From contig NC_090404.1 in NCBI RefSeq assembly GCF_036365525.1, forward strand, positions 20,715,134 through 20,779,133: a stretch of DNA of 64,000 nucleotides. Direction: 5' to 3'. This stretch comes from Heterodontus francisci (taxonomy: Eukaryota). Below the pieces are notes generated by a model that worked only from the letters and a program-made list of their open reading frames with translations, did no database searches and was not told where the DNA came from. Made by a program: the position numbers and the translations under genes. Each line of letters begins with the position of its first letter. Positions within the stretch are counted from its first letter, which is position 1. Below are positions 1 to 64,000 of this stretch, in pieces.

Positions 1-260
1 ATAAATATAACAGGGTACTTGACATTTCGCAAAGATAGACAAAATGAAAAATTAGGTAAGGTATCCCTGATACATAATACAGGATCACATAAGGACACTC
101 GTAAGGAAGGATATTGGCTCGAAAGAGTAGGAAATAAAACAAAAACAGTATGGGTAGAAATATGAAATAACAGGGAGAAGCTAAGACATGTGAGAACAGT
201 TTATATTGCTCCTAGCAGGAGCGAGAGTGTTGGATATGATATTAATCAAAGGCAATTAGG
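1..260 (+). mobile_element. Degenerate CR1 LINE endonuclease fragment
   Basis: Translates to NIQGYLTFRKDR...TVWVEI, matching the CR1 ORF2 endonuclease region; contains stops. Confidence 0.6.
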
Positions 261-468
261 ATGGACAATAAATGTTTGCCTTGCCAGAGACGTTGATCAG
301 GAAATAAAAGCATCTTGTAACAAAATGTGCCATTAAACAGCAGAAATGTAACTGCACCAGCCATACAAACACTGTGGCTACAAGAACAAGCCAGAGGCTG
401 GGAATTCTTCAGCGAGTAACTCAACCTCCCTACCCTCCAAAACCTGTCCACACTAAATAAAACCTAAC

Positions 469-1310
469 TTAACTGGATCTGTGCACACGAAATGGAAGCA
501 TGTTGAACTGGACTTGTCCACACTGAAGGTAGCCATGCAAAACTAGGCGTGTCTGCAGTAAATGTAACCCTGATGAATTGGACCCTTCCACACTGAAACT
601 AACTGTGCCGAACTGGACCTGTGCATGCTGACAGTAACCATACTCTTCTCGCCATCTGCACATTAGATATAAATTCGCTAAGCTGGCCAAGACCATATTG
701 GCAGCAACCGTGCTGAATTGGCCCTGTCCATATTTCGGTGGACCAGGTGAAACTGAAGCTGCCCTCACTGAAAGTAACAATACAGAACTGGATCTGTCCA
801 CGCTGAATGTTAGTGTGCTGAACTGGAACTTCCGACACTTAATATTGCCGTCCAGACCTGGTCCAGACCATATTAACATCACAGCACTAATTGAACTGAA
901 CACAACCGTACTGAACCTGAGCAGTCAACGCTGAATACAATTATGTTGAATTGGACTTTTCAACACTGAGAATTATCGTGGCTGAACCAGGTAACACCGA
1001 GAGCAACTGTTCTGAACTAAACCTGTGCAAACAGATCATGACTTTGCGGAACTTGACTTTTCTACACTGCATAAATAACCGCGCCAACCTCGGTCAGTCC
1101 ACATTAAATGTAAATGTGCTCAACTGGACATGTCTTCACTGAATATAAGCATACTGAACTTGAACATTAAAACTGATTGCATGCTGACCTGGTTGTTTCC
1201 ACATAAAACATAGCGTGCAAAACTGCACCTATGCACACTGAAAGTGCCGTGCTGACCTCGAGCGGCCCATACTGAATACAGTGAACTGCGTTGAAGTGAA
1301 TGTACTGTCT
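469..1310. repeat. Diverged ~35-bp tandem array upstream of GPCR gene 1
   Basis: Recurrent unit approx. AACTGGACCTGTCCACACTGAATGTAACCGTGCTG at ~35-bp spacing. Confidence 0.8.
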
Positions 1311-1550
1311 CAGAGTGATTTGGAGTCAAGTGGATTGACACAAGATAAAATGGACTGGTGCTGAATCATGAGCAGGAGCGAGAACTTGGCTGGAATTCCG
1401 TTAGGACCAGAATATCGCTTGTCAGTTATATCTTGTGCTGTAGACACCTGACTCAGCATTAAGGGTTTTAACCCCGAGGATTCATTTTCACCACTGCAAC
1501 CACCTATTAAACTTTTCATTATCATAACTGTAACTAGGATCATATTGTAA

Positions 1551-1728
1551 TCTCTGGGTATTTCACTCGGAGCCGTGTCAGATCCCTTCAAAAATATTCC
1601 ATTCTATCAAAACAAAAACACGAGCCTGGGAGTTGTTGCACTAATCTGTTCGTTTCAATTAGTGCAATTTAATGGAAAAGATCAAACCAACTAATTATCT
1701 CCCTGGAGCCTGACATCTGTTATAAATA
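1551..1728 (+). promoter_or_regulatory. Putative proximal promoter of GPCR gene 1
   Basis: TATAAATA at 1721-1728, ~50 bp before the ATG; CTAATTATCTCCCTGGAG at 1691-1708; TGACA at 1711; CAATTAG at 1656. The block is conserved upstream of gene 2. Confidence 0.65.
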
Positions 1729-1777
1729 TGACAATCTTTGAGTGCAGCTAAGAGCATGCTCAGAGCTTCTGATAGAA

Positions 1778-1847
1778 ATGCATGGATCGGCGAAAGGTCC
1801 TGTGTTTGCCATTTACTATCCCATCCTTGCAGCTATTGGGGTTCCAG
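1778..1847 (+). CDS. GPR139/GPR142-like GPCR gene 1, coding exon 1
   Basis: ATG...MHGSAKGPVFAIYYPILAAIGVP, then a G|GTAAAG donor (phase 1). Joins in frame to exon 2 at 13640, and resembles the GPR139 TM1 segment VYYSLLLCLGLP-A-N. Confidence 0.88.
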
Positions 1848-1944
1848 GTAAAGTATTATAGTTAGTTATACATTCTGGAAATCATTGTTTAGCTATGTCA
1901 CTGCTCTTAATAACAATTCATGCTTCTCCATGTTATGGATATCC

Positions 1945-2335
1945 AATCTCCCCTTTAAGGGGATAATTGCTGTACTTTAATGGGACGATTTCTTCTCTCC
2001 AATTTTTCTAATTTCATCTGTTTTACAGTATATTTTTTCCACTTAACGGTATTATTTCTTTATTTTAATGAAATAGTTTCTTGGAAATTTACTGACTTAA
2101 TTTTTTGATATTAATGTTTTAATTGCTCTCTTAAAGAAGTGTAATTAATGGTATACTTTCTTAAAATTAACAGTTTAATTTCTCCTGCATCCCAGTATCA
2201 CTTTCCACTTTGGCCACACAGCTTATCCCCTTCAGTGGTATCATCTTCCCATTAACCCACGTAATTTATCCTGTTTGAAAGGATAATTTAGTGCTTCTAA
2301 CTTTATAAGTTCTCCCCTTTACTTGTGCAATTTCA
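1945..2335. repeat. Degenerate ~22-bp AT-rich tandem array at the start of gene 1 intron
   Basis: Recurring ATAATTTCTTCCCCTTTAACNGT-like units; counterpart at 28670-28927. Confidence 0.55.
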
Positions 2336-2344
2336 CATTGTAAA

Positions 2345-2585
2345 TTGTAAATTCACATTGTGTTATTGACACTGTTATTGTGGGTGGATTATCACACAGT
2401 TATTACAGTTATCATAATGTGGCACGGTTATTGTGGGTGAATTGTCACACTGTTATTACTCTGCAATGTAGCTCTATTATGTTATTGCTACTGTCAATAG
2501 ATGATCACACTGTTAGCAGTTAGCAGTGTTAGCAGTTCTATTGTGTTATTGACACTGTTACGTGGGTGAATTATCACACTGTTAT
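2345..2585. repeat. ~67-bp intronic tandem array, 5' part
   Basis: Unit approx. TGTGTTATTGACACTGTTACTGTGGGTGAATTATCACACTGTTATCACAGTGTAAATGTAGTTCTAT; resumes at ~4445 after a CR1/SINE insertion. Confidence 0.8.
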
Positions 2586-3349
2586 AGGAACGTAGGAGCA
2601 GGAGTAGGCCATTCAGCCCATCGAGCCTTCCCACCATTCAATATGATCATGGTTAATCATCCACTTCAATGCCTTTTTCACACACTATCATCATATCACC
2701 TTATGTCATTTGTATTTAGAAATCTGTCAATCTCTGCTTTAAACATGCTCAATGACTGAGCTGCCACAGCCCTCTGGCGTAGAGAATTCCAAAGATTCAC
2801 AACCCTCTGAGTAAAGACATTTCTCCTCATCTCTGTCCTAAGTGGCTTCCCACTTATTTTGAAATTGTGTCCCCTTGTTCTAAGCTCCCCGCCCAGGGGA
2901 ACCATCTTAGCTGCATCTACCCTGTCTATCCCTTTAAGTATTTTGTAGGTTTCAATGAGATCACCTCTCATTCATCGCAACTCGAGAGAATACAGGCCCA
3001 ATTTACACAATCTCTCTTCATAGGACAGCCCCACCATCCTGGGAACATGTCTGGTGAACCTTCGTTGCACTCCCTCTATGGCAACGATATCCTTCCTAAG
3101 GTAAGGGGGCCGAAACTGCACACAGTACTCCAAGTGCGGCCTAACCAAGGTTCTAGACAATTGAAGAAAGACTTCACTACTCTTGTACTCAAATCCTCTT
3201 GCGATAAAGTCTAACATACCATTAGCCTTCCTAATTGCTTGCTGCACCTACATGTTAGCTTTCAGTGACTTATTGACGAGGGCACCCAGGGACAGGGAGG
3301 GAGGGACAGGGACACACAGGGGAACAAGGGAAGAGAGGCAACACCACAT

Positions 3350-3788
3350 GGGCGGCACAGTGGCGCAGTGGTTAGCACTACAGCCTCACAGCTCCAGGGA
3401 CCTGGGTTCGATTCTGGGTACTGCCTGTGTGGAGTTTGCAAGTTCTCCCTGTGTCTGCGTGGGTTTTCTCCGGGTGCTCCGGTTTCCTCCCACAAGCCAA
3501 AAGACTTGCAGGTTGGTAGGTAAATTGGCCATTATAAATTGTCACTAGAAGAGGTAGGTGGTAGGGAAATATAGGGACAGGTGGGGATGTTTGGTAGGAA
3601 TATGGGATTAGTGTAGGATTAGTATAAATGGGTCACAAACCACTGACCACCTCCAGGCGCGTATCCATTGTCTCTCGAGATAAGGAGGCCCAAAAAGAAA
3701 AGAAAAAAAAAAAAAGTATAAATGGGTGATTGATGGTCGGCACAGACTCGGTGGGCCGAAGGGCCTGTTTCAGTGCTGTATATCTAAT
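3350..3788 (+). mobile_element. HE1-like tRNA-derived SINE
   Basis: A-box TGGCGCAGTGG, B-box GGGTTCGATTC, central GGGTGCTCCGGTTTCCTCCCAC, and CR1-type tail GGGCCGAAGGGCCTGTTTC. Confidence 0.85.
3634..3714 (+). mobile_element. RTE LINE 3' tail inserted into the SINE
   Basis: Matches the 3' end of the RTE at 42099-42649; A-rich tail; 13-bp TSD AGTATAAATGGGT (3621-3633 and 3715-3727). Confidence 0.85.
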
Positions 3789-4444
3789 CTTTGTACAGCT
3801 ACACTTTATAATATCTTACCATTTACGAAGTACTCTGCACATCTCTTTCTCCTACCAAAGTGGATAACCTCACATTTATTCCACCTGCCACGTTCTTGTC
3901 CACTCACCAAGTCTGTCCAAATCCCTTGAAGCCGCTTTGCACCTTCCTCACAACATACATTCCCACCTAATTTTGTGTCACCCATGAACTTGGAAATATT
4001 ACATTTAACCCCATATCCAAAACAGCGGGGGCCCAAGCACTGATCCCTGCAGTACCCAACTAGTCACAGCCTGCCAACGCGAGAATGATCTGTTTAATCC
4101 GACTCTCTACATTTTACCTGTTAACCAATCCTGAATCCATGCCAGTATATTACCTCCTATCCCATGTGCTTTAATTTTGCTAACTAATCTCCTATGGGGG
4201 CCTTGATCAAAAGCCTTCTGAAAATCCAAGTACACCACGTCCACTGACTCCCTTTTATCAATTCTGTTAGTAACATCCTCAAAAACTCCAACAGTTTCGT
4301 CAAGCATGATTTCCCATTTTTAAATCCATGTTAACCATGCCCAATCAGATCATTATTATCCCAGTGTCCATTTATCACATCCGTCAGAATAGCTTCTAGC
4401 ATTTTACCAACGACTGATGTAAGGCCAACAGGTCTGTAGTAACT

Positions 4445-4885
4445 TGTTATCACAGTGTAAATGTAGATCTGTTGTGTTATTGACACTTACTGTGGGTTTA
4501 TTATCTCACTGTTTTCCTGGTGTAAATGTAGGTCTATTGTGTTCTTAACATTGTTACAGTGGGTGAATTGTCACACTGTTAGCACGGTGTAAATGTAGTT
4601 CTATTCTATTATTGACACTGTTACTGTGGGAGGCTTATCACACTATTATTACAGTGTAAATGTTGTTCTGTTATCTTCCCTGCGCTGTTACTGTGGGTGA
4701 ATTATCACACCGTTATCGCGGTGTAACTGGGGTCCTTCTGTGTTATTGGTACTGTTACCGTGCGTGAATTATCACAGAAATGTCACGGTGTAAATGCAGT
4801 TGTGTTGTGTTACCGGCACTGTTACTGTGGGTGACTTAATCTCTGTTACCATGGTGTACATCGAGTTCCACTGTGTTAATGTTAT
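4445..4885. repeat. ~67-bp intronic tandem array, 3' part
   Basis: About six more copies of the same 67-bp unit. Confidence 0.85.
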
Positions 4886-5067
4886 CGACAGTGGATGTCT
4901 GATTTGCACAAATGATTCACTGATTGAAATTATTCAACAAATAAATAATTACTGACGGAATTTAGTTATTAAATTCAGTGAAAGGGCATTATTAGCACCG
5001 AGTTGTTAACAGAAATATAGCAATGTGGCCGTTTTATGAATGGATCGATACTTATCCTAAACCCACA

Positions 5068-5994
5068 GGACTGGATTTTACGCAGGAGGGGGTGGGGGGA
5101 TAGCCCTGCATCTGCATTTCTGCTCCCCTCCCGCACCCCAGAGCGTGTTTCTTTCAAGTAAAGATTCACGAGCCAAGATCCCCGTCCCTTTAAAGACCAG
5201 GAGCCCATTGTCAGTAGTACAGAGGCTTCAGGTGGCAGTGCTGGAACACAGCACAAGAAGAGAAGTGGAGTTTGCACGTTCTCCCTGTGACTGCGTGGGT
5301 TTCCGTCGGGTGCTCCGGTTTCCTCCCACCGCCAAAGACTTGCAGGTTGATAGGAATATTGCCCTTAGTGTAGGTAGGTGGTAGGAGAGTGGTAGGGAAT
5401 ATGGGATTAATGTAGGATTAGTATAAATGGGTGGCTGTTGGTCGGCACAGACACGGTGGGCCGAAGGGCCTGTTTCAGTGCTGTATCTCTCTATGACTCT
5501 ATGACTCTATAAGAAGTAGGTGGGGTGGAGTCGCTGGGGCCAGTCTGTAAGGTCGCAGTGAGTGGACAAGGGGTGGTGGTCGTGAAGTCCAGGGGATGGT
5601 GTTTCCGTGGATAAACCTGTTCCTGGTGCTGGTCATCCGGGGGCCACAAATTGTCAATGGAGGAGGGCATCTCTTATCACGCAGAGAGGGCACCTCAGGT
5701 TACAAGGCGTCCTCCCCGCAAGATGAAGACCCCCTGCCACTGGCAAGATCCCAGTGGTGGATGGACCAGGCCCTTAATAGGCCATTAATAGGCCACTTAA
5801 AGCCTCAATTGGCCTCAGGGCAGGAAGGCTATCCCTGAAAATATAACTTGACAACGTGGAGGTGATGGGCCATCCGCTCTACTAGCCCCTGGCCACGCAT
5901 TGCAATACTCCATGCGCCCCTGCCCCTCCTCCCCCCCCCCCCCCCCCCCAACCCCCGCCTCACCCCCGTCTAAGGGGGCCATAAAATCCCGGAC
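5068..5994. mobile_element. Harbinger-type non-autonomous element (MITE) with a nested SINE fragment (~5250-5510)
   Basis: Ends GGACTGGATTTTA and ATAAAATCCCGGAC; 3-bp TSD ACA; the empty site is visible in the gene 2 intron (~29441-29470). Confidence 0.75.
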
Positions 5995-6723
5995 ACAGAG
6001 CGCAGTGTTTCTACTCTCAATCTCAAACTCGCACTGATTCAGCCCGGCTCCCCTTTTCCACATTAGCTGCTGCTAACTGTACTCCCGTGACCACCACTGA
6101 GTGCGAATGATCCTTCTGCTCTAAGCCCCTGGCAATGTCCTGGACTGTTCCCGCCTTTAGTCTTATCTCCATATTTATGAGTCTGCGTAACAGGTGGCAT
6201 CTTTCGCATGTGAGTAAAAAAAAAGTTTTAATTTCAATACCCACTATCGGACTAAGCTGATATAATCCTATTTAAATGCAATTTTTTCCTACTTTCCTGT
6301 TAGTTTCCACGTTGGTTGTTGGTTATTGTGGGCTGGATTTTGCAAGCATGCTGCTATGAGCAGTGGCGAGTACGCAAAATGTCAGCCATCCCACATTTGC
6401 AGCTGTGCTGCTGCAATTACACAGCAGGCAACCACGGACCATAATGACGACCATCATCCCCCACAATCACCTGGCAGAGCAGCATTGGCAATGACTTGAA
6501 TGATGTTGGATCAGCTAGTGGCACCGTCTTTAAAAGCCTGCCGACCCTGCATTTACTCTCCTTGCATTCAACACCAGTATTTGGCAGCAATACCTCTTGG
6601 GTTGGCCGTCAATTTTCATCTCAGCAAAAGCCCCCGTGCCACCCCCACCCACCACCCCCCCCCCCCACCACCACCCACCCCCCCCCCCCCCCCCCACCCC
6701 ACCGCCCGCGCATCATTGCAAAC

Positions 6724-6963
6724 ATGGCAGATGTAAAAGTAAGGGTGGTCCCATAGTTCAGTGATGTCTTCCTGCTGATTCTCCTGCAGGCTGCAAGGGA
6801 AAGGCGGCTGGGCCTCTTCCTCAGCGATGGCAAGAAGAGATCCTACCACCTGACCAAGCAAGCCGGGACAGAGACCGCAGAGGAGGTTAGCAGCCGTGGG
6901 ATCACCCAGCATGACTGGGTCCGGTGTAGGAAGAGGGTCACCGACCTCCTACACTCATCCAAG
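6724..6963 (+). pseudogene. Myb/SANT-like DNA-binding domain remnant (Harbinger accessory gene)
   Basis: MADVKVRVVP*FSDVFLLILLQAARERRLGLF...AEEVSSRGITQHDWVRCRKRVTDL, a trihelix Myb/SANT-like pattern with an in-frame stop. Ser/Pro-rich downstream pieces continue to ~11065. Confidence 0.75.
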
Positions 6964-7606
6964 ATAACTTGCGCAGTTCCAGATAGCTTGCTGTGATCTG
7001 CTTGCCCACAAGCATCAAGACTTACGGTTGTCACAGCCATTCAAATGATAGGAAGCTCACAGCATAATGATCGCAGATTACTGACTGCATAAGTGACACC
7101 AGTCTCCCTCGTTTCTATCGCAACCCAATTAAGATCCATGACAGATAGAGTCAATATGAGAGCAGCAACATCCACCAGGTGCAGAGGGACCCATGTTAGC
7201 ATTGATGTGCTGTGGAGACGTTTAGAACTTAAAAGTAACCGCATCCTTGATCTTACAGGAGAAGAAGGCCCCCAACAGCAGGGAGGCAGCCAGCACCAGT
7301 GGCAGGGTTCCCAACCTTCGACCTCTGTCTCAGGCTGAAGAAGTGGGGCTCCAGTTATCCAGGAGCCAAGGAGCATATGCCATATCGGACGTCGAGCTTG
7401 GGGTCCCACTTGAGGAGAGTGATTATTGACAAACACAGAATGAGCCAGAATTAGATTTTATGTAGAAATGCAATGCTGTCATCATTGTGACATGTGTACT
7501 ATAACACCTAACATCTGTACTTCACATTGTATCTTACAAATGCTTGCAGACACCAAGGAAACGATGGCAAACTCTGAGGATGAGTAACACTTCGATGCTG
7601 CACCGT

Positions 7607-10293
7607 TCCAGTAAGAACAGAGAAGTTGGTAAAAGAGGGGGGGGGGGGTGACATTGTTAATCAAGGAGAGTATTACGGCGGCAGAAAGGACGTTTGAGGA
7701 CTCGTCTACTGAGGTAGTATGGGCCGAGGTTAGAAACAGGAGAGGAGAGGTCACCCTGTTGGGAGTTTTCTATAGACCTCCGAATAGTTCCAGAGATGTA
7801 GAGGAAAGGATAGTGAAGATGATTCTCGACAGGAGCGAGAGTAACAGGGTACTTGTTATGGGGGACTTTAACTTTCCAAATATTGACTGGAAATACTATA
7901 GTTCAAGTACTTTAGATGGGTCAGTTTTTGTCCAGTGTGTGCAGGAGGGTTTTCTGACACAGTATGTAGACAGGCCAACCAGGGGCGATGCCACATTGGA
8001 TTTGGTACTGGGTAATGAACCCGGCCAGGTGTTAGATTTAGATGTAGGTAAGCACTTTGGTGATAATGATCACAATTCGGTTAGGTTTACCTTAGCGATG
8101 GGCAGGGACAGGTACATACCGCAGGGCAAGAATTATAGCTGGGGGAAAGGAAATTATGATGCGATTAGGCAAGATTTAGGATGCGTAGGATGGGGAAGGA
8201 AACTGCAGGGGATGGGCACAATCGAAATGTGGAGCTTATTCAAGGAGCAGCTACTGCGTGTCCTTGATAAGTATGTACCTGTCAGGCAGGGAGGAAGTCG
8301 TCGAGCGAGGGAGCCATGGTTTACTAAAGAAGTTGAAGCGCTTGTCAAGAGGAAGAAGAAGGCTTATGTTAGGATGAGACGTGAAGGCTCAGTTAGGGCG
8401 CTTGAGAGTTACAAGCTAGCCAGGAAGGATCTAAAGGGAGAGATAAGAAGAGCAAGGAGAGGACACGAGAAGTCATTGACGGATAGGATCAAGGAAAACC
8501 CTAACGCTTTCTATAGGTATATCAGGAATAAAAGAATGACTAGAGTTAGATTAGGGCCAATCAAGGATAGTAGTGGGAAGTTGTGTGTGGAATCAGAGGA
8601 GATAGGGGAAGCGTTAAATGAATATTTTTCGTCAGTATTTACAGTAGAGAAAGAAAATGTTGTCGAGGAGAATACTGAGATACAGACTACTAGGCTAGAT
8701 GGGATTAAGGTTCACAAGGAGGAGGTGTTAGCAATTTTGGAAAGTGTGAAAGTAGATAAGTCCCCTGGGCCAGATGGGATTTATCCTAGGATTCTCTGGG
8801 AAGCCAGGGAGGAGATTGCAGAGCCTTTGTCCTTGATCTTTATGTCGTCATTGTCGACAGGAATAGTGCCGGAAGACTGGAGGATAGCAAATGTTGTCCC
8901 CTTGTTCAAGAAGGGGAGTAGAGACAGCCCTGGTAATTATAGATCTGTGCGCCTTACTTCGGTTGTGGGTAAAATGTTGGAAAAGGTTATAAGAAATAGG
9001 ATTTATAATCATCTTGAAAAGAATAAGTTCATTAGCGATAGTCAGCACTGTTTTGTGAAGGGTAGGTCGTGCCTCACAAACCTTATTGAGTTTTTTGAGA
9101 AGGTGACCAGACAGATGGATGAGGGTAAAGCCGTGGATGTGGTGTATATGGATTTCAGTAAGGCGTTTGATAAGGTTCCCCACGGTAGGCTATTGCAGAA
9201 AATACGGAAGTATGGGATTGAAGGTGATTTAGTGCTTTGGATCAGAAATTGGCTAGCTGAAAGAAGACAGAGGGTGGTGGTTGATGGCAAATGTGCATCC
9301 TGGAGTTTAGTTACTAGTGGTGTACCGCAAGGATCTGTTTTGGGGCCTCTGCTGTTTGTCATTTTTATAAATGACCTGGATGAGGGTGTAGAAGGGTGGG
9401 TTAGTAAATTTGCGGATGACACTAAGGTCGGTGGAGTTGTGGATAGTGCCGAAGGATGTTGTAGGTTACAGAGGGACATAGATAGGCTGCAGAGCTGGGC
9501 TGAGAGATGGCAAATGGAGTTTAATGCGGAAAAGTGTGAGGTGATTCACTTTGGAAGGAGTAACAGCAATGCAGAGTACTGGGCTAATGGGAAGATTCTT
9601 GGTAGTGTAGATGAACAGAGAGATCTTGGTGTCCAGGTGCATAAATCCCTGAAGGTTGCTACCCAGGTTAATAGGGCTGTTAAGAAGGCATATGGTGTGT
9701 TAGCTTTTATTAGTAGGGGAATTGAGTTTCGGAGCCACGAGGTCATGCTGCAGCTGTACAAAACTCTGGTGCGGCCGCACCTGGAGTATTGCGTGCAATT
9801 CTGGTCACCGCATTATAGGAAGGATGTGGAAGCTTTGGAAAGGGTGCAGAGGAGATTTACTAGGATGTTGCCTGGTATGGAGGGAAGGTCTTATGAGGAA
9901 AGGCTGAGGGACTTGAGGTTGTTTTCGTTAGAGAGAAGGAGGAGGAGAGGTGACTTAATAGACACAGATAAGATAATCAGAGGGTTAGATAGGGTGGATA
10001 GTGAGAGTCTTTTTCCTCAGATGGTGATGGCAAACACGAGGGGACATAGCTTTAAGTTGAGGGGTGATAGATATAGGACAGATGTCAGAGGTAGTTTCTT
10101 TACTCAGAGAGTAGTAGGGGCGTGGAACGCCCTGCCTGCAACAGTAGAAGAATCGCCAACTTTAAGGGCATTTAAGTGGTCATTGGATAGACATATGGAT
10201 GAAAATGGAATAGTTTAGGTCAGATGGTTTCACAGGTCGGCGCAACATCGAGGGCCGAAGGGCCTGTACTGCGCTGTAATGTTCTATGTTCTA
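7607..10293 (+). mobile_element. 5'-truncated CR1 LINE nested in the Harbinger
   Basis: Contains the 856-aa ORF2; 3' tail GGGCCGAAGGGCCTGTAC...TTCTATGTTCTATG. Confidence 0.93.
7648..10218 (+). CDS. CR1 ORF2 (partial endonuclease + reverse transcriptase), uninterrupted frame
   Basis: Motifs GVFYRPP, MGDFNFP, DHN, KSPGPDG, DFSKAFDKV, GVPQGSVLGP, KFADDTK and RPHLEYC. Confidence 0.92.
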   Translation: MTLLIKESITAAERTFEDSSTEVVWAEVRNRRGEVTLLGVFYRPPNSSRDVEERIVKMILDRSESNRVLVMGDFNFPNIDWKYYSSSTLDGSVFVQCVQEGFLTQYVDRPTRGDATLDLVLGNEPGQVLDLDVGKHFGDNDHNSVRFTLAMGRDRYIPQGKNYSWGKGNYDAIRQDLGCVGWGRKLQGMGTIEMWSLFKEQLLRVLDKYVPVRQGGSRRAREPWFTKEVEALVKRKKKAYVRMRREGSVRALESYKLARKDLKGEIRRARRGHEKSLTDRIKENPNAFYRYIRNKRMTRVRLGPIKDSSGKLCVESEEIGEALNEYFSSVFTVEKENVVEENTEIQTTRLDGIKVHKEEVLAILESVKVDKSPGPDGIYPRILWEAREEIAEPLSLIFMSSLSTGIVPEDWRIANVVPLFKKGSRDSPGNYRSVRLTSVVGKMLEKVIRNRIYNHLEKNKFISDSQHCFVKGRSCLTNLIEFFEKVTRQMDEGKAVDVVYMDFSKAFDKVPHGRLLQKIRKYGIEGDLVLWIRNWLAERRQRVVVDGKCASWSLVTSGVPQGSVLGPLLFVIFINDLDEGVEGWVSKFADDTKVGGVVDSAEGCCRLQRDIDRLQSWAERWQMEFNAEKCEVIHFGRSNSNAEYWANGKILGSVDEQRDLGVQVHKSLKVATQVNRAVKKAYGVLAFISRGIEFRSHEVMLQLYKTLVRPHLEYCVQFWSPHYRKDVEALERVQRRFTRMLPGMEGRSYEERLRDLRLFSLERRRRRGDLIDTDKIIRGLDRVDSESLFPQMVMANTRGHSFKLRGDRYRTDVRGSFFTQRVVGAWNALPATVEESPTLRAFKWSLDRHMDENGIV

Positions 10294-11399
10294 TGACACT
10301 CCTGCACCTTCCACCAGTGCAGATACTCTAACCTCGGTGGGTATCCAATCAGCATTAGAATCAGGGTCACAAGCTGGCGATAGCCGAGACCTCTGACAGT
10401 CGGAGGACTGCATCTGTCCAGGCACCTGTTGAGCCCCAGGCTGATGATGAGCCTCTGGTGTCGACAGCACAGGGCATGAGGTAGTTACAGGGAGAGGTAA
10501 GGCAACATCTGGTGGAGATGCCAGAGGCCATGCGCAGCCATGAGTGGATGCTGGAGGTGTCCATCCATGCCATGACTGTGGCCATGTCCCAGGTATGTGA
10601 GTGAATGGCTTCATCCATCGAAAGATCGGCAACCTCAAGGAGAGCCACTTTCCACAGCTGCACCAAGACATGCAAGTCTTGCCTTGGCCATGACTTCAAT
10701 TCAGTAAGGGCAGGGTTGAGAGAAGGACCAGGAGCATGGACAGTGTTCCCACTCCTAGTCCTTCTCCCGAGAGCCGGGAGGTTCCAACGAGCCTTGAGAG
10801 GGAGGAGGGGAGGCTGCACTCCACATCTGTGGTCTCCCCTCAGGGCGATTCGAGTGTGAACACGGGCTCCTCAGCCCCTCCGCCAGTACGTCCAGCTCCA
10901 GTAGCCGCAACGCCTGAGGACAGTCCTGCAATGCTTCAGGAAGCCTTCAGGCAGTCGGGGTTCTCCAGGCCTCAGGCACCCAGCGGACGATCGCTGAAGT
11001 CACCCCAGGCAAAGAGGAATCCTGATCAGCAGCCTACCTCCAGTCCAGCTTCTATGGCAGAGTAAACGCCATGAATGAGAACCCACAAATGTATCGATGG
11101 CACACCTTGACACATAAGGGTATTCATGGATAAGACAGATATGTCATATTTACTTTAATTAAATGTGTTTTCCTGCCAATCATCAGCCTTGTCTGCAAAT
11201 CACATTCCGCCATCGAGTGCTTATGTGTCTTTCAATTACTTCACAAGTATTGACAAGGTGACCACTGACATCATCGGCATGCCAATATGCCTGATATTTA
11301 ATTGCAGGAATGATGTCACATGGGCAATGGCTCAGTTTGTTGCTGTCAGTCATGCTGGACAGACAGATGTAATGGAGGCAGAGTACTTGAGACTACATG

Positions 11400-12630
11400 C
11401 ATGATGGTGAGATTTGTTAGCAAATATTTTTCCAAAACTTTATGGATTGTGGAAACACGCAATTGTCAGTCTCTGCCTTGCCTCCCTTGCTCACTGTTCA
11501 CCATGTCCGGCCTTCATCGCTGTTCTCTGATTTCCCATGCGTGCTTGCCCTTGTGTGCCCGCTGTGACCTCTTTGTCAGAGGATGTCTCATGCTCCCGTA
11601 CTTCCTCATCTTGAAAGCCCCCCGCACCCCTCGTAGTGCAATGATGTGCAGAACGCAGCAGACTACAACAATGTGTACAACCCTGTCTGGGTCATATTGT
11701 AGGGCTCCACAAGATCTATTGAGACAGCAGGATTGTATCTTCAGCATACGAGTGGTTTGCTCGTTGGTTGCTCGGGGTGGAGCTAATGTAGGCATTGTAG
11801 CCGCTATTCAGCTTCATTGGTGTGGTTCCTCACGAGCGTCAAAAACCATGTCATCAACCTTTAGCCCAATAATCCACCCTGAAGGTGAGCAGGGGGATGG
11901 CAAAGCTGTGGCACCTGGGACTGGTGATGTATGTATCAGACATGGCAGCTGCCCGGGAGACAGGCACACACTTGTAAGAAGCGCTTTCTCTGGTCCCACA
12001 CTTGTTGGACATTGATCGAATGAAATCCCTTTCTGTTTTTTGGTGCGGGGGAGCCTTGATGCCTACATGTGTGTAGTTGATCGCACCTTGGACCTGTGGG
12101 AATCCTGCAATGGCCCTGAATTCAATGACCCTCTCGGCCTGACTCTCAGGGTCTGTCCTGTAGTGGACATGTCACCAACCCTCTTGAACAGAGCATCGGT
12201 CACCTCCTTGATGCAGCGTTGAGCTGCATATTGAGAAACCCCACACATGTCATCTATGGAACCTTGGAATGATCCAGAGGTTTAAAAGTGTGGGCCACAG
12301 TAATTTTGAGGGCCACAGGCATCGGGTGACCACCTAAACACATTGGCTGAAAATCATCATTCAGCAGTGCACAGAGTTGTGTGACAGCCTCTCTGGCACT
12401 GGTGCTCAGACATCTGTAGGAATGTCATCTGAGTCCTATAGTCTTGCTGGCGATCTGGGCTCCTCTTCGCCTTTGTGGCTGCTGCTGCTCACGTCTTGGA
12501 GCTTTCCCTCGAGCCACAACTGCCCATTGGACCTGCCTTTGGTAGAGATGGCTCATGACAGCAAGGGGATCGAGGAACACAGGGTGAATTATATCCATCT
12601 CTGTCCTCTTTGTAACTTCGGATTCCTTCA
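11400..12630 (-). pseudogene. Harbinger (HARBI1-like) DDE transposase remnant
   Basis: Minus ORF pieces CGVSQYAAQRCIKEVTDALF and CGALQYDPDRVVHIVVVCCVLH; frameshifted. Confidence 0.82.
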
Positions 12631-13639
12631 AAAGGACACGTACGCCTATCTGGGCAGAGACTTGCCTTAATGTCTGGTTCCACAGAATTCAGGCATGAGC
12701 TCTATGTTATGGCTTTATGTTGCCCTCACAACTTTTAAGTAAGTGCGAAGCACCATGACCATCAGAATAACATTTGAGTTGCCTGAACTGGACCTCCGAA
12801 AAAATCTTTAGTTTCCAAGTTCTGCCCCCCCCCCCATCCTACAACAGAGATCCCCTCTTTGCTCACATCTGAAGTTGCAATGTCTGATGTTAAAACAAAT
12901 TCAACAGTATAATTACGCATAACTAACCTACCCTTTGCAGGCACCAAAGACTCTCGCCTCAGTGACCCAATCTTTTCAAAGACTGGAAAGTGAAGGCACC
13001 TGGGTGCCGCACGTCACGCAAATGTGTTGGTCGGGTTGTGGCGAATTACATTATAATTAATGTAAAACGGTATTTAACATATTCCATGTACAGTCCCGTC
13101 ACAGAGCGACAGAGGCGCCGCCACGGAACTTCGCCGCCTCTGAGAAAATTGGAAACCACTATTACGGCTTCAGATTTCGTGGTGGATGAATCTGCACCGA
13201 TTCTCCAGCTCCCCGACCGCCATAGACCCGCCTTCAAATGGAGCACAAAATCCAACCCTGTATTATTTACCATCTGAAATATTTTCTGGAATATGTTACT
13301 GATGTTATTTTTCTTGTCTCTTTGATGTTCCCATTTTGGTTTCAATAGGTTTTCGATGCTATCTTTTTCTCCATCATGCTTTAATGTATTATTTTATATT
13401 CTGATATTATTGACCTGTCTTATTTTCAATCTGGGCGATTATATTAAACACAGAAGCAAGTGCACGGAGGTTAAGCAATCGTTTTCCACTCAGGACCATG
13501 TGTCAAAGCTATAAATTTCACACAGAATTCTGTAAAACGGATGATTTTGTTGGGAGTCGGACCAGTAACTTTCCTGTTCTCTCCAGCTCACAAACATGCA
13601 CTGTTCCTCTTTCTCTTTCTCCCTCTTCCTCTATTACAG

Positions 13640-14547
13640 CTAACTTGGCAGTGATTGTGATCCTGTCCCGAGGAAGATGCGGTCTCTCCAGATGTATCAC
13701 TTACTACCTGATGTCCATGGCAGTGACGGATCTCCTGATCATCATCACCGCTGTGATATTTAACCGGATTGTTGGTATTTATTTCCCAGGCAGTATCCTG
13801 TTCACCACACCCGTATGCAGTTTCCGTATTGCCCTAAATTATGTGATCATGGACAGTTCTGTCTGGTTAACGGTCACTTTCACCATTGATCGATTTGTGG
13901 CCATTTGCTGCCAGAAGCTGAAAATAAAATACTGCACCGAGAAAACAGCGGGACGGGTTATTGGAATCGTGCCTATAATGAGCTGTTTAAAATATACGTT
14001 CCAGTATTTTATATATGAACCTTTGTATATAATTAACGATATACCCTGGTTCTGCAAAATAAAATTAGCATTTTACACATCAAATGCATGGATTGCATAT
14101 GACTGGATTCGCCGCATTTTAAACCCTTGTCTCCCATTCATTCTGATTTTACTGCTCAATGCTCTGACCGTCAGACACATTCTCGCGGCCAGTGGAGCCC
14201 GCAGGAGACTCCGGGCTCACAGCAATGGAGAGACTCAGAGTGACCCAGAGATGGAGAGGCGGAGAAACTCCATCATTTTACTCTTCTGTATCTCGGGCAG
14301 TTTCGTCCTGTTATATCTGTTACGTCTTATAAATTTCCTTTTGGTCCGAATTGCGAAATTTAGTTATTTTTCTGGTACCAATTTCAGTGAATCAAATTAT
14401 ATTCTGGACCAAAGCGGATATATGTTTGAGCTTTTGAGTTCCTGTGTCAATCCGTTTATTTATGCAGGGACCCAGGGAAAATTCAGAGAGGAGTTACAGA
14501 ATGGAGTGAAATATGTACTGAGTCTAATTGTTAAATTGTTGAAATGA
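13640..14547 (+). CDS. GPR139/GPR142-like GPCR gene 1, coding exon 2 (spliced product 325 aa)
   Basis: Polypyrimidine tract and TACAG acceptor at 13639; motifs YLMSMAVTDLL, SVWLTVTFTIDRFVAIC, PCLPF and NPFIY; intact frame to TGA. Confidence 0.92.
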
Positions 14548-15175
14548 TGGGATAAGTAAAATCCAGCATGAATTACAGGTTATATTGCATCCATTGCTGT
14601 TCTTGTGCATTCACACACGGTCTCCCTCCCATAATCACTCGCTTTGAGATCGTTATCCATTGAGTGAATTTAAGAATGCATGATTCACCAATGCACAATT
14701 TAGTGCTGTGACATGTTCTCGTTTAGTTACCAGTTCCCTTCCCTGTGCTGACTCTAGCTTAATGCATTCCCTTCAGCCCCAGGGGCCCTGGAGTATATCT
14801 ACTTTCATATAGGAAACAGAGATTCCGACCTCTGATCTGTTATCAGATATCAATTTAAACTGTTCAATGAAGGGACATCAATATCCCTACTGAGAATGAT
14901 TTGGGTCTTAAGGATAGGATAGGCACTGAAATGGAATCGTGTAATGCCCCTATGCATTTGTCTCCAATCCATAGGCAACGCCTCACCGCCGCACTCTTGT
15001 GCCTATAAACATATGAGCAGAGCAAATGCCGGAGGAAAGAGCCGAAAACTAGTTCGCCTTTTTACATTTTTCATTGGCCAACTAGGACAACACCCCTGCG
15101 TCATCAAACAAAGTTAATTTATTTGAAAGAGTGCCCCCTTGTCCAAAGCGATGCAAACAATAAAGGCCCAAATCC

Positions 15176-15292
15176 ACATGTATCACTTACTACCTGATGT
15201 CTATGGCGGTGATGGCTGTTCTGGTCATGATCACCGCTATGATATTAAACTGGATTGCTGGATTTTTCCCCCCACTCAGTTTCCTGTCCTAG
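15176..15292 (+). pseudogene. Short relic of a GPR139-like exon 2 (TM2)
   Basis: TCITYYLMSMAVMAVLVMITAMILNWIAGFFPPLSFLS*, homologous to 13690-13805. Confidence 0.8.
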
Positions 15293-16071
15293 TGAACTGG
15301 ATCAGCTCTTCATGAACACTTATTGACAGCAGTACAGGATTATACTTCTATCCAGATGCTCCATGATCTTATCTATAACTTTACCCACTCTGAACCTCTA
15401 ACTCCATGGTGTGAAACTTCCTGAGCTACTTTTGTTGCCTTTTTTTTTTAGAAGGGCATAGAATCTGCCTTCATCTAATCTCCCGGTACCTCTACAGTAT
15501 TCAATATTTTCTCCTAGATTGACGGCCGTGACATGCAATTTTCTCCATGATTCCACATAGAATTCTCAGAAGCAACATATGTGGCGGATCAGACTGATTC
15601 ATCTTGTAGTTTTCACTTCTGTTCGTCAACAATACTGCTGGTAATGTGAATGGTGTCAGAATGTCCCTCGGAAACAGCATCGAGCACCCATGTTTAAATT
15701 TGAAAACATACGTATTTAGCACCATTGCTAAATCAGTTTTTAAGCCTTCATCCGATCACATTTTCAGTGGCACCCACTCCATCAATCGATTAACCTTTAT
15801 TTTTACAGTTAAAAAAAAAATCAAATTAGTAAACTTCTCTTCTCTCGTTATAATCAAGCCAAAATCGTTCATTGCCATTTTTATGCAACTTTCACACTCT
15901 AGGCGTGCGTTTTAGTATTGAATCAATCGACAGGACTTAGTGTGTCCCGTCAGCAAAGTTGGATATCCGGCTCCCCATTCCTTCATCGCCAGGAATGCCT
16001 TTTGGTGCTGAAGCCATCTTACTTTTGTGCTATTTCCTTCCTGAAAACAAATGTGTTATTTCTTTCACACT

Positions 16072-16163
16072 AAAAACAGAAAATGCTTAAAATACTCAGC
16101 AGTTGTGGCAGAATCTGTGGGGAGATAGAGTTAAACTTTCAGCTCTGTGACCTTTCATCAGCA
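16072..16163 (-). mobile_element. Penelope-like terminal fragment
   Basis: Same family as 47218-47356; the reverse strand reads CTGATGAAAGGTCACAGAGCTGAAAG. Confidence 0.55.
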
Positions 16164-16332
16164 CTCTTTATTAATTGTGTTGTTCTCATGTCACCGCAGC
16201 TTTCAGGGTCACGGTAGCACAAAAGCACTCCCAATACATCAGGGAGAAGTTACTGGGGAGAGGTACAGTTGGTGGAAACACACATTCATTCATAATGACA
16301 GATAATTACATCATTGACGATGAATGATACTA

Positions 16333-16562
16333 TGGCCACAGTGGCGAGCACGGCAGCCTCGCAGCTCCACGGACGCGGGTTCGATTCTGGGTACTGCCTG
16401 TGCGGAGTTTGCAAGTTCTCCCTGTGACCACGTGGGTTTCTGCCTCTCGAGTAGGTAGGTGGTAGGGGATACGGTTATTATAAGTGGGTGGTTCTTGGTC
16501 GGCACAGACTCGGTGAGCTGCAGAGTCTGTTTCAGTGCTGTACATCTAAAATAAAATAAAAA
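16333..16562 (+). mobile_element. HE1-like SINE, internally deleted
   Basis: Same head, B-box and tail as 3350-3788; (TAAAA)n end. Confidence 0.8.
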
Positions 16563-16689
16563 TGCACAGAGTAAATTACAGTGTAAGTTCTTTAAGCGCC
16601 TACATCACATCCAAACGAGCCGTCATTAATCAGAATTCAGCAAATATAACGATAAAGGCGATGTAAAACAATTAAATATTATAGAAATT

Positions 16690-18640
16690 CGTCAAAAGGT
16701 CGGGAGTGCTAAATGTAGAAAGGTCACCCGAACTGAATGGAACTTAGGTTGCTGAGCAGAGTAAGGACGCAGGTTGCTGAGCAGAGTAAGGACGCAAATT
16801 GCTGAGGCTCTGGACGCAAATTTTCAACCATCCTTGGATACCGAAGATGTGGCTGAAAACTGGAGGGTTTCAAATGTCACATCGCTGCTCTGAAAAGGAG
16901 CAAAGAACAAACAGGATAATATCGGTCTGTCAAAGTGGTAGGAAAAGCTCTAGTGAGAAAATTCCGAAACAAAGTTCATTTTTACTTGAAAGAACATGGG
17001 TTAATACATAACAACCAACACGGATTTGTAAAGGGCGAATCGTGCCTGACAAACTTGATTGAGTACTTCACTGAAATAACAGAAAGCATACTGAACGTAG
17101 TGTGGTTGGTTGGTTAATACGAGAATACAAACCGTGCTGTCACATGTGAAATCACTGGAGTGTCAGCAATTGATATGAATGACTGAATCCCTCCCCCATC
17201 CGAGGAAGATTTCAATGTCTTCTCTCCCTTTTGAACAGAGGAAAGGACCGGTTGAACCCTTTCCAGTAGACGGAGCAGGTGAATGGTCTCTCTGAAGTGT
17301 AACTGTGATGATGATTTTCTCGCTGGCATGGGCAATCGAACTCAGGATAGCTTGCACAGAATTGCAAAAGGCTGTTCATATTGGCTAATCTAATTGCATT
17401 TTTATTGGTGAAGTAACAGAGCAGGTTATTGAAGGGAATGCCCTGGATATTTTCTATACAAATTTTAAGAACGTGTTTGATAAAGTATCAAATAGAAGGC
17501 TGGTTAACAAAATTGCGGCTCGTAGAACAAGAAGGTCAGTGTCTAATTGGATAAAAAGAAGCTTAAGGACAGAAAACAGCGAGGGATGGTAAATGGCTTT
17601 TCTTTAGAATGGAGAACGGTAGATAGTCGTGTTCCCCCAGGATCAGTGCTGGGACCACTGTTCTTTTTCTTCTTATTTTTTGATATATATAACCTGGATC
17701 CTGGAATACAGTTTCGAATTTCAAAATTCGATTTTGATACCAAACTTAGAGGAGTGACAAACAGTGAGGATGATACGAGTCATCTGCGACAGGACAGAGG
17801 GTAGCAGAATGGGCAGAAAAGTGGCATCTGGAATTTAACACAGTCAAGGGTGAGCTGATGCATTTTGTCAAAAGGGATAAGGTGAGGCAATATAGATTCA
17901 ATGGTACACCTCTAAGCAGTATGCAAGAACAGAAGGATTTGAGGTGCGTGTGCTCCGTTCTTTGAAGGTGGCAGGACATACTGAGTGACTGGTTAGCAAA
18001 TTATATGCGATCTTGCGCTTCATAAATATAGGCATAGAGTGCAATAGCAGGGCAGTTAGGCTGAAACTTTATAAGCTTTGGTTAGGCCGCAACAAGAGTA
18101 TTGCATCCAATTCTGATCACTGCAGGATGTGAGGGTCCTTGAGACAGTGCAGAGGAAAATTAGCAGAATGGGTCCAGGCAAGATGGATTTTAGTTACTGG
18201 GTTAGGTTGAAAAAGCTGGGTTTGTTCTCCCTGGAGCAAAGGGAAATGTGGTAAAGCTGTACAAGATGATGACAGGCTTAAATAAGTTAGACAAGGAAAT
18301 CCTGTTCCCATTAATTAATGGTATAAGGACTAAGGGACACGGATTGAAGGTTTTGGACAAAAGATTCGTGGACAGTGTGAGGAAAACCCGTTTTTATACA
18401 GCGAGTGGTAACGACCTGGAACTAGCTTCCCATGAAAATGGTGGAGGTGGAAACTATAAATGATTTCAACAGGAAATTGGAAGGGCACATGAATGAAATA
18501 AATTTTCAGGGCTTCCAGGGTCAAGAGGGGGAGTGGGACAGACTGATTTGCTCTGGGGAGACCCGGCATGGACTCGATAGACGGAATGACCTCCTTCTAC
18601 TCTGTAAATTACTCTATTTAGTCTATGACTCTATGACAAG
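16690..18640 (+). mobile_element. Degenerate CR1 RT fragments with an embedded zinc-finger-containing segment (~17135-17335)
   Basis: QHGFVKGESCLTNLIE, SRVPPGSVLGPL and 3' TGACTCTATGA tail. Confidence 0.8.
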
Positions 18641-19164
18641 GTAATATTGGAAAAACTGACCAAAAGCGTAGTTAAAGAAGTCTATTTTAAGAACAGCCTT
18701 AAAGGAACGGAGGGGGAGAGAGGTAAAGAGGCAGAGTGATTTAGGGAGAGAAGTTCAGAGCTCAGGTTGCAGACATCTGAAGGCACGCTCAACAGTGGCG
18801 AAGTGATTAAAATCCGAATGCACAAAAGGGCATGATTCAAGGAGTGCAGAAGTCTTGGAAGCCCAGTTGAGTCTCAGGCTCCTAGCTCATTAGAGCATTT
18901 CCCCTGGTCAATCAGTGGCTCCTTCCCTCCTCCCCTCGCCCTATGTTTCCAACTAACTCCTAACTCGATCATCCTGTGTTCCCTAACATTTATGGGCACC
19001 GAGGCTCCAGTTGCCACTTCTAAAATGATTTACTGTATTTATCATGCCTTTTAAATTCCGCCAATCCTTGCATTTCCAGTTCTGACTGCATGAATCACGC
19101 TAATAGTTCTGAACCACCAATCCCGAGAGTGGACGTCCATGGTGAAGAGGCAATTAGGGCCAGA

Positions 19165-19262
19165 AAACTGAGATCCGTCACTGCCATGAACACCAGGTAC
19201 CAAGTGATATATCTGAAGAGACCACAACTTCCTCGGGACAGGATCACAATTGCTGCGATGCT
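19165..19262 (-). pseudogene. Inverted relic of a GPR139-like exon 2 start
   Basis: Minus strand reads SIAAIVILSRGSCGLFRYITWYLVFMAVTDL after a pyrimidine tract and CAG; homology ends after TDL. Confidence 0.82.
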
Positions 19263-21129
19263 CTGCGCAAAAAGGAGTAAAAAATTGAAATTACAATTTA
19301 GACTGCCATCGAGAGTCTTAGTTAGACCGGACTTGGTACAATACTTGTAAGATTACTGTTTGTACAAATGATCCTGCCCAATCGGCACAGATTTACTCAG
19401 TAAAGAAAGTTTGTCACCAAAAGACTTTCTACGTTTGATTTGAAGTTACAACCCGTTAAATTAGATTCTAAAAAGGAAAGAGAACGAAAGTACAGAAGAT
19501 ATTTAAACAAAAAATTAATCGATACATAACCTTAACATTAAATTGACTGAAAATTAGGGCTCGCCCTTTTAGAACAGAGGAGAATTTTTTCTCTCTCAGT
19601 GGGTTGTGTGACTTTGGAATTCTCTGCCTCAGAAGGTGGTGGAAGCGGGGTCATTGAATATTTTTTAAGGCGGGGGTGAATAGATTCTTGTCAGGCAAGG
19701 GAATCAAAGATTATCGGGGGTAAATGGGAGTGCGGAATTCGAGACAGAAACTGAAACATAGAAGGTGATCTTATTAAATGGCAGAGCAGGCTCGACGGGC
19801 TGAATGATTCTCCTAATCCGTATGGTATATTTAAAATCAACATGAAACTTATTATATTATATGAAACAGAGTGAGATGGGCTGCCATTTACACTTTGGGA
19901 GAATCACAAAGTGGCTCTCACACGGATTGACTCTGATTACAAATATTGGGAACTCGGTAAATGGTGCAGCCATTCTTCCAGTGTGCGTTGCAAAAGACAA
20001 TGAAGTAATTGACCAGTAATATGTATGTTTCTGGTACAGCCTGAGTGTCCAATATTGGCAAAGATAGAACTTCCAGCCGTTCCTCCACAAGGGACTGGGG
20101 CACTGTGTCAGGTATCTCAGTAAGGACGGCAATTCCCACAAGGAACACCCAGTGACAGCAGGAGATGGTCTTATGACATGCGGGATAGATGGTAAGGGAC
20201 TATTAGGGTGAATCATGTACCCAGAACAGGAAACGCAGCAAATGGCAGAATTTAAAAGGTATGATAAATGCTGTAAATCATTTTGGAAGTGGCGACTGGA
20301 GCCTCTGTGTCCATAAGGGATGATGAACTGTCGGTTTGAATTTGGATTTCAGCATCCACGGGATGATTGAGTTAGGAATTGAGTTAGGGCGAGGGGAGGA
20401 GGGGAGGAGCCACTGATTGACCAGTTCCAGTAATCAGACAGAGGGACTGCTCCGATCTGAAGTTGGAACCCGATACTCAAGCAGGATAGAGTTATAAAAT
20501 GTGCAACATCGAAGGTGATCTTTTGGCCCACATTATGCCCAAGCTGATTCTTTGGGAGAGCAATCCAGTAAGTCCTACTCACTTACCTTTTCCCTTAAGC
20601 CATGCAGTTTTGTTTTCAAATTCAAACACTTAAACTTTTCCTTTAGGGAGTTACTACTGAATCTGCTTCTACCACCCTTTCAGGCAGTGCATTCTAGATC
20701 ACCAATAATGCACTACATAAAACAAGTCTCTTAAAATCCCTTTCGGTCCTGTTGCCCATTGCAATGAATATATGTCCCCTGGTTCTTGATTTTGAATTTG
20801 TCAATTAACGCCACCCTCAACCTTCTCTTCTCTAAGGTGAACCACCCAAACTTGTCTGGTTTATTAAGATAATTGAAGCCCCATATTCTTTATTTATATT
20901 GCATGGTTCATCATTTATTGAGTTCTTGCTTTAAAACTGCCCTGAACAGCCGCCCTGCAGCCACTACTCGCCTTGCTATACTCCACTTCCATCTTTGCAC
21001 ATTGTTGCATACAATCTAATCCCTTATTTCACCACTACCCAGAGATGTTTATCCCAACAGCATCACACAAATAAACAAAATCAAATAGAAATGAAATAGA
21101 AGTTGGGAATTGAAAAGCAAACAAAATGC

Positions 21130-22415
21130 ACTCGAAACTCTTCCTGTATCTGACGGCATACAGGGGGAGAATAGAAGAGGTCTTGTATCAGGCAGAGAAC
21201 AGAGGGGGTCAGGTTTTGAAGCAGCTGTTTCTTCAGCAGGATCCAGATCTCTTACATTAACTGGTCCGTTCCCTTCACAGATGATGTCTGACCTCAGCAT
21301 CTACTTAATAAAATTATTAACTTGAGCTAGATAACGCAATTAATTAATAAAAATAAAATAAGCATTTCAATTTTAAATAACTCATGAGCAACTCTTTTGA
21401 ATAAAGAAATAAGTATAGATCGAAATGACAGAGCAGCCGACTACTGTAACAACAGTACCTGTGAGTTTGTGAAGAGCATTTCCATCCCAGACAAGCACAT
21501 CTGCAGTAAGTGTCTGCAGCTCGCGGAACCTCAGCTCAGTGTTGATGAGCTGGAGTCTGACCTGCTCACTGCGGGGCATTAGGGAGGGGCAAAGTTACCT
21601 GGACACTTTGTTCCAGCAGTCAGTCACACCCTTTGGTTAAATATAAGTTTAGAAATGTGAATTATCAAATTTCTTTGGAAAAATAAAAACATTGTTTTTA
21701 ATGGTGAAAGACAGGGAAATGTATGCATTTCTACATGACTCCCAAAAAGTTAACATGTAGGCACAGCAAGCGATTAGGAAGGCAAATGGTATGTTAGTTT
21801 TGTTAATAATTGATTGAAGTATAAGAGTAATAACGTCTTACAACAATTATGCAGGGATTTGGTGAACTCACATTTATATTACTGTGTGTAGCTTTTGTCT
21901 CTGCATCTAATGAAGGGCTTGCTTACCCAGAGAGAGTGCAACGAGCATCCAAGAGATTAGTTCCTGGGATGAGGGAATTGTCTGGGTGGAGAGATTGGGA
22001 GACCAGGTCCACATTCCCTGGAGTTGAGAAGAATGAGAGGTGATCTAATTGAGAAATATAACGTTCTTCAGGCCTCCGCACGATAAATACTGAGAAAATA
22101 TTTCTCCACCTATGAAATTTAGAACAATGGGTCACAGTCTCAGAATAAGGAGTTGACCAGTCAACACTGAGATGAAAAGAAATTTCTTCACTCAAAGGAT
22201 TGTGAATCTTTGGAATTCTCTATCCCAGAGAGCTGTGAATGCTTATTCGTTGAGAATATTCACTAGACAGGTCGTTAGATTACTGGGTACTAAGGAAATT
22301 AAGAAATATGGGATAGAAAATGGAGTTGAGATAAAAGATCAGCCATGGTCTTATTGAAAAGTGGAGCAGCCTGGAAGAACTAGATGGCCTACTCAAGCTG
22401 CTATTTCTTATGTTC
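21130..22415 (+). mobile_element. Degenerate CR1 (ORF1 zinc-finger/zipper piece + RT 3' end)
   Basis: CNNSTCEFV...HICSKCLQLAEPQLSVDELESDL; KRNFFTQRIVNLWNSL. Confidence 0.75.
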
Positions 22416-22854
22416 TCATCACGTGGCCCTAGGGGACAATTGAACCTGGCAAGGTGGCTGGATAGTCAAGGAGTAGCTGTTCATTGCAACTTTCCCTGCT
22501 CAATGTGTTTGACTTACATTGGCTGCCCTTCTGACAACATCTCATTTGTAAAATTCCCATAATTGGTTCCAAATCTCTCCTTGGCCTCTTTCCTCCCTTT
22601 TGATGTGACCTCCCGCGGCTTGACAACCTTTCCAGATTCCTACACTCCTTTAAACCTGGCCTTTGCCCATCCAGATTTTAATCACTCCGCCACTGTTGAC
22701 CGTGCATTCAGCTGTCTGGATCTAAGATCTGCACTTCCCTCTCTAAATCACTCTGCCCCTCTACCTTTCTCTACCTCTATTCCTTTAGGAATGTCCTTAA
22801 ATTCAACTGCTTTAACTATGCATTCCGTCAATTCTCCCAATATTAGCTTATCAA

Positions 22855-25330
22855 AGAGTCACAGAGTAATAGAGTCATTTACAGCATAGAATGAGGCTTT
22901 TAGGTCCAAAGAGTCAGGGATGGTTCTCCGCAGAGCAAATTAGTCAGTCCCGCTCCCCCGTTTGATCTCTGTAGCTCTGCAGTTTTTTCTTTTTCATTCA
23001 GGGTGCCCATCCAATATCCTTTTGAAATCGTTTATCGTCTCCACTTGCACCAACCTCATGGGCAGCTAGTTCCAAGTTATTACCACTCGCTGCATTAAAA
23101 AAAAGTTTTTTCCTCACATTCCCCCCGAATCTTTTTTCCCAAAACCTTCAATCTGTGTCCCTTAGTCCTTGTACCATTAGTTAATGGGAACAGTTTTTTT
23201 TGTCTAAATAATCTAAGCCTGTCCTCATCTTGTACATCTTTATCAAATTTCCTCTCACTCTCCTTTGCTCCAGGCAGAACAACCCCAACGTTCCCAACCT
23301 AATCTTGTAACAAAAATCCACCATGCCTGGAACCATTCTGATAATTCTCCTCTGCACCATCCCAAGGGCCCTCACATCATGTGGTGATCAGAATTGGATG
23401 CAATACTCTTGATGGGGCCTAGTCAACGCTTATAATGTTTCAGCTTAACTGCCCTGCTTTTGTACTCCATACCTATATTCATGATATCCATGTAGAAGCA
23501 GTCCGTGTAGAAATGCAGCAAGACCTGGACAATATCCAGGCTTGGGCTGATAAGTGGCAAGTAACATTTGCGCCACACAAGTGCCAGGCAATGACCATCT
23601 CCAACAAGAGAGAATCTAACCATCTCCCCTTGACATTCAATGGCATCACCATTGCTTGAATCCCCCACTATCAACATCCTAGGGGCTACCATTGACCAGA
23701 AACTGAAGTGGAGTTGCTATATAAATACCGTGGCTACAAGAGCAGGTCAGAGGCTAGGAATCCTGAGGTGAGTAACTCACCTCCTGACTCCCCAAACCCT
23801 GTCTACCATCTACAAGGCACAAGTCAGGAGTGTGATGGAATACTCTGCACTTGCCTGGATGGGTGCAACTCCAACAACACTCAAGAAGCTCGACACCATC
23901 CAGAACAAAGCAGCCCGCTTGATTGGCACACCATCCACAAAAAACATTTCACTTCCTCCACCACCGACACACAGTGGCAACAGTGTGTACCATCTACAAG
24001 ATGCACTGCAGCAACGCACCAAGGCTTCTTCGACAGCACCTTCCAAACCTGCGACCTCTACCACCTCGAAGGACAAGAGCAGCAGATGCATAGGAACATC
24101 ACCACCTGCAAGTTCCCATCCAAGTCACACATCATCCTGACTTGGAACTATATCTTCGTTCCTTCACTGTCGCTGGGTCAAAGTCCTGGAATTCCCTTCC
24201 TAACAGCACAGTGGGTGTACCTACCCCACATGGACTGCAGCGGTTCAAGAAGGCAGTTCACCATCACCTTCTCAAGGGCAATTAGGGATGGGCAATAAAT
24301 GCTGGCACAGCCAGTGATGCCCACATCCCAGGAATGAATATAAAAAAATGAAGTGCAAGATCTGATATGATTTGCTAACCACTCACTCAATGTGTCCTGC
24401 CACGTTCAAAGAACGGTCCACATGTACCCCAGGTCCTTCTGTTCCAGCATACTCCTTAGAAGTGTACCATTGAATCTATATTGCCTCACCCTATCCCTTC
24501 TGCCAAAATGCACAATCTCACACTTGTCTGTGTTAAATTCCATCTGCCACTTCTGCCCATTCTGCAAGCCTATGTTCTGTTACAGGCAATTTGTATCATC
24601 CTCACTGTTTGCCTTTCCTCTAAGTTTGGTCTCATCGGCAAATGTTGAAATTCTGCACTGTATTCCAAGATCCAAGTTATTTATATAAAGCAAAAAAAAA
24701 AGTGGTCCTAGCAATGACCCTTGGGGAACACGACTGTCTAACATCTGCCAGTCTGAAAAACAACGTTTTATCACACCTCGCTGTTTTCTGTTCTTAAGCC
24801 ATTTTTATCCACGTATATACTGTTCATCCTGTTCCATGAGTCCTAATTTTGTTAGCCAGCCTTTTATTTTGTTCTTTATCAAACGCTTCCTTAAAAAACA
24901 TATAGAAATTATAGGGGATATGAGGAAAAACCTTTTCACCAAGAGGGTGGTGATGGTCTGGAAATCACTGTCTGAAAGGATAGTTGAGGCAGAGACCCTC
25001 AATTCATTCAAAGGGAGTCTGGGCATGCACCTCAAGTGCCGTAAGCTGTAGGGTTACGGACCAAATGTTGAAAGGTGGGATTAGAATAGGTGGATCGTTT
25101 TTTTTGGCCGGCACAGACACGATGGGCCAAGTGGCTTCTTTCTGTGCCTTAAACTTTCTATTATTCTATGAAAACATCCGGCCGAAGGTCCTGTTTCAGT
25201 GCTGTATCTCTAAACTAAACTAAACTAAACATTCCCCTCAATAACCTTCTCTGTTACTTTATCAAGAATTCAATTAGATTAGTCATTATGATTTGCCTTT
25301 TACAAATCCGTGCTGGCTATCCTGAATTTA
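22855..25330 (-). mobile_element. Degenerate CR1 with nested insertions
   Basis: VQRRIIRMVPG, SRVPQGSLLGPL and FADETKL on the minus strand; inverted paralog of 17335-18640. Confidence 0.8.
23490..24348 (+). mobile_element. Second CR1/L2-group LINE family, 3' part
   Basis: QQDLDNIQAWADKWQVTFAPHKCQ; tail AGGGCAATTAGGGATGGGCAATAAATGCTGG...A-rich. Confidence 0.85.
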
Positions 25331-25927
25331 ATTGCCCAGGCCAGTTGGAAAATCATCATCGTAGTTACACTTGAGAGAGACCGTTCACCTGCTCCATATG
25401 TTGGAAAGGATTCAACCGGTCCCTTCCTCTGTTCAAAAGGGAGAGAAGATATTGAAATTTTCCCTGGATGGGGTCGTATTCAGTCATTCATATCAATTTC
25501 TGACACGCCATTGATTTTACATGCGACTGCAATTGCGTGAACGGCATGCTGATCTGCTTCAAGTTCTGGATAACTGTCAAATAAAGCAAATTGCTTATCG
25601 GTCAGGTTCAACCATGGCACTTAAAGGCCGAACTCGTGATTGATAAAAGTTTAGCATAACTTCCTTGTTCTTGTACTCACAATTAGTGCCTTCTTTCTTT
25701 GCTAATAACTCTTCATTTTCCCCTCCCCCTGCAAATCTCCCCTGACAAATATTACATTTTTTTCGATATTCATACTGTCTCTCCGCATCTCTTATATCCT
25801 TTTTACCTTTCCACTATACGTTTTTATAGTCAGACTGATTCTTGCTTGTATTACCAGATGACAGTTTTCCTATGCCTCCTTTAACTGCCTCATTCTGCTT
25901 TACAAAACCTTTATTCACACCTTCACG

Positions 25928-26310
25928 GGGCGGTGGTGGCGTAGTGGTAATGTCACTGAACTAGTAATCCCCAGGCCCCAGCTAATACTTTGGGGTCATG
26001 GGTTCAAATGCCCCCATGGTAATATTTGAATTCAATTAATAAATCTAAAATTAAATAAAAATTAGTCTAATGGTGACCATGAAACCATTGTCGATTGCTG
26101 TAAGGCCCCTTCTGGTTTATTAGCGTCCTCTGGGCAAGGAAATCTGCTGTCCTTACCTGGTCTGGCCTATATGTGACGCCAGAACTGCAGTAATGTGGTT
26201 GACTCATAAATGGCCGAGCAAATCATTCAGTTTCTTAAGGGCAATTGGGGATGGGCAATAAATGCTGACCTATCCAGAGATGCCTACATCCCATGAATGA
26301 ATAAAAAAAA
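25928..26310 (+). mobile_element. tRNA-derived SINE sharing its 3' tail with the second LINE family
   Basis: A-box TGGCGTAGTGG, B-box GGGTTCAAAT, and tail AGGGCAATTGGGGATGGGCAATAAATGCTG...poly-A. Confidence 0.78.
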
Positions 26311-26854
26311 ATTCATTGAACTCTGACTTGGGTTGTCCTCACTTTCTCCCTTGTGAGTGTGTTCCTACACTGTGCCCGAACAACCCCCTCTTTGATGCCA
26401 TTCATTTCTTCATTACATTTCTGGCTACCAGTCTTTAACTCCAATTTGCCAGCGCCAGTTTCCTCCTCAGTCTGCTGGGGCCTTGGGATTACTAGTCTAA
26501 TGATATTACCACTACACCACCACCTCTCCGTAAAGGTGTGAATGAAGGTGTTGTTAAGCAGGATGAGGCAGATAAAGGAGGCATATGAAAAATGTCATTT
26601 GATAACACATGAAGGATCAGTCTGAATGTAAAAACGTACAGAGAAAAGGTGAAAAGGATATAAGATATATGGAGAGGCAGTACGAATATTGAAAACAAAA
26701 TTGAAGATTTGTCCTCCTACAGCTAAGTATTTTTCATCAAAATTGTTCCTTTTCCTTCTGCATAACTGATCTAAACATTAAAAGATTATAATCACCATTC
26801 CTGAGTTACTTCCCGACCATGTAATTCCCGAGGGCTAGATCCAGCAATGCCTCC

Positions 26855-28025
26855 ACAGTGAATGTAAACAGTGCTCAACTGGACCAGTGCACACTGAGTG
26901 CAACGTGCTTAACTGGACTTTTTCAGACCGAATGTCATCTCAGCTAACTGAACCTGTGCACACTGAAGGTAACCATGCTCATTGGACCTCATCACTGTAA
27001 ATGTAACTGTCCAAAACTGGACGTTTCTAAATAAATACAACCCTGCTGAACTGGAGCCACCCAGCCTGTAAGAAACCGTGTAGAACTGGACCTGCATACA
27101 CTGAATGTAACATAGCTGAACTAGCCATCTGCACACTAAATATAGCTGCACTGACCTGGGCAAGTTCACATTGGCAGTAACAATGTTGAATTTGTCCTGT
27201 CCATATCGAATGTAACTATACTGAAATGAAGCATACACAACAGAAATCAGCAATGCAGGACTGGACCTATCCACTCTGAACAGAAGTGGGCTGAACTGGA
27301 AGTCTTCACACTGAATATCAGCATGCAGAACTGGACCAATGGACTTTAAATACAACCGTTCTCACTCGACTGGTCTCCATCGAAGGCAACCATACTGAAT
27401 TGACCAGTTAACATTGAATGCAACCGTGTTGAACTGGACTTTCCCAAACTGGAAATTAGTGTGCCAACTGGATTTATGCAACTGGGCTCATCCCGTCAAA
27501 ACTGAGACTAATAGTGCTGAACTAAATATATGCACCGTGAATGCTACAAGCTGAACTGAACCTATGCACCCTGAATATAACGAGCTGAACCAGACCTGTG
27601 CACACTGAATAGAGCCACGCTGAACAGGAGCAGAATACACTAAATGTAACGGTGCTGATCTGGACTTCTCCACGCTGCACAAAACTGCGCCAATCAGAAT
27701 CAGTCCATGTAAATTTAACTCTGCTCAATTGAAATAAAAGCAAAATACTGCAGATGCTGGAAATCTGAAATAAAAACAGAAAGTGCTGGAAATACTCAGC
27801 AGGTCAGGCAGCATCTGTGGAGTGAGAAGAAAGTTAGCGTTTCAGGTCTGTGACATTTTATCAGAACTGGTGTTTATGAAAGGTCACAGGCCTGAAACGT
27901 TACCTCTACTTCTCTCTCCACAGCTGCTGAGTTTTTCCAGCAATTTCTGCTTTTATTTCTTCTCAACTGAAACATTGACAATCAATAATAAATGCAACCG
28001 TGCTGAACAGGAGATTTCCACACAG
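26855..28025. repeat. Diverged ~35-bp tandem array upstream of GPCR gene 2
   Basis: Same unit as 469-1310; interrupted at 27732-27958. Confidence 0.8.
27732..27958. mobile_element. Palindromic insertion made of two inverted Penelope-like termini
   Basis: The left arm is the reverse complement of the right arm (family of 47218-47356); flanked by CTCAATTGAA and CTCAACTGAA. Confidence 0.7.
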
Positions 28026-28300
28026 TGCTAAAGAGGGTGCAAAGTCTCAGAGGAATTTGGAGTGAAGTGCATGCCAGAGACTCGAGCTGAATAATCAGTA
28101 AGTGCCAGAAAGTGGCTGCAGTTTCATTCAGGGCCAAATTATCAATGAACAGTTATACCTTGTGGTGAGGTCACTTAATTTAGTATTAAAGGATTTAAAA
28201 CTGGCAACTCTTCGTGCACAAGCTTCACTTACACCATTGCAACCGCCTATTCAGCTTTACATTACCTTCATAAGTAAATGTAACGAGTATTACACTGTAG

Positions 28301-28478
28301 TCTCTGGGTATTTCACAATAGAGCTGTGTCAGAGCCCTTGAAAAATATTCCATTCCATCAAAACATCAACATGAGATTGGCAGCAGCTTCACTAATCTGT
28401 TTGCTTCAATTAGTGCAGATAATGTAAAAGATCAAGCCATCTAATTATTTCCCTCGAGCCTGACATCAGGTATAAATA
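28301..28478 (+). promoter_or_regulatory. Putative proximal promoter of GPCR gene 2
   Basis: TATAAATA at 28471-28478; CTAATTATTTCCCTCGAG at 28441-28458; TGACA at 28461; CAATTAG at 28407; collinear with the gene 1 promoter. Confidence 0.65.
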
Positions 28479-28527
28479 TGTCAATCTTCCAGTACAGCAC
28501 AGAACAAGCTCAGAGCTTCTGATAGAA

Positions 28528-28597
28528 ATGCACGTATCACCAACCGGCCTGGTGTTTGCCATTTACTATCCTGTCCTTGCGGCTATCGGGGTTCCAG
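28528..28597 (+). CDS. GPR139/GPR142-like GPCR gene 2, coding exon 1
   Basis: MHVSPTGLVFAIYYPVLAAIGVP followed by a G|GTAAAG donor; 70 bp, as in gene 1. Confidence 0.9.
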
Positions 28598-28669
28598 GTA
28601 AAGTATTGCACTTCGTTATTAATTATGGAATCATTGATTTGCTCTTATTTGCCAGAAGCACTTCTCCAT

Positions 28670-28927
28670 GGTACTAATATATTTTCTCCCCTTTATCAGG
28701 ATAATTTCTTCCCCTTATCAGGAAGATTTTTTTCCTTCTAACTGGTAGAATTTCTCCTCTTTAACGGTGCCATTTCTTCCATTTACTGGCATAATTCCTT
28801 CACATCACCAGTAAATTTTCTCTCCTTTACTGTAATCTTTTCCCCTCAAACAATATAATTTATCCTCTTTAAAAATGTAATTTAATCTCTATAAGTGTAT
28901 AATTTCTCAATTTACTTGTACAATTTC
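28670..28927. repeat. ~22-bp AT-rich tandem array in gene 2 intron
   Basis: Repeating AATTTCTYCYCTTTAAC-like units. Confidence 0.6.
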
Positions 28928-28929
28928 AG

Positions 28930-29300
28930 GTTGTAAATGTAGTTCGACAGTGTTATTGGCGCTGTTACTGTGGGTGAATTATCACACTTTTATCACTGTG
29001 CATATGCAATTCTATTGGAATATTGATAGGTACCGGTGGCGAATTGTCAGACTGTTCTCATGGTGTAAATGTAGTTCTATCGTGCTCGTACAATGTAACC
29101 CGTGGGTCAATTATCATACTCTTATCACAGTGTGAATGTAGTGCTATTGGTTTACTGACACTGTTATTGTGGGTGAATTATCGCACTGTTATCACAATGT
29201 AAATGTAGTTGTATTCTGTTATTGACACAGTCATGGTGGATAAATTATCACACTGTTATCAGCATGTTCATGGAGATCTATTCTATCATTGATAATGACA
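28930..29300. repeat. ~67-bp tandem array in gene 2 intron
   Basis: About five units with the CTGTTACTGTGGGTGAATTATCACAC core. Confidence 0.8.
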
Positions 29301-30477
29301 GTAGTTGTCTGATTTCCGTAAATGATTCATTGATTGAAATTATTCAGCAATTAAATAATTCCCGACTAACTTTAATGAATGGCTTTAATAAAGGGATATT
29401 TTGAGTCATCGAGCTGTAGACTGAAATATAAGCAATGGAATTATCCTAAACTCATTGAGTGCAGTGTTTCTGCTCTCAGTGTCTAACTCTCACTGGTTTA
29501 GCCCGGCAACCCTGTTACCATATTAGATGTTGCTGAATTTCTACAATCAGTCCGGATGTTCCTTCTTCTCCTCGCACCTGGCATTGCTCCACACTGTTAC
29601 CATCTTCACTCTTCTCTCTGCATGCCCTCCACAAAACGCTAATTGCCCATTTGTTTCACTCTATTTGAGCATCTTTTTGAACAAGTTGACAGTAGAATTT
29701 CCCAACAGTGAATAATTTTCTGTAATTCATCAGATAAGAGCATTTTAATTCCTCGGCCGGATACAATCTGTTTTAAGTACAAGATGTTTCCTACTTTCCT
29801 GTGACTTTCCACATTTATCACGGGTTGTTGTATTGTTTACCCTCTTGAATATCTTCTGTAATATGTTAGTGACGTTAACTTCCTTGTTTACTCTATGTGA
29901 CCACGTTGGTTTCAACGTGTTTCAATGCCTTCTTGCTCTCCATTACGTTTTGTTGCACTATTTTAGATTCCAATGTTATTGACCTAAATCCAGATTTTTA
30001 AAAATCCAGATGATTATTTTAAACAAATAACGCGGAATGACATAAGGAAAAGGTTCTTCATGCAGCAATTTCTAAAGGTCTGGAATGCGCTGCCTGAGAA
30101 TGTGGTGGAGGCAGGTTCAATTGAAGCATTCAAAAGGGAATTAGTCATATGAAATGGAACAGAGTGCACGGTTACGGGGAGAAGGCAGGGAGAATGGAAC
30201 TGAGGGAGTTGTTCTTCCAGAGAGCCAGTGCAGACATGATGGGCTGAATGGCCTCCTTCTGCACTGTAACAGTTCTGTGTTTCTGTGATAATGAAGTTCC
30301 CATCGCATAAGTGATGGTTTCCAACTCAGGAACACGGTTAAAAGGTACATTTATTTTACAGATTCCTCTAAAATGGATGGTTTTGCTAGGAGTCAGATCA
30401 GTAAGTTTCCTCTTCTATCTCTTACAAAAAGTTTTCCTCTTTCTCACGGTCTCTCTCTCTCTCTCTCACTGTTGCAG

Positions 30478-31388
30478 CTAACTTGGCAGTGATTGTGATC
30501 CTGTCCCGAGGAAGATGTGGTCTCTCCAGATGTATCACTTACTACTTGGTCTCCATGGCGGTGACGGATCTCCTGGTCATTATCACCGCTGTGATATTCA
30601 ACCGGATTTCTGGTATTTATTTCCCATATAGTTTCCTGTCCGTCACACTAATATGTACGCTCCGTACAATGCTAAACTATGCAGCCGTTGATAGTTCTGT
30701 CTGGTTAACGGTCACTTTCACCTTTGATCGGTTTATGGCCATTTGTTGTCAGAAGCTGAAAATAAAATATTGCACCGAGAAGACGGCAGGTTGGGTTATA
30801 GGAACTGTGTGCGCGCTGAGCTGTTTAAAAAATACCTTCTTGTATTTTATATATGAACCATTGTACATAATTAACAATATGCCATATTTCTGTGGCATAA
30901 AATTAATATTTTATACGTCACCTGCATGGATTGCATATGACTGGATTCATCACATTTTAACCCCTTGCCTCCCATTCATTCTGATTTTACTGCTCAATGC
31001 TCTGACTGTCATACACATTCTGACCGCCAGTAAAGGCCGCAGGAGACTCCGGGCCCACAGCAATGGAAAGGCCCACAGCGACCCCGAAATGGAGAAGCGG
31101 AAAAAGTCCATTGTTTTACTCTTCTGTGTCTCTGGCAGTTTCATCCTGTTATATTTTCTAGATCTTATAGCTTTCCTCTATGTCCGAATTACAAGCGTTA
31201 CATATTTCTCAGGTTCTAATTTCAATCAATCAAATTTTATTCTGGAGGAAAGCGCATTTATGCTTCAGCTTTTGAGTTCCTGCATCAACCCCTTTATTTA
31301 CGCAGGAACCCAGAGTAAATTCCGAGACGAGTTAAAGAATGGAATGAAATATCCAGTGAGTCTAATTGTTAAATTAGTTAAAGGATGA
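30478..31388 (+). CDS. GPR139/GPR142-like GPCR gene 2, coding exon 2 (spliced product 326 aa)
   Basis: (CT)n tract and TTGCAG acceptor at 30477; SVWLTVTFTFDRFMAIC and NPFIY; intact frame. Confidence 0.92.
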
Positions 31389-31906
31389 AAATAATAAAAT
31401 CCAACATGAATTGCACGTTATATTTCGCCCTTTGTTCTTTTTGCCCATGTGCCCCATGGTCTCTGCTCCCATATTCACAGTCACTCGCTTTGGGATCCTT
31501 ACACGCTGTGTAAATTTAGGAATGTACAGGGAACACCACATCACATACGAAAAAACAAGTTAGGAGCAGGAGTAGGCCCCTCGGCCCCTCGAGCCTGCTC
31601 CACCATTCAATACGTTCATGGCTGTACTGATTATTGAACATTCCTGCCTACCCCCGATAACCTTTCAACACCGTGCTTATCAAGAATCTAACTACCATTG
31701 CCTTAAAAATATTCAAAGATTCTGCTTCCACCGGATTTTTATGAAGAGAGTTCCAAAGACCCATGACCATCTGAGAGAAAATCAATCTCCTCATCTCTGT
31801 CTTAAATGGGCGACCCCTTATTTTTAAGCAGTGACCCCTAGTTCCAGATTCCGACAAGGGAAAACATCCTGTCCAAATCCACCCTGTCAAGCCGTTCAGG
31901 ATCTCA

Positions 31907-34900
31907 TATCACAATCCTGTTTATTTTTCTCGGGAAATATTGCAGTGCACCTTTAAAGTGTCAATAGATCGGTGCATCCTTGAAAGATCTCTTCAGAAGC
32001 TCAGTGAGCCAAGATGCATTCTGGTTGCTAAGTTACAGCCATGCAGTGAGAGAGAACAGACATTCAATGTATCAATTTTGACTTTGAAATTGGCTGACAA
32101 AACTGGTTTTTGAGACATACAGAGACAGGTTGTTCCAGCACGTGAAGGAAGAAAGGCGAGCTCTCTAAGTCAATTTGTGTAATTTCTCTCTCAAAATTCT
32201 AAAAAACTTCAAGACAGATTAATTCGTTAAAGAAATAGCAAATTATTGGGCAGCAGTGTTCATCGCTGGAAAAATCCGAAGAGTTTAATACTTCAACTGC
32301 TGGACTGAACTGTTGAACCACTATCTCTGGAAGGACCCTTTTCTCATCGGACCTTGGAAGACTGCAAGTGAACTTGGACTGTGTTGAATTAGAAGACTGT
32401 TGATCAGAAGCATAATCTGCAAAGACCTTATTGTTTTTTTTTCCAGCAGCTAATTAAAAACCAAACCACTGTTAGTTTAACCATATGTATGCAAATGCAG
32501 GAGTTAGTTTTTAAAAAAGATGTTATAAGGTCTTTAGCTATTGATTTATCTTAGTAGTGCTTAAGATTTTAGTTCGTTTATAATGAATAGGTAATTTGTT
32601 GATATCTAAAGATACATGGTTTGGTATGTTTCATTCGGGGATTACTAGATTGATTCAACTTGGCTGCTGCTTTCTACGATTCGGAAAATTTCAAGCTATA
32701 TAAAGTGATCTGTGGAGCGATGGTACTGAGTTAACAGTGCGTTGCTCCCACCACAATCAGAATCATATATTTTGATTGGTGTCTATGTCCTGAGCAGTCG
32801 GAACACATGTATTAATTGGGGGGTCATCCGTGGTCGAATCATATCGAATTAAGTGGCTCATGTCTGGGATCAGAATCAGACTAATTTGGAGAGCTCGTGT
32901 TTGGAATCATATTGATTGCTCATGTCTGGATTTACATTTGGCTCTTGCATCTGGCATCATATTAGTTGGAAACTCGATTACTGGGATCTAAATCTAACAT
33001 CAATTGCGAAGGAATAAAAGGAACCTGGTCTCTTGTATAATAAGGTACGGTCTACACCATAGTAATGGCATTAGCTGTTGAAGCAGAGTTTTTGGGAAAG
33101 CAGAGTGTTTCCCTCAGTGACTTGATAACTTTAACTAAGAACAAATTAAAAGAACTGGCGGCATAATTGTGGTTAGAATTGAAATCAGGTGCCAAAAAAG
33201 CAGAGAAAGCTCACATAATAGCTGAACATGTGGAATTAGAAGAAGAAGAAGAAGAAGATGATGAAGAAGGAGGAGGGGACTACGAGGAACAAAAAAGTAG
33301 TAGGTCAGAGAGTGACGCAGTGGTGTTGGTTAGGACTCAGTTAGAAACAAAAGAACTTGAATTGAAAAAAGAGAAAGGGGAGAAAGAAAAGGCAAATAAG
33401 AAGAAGAAAACTTGAACTGGAGGAAAGGGAGAGAGAGCATTTCAGAGAGTAAGTGAAAGAGAAGAGAGGGAATTTAAGTTAAAAGAGATGGAACTCAGAC
33501 AAAATGGTAGTCTTAAATCTGGGAATAATTCGGGTCAGAAAGAATCTGAATTCAGCACAGAACCCAGTGAGAAGTCGTTAAATTTATATAGGATCTTTCT
33601 ACGTTCGAGGAAAGGGACGTAGAGGCATATTTCAAGCAGATGAAGTGGCCAAAGGAAAGCGGGACACTGCTTCTGCAAAGAAGATTGGTAGGCATATTGC
33701 CTAAACTTGGTCGGTCGGCTTAAGCTTGCACAGACATTAGAAAAGTCACTGCGGTAACAAAGGCAGACTCCTACCCAAATACTCATTTAAAGGTCTGTAT
33801 GGACGGAGTGGGCAACAGCATGTGCTTTAAAGAGACCAAGGTGTTGGAGGAATACTGTCCAGTTCCTTTGACACCCCAAGATAAGGAAAAGTCAGCTTCT
33901 GTTACACCGGACAGGGTTTTCCATTATTAAGTGATGCCACATACGTTAAGGGGTACTCGAGAAACTTTTCAGAGAACAGTGAACCCAATAGTAGCCAGTG
34001 TTCCTAGCTGTACAGTTCACCTGTCTGAGGTGATGGGCAATAGGGACAATAGAGACACTTGGAAGGAAAACACGAAACAACTGGGGGATTATGTTTGGAA
34101 GGTTGAAAAGGGCTAATTGGGACTACCTTTGTAAAATTTAAAGCCAAAAATGTTTTGATGGAAATTGTTGTAGTCCAATCATTTTTGAAAAATTCTTTAT
34201 ATATATATATATATGCATTGCAATGAAATACATTTCAGGAATGGCGTTACATTTCGCCAGGGGCAAAGGTGTCACAATCCTGCTTTTTTTCCCCCTGGGA
34301 AATATTGCTGTGTGCCTTTAAGAGTGTAAAAAGATCAGTGCATCTTTAAGAGATCTCTTCAGAAACTCAGTGAGTTTAAAGTGCATTCTGGTTGCTAAGT
34401 TGCAGCCACACAAAGAGAGAGAACAGACATACAATGTTTCAATTTTGACTTTGAAACCGGCTGGCAAAAACTGCTTTTGCAGAGACACAGGCTGTCCCAG
34501 CAGGTGAAGGAAGAAAGGAGAAGTCTCTAAGTCAATTTGTACAGATTTTTCTCTCAAAATTCTAAAAAGCTTCAAGACAGATTAATTTCTTAAGGAAATA
34601 ACAAATTATTGATCTGCTGTGTTCATCGCTGGAAAAAAGAGTTTAATACAACAACTGCTGGACTGAACTGTTGAAGCCCTATCTCTGGAAGAACCCTTTT
34701 CCCATCAGTCTTTGGAAGACTGCAAGTGAACTTGGACTGTGTTGAATTAGAAGACCATTCATTGGAAGAATAATCTGCAAAGACTTTATTGTTTTGTTCT
34801 ATTTTTTTTCGGGCAGCTCATCAAAAATCAAACTACTGCTCATTTGAGTATATGTATGTGAATGTGGGAGTTAGTTTAAAAAAAATAGAAGTTATAAGGT

Positions 34901-35161
34901 TTTTAGATATTGGTTTATCTTAGTAGTGTTTAAGATTTTAGTTTTTTAATAAATAGTTAATTTATTGATATGGAAAGATACCTGTTTTGGTTCGCTTCAT
35001 TCAGAGGTTACTAGATTGATTCAATTCGGCTGCTGCTTTCTTCGATTTGGAAAGCTTAAAGATATATAATGTGACCTGTGGATGAATTGACAGTGCGTTG
35101 CTCTCACTGCAGTCAGAATCATATATTTTGACTGAGGAATTTGTCTTGAGCGCTCATTACA
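31907..35161 (+). mobile_element. Internally deleted Gypsy-type LTR retrotransposon
   Basis: LTRs at 31907-32805 and 34270-35161 (TGTCACAATCC...ACA); 4-bp TSD CTCA/CTTA; gag start MALAVEAEFLG at 33065; RT remnant VPLTPQDKEKSASVTP...VMP...ETFQR; purine tract before the 3' LTR. Confidence 0.88.
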
Positions 35162-35876
35162 CTTATATGTTTCAATCAAATCGCCTTCTTAATCTTCTAA
35201 ATTCCAGCAGATATAAGCCTAGCCTGCCCAATCCTTCCTCATTAAAAAGCCCGCCCATTCCAGGTATTCGTCTAGTAAACCTTCTCTGAACTACTTTCAA
35301 CACATATACATCCTTCCTTAAATAAGGGGATGTAGTCTCACCAATGCCTTGTATAGCTGGAGCATAACGTCCCTGCTTTTGTATGGAATACCCCTCGCAA
35401 TAAACGATAAGATTCGATTAGCTTTCCTAATTACATGCTTTGCCGGCATACTAACTTTTTGTCTTTCGTACACTAAGATACCCACATCCCTCTGCATCTC
35501 AGAGCTCTGCAATCTCTCACCATCTAGATAATAGCTTTTTTATGCTTCCTGCTAAAATGGACAATTTCACATTTTTCCACATTATACTCCATTTGCCAGA
35601 TCTTTGCCCACTCACTTAACATATCTATATCTCTTTGCAGCTTCCTTACGTCCTCTTCACAACTTACTCTCAAACCTATCTTTGTGTCATCACCAAATTT
35701 AGCAACCATACCTTCGGTCCCTTCATCCAAGTCATTTATATAAAGTGTGCAAAGTTGAGGCCCCAGCACAGATCCCAGTGGCACACCGCTCGTTACATCT
35801 TGCCAAATGGAAAATGACCCATTTAACTGAAGAGGGTTCTGAAGAAGGGTCACTGACCTGAAACGTTAAAAGTTGA

Positions 35877-36083
35877 CCAAAAGCCTTGCAGGTTGATAGG
35901 TAAATTGGCCATTATAAATTGCCCCTAGTATAGGTAGGTGGTAGGGGAATAGAGGGACAGGTGGGGATGTGGTAGGAATGTAGGATTAGTATAAATGTGT
36001 GGTTGATGGTCGGCACAGACTCGGTGGGCCGAAGGGCCTGTTTCAGTGCTGTATCTCTAAATAAAATAAATAAATAAATAAAA
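35877..36083 (+). mobile_element. 5'-truncated HE1-like SINE inserted in a Penelope-like end (35833-36188)
   Basis: SINE body with a (TAAA)n tail splits GAAACGTTAA|CTCTGCTT. Confidence 0.78.
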
Positions 36084-39049
36084 TGAACTCTGCTTCGCTC
36101 TCCACAGATGCTGCCAGACCTGCTGGGTATTTCCAGCATTTCTTGTTTTTATTTCAGATTTCCAGCATCCGCAGTATTTTGTTTTTAAGCTAATTCTGGA
36201 ATGTTATTTGTATCCTCAATAGTGAAGACCAATGCACAATACCTTTTCATTTCATCTGCCATCTCCTTATTATCCATTATTAATTCCCCATACTCACTTT
36301 CTATAGGATCAACGATCACTTTGATAACTCTTTTCTTTTCCTAAGTATCTATTCAAACTCTTACTATCTATCTTTATATTTCTTGCTAACTTTCCGCTCA
36401 TACTCTATTTTTCTTTTCTTATCAATCTTTTAGTCATTCTTTGCTTTTATATATATATATATATTCTGTCCAATCTTCTGACCTGCCACACATGTTTACG
36501 CAATTATATGCTTTTTCTTTAAGTTTGATACTATTGTTAACTTTTTTTAGTTAACCACTGATGGCGGGTCCTCCCCTTGGAATTTTTCTTTCCCGTTGGA
36601 ATGCATCTATTTTGTGTATCCTGAAATATCTCTTTAAATGTCTGCCACTGCATCTCTATTCACCTATCCCGTAACCTAATTTGCCAGTTCACTTCAGCTA
36701 GCTGTGAATTCATGCCCTCATACTTGACCTTATTTTAGATTAAAATACTAATCTTGGACCCACTCTTCTTTCCCTCAAACTGAATGTAAAATTCAATCAT
36801 ATTACGATCACTGCTACCGAGGGGTGCCTTAACTATGAGGTCATTAATCAATCCTATCTCGTTGCACAATACCAGGTCTAGTATAGCCTGCCCTCTGGTT
36901 GGCTCCACAATGTACTGTTCCAAGAAATTATCCCGAAAACATTCCATGTATTCTTCATCACCGCACAATTCAGCGTTGTAACATTTTCTTGTTTAATTTA
37001 CAGTTCTCTTTCCTATGCTGAGCCAGGCCTTTTACATTTCCATAAGTATCACTTACTTCATGTGGGAGACAGAGTCCGACCTCTGATCTGTTATTAGATA
37101 TCAAGTTTGACTGTTTAATGAAGGGACATCAATACCCCTGCTGGGATTTTGTTTGGATCTTAGGGGTAGGAGACACTCTGAAATGGAAGCGCCCATTCTC
37201 CTACGAATTGTTCACCAATCCATAGGACCACCCCACGGCCTCAACATAGGATCAGAGGAAATGCTGGAGGAAATAGAAAAAATACCATATAGCTCAACTT
37301 CTACTCTTTCCATTGGCAAATTAGGACTACATGCCACCAAACAAAATAAAATCAATCTAACAAATGTCCCCCCTTTTAAAAGGGATACAAACAATAAACA
37401 CCTAAATAAAATAAAAAATGAAACGAATCAAATAAAATGAGGATCTTCAATTCACTATCGGCAATGCACGCCAGTCACTTTTCCATCTCCCATCCTGGTA
37501 GTTTCATGATACAATAATAATGGAGATTTTGACTAATAGCAACATACAATCGCTATAAACTAGTCCACAACAAATTGAGACATGAAGCGAGGAAATCCCC
37601 ACTGGTGGAGTGGTTTAAAAAACATAGGTCCAAAATCACCTGTTCCTCTCACACAATGCCACATTTACCACGTGTCATGTTTCAGACTACTCACGTGCTG
37701 GATAAAACAATGAATGAAGTCTGTCTAATTTGCATTGTAAGAATCAATATTAACTGCTTCCACCGTATCTGTAGGTGTCTGCTCCATAGATTGACCAATC
37801 AGTGAAATATTGATTCAGCTGATTTGCATTCAATTTACCCTGTTCAAACATTGTCCACGTCCCTCTGCTTCTACAGTTCTGGACAAGGTGAAATAACTTA
37901 TCATGCAATGCATTAGCTATTCACTAGGAATCTTTTTTTTTAAACTATCTAATTACCTCCCTGTCTTCTCTTTTGCAATGAGTGTATGCTCAATTTACAT
38001 AATCACTCCTCACAATCCAATCCACCAAATGGTTTCAATCATTCTGGTCATTTTCTTCTGTCCGTTCAATAACTGCAAGATTCTGTGGTGTCCCGAAGAG
38101 CACATGGTAATTGAAGTGCACTTTCAGCAATGATTTGTAAAGTGGCAGAATCAGCTCTCGGTTCAATACTGACTATTTAATGCATCCCAACGTCTGATTG
38201 TTGAGATAGTTTCAATTTATTGTCAATCAGAAGCCACAGATCTTTTTCTTTTCCAATGCATTTTTTCATTTAATTAACAGTGCCTTCCTGGATTTCTTAT
38301 CTTCAAGTGACATGTTTTGCATTTTTCTTCATTGAATACCATCTGTCGCCTGTCTGCCTAAGTATTTAAATTCTACTGTAACTTATCCTGGTCAGTTGTC
38401 CAATCATCGGCTTTGTTTTAGCTGCAAATGTAAGCATTGTTTTGTGAATACTAGTTACTGGCAATTTATAAAAATGGTAAACAGTTTGGGGATCTTACTG
38501 GTAACTACCCCCAATCTTATTACAATCCCTGTATCTCCACCTTTGGGAATCTATCGATCAACCGATTAAAAATCACTTGCAATTTTTTCCACTTCTTCCA
38601 GCTATATTTCTTTTCAATCCCATCCTTTCCAAAGGAACTGTATAAAAGGCCTACAGGAATCCAAGTTTAGAACATCCACTGCCTTGCACCTCTGAAGCTC
38701 TTTTGTCACATGCCCAAAGCAAACGAGTCAACTAGATAAAGGAGGCCACCATTTCATAAACACATATTGGCTATAATTTAAGTTTGTATTTCTATCCAGA
38801 TCCTCCATAATATTACCTTTCATGGCCACTTTACCTACAATGGACTTAACTCACTGGTCTCTCTTTTCCTGCGTTACGTTTGCAAGCGTAATTTTCAGCA
38901 ATATGCACAGCATCTGCGTTTCTCTGGTCCCTGGGAACCTCTCTAGTCTTCAATCCTAGATTTATGACCGATGTCCTACTATTTTCTCCATTGTTTCCAT
39001 AAATATCCTCGAATGCCCCACATCTGGGTCGAAGATTGGTTCATCAAAA

Positions 39050-39560
39050 TACAAGAAATAGGAGCAGGAGTAGCCTATTCGACCCCTCGAGCCTGCTCCA
39101 CCGTTCAATAAGATCATGGTTTATCTGATTGTGCCTTTAACTCCACTTTCCGGCCTGCCACATAACTCTTCATTCCCTTGAAGATCAGAAATATGTCTAA
39201 CTTGGCTTTGACTATACTCAATGACCCAGTCTCGACTGCTCACGTGGAAAGAGGATTCCAAAGATTAACTACATTCTTAGAGAGGAAATTTTTCCTTATC
39301 TCCGTCTTAAAAACAGACCCCTTATTTTGAAACTGTGCCCGCAGTTCTAGACTCCCTCACATGGGTAAACATTCTCTTAGAATCTACAATGTGAAGCCCC
39401 CTTCAGGATCTTGTATGTTTCAATAATATCACCTCTTCTAAACTCCAATGAGTACTGACGTAACCTGCTCAACTTTCATTCAGAAGACAATACCAGGAAT
39501 CAGCCTAATGAACCTTCTTTGAACTGCTTCCAATACAAATATATACTTCTTAAGTGAGGA
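39050..39560 (-). mobile_element. CR1 3' end
   Basis: GGAGCAGGAGTAGCCTATTCGACCC-type terminus, as in other minus-strand CR1 copies. Confidence 0.75.
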
Positions 39561-39609
39561 GAAAATATCATCTTCTGATGTTTCCACAGCTGTTCGTCAA
39601 ACATTGCTA

Positions 39610-40551
39610 GTCTGATTAGTAAGTTTGTGGACGACACAAAGGTTGGTGGAGTTGTGGATAGTGATGAGGATTGTCAGAGGATACAGCAGGATATAGATCG
39701 GTTGGAGACTTGGGCGGAGAAATGGCAGATGGAGCTTAATCTGGACAAATGTGAGGTAACACATTTTGGAAGGTCTAATGCAGGTGGGAAGTATACAGTA
39801 AATGGCAGAACCCTTAAGAGTATTGACAGGCAGAGAGATCTGGGCGTACAGATCCACAGGTCACTGAAAGTTGAAACACAGGTGGATAAGGTAGTCAAGA
39901 AGGCATACAGCATGTTTGCCTTCATCAGTCGGGGCATAGAGTATAAAAATTGGCAAGTCATGCTGCAGCTGTACAGAACCTTAGTTAGGCCACACTTAGA
40001 ATATTGCGTGCAATTCTGGTCGCCACACTACCAGAAGGACTTGGAGGCTTTGGAGAGGGTACAGAAGAGGTTTACCAGGATGTTGCCTGGTCTGGAGGGC
40101 ATTAGCTTTGAGGAGAGGTTGGATAAACTCGGATTGTTTTCACTGGAACAACGGAGGTGGAGGAGCGACATGATAGAGGTTTACAAAGTTATGAACGGCA
40201 TGGACAGAGTGGATAGTCAGAAGCTTTTTCCTAGGGTGGAAGAGGCAGTTACTAGGGTACACAGGTTTAAGGTGCGAGGGGCAAAGTTTAGAGGGGATGT
40301 GCGAGGCAGGTTCTTTACACAGAGGGTGGTGAGTGCCTGGAACTTGCTGCCGGGAGAGGTGGTGGAAGCAGATACGAAAGCGACGTTTAAGAGGCATCTT
40401 GACAAATACATGAATAGGAAGGGAATAGAGGGATACAGTCCCCGGAAGTGCAGAAGGTTTTAGTTTAGGCAGGCATCAAGATTGGCACAGGCTTGGAGGG
40501 CCGAATGGCTTGTTCCTGTGCTGTACTGTTCTTTGTTCTTTGTTCTTTGTT
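39610..40551 (+). mobile_element. 5'-truncated CR1 (open RT C-terminal frame 39627-40463)
   Basis: DDTKVGG...RPHLEYCVQFWSP; (TTCTTTG)n tail. Confidence 0.9.
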
Positions 40552-42098
40552 CATGCTGGTGGTAATGCAAACAATATCGCAACCGACCTCTGAAACATCT
40601 TGTAGCTCCAATTTCCATAAGAAATTGAAATATTACCCATTCCCCCTTTGGTAGAAACTGAGGCCAAAAGACACATATTTAGCATCATTGCATCCTGTGT
40701 AGCATCAGTTGTCATGCTCTCACCGGATCTCATTTTCAGAAGTCACATTCCAGCCATAGTTTTACTTTTTTCTCCGAATTGAACTAAAAAAATACATTAG
40801 CCTTCCATTCTCTTGCCAGATTCAACTTCAATTTTGTCATTGTTATCTTGATTCCATTTTTACTCTCCAAGCATGATGTTTGGTATTGCATCCATCTGCA
40901 TTACTTACCATGCCAACTAATAGCATCGTCAGCAAACTTGGGTATAAGTTTTCCTGTCCCTTCATCTCCACGCATGGCTTTTGTTACTGAATCCATCTTA
41001 ATTCTGTCTCACTTTTCTTCATGAAATTAAATGCTTTATTTCTTTCGGAGAACTCCTGGCTGCATAGCTTTCAGAAACACAGCAGCGGAGCAATTTCCCC
41101 ACTACCTCAAGGTACAGTCACTCGGGAGAGGCATATTTGTTGGCGGAAGCACAGATTCATTAATAACATCACATAATTAAGTAATTGACTGCAAGTTTTC
41201 AACCACCTATTGACTTGCATTCTAAAAACATAAATACTTGCATTGAATTCAGACCATATGGGATTAAATTGAATTTGTTTTCACAGCTGCGGGGAAACCT
41301 ATCAATGTCATTGTAAAGGAGGAGGGGGTAGAGTAATTACATAGGGTTAAAATAGGGTAATAAGTTAGGAGTGCTCAAAGTAGAGGAGTTAACCGAGCCG
41401 AATGGAATGGATCTTAAATTAGTGAAGAGAGTAAGGGTGGAAATAACGAAGGCTCTGGCAACAACTTTTCAATCTTGTTTGGACATAAGAGAGGTGCCAG
41501 AGGACTGAAGGATGGACAGTGTTACACCGCTGTTAAAAGAAGGGGACTGGCATAAACCCGGTAATTTAGGCCAGATAGATTAACAACAGTAGCAGGAAAT
41601 GTTCTAGCAAACAAGCACCAAAGCAAAATTAATTGTCATTTGAAACATCATGGGTTAATAAATGATGGCCAGCAGGGATATGTAAAAAGCAAATTGTGTC
41701 TGACAAGCTTGATTGAATACTTTCACGAAATGATGAAGAGGATGGGAGTAGTGGTGGACGATTGTATTTCATGCTGGAAGAAAGTACAGTGGTGTCACTC
41801 AAGGGCCGATATTAAGGCCATTGCTCTTTTGATGTATGCTAATTACCCAGACTCGGGTATCCAGGGCATTATTTCAAAGCTTATGTGTAACGCAAAACTT
41901 GGAAATTGAGTGAACGGTGAGGAGGATAGTAGCAGACTTCAGGACAACATAGATAGACTGGTGAAATGAGAAGATGCATGGCAGACGGAATTTAATTCAG
42001 AGAAGCGTGGCGTGATGCATTTTGGTAGGAAAAGTTAGGAGGGACAACGTTGCAAAAATATTGCAGTTCTAAAAGGGACTTCGGAATGCATAGACCTT

Positions 42099-42649
42099 TT
42101 CTTTTTCTTTGGCCTCCTTATCTCAAGAGACAATGGGTAAGCGCCTGGAGGTGGTCAGTGGTTTGTGGAGCAGCGCCTGGAGTGGCTATAAAGGCCAATT
42201 CTAGAGTGACAGACTCTTCCACAGGTGCTGCAGAAAAATTTGATTGTCGGGGCTGTTACACAGTTGGCTCTTCCCTTGCACCTCTGTCTTTTTTCCTGCC
42301 AACTGCTGAGTCTCTTCGACTCACCACACTTTAGCCCCACCTTCATGGCTGTCCGCCAGCTCTGGCGAATGCTGGCAACGGACTCCCACGACTTGTGATC
42401 AATGTCACACGATTTCATGTCGCGTTTGCAGATGTCTTTAAAGCAGAGACATGGACGGCCGGTGGGTCTGATACCAGTGACGAGCTCGCTGTACAATGTG
42501 TCTTTGGGGATCCTGCCATCTTCCATGCGGCTCACATGGCCAAGCCATCTCAAGCGCCGCTGACTCAGTAGTGTGTATAAGCTGGGAATGTTGGCCACCT
42601 CGAGGACTTCTGTGTTGGAGATACAGTCCTGCCACCTGATGCCAAGTAT
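42099..42649 (-). mobile_element. 5'-truncated RTE-clade LINE
   Basis: QRRLRWLGHVSRMEDGRIPKD...GRP and C-terminal CxxC...HxxxC; TSD ATAGACCTT. Confidence 0.9.
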
Positions 42650-42710
42650 ATAGACCTTAGAGTGCATGTATATCAAGTTTTGAAGGAGCCGGACATGTTG
42701 ATAAGGCTAT

Positions 42711-43115
42711 TGTTAAGACCGAGGTGGGAGGAGTGTGCTGTCAATTCAGTCCCACTTCTCCACAGGGCACAACACATCAATGAATTTTTCCACTAACCGA
42801 AATAACCAATTAGATGCTCTATTTGTCCCAAGGATAAAGCACACCAAATGAATAAAAATAAAAGACTGAGACTGCAAATATCTGGAAGGAAGTTCATTGT
42901 TTTGGCGAGATGTCCCAAAGTTGAATAATTGGATTCCACTCGGAATCTTTCCAGGCGAGGTCGATAAACAGTCTGTTTGGGTAGGCGTTCAGAGAAATTC
43001 AACTACAGAAGGCTTCACATTGGTCTTCCATCTAGTATCAGCAACACGGATATTCTTAGGCCTTATACGTTTGATGCAAAGTCATTTTCTTACAATGCAA
43101 GATTTCTGCAACCAT
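42711..43115 (-). mobile_element. Partial LTR of the same family as 45295-46180
   Basis: Reverse complement of 45595-45840 and 46060-46180; ends ...TCTTAACA. Confidence 0.8.
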
Positions 43116-44469
43116 TTCATGACCACAAGACATCCCAAAGTGCTTTATGGTAAATGAAGTACATTTGAAGTGTATTAACCCTTTGTAATGTAGGAAATTC
43201 AATAGCAAATTTGCAGACAGCAAGCTCCCAGAAACGACAAGGTGATAATGACTAGGCTTTAGTGTTTCGGTGTTGCACCAAGGAATCGTACAAGAGTAGG
43301 GAAACGTAATAATAGAAAAAACTTGAAGGCTTTGTATCCGAATGCACAAAGCATTCGGAATAAAATAAATGAGTCAACAATGCAAATAGAGACAAATGGG
43401 TATGATCTGGTGGCAATTAGAGTCATAGAGTCGTACAGCATAGAAACAGGCCCTTCGGCCCACTGCGTCCATGCCGACCATAATGCCTATCTATACTAAT
43501 CTCACCTGCCTGCATTAATTCCATTACTGAGACGTGGTTGCAGGGAAACCAGGTTTGGGAATTGAATATCCAAGGGTACTCAGTTAAGTGAATCATATGG
43601 GTTTTTATGACTCTCCAGTAGTTCCATGGCCAGTTATTAATACTAGATTGTTTTAATACCAGATTTATTTACTTATTTAATTAAGGACAACAGAAAGGGT
43701 AGATAAGTAGAAACTATTTTCGCTGGTTGGGGAATCTAGGACAAAGAGGCATAGTCGAACGATTATAGACAGATCCTTCATGAGTGAAATTAGGAAACAC
43801 TTCTACACACGCAGGGTGTTAGAAGTTAGGAACTCGGTTCTGCAAATGGCAATTGCTGCTAGATCGATTGCTAAATTTAAATTTCAGATTGGTAGATTTT
43901 TACTAACAAAAAAAGGTATTGAGTGATATGAAGCAAAGGTGGGTATATTGACTTAGGTCGCAAAGCAGCCACGAGCTCATTGAATGGCGGAACATTCTCG
44001 AAGGGCTAAATGACTACTCCTGTTCCTATGTTTTTAACTGAATGCAAATTCCCCTGCTGTTATGGCGAAGATTGAACGCACATCTGGATCGTTAAGACAA
44101 GTCACAATAGTCCTGTGACATAGTCACTATGCTCACTGACCCTGACATAATTCTATCCCTCAAAGAGCTATTGAGACTTGGGGCCAATTAATTGGTAGTT
44201 TTGTTCAGGAGGGCAATTAAAGGTTAAAGAACTAAGGTGGGTAGATGGAGATAAAATACAGGGGATCCATGATCTATTTGAATGACAGGGCAGGCACGAG
44301 GGGTTGAATGGCCGGCTGCTATTATTATGTTTCTTCCAATGAGTCAGCTTCTTCAGTAGTGGAGAGAGCACAGGTCCAGTCAAAGTACAACTGAACCCAG
44401 CCCGATTCAGTACTTTCAGCCGAGGAGAAAGAAGCAAAATAGTCAGTGTAGAATGGAACCGATCATAAA

Positions 44470-44932
44470 GGAAAAATCTTTGTCAGTTCTGTCAGTTGGA
44501 AAGCGATTTAGAATGGCAATGTGACTGGAAAAGCAGCGAGACACAGTATCTCAGTGAGAGTGTTCCAATGCTCTCACTGTGGAAGGAGCTTCAACCAGTT
44601 GCACAACCAGAAGAAAGCATTATATCACAGAGGGGAGAAACCGTACACATGTCCTGTGTGTGGACGAGATTTCAACTGATTGTCGAATCTGGAGAGACAC
44701 AAGGACACTTGCACCAAGGACAACCCGTGGAAATGTTGGGATTATAGGAAGAGATTTCAATGCATGTCTGAGCTGTAAATCCAGGAGAGGCCGTTCCCTT
44801 GCTCCATTTGTGGGAAATGATTTAACCAGCCCTCCCATCTGTTCATATACCTCTCAAGGGAAAGGGCCATTTAAATGCTCCATGCGTGGTAAGGGATTAA
44901 ATCACTCAAAACAATTGCTGAAACATCAGTGA
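44470..44932 (+). pseudogene. C2H2 zinc-finger array pseudogene
   Basis: FQCSHCGRSFNQ...RGEKPYTCPVCGRDFN*LSNLERH, ERPFPCSICGK*FNQ and KGPFKCSMRGKGLNHSKQLLKHQ; contains stops and frameshifts. Confidence 0.85.
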
Positions 44933-45294
44933 ATCTACATGACTGGAGGGGTTGAATCAGTTGTTATTGACAATGTTAGGCACATCCAGGACTGTTTAAT
45001 AGTCTGGATGAATGTCAAATAAAGCAAATGTTAATGGATGACGTTTAATCTTGTCATTAAAAAACCTAATCAGTGATTATAAATGTTTAGCATGGCTTCA
45101 TTGTTTTTGTGTTCTATGCTGCTATTTATAAAGCTCGCATTCCTGAATCCATTTTAACAGTGTTTCGAGGATTTCCTTTTTTTGTGTTAAAACTTGGGAA
45201 TCGATATTTTTTTAAAAACTGAAAAGGCTTTCAGTTACATTGATTCATCTGGAATTTTCGGAGAGATTTCAGAACTTTTTGGCTTTGGACAGTG

Positions 45295-48200
45295 TGTAAT
45301 GTACACAGACTGCAAGGTACCTATTTCCAAACAACATGGCAGGGGAGTGACAAGCCAAGATTTATGATTGTTATGTGTCTTGATTGTTGAAGTTTAGTTT
45401 CACTTTGGGATTGTGAAACAGTCAGTTGTTGCCTGGAGAGGAGAAAACTGCCCACCTTTCTCTTTGAAAAGAAATCCTCCATTTGCTGAGAAGAAACCCT
45501 GTGTTTCAAATGTGGCAGATTCCTATTGCCTCCTGTCTCTGAAGAATCCTGCATCAAACTGTACTGTTGCGTCGTGTGTTTTAAGAAGTCCTGAATGGTT
45601 GCAGAAACCTTGCATCTTAAAAAAAGACTTTGCATCAAATATGTAAGATCTAAGAAGATCCTTGTTGCTGATACTAGGTAGAAGACCTATGTGAAGCCTT
45701 CTGTAGTTGAATTTCTCTGAATACGTAACCAAACAGACTATTTATTGACCTCGCCTGGAAAGACTCCGAGTGGCATCCAAATATTCGACTTTGGGACACC
45801 TCGCCAAAACAAAAACTTCCTTCCAGATCTTTGCAGTCTAAATCATTGTGGTTTTAGCTTTTTGATTTCCTTTGAAACTGTTGTAAACAAGAATCCCTTT
45901 TCCCCGGTTAACCGGTTTTTGGGTGAATGTGTGTGAGGACGAGGAAATAAATAATACGGGGCATGAATAATTCAATTTGCGAATATATTTACTTCATTAT
46001 TGGTTAAGACTTGGTTTTATAATAAGTAGATAATTGTGTTGCTTATCAGAGAACCCTGGTTGGTGTGCTTTATTCTTGGGGCAAATAGAGCATCTAATTG
46101 GTTATTTCGGTAAGTGGCAACATTTGTTGATGTGTTGTGCCCTGTGGAGAAGTGGCACTGACTTGACAGTCCACTACTGCGGTTGAATTAGCTAAAATTC
46201 AATTACAACTGAAAAAAACTTGAGCAGGAACAGGAATTGGCAAAACTTAAGCTTCAACAATAAATGCAAAAAAGAAATAGCAGTAAGAAGACTTGGACAG
46301 GAAAAAGAAACAGAAAACCCTAAATTTGAGTTTGGACAAATGTGAAAATGAAAAAACCTTGCATTTGAGGGCAAGGAGAAGGAAAGAGCAAGACAAAGAG
46401 AGGGAAAGGAATGCAAATTAAGGGAGATGGAACTAAGACAACGGGGTGATCTTGACTCCAGGGAGAATTCTGGTCAGGAAGATTCTGAGTCCGGCCAGGA
46501 CCCAGCAAAAAGCTGTTTAAATTTTTATAAGCCGTCCCTATGTTTGAGGAAAGGGATGAAGAGGCATTTTTCATTTCTTTTGAAAAGATAGCCAAACAAA
46601 TGAAATAGCCAAAGGAAAGCTGGACACTGCTTATGCCAAGCAGATTGATGGGCAGATCTCAGGAAGTTTGTGTCATGCTTTTTGAGGAGGCTTCTGCAGA
46701 ATATGAGATGGCAAAAAGGCTATTCTCGCTGCGTATGAGTTAGTCCCTGAAGTTTACCGACAGACGTTTCAGAAGCTCCGGAGATTGGCTGGGCAGACGT
46801 ATATAGAATTTGAGAGGGTAACGCAAATTAATTTTGATCATTGGATACAGCATTAAAGATGGAAGCAAAGTATGAGAAACATAGAGAACTGGTTCTCCCA
46901 GAAAATTTTAAAAAATCATACTGAGAACTTAAACGTTTTCAAGAGTCAGACAGGCAGCGGAAATTGCTGATGATTTTGAGCTTGTGTACACCCCCAAAAA
47001 CCTGAGAGGGGTAGAAGGTGGGAGTGTGAAAGGAAGGCAAGTGGCCGGGGACAAGAAGGGACAGCTGAGAATGCCCTAGGATCACCTCCTCAGGCCATAA
47101 AGGAAGGGGCTGAGGGTAGAATTGAGGTCCACAAGCTGAAGTGTTACCATTGTCACAAGGTGGGACATCTTAATTCTGAATGCTGGAAGTTGGTACCTAA
47201 AGCTAATGCAGAGAAAGGGTTCTGAAGAAGGGTCACTGACCTGAAACGTTAACTCTGCTTCTCTTTCCACAGATGCTGCCAGACCTGCTGAGTATTTCCA
47301 GCATTTCTTGTTTTTATTTCAGATTTCCAGCATCCTCAGTATTTTGCTTTTATTATTGCAGAGAAAGAGGCTCTGACTGAGAGTACAGGAGATCAGGCTG
47401 TAGCTTAGACATCAGCTGCAATTCCTGAAAGTTAAAGTGATTTCTTGACAACAGGAAAAGTAACCCCTGATCCGTCAAGTGAGGCAGGCGAACCTATTGC
47501 TATACTTAGGGATACAGGAGCAAACTGTTTTGCTGGGTAAAGGTATAACATTGCCACCAGCGATCGCACTGAATGCTAAATCTTTAGTGAATGAGATTGG
47601 CAGGGAGTAGATACCCCTACCTTTATATCAGGTGTACCTAGAGTGTGACCGAATGTCTGAGACAGTAACTGTAGGAGTTGTCCATCGTTTGCTGGTAGAT
47701 GGAATTAACCTACTCCGAGGGAATAATTAGGCGAGAACAAAAGTATTAGCTTCTCCCGTAGTCACAGAGAAACCAAGTGAAGTTAAAGAAGCAGAACAGT
47801 TAAAGGAAAAAGTTATAGGAATATTTCCTTCATGCGTAGTAACCTGAGTAATGACTAAACGAGTTCCATTGTTGGTAGCAAAATTGGCACCACAGACAGA
47901 TAACCAAATGTGTGAAACCTTTTTGGGGATTCAGATAATCCAAATGAGAAGTTTAAAAAATTTTCTCGAATCACAGCTCAGCAAACTGATCCAGAATTGA
48001 ATAAAGTGACACAATCAGCTCTAACAGAAGCTGAGGCAAAAGGAGTTCCAGAAGGCTAATCTGTTAAAGATGGGGTTCTGATGAGAAAATGGGGACCGCC
48101 TCATTGACCTGCAGATGAAGAATGGATGGTTGTTTGACAGATAATGGCACCACCTAAGAATCGCTGGGAATTATTAAAGTTAGTGCATGAAATTTCGATA

Positions 48201-48900
48201 GCGCTACATATGGGGATCCGGAAGACCAAATCACGTATGAGTCTACATTGTTATAGCCAAGTCTTCCCAAGGACATGGTGCCGTTTTGTAAAACATGCCA
48301 TACATGCTAGATTGTGGGAAAACCATAACCTGCCATTAAACCAGCACTTCTAATTTCCATACCAGTTATTGGTGAACCATTTAGTAGGGTGTTGGTAGAT
48401 TGCATAGGACACTTACTGAAAACAAAAGAGGGACACCAGTATATACTCACTATCATGGATATGGCTGCTCGATTCCCAGAGGTAATTCCCTTGAGGACAA
48501 TCACTGCCAACGTAGTGGTAGAGAAATTAACCCAATTCATCACTAGATATGGATTACCGATTGAAATTCCATAAGATCACGGATCCAATGTTATGTCTAA
48601 AATGTTTCAAGAAGGTATGGGTAATTTGATTTTCACGCAGTTAAAGTCTTCAGCATATCGGCCACAGACATAGGGAGTTGTACCATCAGAGTCTCAAAAC
48701 AATGATTATAATACACTGAATATCACCATGATTGGAATAAAGGGCTAGATTTTCTTTTATTTGTCAATAGAGATTCATCGAAGGAGTCTACAGGTGTTAG
48801 TCCTTTTGAATTAGTTTATGGGCATGAGATAAGAGGTCCTCTAAAACTAATCCAAGAAAGGTTTTTGGAACATAGGGATGAATCTTCTGCACTAGACTAT
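45295..48900 (+). mobile_element. Gypsy (Gmr1-like) LTR retrotransposon remnant: LTR, gag, protease, integrase
   Basis: LTR from TGTAAT at 45295; gag FFISFEKIAKQM...YELVPEVYRQ; knuckle CYHCHKVGHLNSEC; protease LRDTGA; integrase VLVDCIG...MDMAARFPEVIPL directly after the protease. Confidence 0.85.
47218..47356 (+). mobile_element. Penelope-like terminal fragment with a minimal hammerhead-like motif
   Basis: 11-bp TSD TGCAGAGAAAG; CTGAAGA-stem-GAAACGTT core. Confidence 0.7.
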
Positions 48901-49502
48901 GGCCGGAATTTTATGCCACCGCAGCAGGATGGCCTTCCCGACCCGCTGCCGCCTCTGCCCCACTTTATGTGGGCCGCGGCGGGGGTGGGGGGTAGGGGGG
49001 TTGCGTGTGGGACAAGAAACGGACAACCGGCTCAAGGTCAATCAAGGCCCTTAAGTGGTCATTTAACAGCCCCAGGAGTGCGTCCTGACAAATGGTGCCC
49101 AATTGAGGGCCACTCCTGCTTCCCCAACCATCCCCAGAACTCGAGACTCCGCACTTCCCCCCATTCGACCACCCTTGCCTCGCCTGGGCGCGACCGGCGA
49201 GGCAACCCTAACTTACCTTTAGTCCTGGCTCCATGTCCTCGGCTGGGCTGCAGTCCCAGCAATGGCCACCTCTCCGGGTGGCGCTGCTGGGACTAAGAAC
49301 TGCCAGCCGGATCATTGGCTGGCAGCTCAATGAGGCGAGACTTCCTCCCTCAAGCGGGTGGAAGTCCTGCCTTGGCATAATTAAAGCCCGGGGACCCGTA
49401 AAATGCCAGACGGGGGCCCATAAAGTGTGGGATGGATCTCCGGGCCGGGCGGAAGCGAGTTCACCACCGACTTTTACGTACGCCCGACATAAAATCCAGC
49501 CC
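48901..49502. mobile_element. Harbinger-type MITE
   Basis: Ends GGCCGGAATTTTATG and CATAAAATCCAGCCC, matching the Harbinger TIR consensus at 6330. Confidence 0.75.
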
Positions 49503-49659
49503 TCTCTGTACAATTTAACATTGTCCAGCTGACCACTGGGACAGTTGGCAAAAAAAGAACTCCGGGATCCAAACTGACCCGCATTAGGAACTGAACCAGT
49601 TCTGGCTTTGGTTTCCTTTTGAACTCTCTCCATCCTCTTTATGCAGCCCCGATCAGTGC

Positions 49660-50381
49660 CATGACCTGTCATAGATGATGGGTTTGGAAAGTGGGGATTG
49701 TTAATGCAGTGGCAAACATAATGAAAATGCGAGTACTGGGGTAATGGATGTAATACTGTAGCATTCAACAACGAAACAAATGAACACAAAATATATGCAG
49801 ACAACACAGGTGAAAGATGTAAGCCTGGATAGCCTTCTGCCACCCGCCGCTGTTCAGAGAGATGTCCCCACATGATAACTTGGCCACGGTCATGTGCATG
49901 CAGACTATAATCTCTATCACCATTGACCTGTAAAAGGGCAGCAGCAGGTGAGACCAACAGACACTAAAGTTTGTGGCGCAGAGAATGAAGTGGCTCCTTA
50001 TTAGAGTTTTTGATGTTATTATGGTTGAGTATCACAGTGGATTGCAAATCTTGATCATTATCCATGATACATAAAGTTATAAACTCCCCTTTCAGAAGGT
50101 TGTGCACGAAGTTCTTTACAGCTTCTATAAGAAATGATTTTTTTTTTGCTGGTACTGTTATATTGGCTGATATATTCGGCACACTAACTATGATGCGACA
50201 AATATCCAGTGGCACCAGTATACGGATTAACACGTAATATGCTGGCACCATTACCAACAATCACAGTAATATAAGCGGATAAAATTTGAGATGTAAAAGA
50301 GATATAAGTATTGACTGGAACCAGTAAAACTGGACGGAGGAAACCCAGCCAACGACAGTCTGTGAGATTGGTGACAGTCAT
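49660..50381 (-). pseudogene. Olfactory receptor (OR) pseudogene
   Basis: In order on the minus strand: MTVTNLT (N-glycosylation site), AYITVIVGN, PAYYVL...DI...VP, ICNPL*YSTIIT, CMHMTVAKLSCGDISLN, KA...HL and KPIIY. Frameshifts, a stop and a TM5 deletion; splice acceptor just upstream (50427-50428). Confidence 0.85.
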
Positions 50382-50689
50382 GGTCTAGGGAGAAAATGAT
50401 CAAGTTCATCTCCGAGAGAAGAGAATCTGTAAAAGAGAAGCAGTGCCAGTAAGTGCGAAGAGACTGATTCCATCCTCACCTCACTCCCCCTTCACAACAA
50501 TGTGTCTCTTTTACAAGTGGGTGGGCTTTGGTCGAGATGTTGAAGGTCACAATATGTATTAGTTTGGTTCAGTGGTAACTGTCCAGTATTTTAATCGGGC
50601 AAATGTAACTTCGATCCACCTGCAGAATTAAATTGGATCAGATAGCGGCTGATAGCCCATTGCAGTACCCAGGAAGATGTCTCATAGGC

Positions 50690-51070
50690 ACATGGAAACA
50701 GGACTAGGCTATTCAGCCCATCGAGCCTGCTTCACCATTCAATTAGATCATGGCTGATCATCTACCTGATATCCACTCTCCTGCACAATCCCTATATCCC
50801 TTGATGTCATTAGTATCCAGATATCCATCAATTTCTATCTTGAACATGCCCAATGATTGAGCATCCACAGCCTCTGCTGTGTAAAATTCCAAACTTTCAC
50901 TACCCTCTAAGTGAAGAAATACCTTCCCATCTCAGTCTTAAATGACCTACCCCTTATTCTGAGACAATTTCCTCGGGAGCTAGGCTCAGCAACCAGGGGA
51001 AACATCATATCTACACTCACCCTGTCACGCCCTGTAAGAATTTTTTTTTTAGGTTTCAATGAGATCACCT
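50690..51070 (-). mobile_element. CR1 3' end
   Basis: RIRGRSFKTEMGRYFFT and a typical CR1 terminus. Confidence 0.8.
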
Positions 51071-51532
51071 CAGAGAATACAGGATGATGTAACATGCTCT
51101 GTAGCGCTATTTGAAGAATGATTTTCAGTTTGCCCAGGTCAACATTCCTTCCTCAAAACATATCATTTCTGTCACTGTAGGATCTTCCTGTGTGCAAATT
51201 GTAATATTATTTACATAAGCTGTTACTAGGTAGATTATGTATATAGACATTAAGCATCATCACAGGAGTCTGAACCCCTTGTTGTTCACCTTTTATGAAG
51301 ATGTCTTGGAGATAAGACCCTGTAAATAAGCTCCTGTTATTTTGATCCAAAGGCTACTGTCTTCATTAAATACTAACAGCACATTGACCAGTATAGTTTA
51401 TGGTGGCAGCGGGAAAAAATACTTTTGTATTGTAAAGATGGAAGATGTGAAAATATCAGAGAGAAGCATGGAAAGGTCAACATCCTTACTGGAGACTTTT
51501 GAGCAAGTGGCAGGGCCCAACCAGTCTGAGGT

Positions 51533-51851
51533 TTATTTTTTTATTTAGAGATACAGCACTGAAACAGGCCCTTCGGCCCACCGAGTCTGTGCCGACCAAG
51601 AACCACCCATTTATACTATCCCTACAGTAATCCCATATCCCCTGCCACCTATCTCCACTAGGAGCAATTTACAATGGCTAATTTACATACCACCTGCAAG
51701 TCTTTGGCAGTGGGAGGAAACCGGAGCAGCTGGCGAAAACCCACGTGGTCACAGGGAGAACTTGCAAACTCCACACAGGCAGCACCCAGAATTGAACCCA
51801 GATCCTTGGAGCTGTGAAGCTGCAGTGCTAACCACTGCGCACTGTGCTGCC
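51533..51851 (-). mobile_element. HE1-like SINE
   Basis: Reverse complement of the SINE at 3350. Confidence 0.85.
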
Positions 51852-52290
51852 CTAATTGACCAATTTGAAGATTCGACAGGTACCAGGTGTCAGATCTAGC
51901 GGGATGGCCAGATTGGGAACAGGCCAGTATTTTACTGTATGCCATGGGAGACAGTATAGAGGACATTTTTAACTAACCTGGGGATCGATTAAAAGGAAAT
52001 ACCATATGGCAAAGTAATAAGAGCCTTGGAGGGATGCTTTAAGAGAAGAGAGAATGTTATCATGGAAGGGGCGAAATTCAACAAACACGGCCAAAAAATG
52101 CTTAAAGCATTGATTCATTCATTAATAATCTATAAGAAATTGCTATTGATTGTGACTACAGGAGTTTGTGAGAAAAAACTGATTTGGGACAGTCATCCAG
52201 GTCACAAATGAAGCCCTATCAGACCAGCTTCAGTCGAAAGAGGATTTAACTTGTCAAAAATCCAGTCTATTGAACAGGCAGGTAGAGATT

Positions 52291-52628
52291 TTAGATTTAG
52301 AGATACAGCACTGAAACAGGCCCTTCGGCCCACCAAGTCTGTGCCGACCATTAACCACCCATTTATACTAATCCTACACTAATCCCATATTCCTACCACA
52401 TCCTCACCTGTCCCTATATTCCCCTACCACCGACTTATACTAGGGGCAATTTATAATGGCCAACTTACCTATCAACCTGCAAGTCTTTTGGCTGTGGGAG
52501 AAAACCGGAGCACCCGGAGGAAACCCATGCAGACACAGGGAAAACTTGTAAACTCTACACAGGCAGTACCCCGAATTGAACCCGGGTCGCTGGAGCTGTG
52601 AGGCTGTAGTGCTAACCACTGCGCCACT
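52291..52628 (-). mobile_element. HE1-like SINE
   Basis: Reverse complement of the SINE at 3350. Confidence 0.85.
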
Positions 52629-53489
52629 CGTGGGAGTTCAACCTCAAAAATTCTAGAATCAGTTGAGTCTGTGGAGAAGACAGAATAATGGCGCCAGAAA
52701 GCCTGAGAGGGTGGGAGGGTGGGGCGGGGGGTGGGGGTGGTGGGAAAGACATTTACAGGCAGCAACACTGAATTGAAATAGGGGAGGCCAGAGGCAGTAC
52801 CAGCGGGAAATTTGCCCAACCCGAGAAGCTGAATGATTCTGGTGCAAGGAAAGGCAGCACTTTCAGCAGGTCTGTTGCAGAAGGAAACAAATGCTGCAGG
52901 CCATCGAAAAATAGATGAACTAAACGGGAAACAAACGATCAATGTTCCCTTCCTTGGGGAAGTGCAACAGAAAAACGAAGATTGCTGGGAAGCAGAAACC
53001 TCAGTGGGGGAAAATAAAACCAACTTCAAATTGGATAGAGGAGGAGCAGTTTCTGTCCTGTCTGATAAAATGCCACGTTTGTGTAAGGAAAGGCTTGGGA
53101 AAACTAACAAGAAATTATACATCCTGAGAGGGATTTAATTGTTGGAGAAATACAAATAACCTTAACACACGGAAATAACACCTTTCTGAAACCCTATATG
53201 TTATAAAGAACCAAGCCTGTTCATTGCTCAGTGAGAAAGCTTGTTTACCCATACAGCTGTTATGCAGGGTGGAATAGAGCATAGGACAAGAGAAACAGTC
53301 CAGTGATCTTAGAGCTGAACTCCCCAAATTATTTTAAGGTTTAGGAAAATTAAAAACAGTATCACAATACTCTCAACAAGGAGGTAGAAGCAACATGTTT
53401 GTTCACCCTGAGAAAGGTCCCAGACCCACTCCTGGGAAAGATAAAGATGTAAATCAATCCCTTGCTAAACCGAGGAGTTATTTCCGCAG

Positions 53490-54941
53490 TGACAAAAACC
53501 CATCTACCCAGCAATGTGGAACATTGCCCAGGTATGTTCTATCCACACAAACCAGGACAAATTCAACCGGACCAATTACCGCACCATCAGTCTACTCTCG
53601 ATCATCAGCAAAGTGATAGAAAGGGTCATCCACAGTGCTATTAAGAGGCACTTGCTCACCAATAACTTGCTCACTGACGCTCAGTTTAGGTTCTGCCAGG
53701 GCCACTCAGCTCCTGACCTCATTACAACCTTTGGCCAAACATGGACAAAAGAGCTGAACTGGAGAGGTGAGGTATGAGTGACTACCCTTGACATCAAGAA
53801 AACATTTGACTGAGTATGGCATCAAGGAGCCCTAGCAAAACTGGAGTCAATGGGAATCAGGGGGAAAAGTCTCCGCTGGTTGGCGCCATAGCTAGCAGAA
53901 ACGATAATGGTTGTGGCTGTTGGAAGTCAATCATCTCAGCTGTAGAACATCACTGCAGGTGTTCCTCAGAGTAATATCCTCGGCCCAACCATCTTCAGCT
54001 GCTTCATCAATGACCTTCCTTCAGTCATAAGATCAGAAGTGAGGATATTCGTTGATGATTGAGCAATGTTCAGCACCATCCATGACTCCTCAGATACTGC
54101 AGCAGTCCGTGTAGAAATGCAGCAAGACTTGGACAATATCCAAGCTTGGGCTGATAACTGACAAGTAACATTCGCAGCAAACAAGTGCCAGGCAATGACC
54201 ATCTCCAACAAGAGTGGATCAAACCATCTCCTCTAGACATTCAGTGGCATTATGATCGCCGAATCCTCCACTATCAACATCCTGGGGGTCGCCATTGACC
54301 AGAAACTGAACTGGAGTAGCCATATAAATACTGTGGCTGCAAGAGCAGATCAGAGGCTAGGAATCCTGCACTGAGTAACCCACCTCCTGACTCCCCAAAA
54401 CCTGCCCACCATGTACAAGGCACAAGTCAGGAGTGTGGTGGAATACTTTCCACTTCCCTGAATGGGTGCAGCTCCAACAATACTCAAGAAGCTCGGCATC
54501 ATCCAGGATAAAGCAACCTATTTGATTGGCACCCCATTCACAAGCAGTCACTCCCCCCATCACCGACGCACCATGGGAACAGTGTATACCATCTACAAGA
54601 TGCACTGCAGCAACACACAAAGTGTCTTTAGACAACACCTTCCAAACCCACGACCTCTACCACCTAGAAGGACAAGGGAAGCAGATGCATGGGGTCACCA
54701 TCGCTTGCAAATTCCCCTCCAAGTCACACACTATTTTGACTTGGAATTATATCGCCGTTCCTTCAGTATCGCTGGGTTAAAATCCTGGTACTCCCTTCCT
54801 AACAGAACTATGGGTGCACCTACCCCACATGGACTGCAGCGGTTCAAGAGGCAGCTGGCCACCACCTTCTCAAGGGCAATTAGGAATGGGCAACAAATAC
54901 TGGCCTAGCCAGTGATGCCCACAACCCATGATTGAAAAAAA
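53490..54941 (+). mobile_element. Second CR1/L2-group LINE family, RT to 3' end
   Basis: NYRTISLLSIISKVIE and QQDLDNIQAW; same tail as 23490-24348. Confidence 0.87.
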
Positions 54942-55016
54942 CGTGTGTTGTGCAGTGGTCATGACTCTCCATGAAATGGAATATCACATTATCTCATTGT
55001 TCTGAGCTAATGTCAC

Positions 55017-57118
55017 TGTACCATACTGTTCAGTGTGCTGTTAATATTAAATGAGGATAGGAGAATTCTGGTCAAAGTAACAGGAGTTTTTTTTTTTTAC
55101 AGGGGTCTCGAAAGCCTCCACATTAACACTGAACAGCACTAGGTTCAAATCCGTAACTACACATCCTGTGGTATTGCTTAAGGTCGATATACATAATCTA
55201 CCCAGCAACAACTTATGTACATTATATGACATCTCCCCCCACGTCTCTGACTTCATTCATCAGGTCTGTAATGCTTGGGGTTCTAACGAATCTGCCATAG
55301 CGCATTCTTCTTTCACTTGTTTGGGATATTGGTTCTTTCGGTTCTTCTTCCTCACTGTCCTGTGGGTCAATGGCTCTACTGGATAACTCAGGTTCTCTGC
55401 TTTCACTGTCGTCTGAGTGACCTGCTGTTGATTGTATCAGTGGTTCATCAGCGCTATGGTAGCTGATTCTCTTGATTTTTCCACATTATTTTTTTTGTTC
55501 TGTGATGTCAGTTCCAATGATGATCTATTCCTTTGTATCCATCCCTGGTCTCTCTGGACTCCATGGGATAGAGGATATGGAGATTTCTCCATCACTTCCC
55601 CAGATTGACCCTGATCTTTAATCCAAACTAAATTTCCAGGTCGTCGGTCTGTTTGTTTTCATTTATTTATTTTTGCCCTGTAGCATCTATCATGATTCTC
55701 CGTTTGGATTTGCCTCTCTTTGCCTGCTCTCAGCCATGCCTCCTGCTCTGATTCAAGGCTCAATGGCGCTTGGGAGTGTGGACAGTTGTGTTCGCAGTCT
55801 CCTACCCGTTAGCAACTCATGTGGGGCCAACCCGTTCTGGAGTGGCATTGATTGATAGTTTAATAGTGCCAGCTGAAAATTCTCTTTTTTTTTAAATTAG
55901 TATTTTCATGGTTCGAACTCCTCTCTCCACATCTCAATTACCCTAGGTGTACCACAGTGAACTGGCAACATCGGCAAACCCATAGGTTTCGCCAAAATCT
56001 TTGAAGGCTTCATTCGTGAATTGTGGACCATTATAGGAGATCACTAGGTATGGAATGGTATGTGTGGTGAAAGTTTATTTTAGTGATCTTCCCTTTATGT
56101 TCCAACAGGCCCATTCCCAGGCGCTCCCCATGGCCTGGACGGAAATGAGGATGACATTAATGGGTCTCCAGCGTCATGGCTGGCAATAGCAGATGTGATA
56201 CACATGGAAATCATGTCTTCCATCTGCTTGGAAACTCCCAGTTACCATACTGAGTTCCTTGCTCTTGCTCTACACTTGCTGATTCTTAAGTGTGCTTGGT
56301 GTAGTTTCTCCAGCATGTCTGATCTTAAAGCCCTTAGAATAACTCGTCTTTCATCGTACAATAGTATGTCCACCACGATAGTAATATGGATTTGCTGTTC
56401 ATGATACTTTATTAAAATGGGGTTATTCGGCTTATATTCTGGCCAACCATCTTGGCAGAACTGTCTTACTTTTTCGTAGACTCCGTCCTCTTTCTGTAGC
56501 TTTCTAATTGAGCGTAATCTTTGAGCAATTGCCAACAAACCTTTGCTTATAGCTAAGGAAAAGGCTCACAATCCCTCCACGAATGAGACAACCCCCACTT
56601 CAGGGATAGCAATTGCTACTCTTTATTTATTTAGAGATACAGCACTGAAACAGGCCCTTCGGCCCACCGAGTCTGGGCCGAGCAACAATCACCCATTTAT
56701 ACTAAACCTACAGTAATCCCATATTCCCTATCACCGACAACACTAGGGCAATTTACAATGGACAATTTACCTATCACCTGCAAGTCTTTGGCGGTGGGAG
56801 GAAATCAGAGCACCCGGCGAAAACCAACGTGGTCACAGGGAGAACTTGCAAACTCTGCACAGGCAGTACCCAGAATTGAATCCGGGTCCCTGGAGCTGTG
56901 AAGCTGCGGTGCTAACCACTGCGCCACTGTGTTCTTGATAAAACGTCAGCTGTCACCTGATGTTTGCCTGGGAGATATGCAGTTGTTATATCTCATTAGT
57001 CGTAGCCAAAATTTCTGTGCACTTGGGAGTAAGCTTGCTAAGTCCTGTGAATTAAGCAACGTCGCTAGTGGATTGTGGTCAGTTTTCATATTGAACCTGA
57101 GGCCCAGAACGTAGTCTG
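55017..57118 (-). mobile_element. Gypsy LTR element 3' half (RNase H, integrase, PPT, LTR)
   Basis: Minus strand: DYVLGLRFNMKTDHNPL (RNase H), LEKLHQAHLRISKCRARARNSVW (integrase), PPT GGGGGGAGA, and LTR 55017-55231 homologous to 51200-51400. Confidence 0.85.
56622..56932 (-). mobile_element. HE1-like SINE
   Basis: Reverse complement of the SINE at 3350. Confidence 0.85.
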
Positions 57119-57119
57119 A

Positions 57120-57570
57120 ACATTTTTTTGCATGCCCACGTTGCTGTCAATTAAGAAGGTGGTGGTGAGCTGCCTTCTTGAACCGCTGCAGTTCATGTGA
57201 GGTAGGTACACCTACAGTGCTGTTAGGAAGGGAGTTCCAGGATTTTGATCTAGCGACAGTGAAGGAACAGCGATATATTTCCAAGTCAAGATGGTGTGTG
57301 GCTTGGAGGGGAACTTGGAGCTGGTGATGTTCCCATGCATCTGCTGCCCTTGTCCTTCTAGGTGGTAGAGGTCCTGGGTTTGGAAGGTGATGTCTAAGGA
57401 GCCTTGGTGCGTGGCTGCAGTGCATCTTGTAGATGGTACACACTGCTGCCACTGTGCGTCTGTGGTGGAGAGAGTGAATATTGAAGGTGTTGGATGGTGC
57501 CAGTCAAGCGGGCTGTTTTGGCCTGGATGGTGTCGAGCTTCTTGAGTGTTGTTGGAGCTGCACCCATCTT
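57120..57570 (-). mobile_element. Second LINE family, 3' fragment
   Basis: MGAAPTTLKKLDTIQ and AVCTIYKMHCS on the minus strand. Confidence 0.85.
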
Positions 57571-57859
57571 AGCTTTATTCTGGGAAATCATATGAATAAT
57601 TCAAACCTCTGAGGTGTGGCCGCTACAAACACAGTGTCTCCATCAAGAAATTCAAAGAGGTACCCTTTGATTAGAGTCTTCACACTTCCTATTATGACCT
57701 TCCTAAATAAACATGGGCCACCCTTTTATTTTAACCTCCCTAGATTTGTTAGCCAGCTTCTCAAATCAGTTGTTTTAATTTGTCTTGCATTAAAAAAAAA
57801 ACAATTCCCAAATTAAAAGTTACCTTTGGACAATTAATCCAACCATGAACGAGGTGATT

Positions 57860-58356
57860 GTAACAGCCTGGATAGGTGCAGCTCCAGCAGGACTCAAGAA
57901 GCTAGGCACCATCAGGACAAAGTAGCCCGCTTGATTTGCACCCCATCTACGACTTTAAACATTCACTCCATCTACCACCAGAGTAAATGGCAGCATTGTG
58001 TCCCATATGCAAGATGCACTGCAGCAACGTGCCAAGTCTCCTTTGAAAGCACCTTCCAAACATGCGACCTCTGCCAATGAAAAGACTAATGCCAACAGTT
58101 GAATGGAAAAGCAACCACATACAATTCTTCCTCCAAGACACCATCCTGACATGGAACTAAAGCGCTGCTCCATCACTGTCGCCGGGTCAAAATCCTGGAA
58201 CTCCCTTCCTGGCAGCATTCTGGGTGTACCTACAACAGATGAACTGCAGTGGTTCGAGATGGAAGCTCACTGCCACCTTCTCCATGGCAATTAGAGATGG
58301 GCAATAAATGCTGGTTTTGCCAGTGATGCTCACAACTCATGAAAGAATAAGAAAAA
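57860..58356 (+). mobile_element. Second LINE family, 3' fragment (more diverged)
   Basis: Same 3' sequence and GGGCAATAAATGCTGG tail. Confidence 0.8.
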
Positions 58357-58555
58357 TGTCCTTTCCTGATGGCCCATAGCACGTCGTGGATGTCCAATTC
58401 TGAGTTTCTAGATCTGTTAGTGGGACAGTGAGAGTGCCATAGATTACAATGTAACCTGCCATCTGTATGAAGACGTGACTTGGTCTTTATGAAGACAGTG
58501 CAGTGACCATTCGTACCAATGCTATCTTGTACAGATGCATCTAGGACAGGCATTA

Positions 58556-59591
58556 GGATTTTTCCGAATGGCAGGCAGTGACGAGTGGGGCACCACAGGG
58601 ATCGGTGCTGGGACCCCAGCTATTCACAATATATATTAATGATTTAGATGAGGGAACTAAATATAATATCTCCAAATTTGCAGATGACACAAAACTGGGT
58701 TGGAGGGTGAGTTGTGAGGAGGATGCAGAGAGGCTTCAGGGTGATTTGGAAAAGTTGAGTGAGCGGGCAAATGCATGGCAAATGCAGTATAATGTGGATA
58801 AATGTGAGGTTATCCACTTTGGTAGAAAAAACAGGAAGGCAGATTATTACCTGAACGCCTTTAAACTGAGAGAGGGGAATATGCAACGAGACCTGGGTGT
58901 CCTCGTACACCAGTCACTGAAGGTAAGCATGCAGGTGGAACAGGCGGTAAAAAAGGCAAATGGTACTTTGGCAAGAGGATTCGAGTACAGGAGCAGGGAC
59001 GTCTTGCTGCAATTATACAGGGACTTGGTGAGGCCACACCTGGAATATTGTGTGCAGTTTTAGTCTCCTTATCTGACGAAGGATATTCTTGCTATAGAGG
59101 GAGTGCAGTGAAGGTTTACCAGACTGATTCCTGGGATGGCAGGAGTGACATATGAGGAGAGATTGAGTCGGTTAGGATTATATTCGCTGGAGTTCAGAAG
59201 AGTGAGGGGGGATCTCATAGAAACCTATAAAATTCTAACAGGACTTGACAGGGTAGATGCAGGAAGGATGTTCCCGATGGTGGGGGAGTCCAGAACCAGG
59301 GGTCATAGTCTAAGGATACGGGGTACACCTTTCAGGACTGTGATCAGGAGAAATTACTTCACCAAGAGAGTGGTGAGCCTGTGGAATTCGCTAACACAGA
59401 AAGCAGTTGAGGCCAAAACATTGTATGTTTTCAAGAAGGAGTTAGATATAGCTCTTGGGGTGAAAGGGATCAAAGGATATAGGGGGAAAGTGGTAACAGG
59501 TTACTGAGTTGGATGATCAGCCATGATCGTAATGAATGGCGCAGCAGTCTCGAAGGGCCGAATGGCCTACTCTTGTTCCTATTTTCTATGA
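58556..59591 (+). mobile_element. 5'-truncated CR1
   Basis: GAPQGSVLGP, KFADDTK, RPHLEYCVQF and the CR1 3' UTR. Confidence 0.9.
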
Positions 59592-60685
59592 TGAGGACGA
59601 TGTTTTTAATCCCCTTGAGCTGTTTCATTCACTGCCTACCACAAGCGCAGGCTGGCAGCTATGTCCTTCAGCACTTGGCCAGCTCAGTCATTGGTGATAC
59701 TAATGAGCCACTCTTTGTGATGGACATTTATGTCCCCTACTCAGAATATAGTCTAAGCTTGTACTCTATTTAGTGCTTCGCCTAAGTGATTTGAGCATTC
59801 GATGTACAGGTTTATCAGCTGAATAAAGGCAGTAGGTGATAATTAGCAGGAAGTTTCCTTGTTCATGTTTGCAATGCAGCCATGAACTGTTAAGGGGTAC
59901 ATCACCAACATTAAATATTGTCAGGGTCTCTATCCCCTGACTGGATCCCGCTGTATGCACATATCTGTGCTATTGGTGGACAGGAGTTATCCAAGGGTGG
60001 TGTTGGGAGATTTTGGAATGTAGACTGATACGAATGATTCTGAGTGTATGGATATATAAAGCAGTTGCTGAACTAGTCTGAGACAGCATTCCCAACTATA
60101 GTGCCAGTCCTCAGATGTTGGTGTGGAGGGATTTGCAGCATCGGCTGTGCCTGGGTTAGTATTTGTTGTCTCTGCATTCAATGCCTAGTTTGCAGCCCAT
60201 TAAATCCATCGTATTTATGCTTTTATTCATTTCTAGCTGATTGATACAGCTGACTGTTTCTTCTCGGCCACTTCAGAGGGCAGTTAAGAGTCAACTGAAG
60301 TGGTGTGGAATTGGAGTCACATCTGGGCGACACCAGATAAGAACGGCAGGTTTTATTCCATAAAGAAAATAAATTTCCCTTTAAAACTCTTTGGCATCTA
60401 TGTTTATCCATCCTATTGCTGCAGAAGTGAAGGTAAAATCAACTGCACTAACTTGTTTGCTCAGTGACTGTAAGTAACATTAATTGTGAAGTAACTTAAT
60501 CTATTTGTTTACTGACTGTATCTTAAAGGTGCTATCACTTAACATGTTTGTTCTGTGACTGTAACTAACATTAATGGTGATGTCATCTAATTGGAGGTTT
60601 AGAATCGGGTATAATTGAGGATCCTTTGAATACCGAACAGTGCTTGTGTGGAATGCCAAACAGACATCACTGCATCTCAAAGAAA

Positions 60686-60755
60686 ATGCACGCCCCATCC
60701 AGAGGCCTAGCGTATGCCATTTACTACACTGCCCTTGCAGCTATCGCTGTTCCAG
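60686..60755 (+). CDS. GPR139/GPR142-like GPCR gene 3, coding exon 1 (exon 2 not in window)
   Basis: MHAPSRGLAYAIYYTALAAIAVP followed by a G|GTAAA donor; same 70-bp length and GAAATGCA-like start context as genes 1 and 2. Confidence 0.85.
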
Positions 60756-61544
60756 GTAAAATATTACTGCATGTTATTCGTTATTTAATTGAATGAATTT
60801 AACCCGTTTCTCAAGCAGCTAGAACTTAAGCTCTGGTTGGATTGCATCTGAAGAATTGTGTTCCATTCCAGGCCTCCCACCTCTGAAAGAATTTATTGGC
60901 CATGGAGGGGATGTAGCACCGATTCATCAGAACGATTCCGAGAATAAGATGTTTGAATTATAACAACAGGTTGCATAAACGCGTTCTGATGTAGAGATAT
61001 TTAAGATGGTTAAAGTATTTGTTAGGGCGGTGAACCAGATGTTTTTCCTCTGCTGGAGGAGTCCACAAAAGAAGTGGCACGACCTTAACATTAGAGCTAG
61101 CCCCTTCAGAGGTGATGTCAAGAAGTGCTTCTTCAGACAAAGTCTAGGGTAAATCTGGAACTCCCTCCTCCAAAAAGGAGGTTGAGACAAGGACAACTTA
61201 AATTGTCGAAACTCACGTTGATAGTTTTTTTTTTGGCCTGGTAAGTGCATTAAGGAAATAGATCGGAGACGAGTTAATGGATTTAGAATGCACATCAGTC
61301 ATTGAACTGAATAGCATAACAGATTCTAAGGCCTGATGTTCCTATGTGCCTAATCTTTATGTCAACTGTGAAGCAAAACGTGGGCTCCAATAGGTGTAAT
61401 ATTATGTAAAATACAGAAATCCTGCTCATTGTTTAGCATTAAAATGAAGATTCCCCCAGTTAATATGATTGGGAGATGTGGACTGTGAATGTGACCTTCT
61501 CATCATCTCAAAATTGAACAAAACGTAAGAAAACGGAAAGCCTC

Positions 61545-61698
61545 AATTAATCGATATGGCTGTAAGAATGACATGAAAATAAGGGACAAGAATTAATAAA
61601 CATGGCTGTAGGAAGTACATGGAGGTCAAGGGGCATCAATTAATAGACATAGCTGTAGGTATACCACGGGAGAAGAGGCACCAATTAATAGATATGAC
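61545..61698. repeat. ~46-bp tandem repeat (3+ copies) in gene 3 intron
   Basis: AATTAATAGACATGGCTGTAGG... recurs at ~61545, 61591, 61638 and 61683. Confidence 0.7.
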
Positions 61699-62589
61699 TT
61701 AAATGGAATTACTCTATTACTTGCATTAATATTTTTGTATTGAATTTAATAACGAACTCAATGAGTTGTTTGGATTACAGAATTATATAAATCCTGGCTA
61801 AACTTCTCAAATGTTTCAACTGCTAACGGTTTTGATGAAGCAATTATTAAGTTCTAAACTGGTGAATTAATTTATCGAGTAATAGCATTGTGATTGGTTT
61901 TTCGGAATGAGCTTATTGAACGCAAGTTTTGACTCAATGCGTTGTTGATCATTCAGCACAATGAAGCAAGTGACTAGATCGTTAATAATCCATTTTCAAA
62001 GGACATGAAATCCGAGCTCTTGATTTCATCTGTTCGGTTTATCTCCTACATCTCTTCCCAGAAGATCTGCAAATGGTTTCTATGCAACAAACCCCATTCA
62101 TCCCAAACACTCTTTCAGATTCTTGCAGCAGTTCCTGTTCTTGATTTCTCCCATTCTAACGCTTTCCTCCAACTTTATTTAGGCTTAAACATCTGGTCTA
62201 GGATTCCTCCTTCAGAGTCAAGGGTCATTCCTTTTCTCCAGATCACCTGGATGAATTTCAATCAAATATCCATTTGGGAATCAAAATGAAGTCCGTAAGT
62301 TTATCTCCCCTGGTGTGTACTGTGGCCCCATGAGCCGCTCGTCAGTGAACCTGAATGTTCCTTGACTAGCCCTTCTATTTAATTCAGTGTATTAATTTGA
62401 AGTTGTGTGATCTTAGTCAGTTAGTAGAACTCTGGCGTCTTACCCCTAGAGTTATTGGTTGTATGCCCCACTCCAGAAGCTAAAGCCATAATACAGGTTG
62501 ACTAGAAAGTATTGAGGGAATACTGCATTGCAAGGCTTGAAGTTCTAACATGATATATTGAAAGAATGTCTCAGTTTGAACACAATAAC

Positions 62590-64000
62590 ATAAGAATTCG
62601 GAACTGGAATCGGTCATATGGCCCTTCAAGCCTGCTCTGCTCTTCATAGTTGATCTACTACCTCAACTCCACCTTCCCAGATTATCTGCATAACCCCTTA
62701 ATTCCCTTAGTGCCCAAATACCTCTCGACCTCTGTCATGAATATACTCATCGACTGAGCATCCGCAACTGTCTGGGACAGAGAATTCCAAAGATCCACAA
62801 CCTTCTGAGTGAAGAAATGTCTCCTCATCTCAGGCTTAAAAGGCTGACCCCTAAGCTGAGACTGTGACTCAGTGTTCTAGCTTCTCCAACCAGTGGAATC
62901 ATTTTCTCAACATCTACCCTGTGAAGCCTCAAGAATTTTATGTGTTTCAATTGCATCACCACTCATTCTTCCAAACTCCAAGGAACATAGGCCTGGTCTA
63001 CTCAATATCTCCTCATAGGACAAACATTCCACCTCAGGCACCAGTCCAGTGAAACTTTGTTGCACTTCCTCTCGGTCAAGCAGGTCCTTCCTTTGGTGAT
63101 GAGACCAAAACTGCACACAGTACTCCAAGTGAGGGCTCACTAATGGCCCTTACAATTGTAGTAAGATGAATTTACTTTTACTCCAATTCCTTTGTTATAA
63201 AAGCTAACATACCATTTGCTTCCCTAATTGATTGCTGCACCTGCATGCGAACTTTCTATGATTCACGTAAAAGGACAGCAAGATCTCTTGGATAACAATA
63301 ATTTTCCAGTTTCCCACCATTCCAGAAATATTCCTTGATTATTATTCTTACCAAAGTGAATAACGTGACAATTAGTCATATTGCATACCATATGCCAGGG
63401 TGGTGCCCATTCACCCAACCTGTCTATATCCATCAGCAGCTTCTTTGTCTCCTCCTCACTGCTTATTTTCCTACTTTCGTATCATCAGAAAACTTGGATA
63501 TATTATTCTCAGTCCCCTCATCTAAGTCATCAATATATATTGTAAATAGCTGAGGCTCAAGCACTGATCCTTGTGGCACATCGTTAGTTACAGGCTGCCA
63601 ACCGAAATATCCTATTTATTCCAACTCTCTGTTTTCTGTCCATTAACCAATTGTCAATCCATGTTAATACATTGCCCCTAATCCTATGAATTCTAATTTT
63701 GTACACTAATACCTTATCGAATGTTTCTCGAATTCCAATTGTACTAAATCTACTTGTCCCCCCTTATCCATCCCACCAATCACTTCCTCAAAAAACTCTT
63801 AACAGATTTGCCAAATGCAATTTCCAGTTCATTAACCCATGTTGACTCTGCTTAACTATATTATGATTTTCTAAGTGTCCTGTTACCACATACCTAAGAA
63901 CAGATTCGAACTTTTTGCCATCTACTGGTGTTAGGCTCACTGACCTATTGTTCACCGTTTTCTCTCTTCCTCGTTTCTTGAATAGCGAGGTTACACTTAC
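62590..64000 (-). mobile_element. Degenerate CR1
   Basis: SPHLEYCVQFWS on the minus strand; CR1 3' terminus near 62590. Confidence 0.85.

Follow-up and report, generated by a model that had tools for sequence, protein, structure and literature searches.

A putative homeodomain-led core promoter in a large family of elasmobranch G-protein coupled receptor genes

In a window of 64,000 nucleotides from the horn shark Heterodontus francisci (contig NC_090404.1, positions 20,715,134 to 20,779,133; the whole stretch of DNA analyzed here), sequence comparisons very probably identify a real core promoter, kept by selection, of a large and undescribed family of elasmobranch G-protein coupled receptors (GPCRs). 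Positions 1480-1777 would represent the compact proximal promoter of one gene in a tandem family of orphan receptors, copied along with each gene and maintained by selection. The core common to the family would consist of a homeodomain site, a CTGAC element and a TATA box, to which a large subfamily would add a weak EBF-type site within the core and a second one ~150 bases upstream. We propose that a homeodomain factor of the Lhx2/Emx2 type, aided by EBF where its site exists, would load TBP at the TATA box, that transcription would start ~30 bases downstream of this box in chemosensory neurons, with microvillous neurons of the nose as the most plausible type, and that each receptor would be tuned to different ligands through a variable pocket. 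That such a homeodomain-led core promoter works in chemosensory neurons is a tentative reading, which we place somewhat short of probable. The features are summarized in Table 1.

Table 1. Predicted promoter elements and exons of the three receptor genes in the window.
Feature	Position	Strand	Remarks
Distal O/E-like site, gene 1	1551..1560	+	TCTCTGGGTA; 6/8 palindrome bases
Conserved block with second homeodomain-type site	1641..1665	+	CAATTAG at 1656; 23/25 identical, genes 1 vs 2
Proximal homeodomain-type site, gene 1	1691..1697	+	CTAATTA
Proximal O/E-like site, gene 1	1700..1709	+	TCCCTGGAGC; 6/8, 2 bp after TAATTA, subfamily-restricted
CTGACA element between O/E-like site and TATA box	1710..1715	+	
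TATA box, gene 1	1721..1728	+	TATAAATA; 57 nt before ATG
Exon 1, gene 1	1778..1847	+	ATG, 23 codons + 1 base, GT donor
Exon 2, gene 1	13640..14547	+	spliced product 325 aa, Pfam 7tm_1
Promoter, gene 2	28301..28478	+	elements at 28301, 28407 and 28441-28467; TATA at 28471
Exon 1, gene 2	28528..28597	+	
Exon 2, gene 2	30478..31388	+	spliced product 326 aa
Promoter core, gene 3	60587..60616	+	CTAATTG and TATAAT, 22 bases apart; no O/E-like site
Exon 1, gene 3	60686..60755	+	open frame, GT donor

Two intact two-exon class A GPCR genes are present in the window, both with Pfam 7tm_1 matches (325 aa and 326 aa), together with exon 1 of a third family gene, gene 3 (exon 1 at 60686), which an earlier note on this DNA had not mentioned and for which exon 2 was not found inside the window. 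Based on GT/AG signals and the N-termini of annotated relatives, genes 1 and 2 are predicted to be spliced across introns of 11,792 and 1,880 bases, respectively, and the N-terminus encoded by exon 1 of gene 1 matches the type of the annotated family proteins. Exon 2 of gene 2 shows 98% identity to P0001, a Heterodontus francisci protein named 'probable G-protein coupled receptor 139'. The database model of gene 1, P0045 (13414-14547), begins with an ATG in the intron and leaves out exon 1, located 11.8 kb upstream; wrong N-termini of this kind were seen in many family models. Part of the length of the 11.8-kb intron of gene 1 is occupied by an 861-aa open frame (7633-10218) which, judged by eye, has the look of a LINE reverse transcriptase. 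Two short pseudogene pieces of the start of receptor exon 2 were also observed, at 15092-15289 (+) and, inverted, at 19119-19352 (-).

All motifs quoted in the earlier note were found in genes 1 and 2 at the positions it had reported. The 25-mer CTAATTATCTCCCTGGAGCCTGACA occupies 1691-1715 in gene 1 and has its counterpart at 28441-28465 in gene 2; it had been described as standing immediately before the TATA box, from which 5 bases in fact separate it. CAATTAG and TCTCTGGG are conserved in both genes as claimed, the former at 1656 and 28407 and the latter at 1551 and 28301, where the 10-mer TCTCTGGGTA is identical. Homeodomain-type and O/E-like sites thus adjoin the TATA box in both promoters, and the O/E match is imperfect, as the note had cautioned, with 6/8 palindrome bases. 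Within 170 bases of the TATA box, genes 1 and 2 each hold two homeodomain-type and two O/E-like places. The spacing is the same in the two genes: the TATA box lies 57 nt from the ATG, and TAATTA (1692, 28442) lies 29 bases ahead of TATAAATA and 86 ahead of the ATG. Placed by the usual distance between a TATA box and a transcription start, transcription of gene 1 would begin near 1750. The CTGACA element, which we take to resemble a TALE-homeodomain site, occurs again near 1575-1581 on the minus strand. In the 27 bases that directly precede the ATG (1751-1777), the two genes are identical at 25/27 positions, a conservation equal to that of the motif block. This stretch reappears as SELL.EM-like extensions of protein models from horn shark, whale shark, and zebra shark, and is possibly a start-site or translation element.

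Genes 1 and 2 encode proteins of 76% identity (dS 0.41, dN 0.15, dN/dS ~0.36), and are 79% alike at fourfold sites, 70-72% in the alignable intron ends and 77% in the 3' UTR. Against this background the proximal promoter is identical at 244/297 positions (82%) and the motif block at 25/27. Promoter identity is above the 72% intron level (P=3e-5) and not above the fourfold level (82% vs 79%, P=0.10). As to motifs versus flanks, a comparison raised in the earlier note, the block likewise exceeds the intron level (binomial P=0.009 at 72%) and, in the alignment of genes 1 and 2 alone, does not exceed the remaining promoter (binomial P=0.11 at 82%); this pair therefore points to a constrained promoter rather than to a special motif. 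Further 27-base windows with 25/27 identities start at 1575-1588, 1639-1640, and 1751. In the comparison with shuffled DNA, also suggested earlier, a 27-mer pattern occurred twice in the window and in 0/100 shuffles; the pattern had been written from these two copies, which makes the control circular. A degenerate array of period 35 located upstream of genes 1 (440-1300) and 2 (26800-27720), 69% alike between them, served as a neutral baseline and was not seen upstream of gene 3.

These values bear on the view that only the TATA box matters and that the remainder is alike through recent duplication or gene conversion of a unit of promoter and exon 1. The closeness of promoter and fourfold identity is in line with this, as are the several other windows that match the conservation of the block and the many close paralogs from one species among the best 120 family matches (see below). 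We nevertheless consider it improbable, as the intron pieces and the upstream repeat array have fallen to 70-72% and 69%, and the wider sampling described in the following adds to this. The earlier note had allowed that conservation between the two paralogs may only reflect recent duplication; as the sole cause, this is contradicted by introns ~70% alike beside a promoter of 82% and a block of 25/27, at a dS of 0.41.

In order to sample further copies, contigs of one shark, possibly the source of the window, were placed on positions 1400-1950 (551 bases) at 80% likeness, giving 590 contigs in run X1, 269 of them <90% alike, and 593 in run X4. The block is spanned by ~55 aligned contigs of this shark, paralogous or allelic, and the majority letters at its edges (1690, 1718, and 1720) are carried by 53-55 contigs. 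At other variants the numbers were 12-24 in 1625-1665, 24-40 at 1589-1605, and 44-55 in exon 1, the low cover at 1628-1665 coming partly from changes private to gene 1 and an indel; all of these counts take in alleles and fragments and thus reflect sharing across dozens of copies, not gene number. Among the 40 of 120 variant rows listed, none falls in 1691-1717 or 1503-1567. The block at 1641..1665 was also retained in the loose-end consensus of 11 contigs. Three of the divergent-contig joints among those listed resume at 1692, 1693, and 1699, that is, at the left edge of the motif block, which argues against duplication as the source of its likeness. Summed contig depth peaks at 1685-1722, at ~3.7x the median of the other non-coding bins; contig depth cannot rank gene parts, and this peak was counted neither as evidence nor as copy number. 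In two runs of possible RNA type, 2 and 0 contigs were placed, the two lying upstream of the TATA box; the loose ends of one such contig resemble a transposase adapter.

The upstream DNA of gene 3 now aligns poorly with that of genes 1 and 2, yet CATCTAATTG and TATAAT are retained 22 bases apart. Such retention of CTAATT and TATAA between flanks that no longer align speaks against mere recent copying. In the 296 bases upstream of gene 3 no O/E-like site was found at 6/8, and its core holds no TCCC. The gene 3 promoter also shows internal duplication at 60400-60600, with periods of 91, 48, and 43 by autocorrelation, and four homeodomain-type sites were observed at 60390-60685. Long N-terminal extensions were present in 19 family proteins, two of which, P0040 and P0122, read as contiguous promoter translation, on the assumption that each extension corresponds to contiguous DNA translated in frame; the others were set aside as not being contiguous promoter translation. 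P0040, from horn shark, can encode TAATTA, TCCC, CTGAC, and TATAAA in the register of gene 1. P0122, from zebra shark, can encode TAATTA, CTGAC, and TATAAA, with TATAAA exactly 57 nt (19 codons) before the Met as in genes 1 and 2, and neither TCCC nor TCTC is encodable between TAATTA and TATAAA. A paralog of another shark order can thus encode the same three elements, a further point against recent duplication. When the promoter-derived N-terminus of P0040 was used in a region search, P0040 itself was the sole match (1/1 candidate).

In total, a homeodomain site near the predicted start was found in 3/3 window genes and is encodable in 2/2 informative protein extensions, the corresponding figures for the proximal O/E-like site being 2/3 and 1/2. 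Missing in gene 3 and not encodable in P0122, the O/E-like half appears not to be family-wide; the comparisons with gene 3, P0040, and P0122 instead suggest a deep core of homeodomain site, CTGAC, and TATA box, the O/E-like piece belonging to a subfamily. Use of the olfactory-neuron code, as proposed in the earlier note, accordingly finds partial support: the homeodomain site and the TATA box are kept in gene 3 and in the zebra shark paralog, whereas the O/E-like half is kept in neither. Judged from these alignments, the block is constrained beyond recent duplication.

In mouse, the Lhx2/Ebf composite has its two sites 1 bp apart and is enriched in enhancers and depleted from olfactory receptor (OR) promoters (PMC11643329, PMC12547500), so that the earlier note, which had placed adjacent composites in OR promoters and enhancers alike, is borne out for the enhancers and not for the promoters. 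Spacing matters in the published tests (PMC5608512, PMC11643329), and weak composites carry degenerate Ebf halves (PMC5608512). We scored the Ebf half as the palindrome TCCC-NN-GGGA, read from the OMP probe and not a matrix. At spacers of 0, 1, and 2, gene 1 matches 6, 4, and 6 of 8 bases and gene 2 matches 4, 4, and 6, and thus the only register good in both genes lies 2 bp from TAATTA; gene 3 reaches <=2/8. An Lhx2-type TAATTR site is present in all three (TAATTA at 1692 and 28442, TAATTG at 60588). Matches of 6/8 to the palindrome are common, with 214 places in the window, and of the seven homeodomain + 6/8 pairs at 0-2 bp in the window five lie outside the two promoters, so the motif match alone is weak. 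The dimer-shuffle control gave a mean of 0.58 pairs over 60 shuffles; the five non-promoter pairs are far above this mean, and the control therefore probably understates chance. The published 17-letter pattern for the composite was discarded as a test, having 148 exact and 1386 one-mismatch places in the window.

A true composite of the Greek Island type in each promoter, by which each gene would act as an enhancer of its own for olfactory-neuron choice, would accord with the fit of genes 1 and 2 to the published pattern (16/17 and 15/17 positions, respectively), with gene 1 reading like the core of the Sfaktiria probe minus its spacer base, and with the degenerate Ebf halves of weak composites (PMC5608512). 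The fit says little given 1534 window places at <=1 mismatch, the Ebf half reaches 4/8 in both genes at the 1-bp spacing to which the published tests are sensitive, composites are depleted from OR promoters (PMC11643329, PMC12547500), and gene 3 and P0122 lack the O/E-like half; such a composite is thus quite improbable. Membership in the Greek Island composite class was rejected on the 4/8 match at 1-bp spacing in both genes and on the promoter position.

Several sites elsewhere in the window are related to these motifs. The pair at 47729 (-) has 6/8 at the canonical 1-bp spacing and lies inside a decayed LTR-type retroelement with a protease-like motif (47400-48900), between that motif and two integrase matches below the Pfam cut-offs. 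The N-terminal extension of P0023 contains a near-identical piece of 47400-48900, and P0023 is therefore probably a mis-joined prediction. At 49370-49395, between genes 2 and 3, TAATTA has O/E-like matches on both sides (49378 + and 49383 -), which may be due to chance or mark an enhancer-like site. A 67-bp tandem array (4445-4838 and 28930-29300; also 2369-2590) is located in intron 1 of genes 1 and 2. Its units show a minus-strand TAATT core and then CCC, and the copy at 29113 scores as a homeodomain + O/E-like pair; the array may represent either a plain minisatellite or a homeodomain element in multimerised form.

The receptors belong to a family with 1918 related clusters at E<=1e-10 among 3485 candidates, a number in which more distant relatives may be counted. 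Among the best 120 of the 1918 clusters, 118 are named, all from sharks, and 84 come from a single species, where they are spread over at least five large contigs. A profile search reached members in skate and stingray as well as distant proteins from salamanders, coelacanth, teleosts, caecilian, and amphioxus (20/150 representatives looked up). The coelacanth protein falls in a group that spans jawed vertebrates, including sharks, and in which most species have a single cluster; clades of related low-copy proteins were seen in coelacanth, bony fishes, amphibians, reptiles, and sharks. In a tree of 38 rows, which contained no true GPR139, the 24 rows of the elasmobranch expansion group together (91/85, below the starred level), and, joined by a pair of salamander rows, the expansion makes up a starred clade separate from the low-copy group. 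No paper on the expansion or its promoter was found in a literature search that reached few subscription journals, and we regard this large elasmobranch GPCR family and its promoter as undescribed.

In a PDB search with the family profile, the top 4 sequences include human GPR139, with a score of 51 bits vs 54 for the TRH receptor, and in a fold alignment (7vug) GPR139 is no closer than the TRH receptor, in a search that does not separate class A subfamilies. Orthology to GPR139 was rejected on the 22% identity to 7vug and the many copies per species. The hallmarks of ORs are an OR-family sequence and an intronless coding region. OR membership was likewise rejected, since Pfam 7tm_1 is the only match at E<=0.01, an intron splits the coding region, and the top PDB matches are peptide-type receptors; the earlier note was thus right to call these receptors non-OR. 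At the positions that we take to line the ligand pocket, mean entropy is 1.44 bits, compared with 0.67 at other helix positions and 0.83 at other outer-half positions, and the observed contrast was reached by 1 and 0 of 20000 permutations, respectively. This comparison used 75 sequences, the near-standard-length subset of the best 120 matches, and is not a blind test, as the pocket positions were chosen after the entropy list had been seen. Together with the dN/dS of ~0.36 between genes 1 and 2, this suggests that the frame has been conserved while the pocket diversified, as would be expected for an array of sensors.

Most families that combine such a size with a variable pocket are chemosensory, a consideration that favors olfactory over other use. 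Immune and itch receptors likewise form families with variable pockets and tandem clusters. Many homeodomain proteins bind TAATTA, and EBF is active in B cells as well. The same constrained core promoter could therefore serve cells outside the nose (leukocytes, skin, sensory cells of gut or gill, or brain), with another factor at the homeodomain site and with TCCC being part of a different site or bound by EBF elsewhere. All of the evidence for constraint fits this equally well, and gene 3 and P0122 do without the O/E-like part. GPR139, the named relative, is chiefly a receptor of the brain, described without mention of sharks in the accessible part of the source (PMC12208981). On the other side, paired homeodomain-type and O/E-like sites near the TATA box represent the pairing reported for OR promoters (PMC12547500). 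On balance, a non-olfactory role is possible and, in our view, rather doubtful.

Sharks are reported to have only ~10-50 known olfactory receptors despite their large noses, and in the catshark nose ORs are not expressed and the neurons are seemingly microvillous only, with no ciliated ones (PMC10116579). This apparent lack of ciliated neurons counts against the olfactory reading in that it removes the best-known cell type for the code, but it leaves a nose with few known receptors. Olfactory use of the promoter, in chemosensory neurons as proposed above, is plausible, and the partial resemblance of the block to the switches of smell receptors hints at a large overlooked set of chemosensors in sharks. 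A more specific proposal, that sharks and rays possess one more olfactory family of very large size, which arose from a GPR139-like orphan clade, adopted the homeodomain/EBF code separately from ORs, V1Rs, V2Rs, and TAARs, and has one or a few of its genes active in each microvillous neuron, we hold to be unlikely as it stands. If true, it would undo the view of sharks as smelling with only 10-50 receptors, a repertoire that fits badly with their large olfactory organs (PMC10116579). An olfactory role would mean a further origin of vertebrate olfactory receptors and would provide a test of whether the homeodomain/EBF code predates the OR family and is independent of it. The family has a chemoreceptor-like size class and pocket variability, and a promoter of ~300 bases with separable conserved parts; more than the motif, it is the question of whether a large olfactory receptor family has been overlooked in sharks that makes it interesting.

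Compared with known systems, the shark block shares with the Greek Island composite a TAATTR followed in the same orientation by an Ebf-like half-palindrome (PMC5608512, PMC11643329, PMC7804114), and differs in its spacing of 2 bp rather than 1, in its place in a promoter beside a TATA box, and in its absence from some members. The orphan subtypes GPR210A/B have been named near GPR139/142, with no mention of sharks in the accessible part of that source (PMC6504862); the shark proteins are labelled 'probable GPR139' by NCBI, and relative to human GPR139 the family is ~22% identical in the fold alignment and expanded to very many copies in elasmobranchs. The mouse OR and V1R promoters are similarly short, with homeodomain-type and O/E-like sites near the predicted start of clustered GPCR genes (PMC12547500, PMC3247230). 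The mouse M71 promoter needs both sites (PMC12547500), and O/E-like sites occur in all 39 mouse V1R promoters examined (PMC3247230), so that a code of this kind extends beyond ciliated neurons. In contrast to these, the shark receptors are neither OR nor V1R, have a two-exon coding region, and carry a TATA box fixed 57 nt before the ATG. In its mode of action the shark promoter would thus resemble an OR or V1R promoter with separate weak sites, unlike a Greek Island composite enhancer.

Follow-up and report, generated by a model that had tools for sequence, protein, structure and literature searches.

The window analysed here, a 64-kb stretch of Heterodontus francisci DNA, carries two intact two-exon genes (A and B) coding for class A (rhodopsin-like) GPCRs of 325 and 326 aa, whose spliced proteins are 76% identical. 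The genes and the degraded elements around them are:

1778..1847, + strand: gene A exon 1; 70 bp, all coding, for a very short N-terminus and the first half of TM1; GT donor in phase 1
7633..10218, + strand: LINE-like open frame of 861 aa in the gene A intron; endonuclease and reverse-transcriptase-like motifs by eye
13640..14547, + strand: gene A exon 2; remainder of the 7TM receptor, spliced product 325 aa
15173..15292 (about), + strand: exon-2 relic 1; TM2 fragment followed by a stop; profile iE 2e-13
19161..19268 (about), − strand: exon-2 relic 2; inverted TM1-TM2 fragment; profile iE 3e-10
28528..28597, + strand: gene B exon 1; 70 bp; same junction in RefSeq XP_067870062.1
30478..31388, + strand: gene B exon 2; spliced product 326 aa
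49849..50061 (about), − strand: class-I-like OR pseudogene, best-matching part (TM3-ECL2); Pfam 7tm_4
60686..60755, + strand: gene C exon 1; 70 bp

Each of the three exon 1s runs from the ATG to (G/A)VP plus a G and is followed by GTAAA; the best 70-mer in the window after them reaches 36/70 matches. The first-pass annotation described three co-oriented paralogs with an identical exon 1: the three + strand exons of 70 bp are indeed present, but they are alike in length and phase rather than in sequence (56/70 and 49/70 bases shared with the first), and the third paralog consists of exon 1 only, its exon 2 being absent from the last 3.2 kb of the window. The proposed phase-1 intron at (G/A)VP|A and the two complete receptors both stand, with intact spliced frames and GT-AG introns of 11,792 bp in gene A and 1,880 bp in gene B, the junction of the latter being identical in the RefSeq model (XP_067870062.1; P0001). 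The two introns share several colinear blocks, that of gene A being enlarged by repeats, and this colinearity supports the pairing of its exon 1 with its exon 2. The spliced structure was preferred over a single-exon model of gene A (P0046) that takes its N-terminus from the intron; likewise, the RefSeq C-terminal extension of gene B was rejected, as both extra pieces (31946-32044 and 33179-33412) lie downstream of the stop. Both proteins match Pfam 7tm_1 (E 2e-21 and 6e-21) and not 7tm_4, the AlphaFold model has seven helices and helix 8 (mean pLDDT 83.5), and C83, R108 and C162 are near-invariant in the family, in line with the class A hallmarks of DRY and NPxxY motifs and a cysteine pair linking TM3 and ECL2.

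The two exon-2 relics noted earlier are genuine by profile, but they are mere TM1-TM2 scraps of ~110 bp, one of them inverted, and no more than these two short relics came to light in the 64 kb. The OR pseudogene was also borne out: it spans roughly 49.7-50.4 kb with stops and frameshifts, matches 7tm_4 at E 4.1e-5 (under the gathering cut-off) and has the consensus OR52/OR51 structures as its top PDB matches (E 3.5e-6). It came from a Pfam scan of 150 of the 1044 open frames of at least 35 aa, picked mostly by hydrophobicity, so that further weak relics in the window may be missed; an OR motif scan of the window returned noise only.

Extent and affinities of the family

A family search over 4327 candidates recovered 1944 proteins at E<=0.001, with 110 clusters at 50% identity and E<=1e-30. 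Paralogs from H. francisci make up 84 of the best 120 matches, 61 of them on the window's own 59.5-Mb sequence and 10, 9, 2 and 2 on four other large sequences; the clustered, multi-copy family that had been proposed runs to far more than a few copies. Of 20 high-scoring representatives whose names were checked, 19 are shark, skate, ray or chimaera proteins. Divergent members are spread over sharks, batoids and a chimaera, and salamanders add one cluster. This is a large receptor family of sharks, rays and chimaeras that has so far only been named by machine ("probable GPR139"): a full-text literature search, with most subscription papers outside its scope, returned no paper describing it, and neither 12 of 24 whale shark supplementary files nor a catshark cartilage supplement gave a match. 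None of 47 standard N-termini carries a glycosylation sequon.

The receptors are under purifying selection, with dN/dS between genes A and B at 0.36 (bootstrap 0.25-0.51). The window is 48% self-similar, mostly through repeats, and together with the relics this could be read as passive, repeat-driven amplification of a gene of little function; however, the upper bound of 0.51 on dN/dS, the intact frames, the conserved promoter and the persistence of the family across sharks, batoids and a chimaera largely refute such a reading, leaving it with a negligible probability.

The family's affinities point to the GPR139/GPR142 group in its wide sense, within which GPR139 appears to be the nearest characterised receptor: a profile of 32 members finds it as the best PDB match (E 4.7e-23; next 3.8e-18). 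The earlier label "GPR139-like" holds in this sense but is a distant one, with identity to human GPR139 of about a quarter (67 identities over 283 query residues) and the TRH receptor (TRHR) ranking first, above GPR139, in single-sequence searches with exon 2 alone. Foldseek against the PDB is non-discriminating: many class A receptors, mostly those for peptides, score alike at E 7e-10 to 6e-9, and GPR139 comes third. Known GPR139 orthologs are single-copy and 70-96% conserved across bony vertebrates, and the catshark has a separate true GPR139 (81% to mouse) and GPR142 (59% to mouse); orthology with GPR139 was rejected on the ~25% identity, this separate ortholog, the 84 clusters in one species and the loss of the pocket. 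The short N-terminus is shared with GPR139 and GPR142, and GPR139 also has two exons, with an intron that may lie at the same TM1 position; the shark family differs from both in being multi-copy and in not keeping the pocket and P6.50.

In a tree built without true GPR139/GPR142 (searches for these gave amphioxus and two weak matches only), the family groups with the salamander sequences (100/98), with a coelacanth/teleost clade as sister (88/77). This clade (P0236, P0242, P0258), the nearest outgroup at 32% identity, we take by its taxon range to be GPR210-like, GPR210A/B being orphans of coelacanth, gar and teleosts that lie near GPR139/142 (Rinne et al. 2019, PMC6504862); the main text of that study does not mention "shark". 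Alternative models of the salamander, coelacanth and amphioxus relatives split exactly at the TM1 G-x-P|A junction, which would place the intron of the GPR210-like clade where the shark family has it. Unlike the shark family, the GPR210-like sequences form a clade of their own (100/100) in which the pocket is conserved, R6.51 included, and no expansion is seen among them.

A diversified pocket and its possible ligands

The ligand pocket is diversified among paralogs while the cytoplasmic face is conserved. Among 43 horn-shark paralogs, 29 pocket positions set by generic numbering average 1.09 bits against 0.46 for the 153 other TM positions (permutation p 1e-4) and 0.66 for the 59 non-pocket positions of the extracellular half (p 0.002), with the intracellular half at 0.33 bits. 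A control of three coelacanth/teleost/other GPR210-like orthologs has the opposite trend (0.36 vs 0.61). In a deep set of 21 members, the comparison with non-pocket extracellular positions is borderline for residues (p 0.057) and stronger by residue class (p 0.013). A hypervariable pocket marks any ligand-diversified family, immune ones included.

GPR139 binds Trp/Phe through E3x32, F3x33, H5x43, W6x48, R6x51 and N7x38 (PMC7318219). The first-pass annotation argued from GPR139 to amino-acid sensing, and amplified aromatic amino-acid sensors of that type would fit the PDB match along with an aromatic residue at 3.33 in 39/43 paralogs (Phe 5, Tyr 34) and His at 5.42 in 23/43. Against this, E3.32 is kept in one paralog, R6.51 in three, N7.39 in none and W6.48 in four (38 more have Tyr there); since the Trp/Phe pocket is not kept, identity is about a quarter and the catshark has the true GPR139 and GPR142 besides, that argument fails and such sensors are highly improbable.

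The model's ECL2 is a beta-hairpin of peptide-receptor type and Asp at 3.37 is specific to the family, which suggests peptides or cationic/polar molecules as ligands. The hairpin, together with the mostly peptide-receptor fold matches, is also what receptors for endogenous or sexually transferred peptides would have, in a neuro-endocrine or reproductive role like that of the protostome MIP/sex-peptide, FMRFamide and myosuppressin receptors; aromatic amidated peptides are the ligands of the protostome sister clade (PMC8557429), and there is precedent in the ~450-gene FMRFamide-receptor-like expansion of Lymnaea (PMC11589774). Receptors with a fixed endogenous ligand, however, retain their pocket, as in the ortholog controls, and at least 100 re-tuned paralogs would need a matching expansion of peptides, of which we found no report, making this role rather improbable.

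Candidate olfactory-type promoters

Upstream of the exon 1s lie the following elements:

1692..1709, + strand: gene A candidate Lhx2/Ebf composite; homeodomain core 1692-1697, O/E (EBF)-like site 1700-1709
1721..1727, + strand: gene A TATA box, 57 bp ahead of the ATG
28442..28459, + strand: gene B candidate composite; homeodomain core and O/E-like site, spacing and position (-86) as in gene A
28471..28477, + strand: gene B TATA box, upstream of exon 1
60588..60616, + strand: gene C promoter; homeodomain core and TATA-like box, the core without an adjoining O/E half

In genes A and B, the homeodomain core and an EBF-like 10-mer at offset 8 sit at -86, in the orientation and offset of the EMSA-validated Lhx2/Ebf probe from a mouse OR enhancer (PMC5608512 supplement 7). 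The EBF-like match is 6/8; at that score or better the 64-kb window has no further offset-8 composite, though 6/8 is reached elsewhere in it at offsets 6, 7, 9 and 11. The composite was first spotted by eye and the initial pattern fitted to it, while a retest used the published probe's offset; its chance in a shuffled 200-bp promoter is ~0.001, or 0.007-0.008 for any offset of 6-12. Identity between A and B is higher in the proximal 100 bp (86%) than in exon 1 (80%) or the distal flank (71%). As the two genes are homologous, their promoters amount to about one observation; homeodomain and candidate O/E sites near the TSS occur in two of the window's three promoters, the two not being independent. 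In a further paralog (P0039, a mis-extended model) the translated read-through is compatible with the same motif and TATA box. The motifs enriched in OR promoters are O/E, homeodomain and TATA sites (PMC3247239), and their candidate counterparts here lend new support to a chemoreceptor role.

EBF factors are also active in B cells and many neurons. The site could accordingly serve B-lineage or other non-neural expression of an immune or barrier-tissue repertoire, i.e., sensors of leukocyte chemoattractants or microbial peptides like FPRs or MRGPRs. An expanded, tandemly clustered family with a variable pocket would equally suit immune GPCRs, the absence of MAS1-related receptors from cartilaginous fishes (PMC8455134) leaves such a role open, and most catshark OR genes peak outside the nose, e.g., in the spleen (PMC11979771). 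We nevertheless regard it as unlikely, the EBF-like site being coupled to a homeodomain core in the register of the olfactory enhancer probe. The same repertoire signature might alternatively belong to chemosensory cells outside the nose—taste buds, solitary chemosensory cells, gut, or trigeminal/DRG neurons—considering that GPR142 is a nutrient sensor of gut and pancreas (PMC7318219) and that a DRG marker table lists a skate gene annotated as probable GPR139. That gene, a candidate family member, is in 1.5% of cells (adjusted p 1), its authors' own check saw "little or no expression", and the promoter motif is olfactory in type, so that a non-nasal site is also rather improbable.

An overlooked chemoreceptor repertoire?

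We favor, at a probability of roughly one half, the reading that these genes are an undescribed chemoreceptor repertoire, probably olfactory. The repertoire-like behavior suggested earlier has gained from the size of the tandem family, purifying selection, the diversified pocket and the candidate OR-type motifs. The genes belong to a chondrichthyan-wide expansion of an orphan class A GPCR that is kept as one cluster in salamanders; within the GPR139/GPR142 group it would be a third vertebrate branch, its whole two-exon unit and promoter having been multiplied by tandem duplication. The conserved cytoplasmic face would provide common signalling and the pocket, re-tuned per paralog, would admit different ligands, likely water-borne peptides or small cationic/polar molecules and not specifically Trp/Phe; Lhx2/Ebf-type factors might turn each gene on in only part of the olfactory sensory neurons, yielding a combinatorial odorant repertoire alongside the V2Rs.

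Somewhat short of even odds is the fuller proposal that the olfactory receptor families of cartilaginous fishes include a fifth, so far overlooked and outnumbering their V2R repertoire. It would have arisen as a peptide receptor of the GPR139/142 group gained an Lhx2/Ebf-driven OR-type promoter, and expanded where ORs decayed, as the OR pseudogene inside the cluster may indicate. Surveys of shark chemoreception count OR, TAAR, V1R and V2R only, and take the small repertoire to mean sensitivity traded for discrimination; for the catshark they give 34 V2R/OlfC genes and between 4 and 9 for each of the other families. Two observations weigh against an olfactory role: the catshark studies, which examined the four canonical families, conclude that V2Rs are the main olfactory one (PMC10116579, PMC11979771), and no GPCR of any family is among the top 50 genes of a brain and olfactory epithelium library. 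If olfactory, a family with no fewer than 84 distinct members in a single shark would overturn that receptor count and remove the apparent contradiction between a keen nose and only a few dozen known receptors. A vertebrate chemoreceptor family would then have originated independently, out of a peptide-receptor lineage. In an immune or endocrine role, the family is still a major GPCR expansion, as yet uncharacterised, in a lineage that has been called GPCR-poor.

Parallels might be struck with two sets of known systems. Among protostomes, the FMRFamide-receptor-like genes of Lymnaea (PMC11589774) and nematode Srw belong to the same wider group and expanded in tandem in independent lineages. 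FMRFamide-receptor-like and Srw-bearing clusters are the family's neighbors in the atlas. Nematode Srw receptors are chemoreceptors, and rodent vomeronasal FPRs provide a precedent for co-option. The vertebrate olfactory families (OR, TAAR, V1R/ORA and V2R/OlfC) resemble the shark family in their large tandem clusters, relics and variable pocket with a conserved cytoplasmic face, as well as in the short N-terminus and a promoter with homeodomain, O/E and TATA elements, here present as candidate sites. The shark receptors are nevertheless unrelated to them in sequence, have a coding intron in TM1 and lack the N-terminal sequon; membership of the OR family itself was rejected on this intron and the absence of Pfam 7tm_4.

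Genes and relics in the window

The receptor cluster of the horn shark window comprises two intact two-exon class A GPCR genes (A and B), a third exon 1 (C) and several relics, positioned as follows.

Features of the cluster (window positions)
1778, 70 bp, + strand: exon 1 of gene A, from ATG to (G/A)VP plus one base, then a GT donor
28528, 70 bp, + strand: exon 1 of gene B, with the same limits and donor
60686, 70 bp, + strand: exon 1 of gene C, with the same limits and donor
15173-15292, + strand: exon-2 relic, a TM1-TM2 scrap
19161-19268, - strand: exon-2 relic, a TM1-TM2 scrap
~49700-50400, - strand: olfactory receptor (OR) pseudogene, class-I-like (OR51/52), 7tm_4 E 4.1e-5

The first-pass annotation had described three co-oriented paralogs with an identical 70-bp exon 1. 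Length, ending and donor are indeed common to the three, but B and C match A at 56 and 49 bases respectively (A itself 70 of 70; best background 70-mer in the window 36), so that the exons are alike in structure and not in sequence; furthermore, no exon 2 of gene C was found inside the window. The two complete receptors were borne out: splicing to acceptors at 13640 (A) and 30478 (B) gives proteins of 325 and 326 aa that are 76% identical and both match Pfam 7tm_1, and the AlphaFold model of the database protein of gene B shows seven helices plus helix 8, with a beta-hairpin in ECL2. That H. francisci RefSeq protein (XP_067870062.1, P0001) is spliced at the gene B exon junction, and the additional C-terminal pieces it carries match the window at 100%; we rejected this tail as spurious, and likewise the single-exon database model of gene A (P0046) as mis-built. 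Horn shark family models often are, the standard exon junction being absent in 32 of 84, which hints at scant transcript support in the annotation tissues.

A (~470-15173) and B (~26945-37407) share colinear blocks in promoter, intron and 3' flank; hence the whole unit was duplicated, and repeats later stretched it. A degenerate 67-bp tandem repeat early in both introns (2333-2585, 4445-4884, 28924-29292) was inherited with the duplication, and a short-period degenerate repeat lies upstream of both promoters (470-1300 in A; 26945-27611 in B, period ~34 bp). Much of the 11.8-kb intron of gene A is a LINE-like 861-aa open frame (7633-10218) and a weak DDE_Tnp_4 transposase remnant (~10300-12000, E 0.01). 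Both exon-2 relics and the OR pseudogene of the earlier annotation are present, the latter with consensus OR52 and OR51 as top PDB matches. This class-I-like pseudogene lies within the cluster, even though only 2 canonical ORs are reported in catshark; the site of the cluster may once have been an OR locus. A weak integrase core (rve) match (48329-48571, E 0.013), an LTR-retrotransposon-like remnant, adjoins the pseudogene.

A cartilaginous-fish expansion distinct from GPR139

With exon 2 of gene B as query, 1944 proteins among 4327 candidates matched at E<=0.001. The best 120 of these comprise 119 that are chondrichthyan by name and one encoded in the window; a hand tally of the same 120 yields 84 horn shark proteins, a lower bound for the species, of which 61 lie on the window's 59.5-Mb sequence and the other 23 are spread over four further sequences. 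The earlier observation was largely right, but the family is much bigger than had been stated. Clustering at 50% left 110 representatives at E<=1e-30, and of 20 high scorers that were checked, 19 carry shark, skate, ray or Callorhinchus names. In a midpoint-rooted tree of 48 rows, composed without true GPR139/GPR142 proteins, a single salamander cluster (33% identity, family loop motifs present) groups with the shark family at 100/98, the coelacanth/teleost orphan clade ("GPR210-like", so named from taxon range only) is sister at 88/77, and amphioxus comes next. The salamander members (P0227, P0271, P0274) represent one conserved member, which resembles the GPR139-type pocket at K6.51, N7.39 and P6.50, and may reflect the ancestral state before the expansion. 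In a sub-clade (P0146, P0169, P0197, P0247, P0251, P0254) with two Stegostoma-named members, the N-termini are longer, contain repeats of W-N-V-T-T-like units and for the most part carry N-glycosylation sequons, unlike the unglycosylated 23-residue N-terminus of the window genes.

The GPR139-like label stands only in a wide sense. A PDB search with exon 2 alone ranks the TRH receptor above GPR139, whereas a 32-member family profile puts GPR139 at the top (E 4.7e-23, against 3.8e-18 for the runner-up), which upholds the wide grouping. Orthology fails: gene B and human GPR139 share about a quarter of their residues, and catshark has separate GPR139 and GPR142 genes, 81.3% and 58.7% identical to mouse in supplement rows of PMC13200729. 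We compared the six Trp/Phe pocket residues of GPR139, as given in PMC7318219, with 43 full-length horn shark paralogs (A, B and those 41 of 84 database models that are 320-330 aa long and begin with the standard 23-residue N-terminus). E3.32 is found in 1/43, R6.51 in 3/43, N7.39 in 0/43, F3.33 in 5/43 (Tyr in 34/43), W6.48 in 4/43 (Tyr in 38/43) and H5.42 in 23/43; P6.50 is kept in 5/43. Amphioxus, salamander and coelacanth relatives retain R/K6.51; the shark family instead has Asp3.37 (34/43 paralogs, 18/21 deep representatives). With the Trp/Phe pocket mostly lost, the ligand argument from GPR139 fails, and with it the earlier amino-acid rationale; that these are amplified Trp/Phe sensors is very improbable.

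Pocket diversity, promoters and a candidate olfactory repertoire

Genes A and B are under purifying selection, with a dN/dS of 0.36 (bootstrap 0.25-0.51). Across the 43 paralogs, the 29 positions which we take to form the pocket, assigned by generic class A numbering, have a mean entropy of 1.09 bits versus 0.46 in the rest of the TM region (p 1e-4) and 0.66 at non-pocket positions of the extracellular half (p 0.002), with the reverse pattern in a small control of three GPR210-like orthologs. Neutral amplification has a negligible probability in our estimate; receptors for endogenous peptides are an unlikely alternative reading of such a family.

Both A and B have a TATA box 57 bp upstream of the ATG and a homeodomain core at -86, followed by an O/E-like site. 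OR promoters are enriched in O/E, homeodomain and TATA sites (PMC3247239), and an Lhx2/Ebf composite is described from mouse OR enhancers by Monahan et al. (PMC5608512), whose EMSA composite probe (supplement 7), in our own alignment, has the orientation of A/B with the EBF 10-mer likewise at offset 8 from the TAAT start. Between A and B, the proximal 100 bp are 86% identical, compared with 80% for exon 1 and 71% for the distal flank. At this fixed offset and with at least 6/8 bases of what we presume to be the EBF consensus, the 64 kb contain two sites, both at the A and B promoters (0.69 expected in window shuffles; chance ~0.001 per shuffled 200-bp promoter), the motif having been noticed by eye before the test was set and A and B not being independent. 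The gene C promoter lacks the O/E half, and the mis-extended model of another paralog (P0039) reads through a stretch compatible with the composite motif and TATA. Further homeodomain and EBF-like juxtapositions at offsets 6-7, far from any exon 1 (47713-47729, - strand; 49378-49395), are probably chance. EBF factors are not nose-specific and act in B cells; an immune repertoire is a somewhat better candidate than endogenous-peptide receptors, though still doubtful.

A chemosensory role, backed by promoter anatomy, is plausible. We give roughly even odds (about 0.5) to an olfactory repertoire in which, as we infer, Lhx2/Ebf-type factors would activate each gene in a fraction of the olfactory neurons, the conserved cytoplasmic face would carry signalling, and the re-tuned pocket would suit each paralog to different ligands carried by water, with peptides or small cationic/polar compounds the probable kinds. 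Against this stand catshark studies (PMC10116579, PMC11979771) in which V2Rs emerge as the main olfactory family, although these concern canonical families alone. One gene in a skate DRG table is named probable GPR139 and is expressed scarcely or not at all; a chemosensory repertoire outside the nose is about as unlikely as receptors for endogenous peptides.

The family genes bear automatic names only, and a full-text literature search, which is not proof as most subscription papers lie outside its coverage, found no description of this expansion. Tandem GPCR repertoires that resemble those of chemoreceptors are a known kind of system, but the present family of this lineage appears not to have been described before. 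The rodent FPRs are a case of co-option, and the nematode Srw proteins are chemoreceptors.
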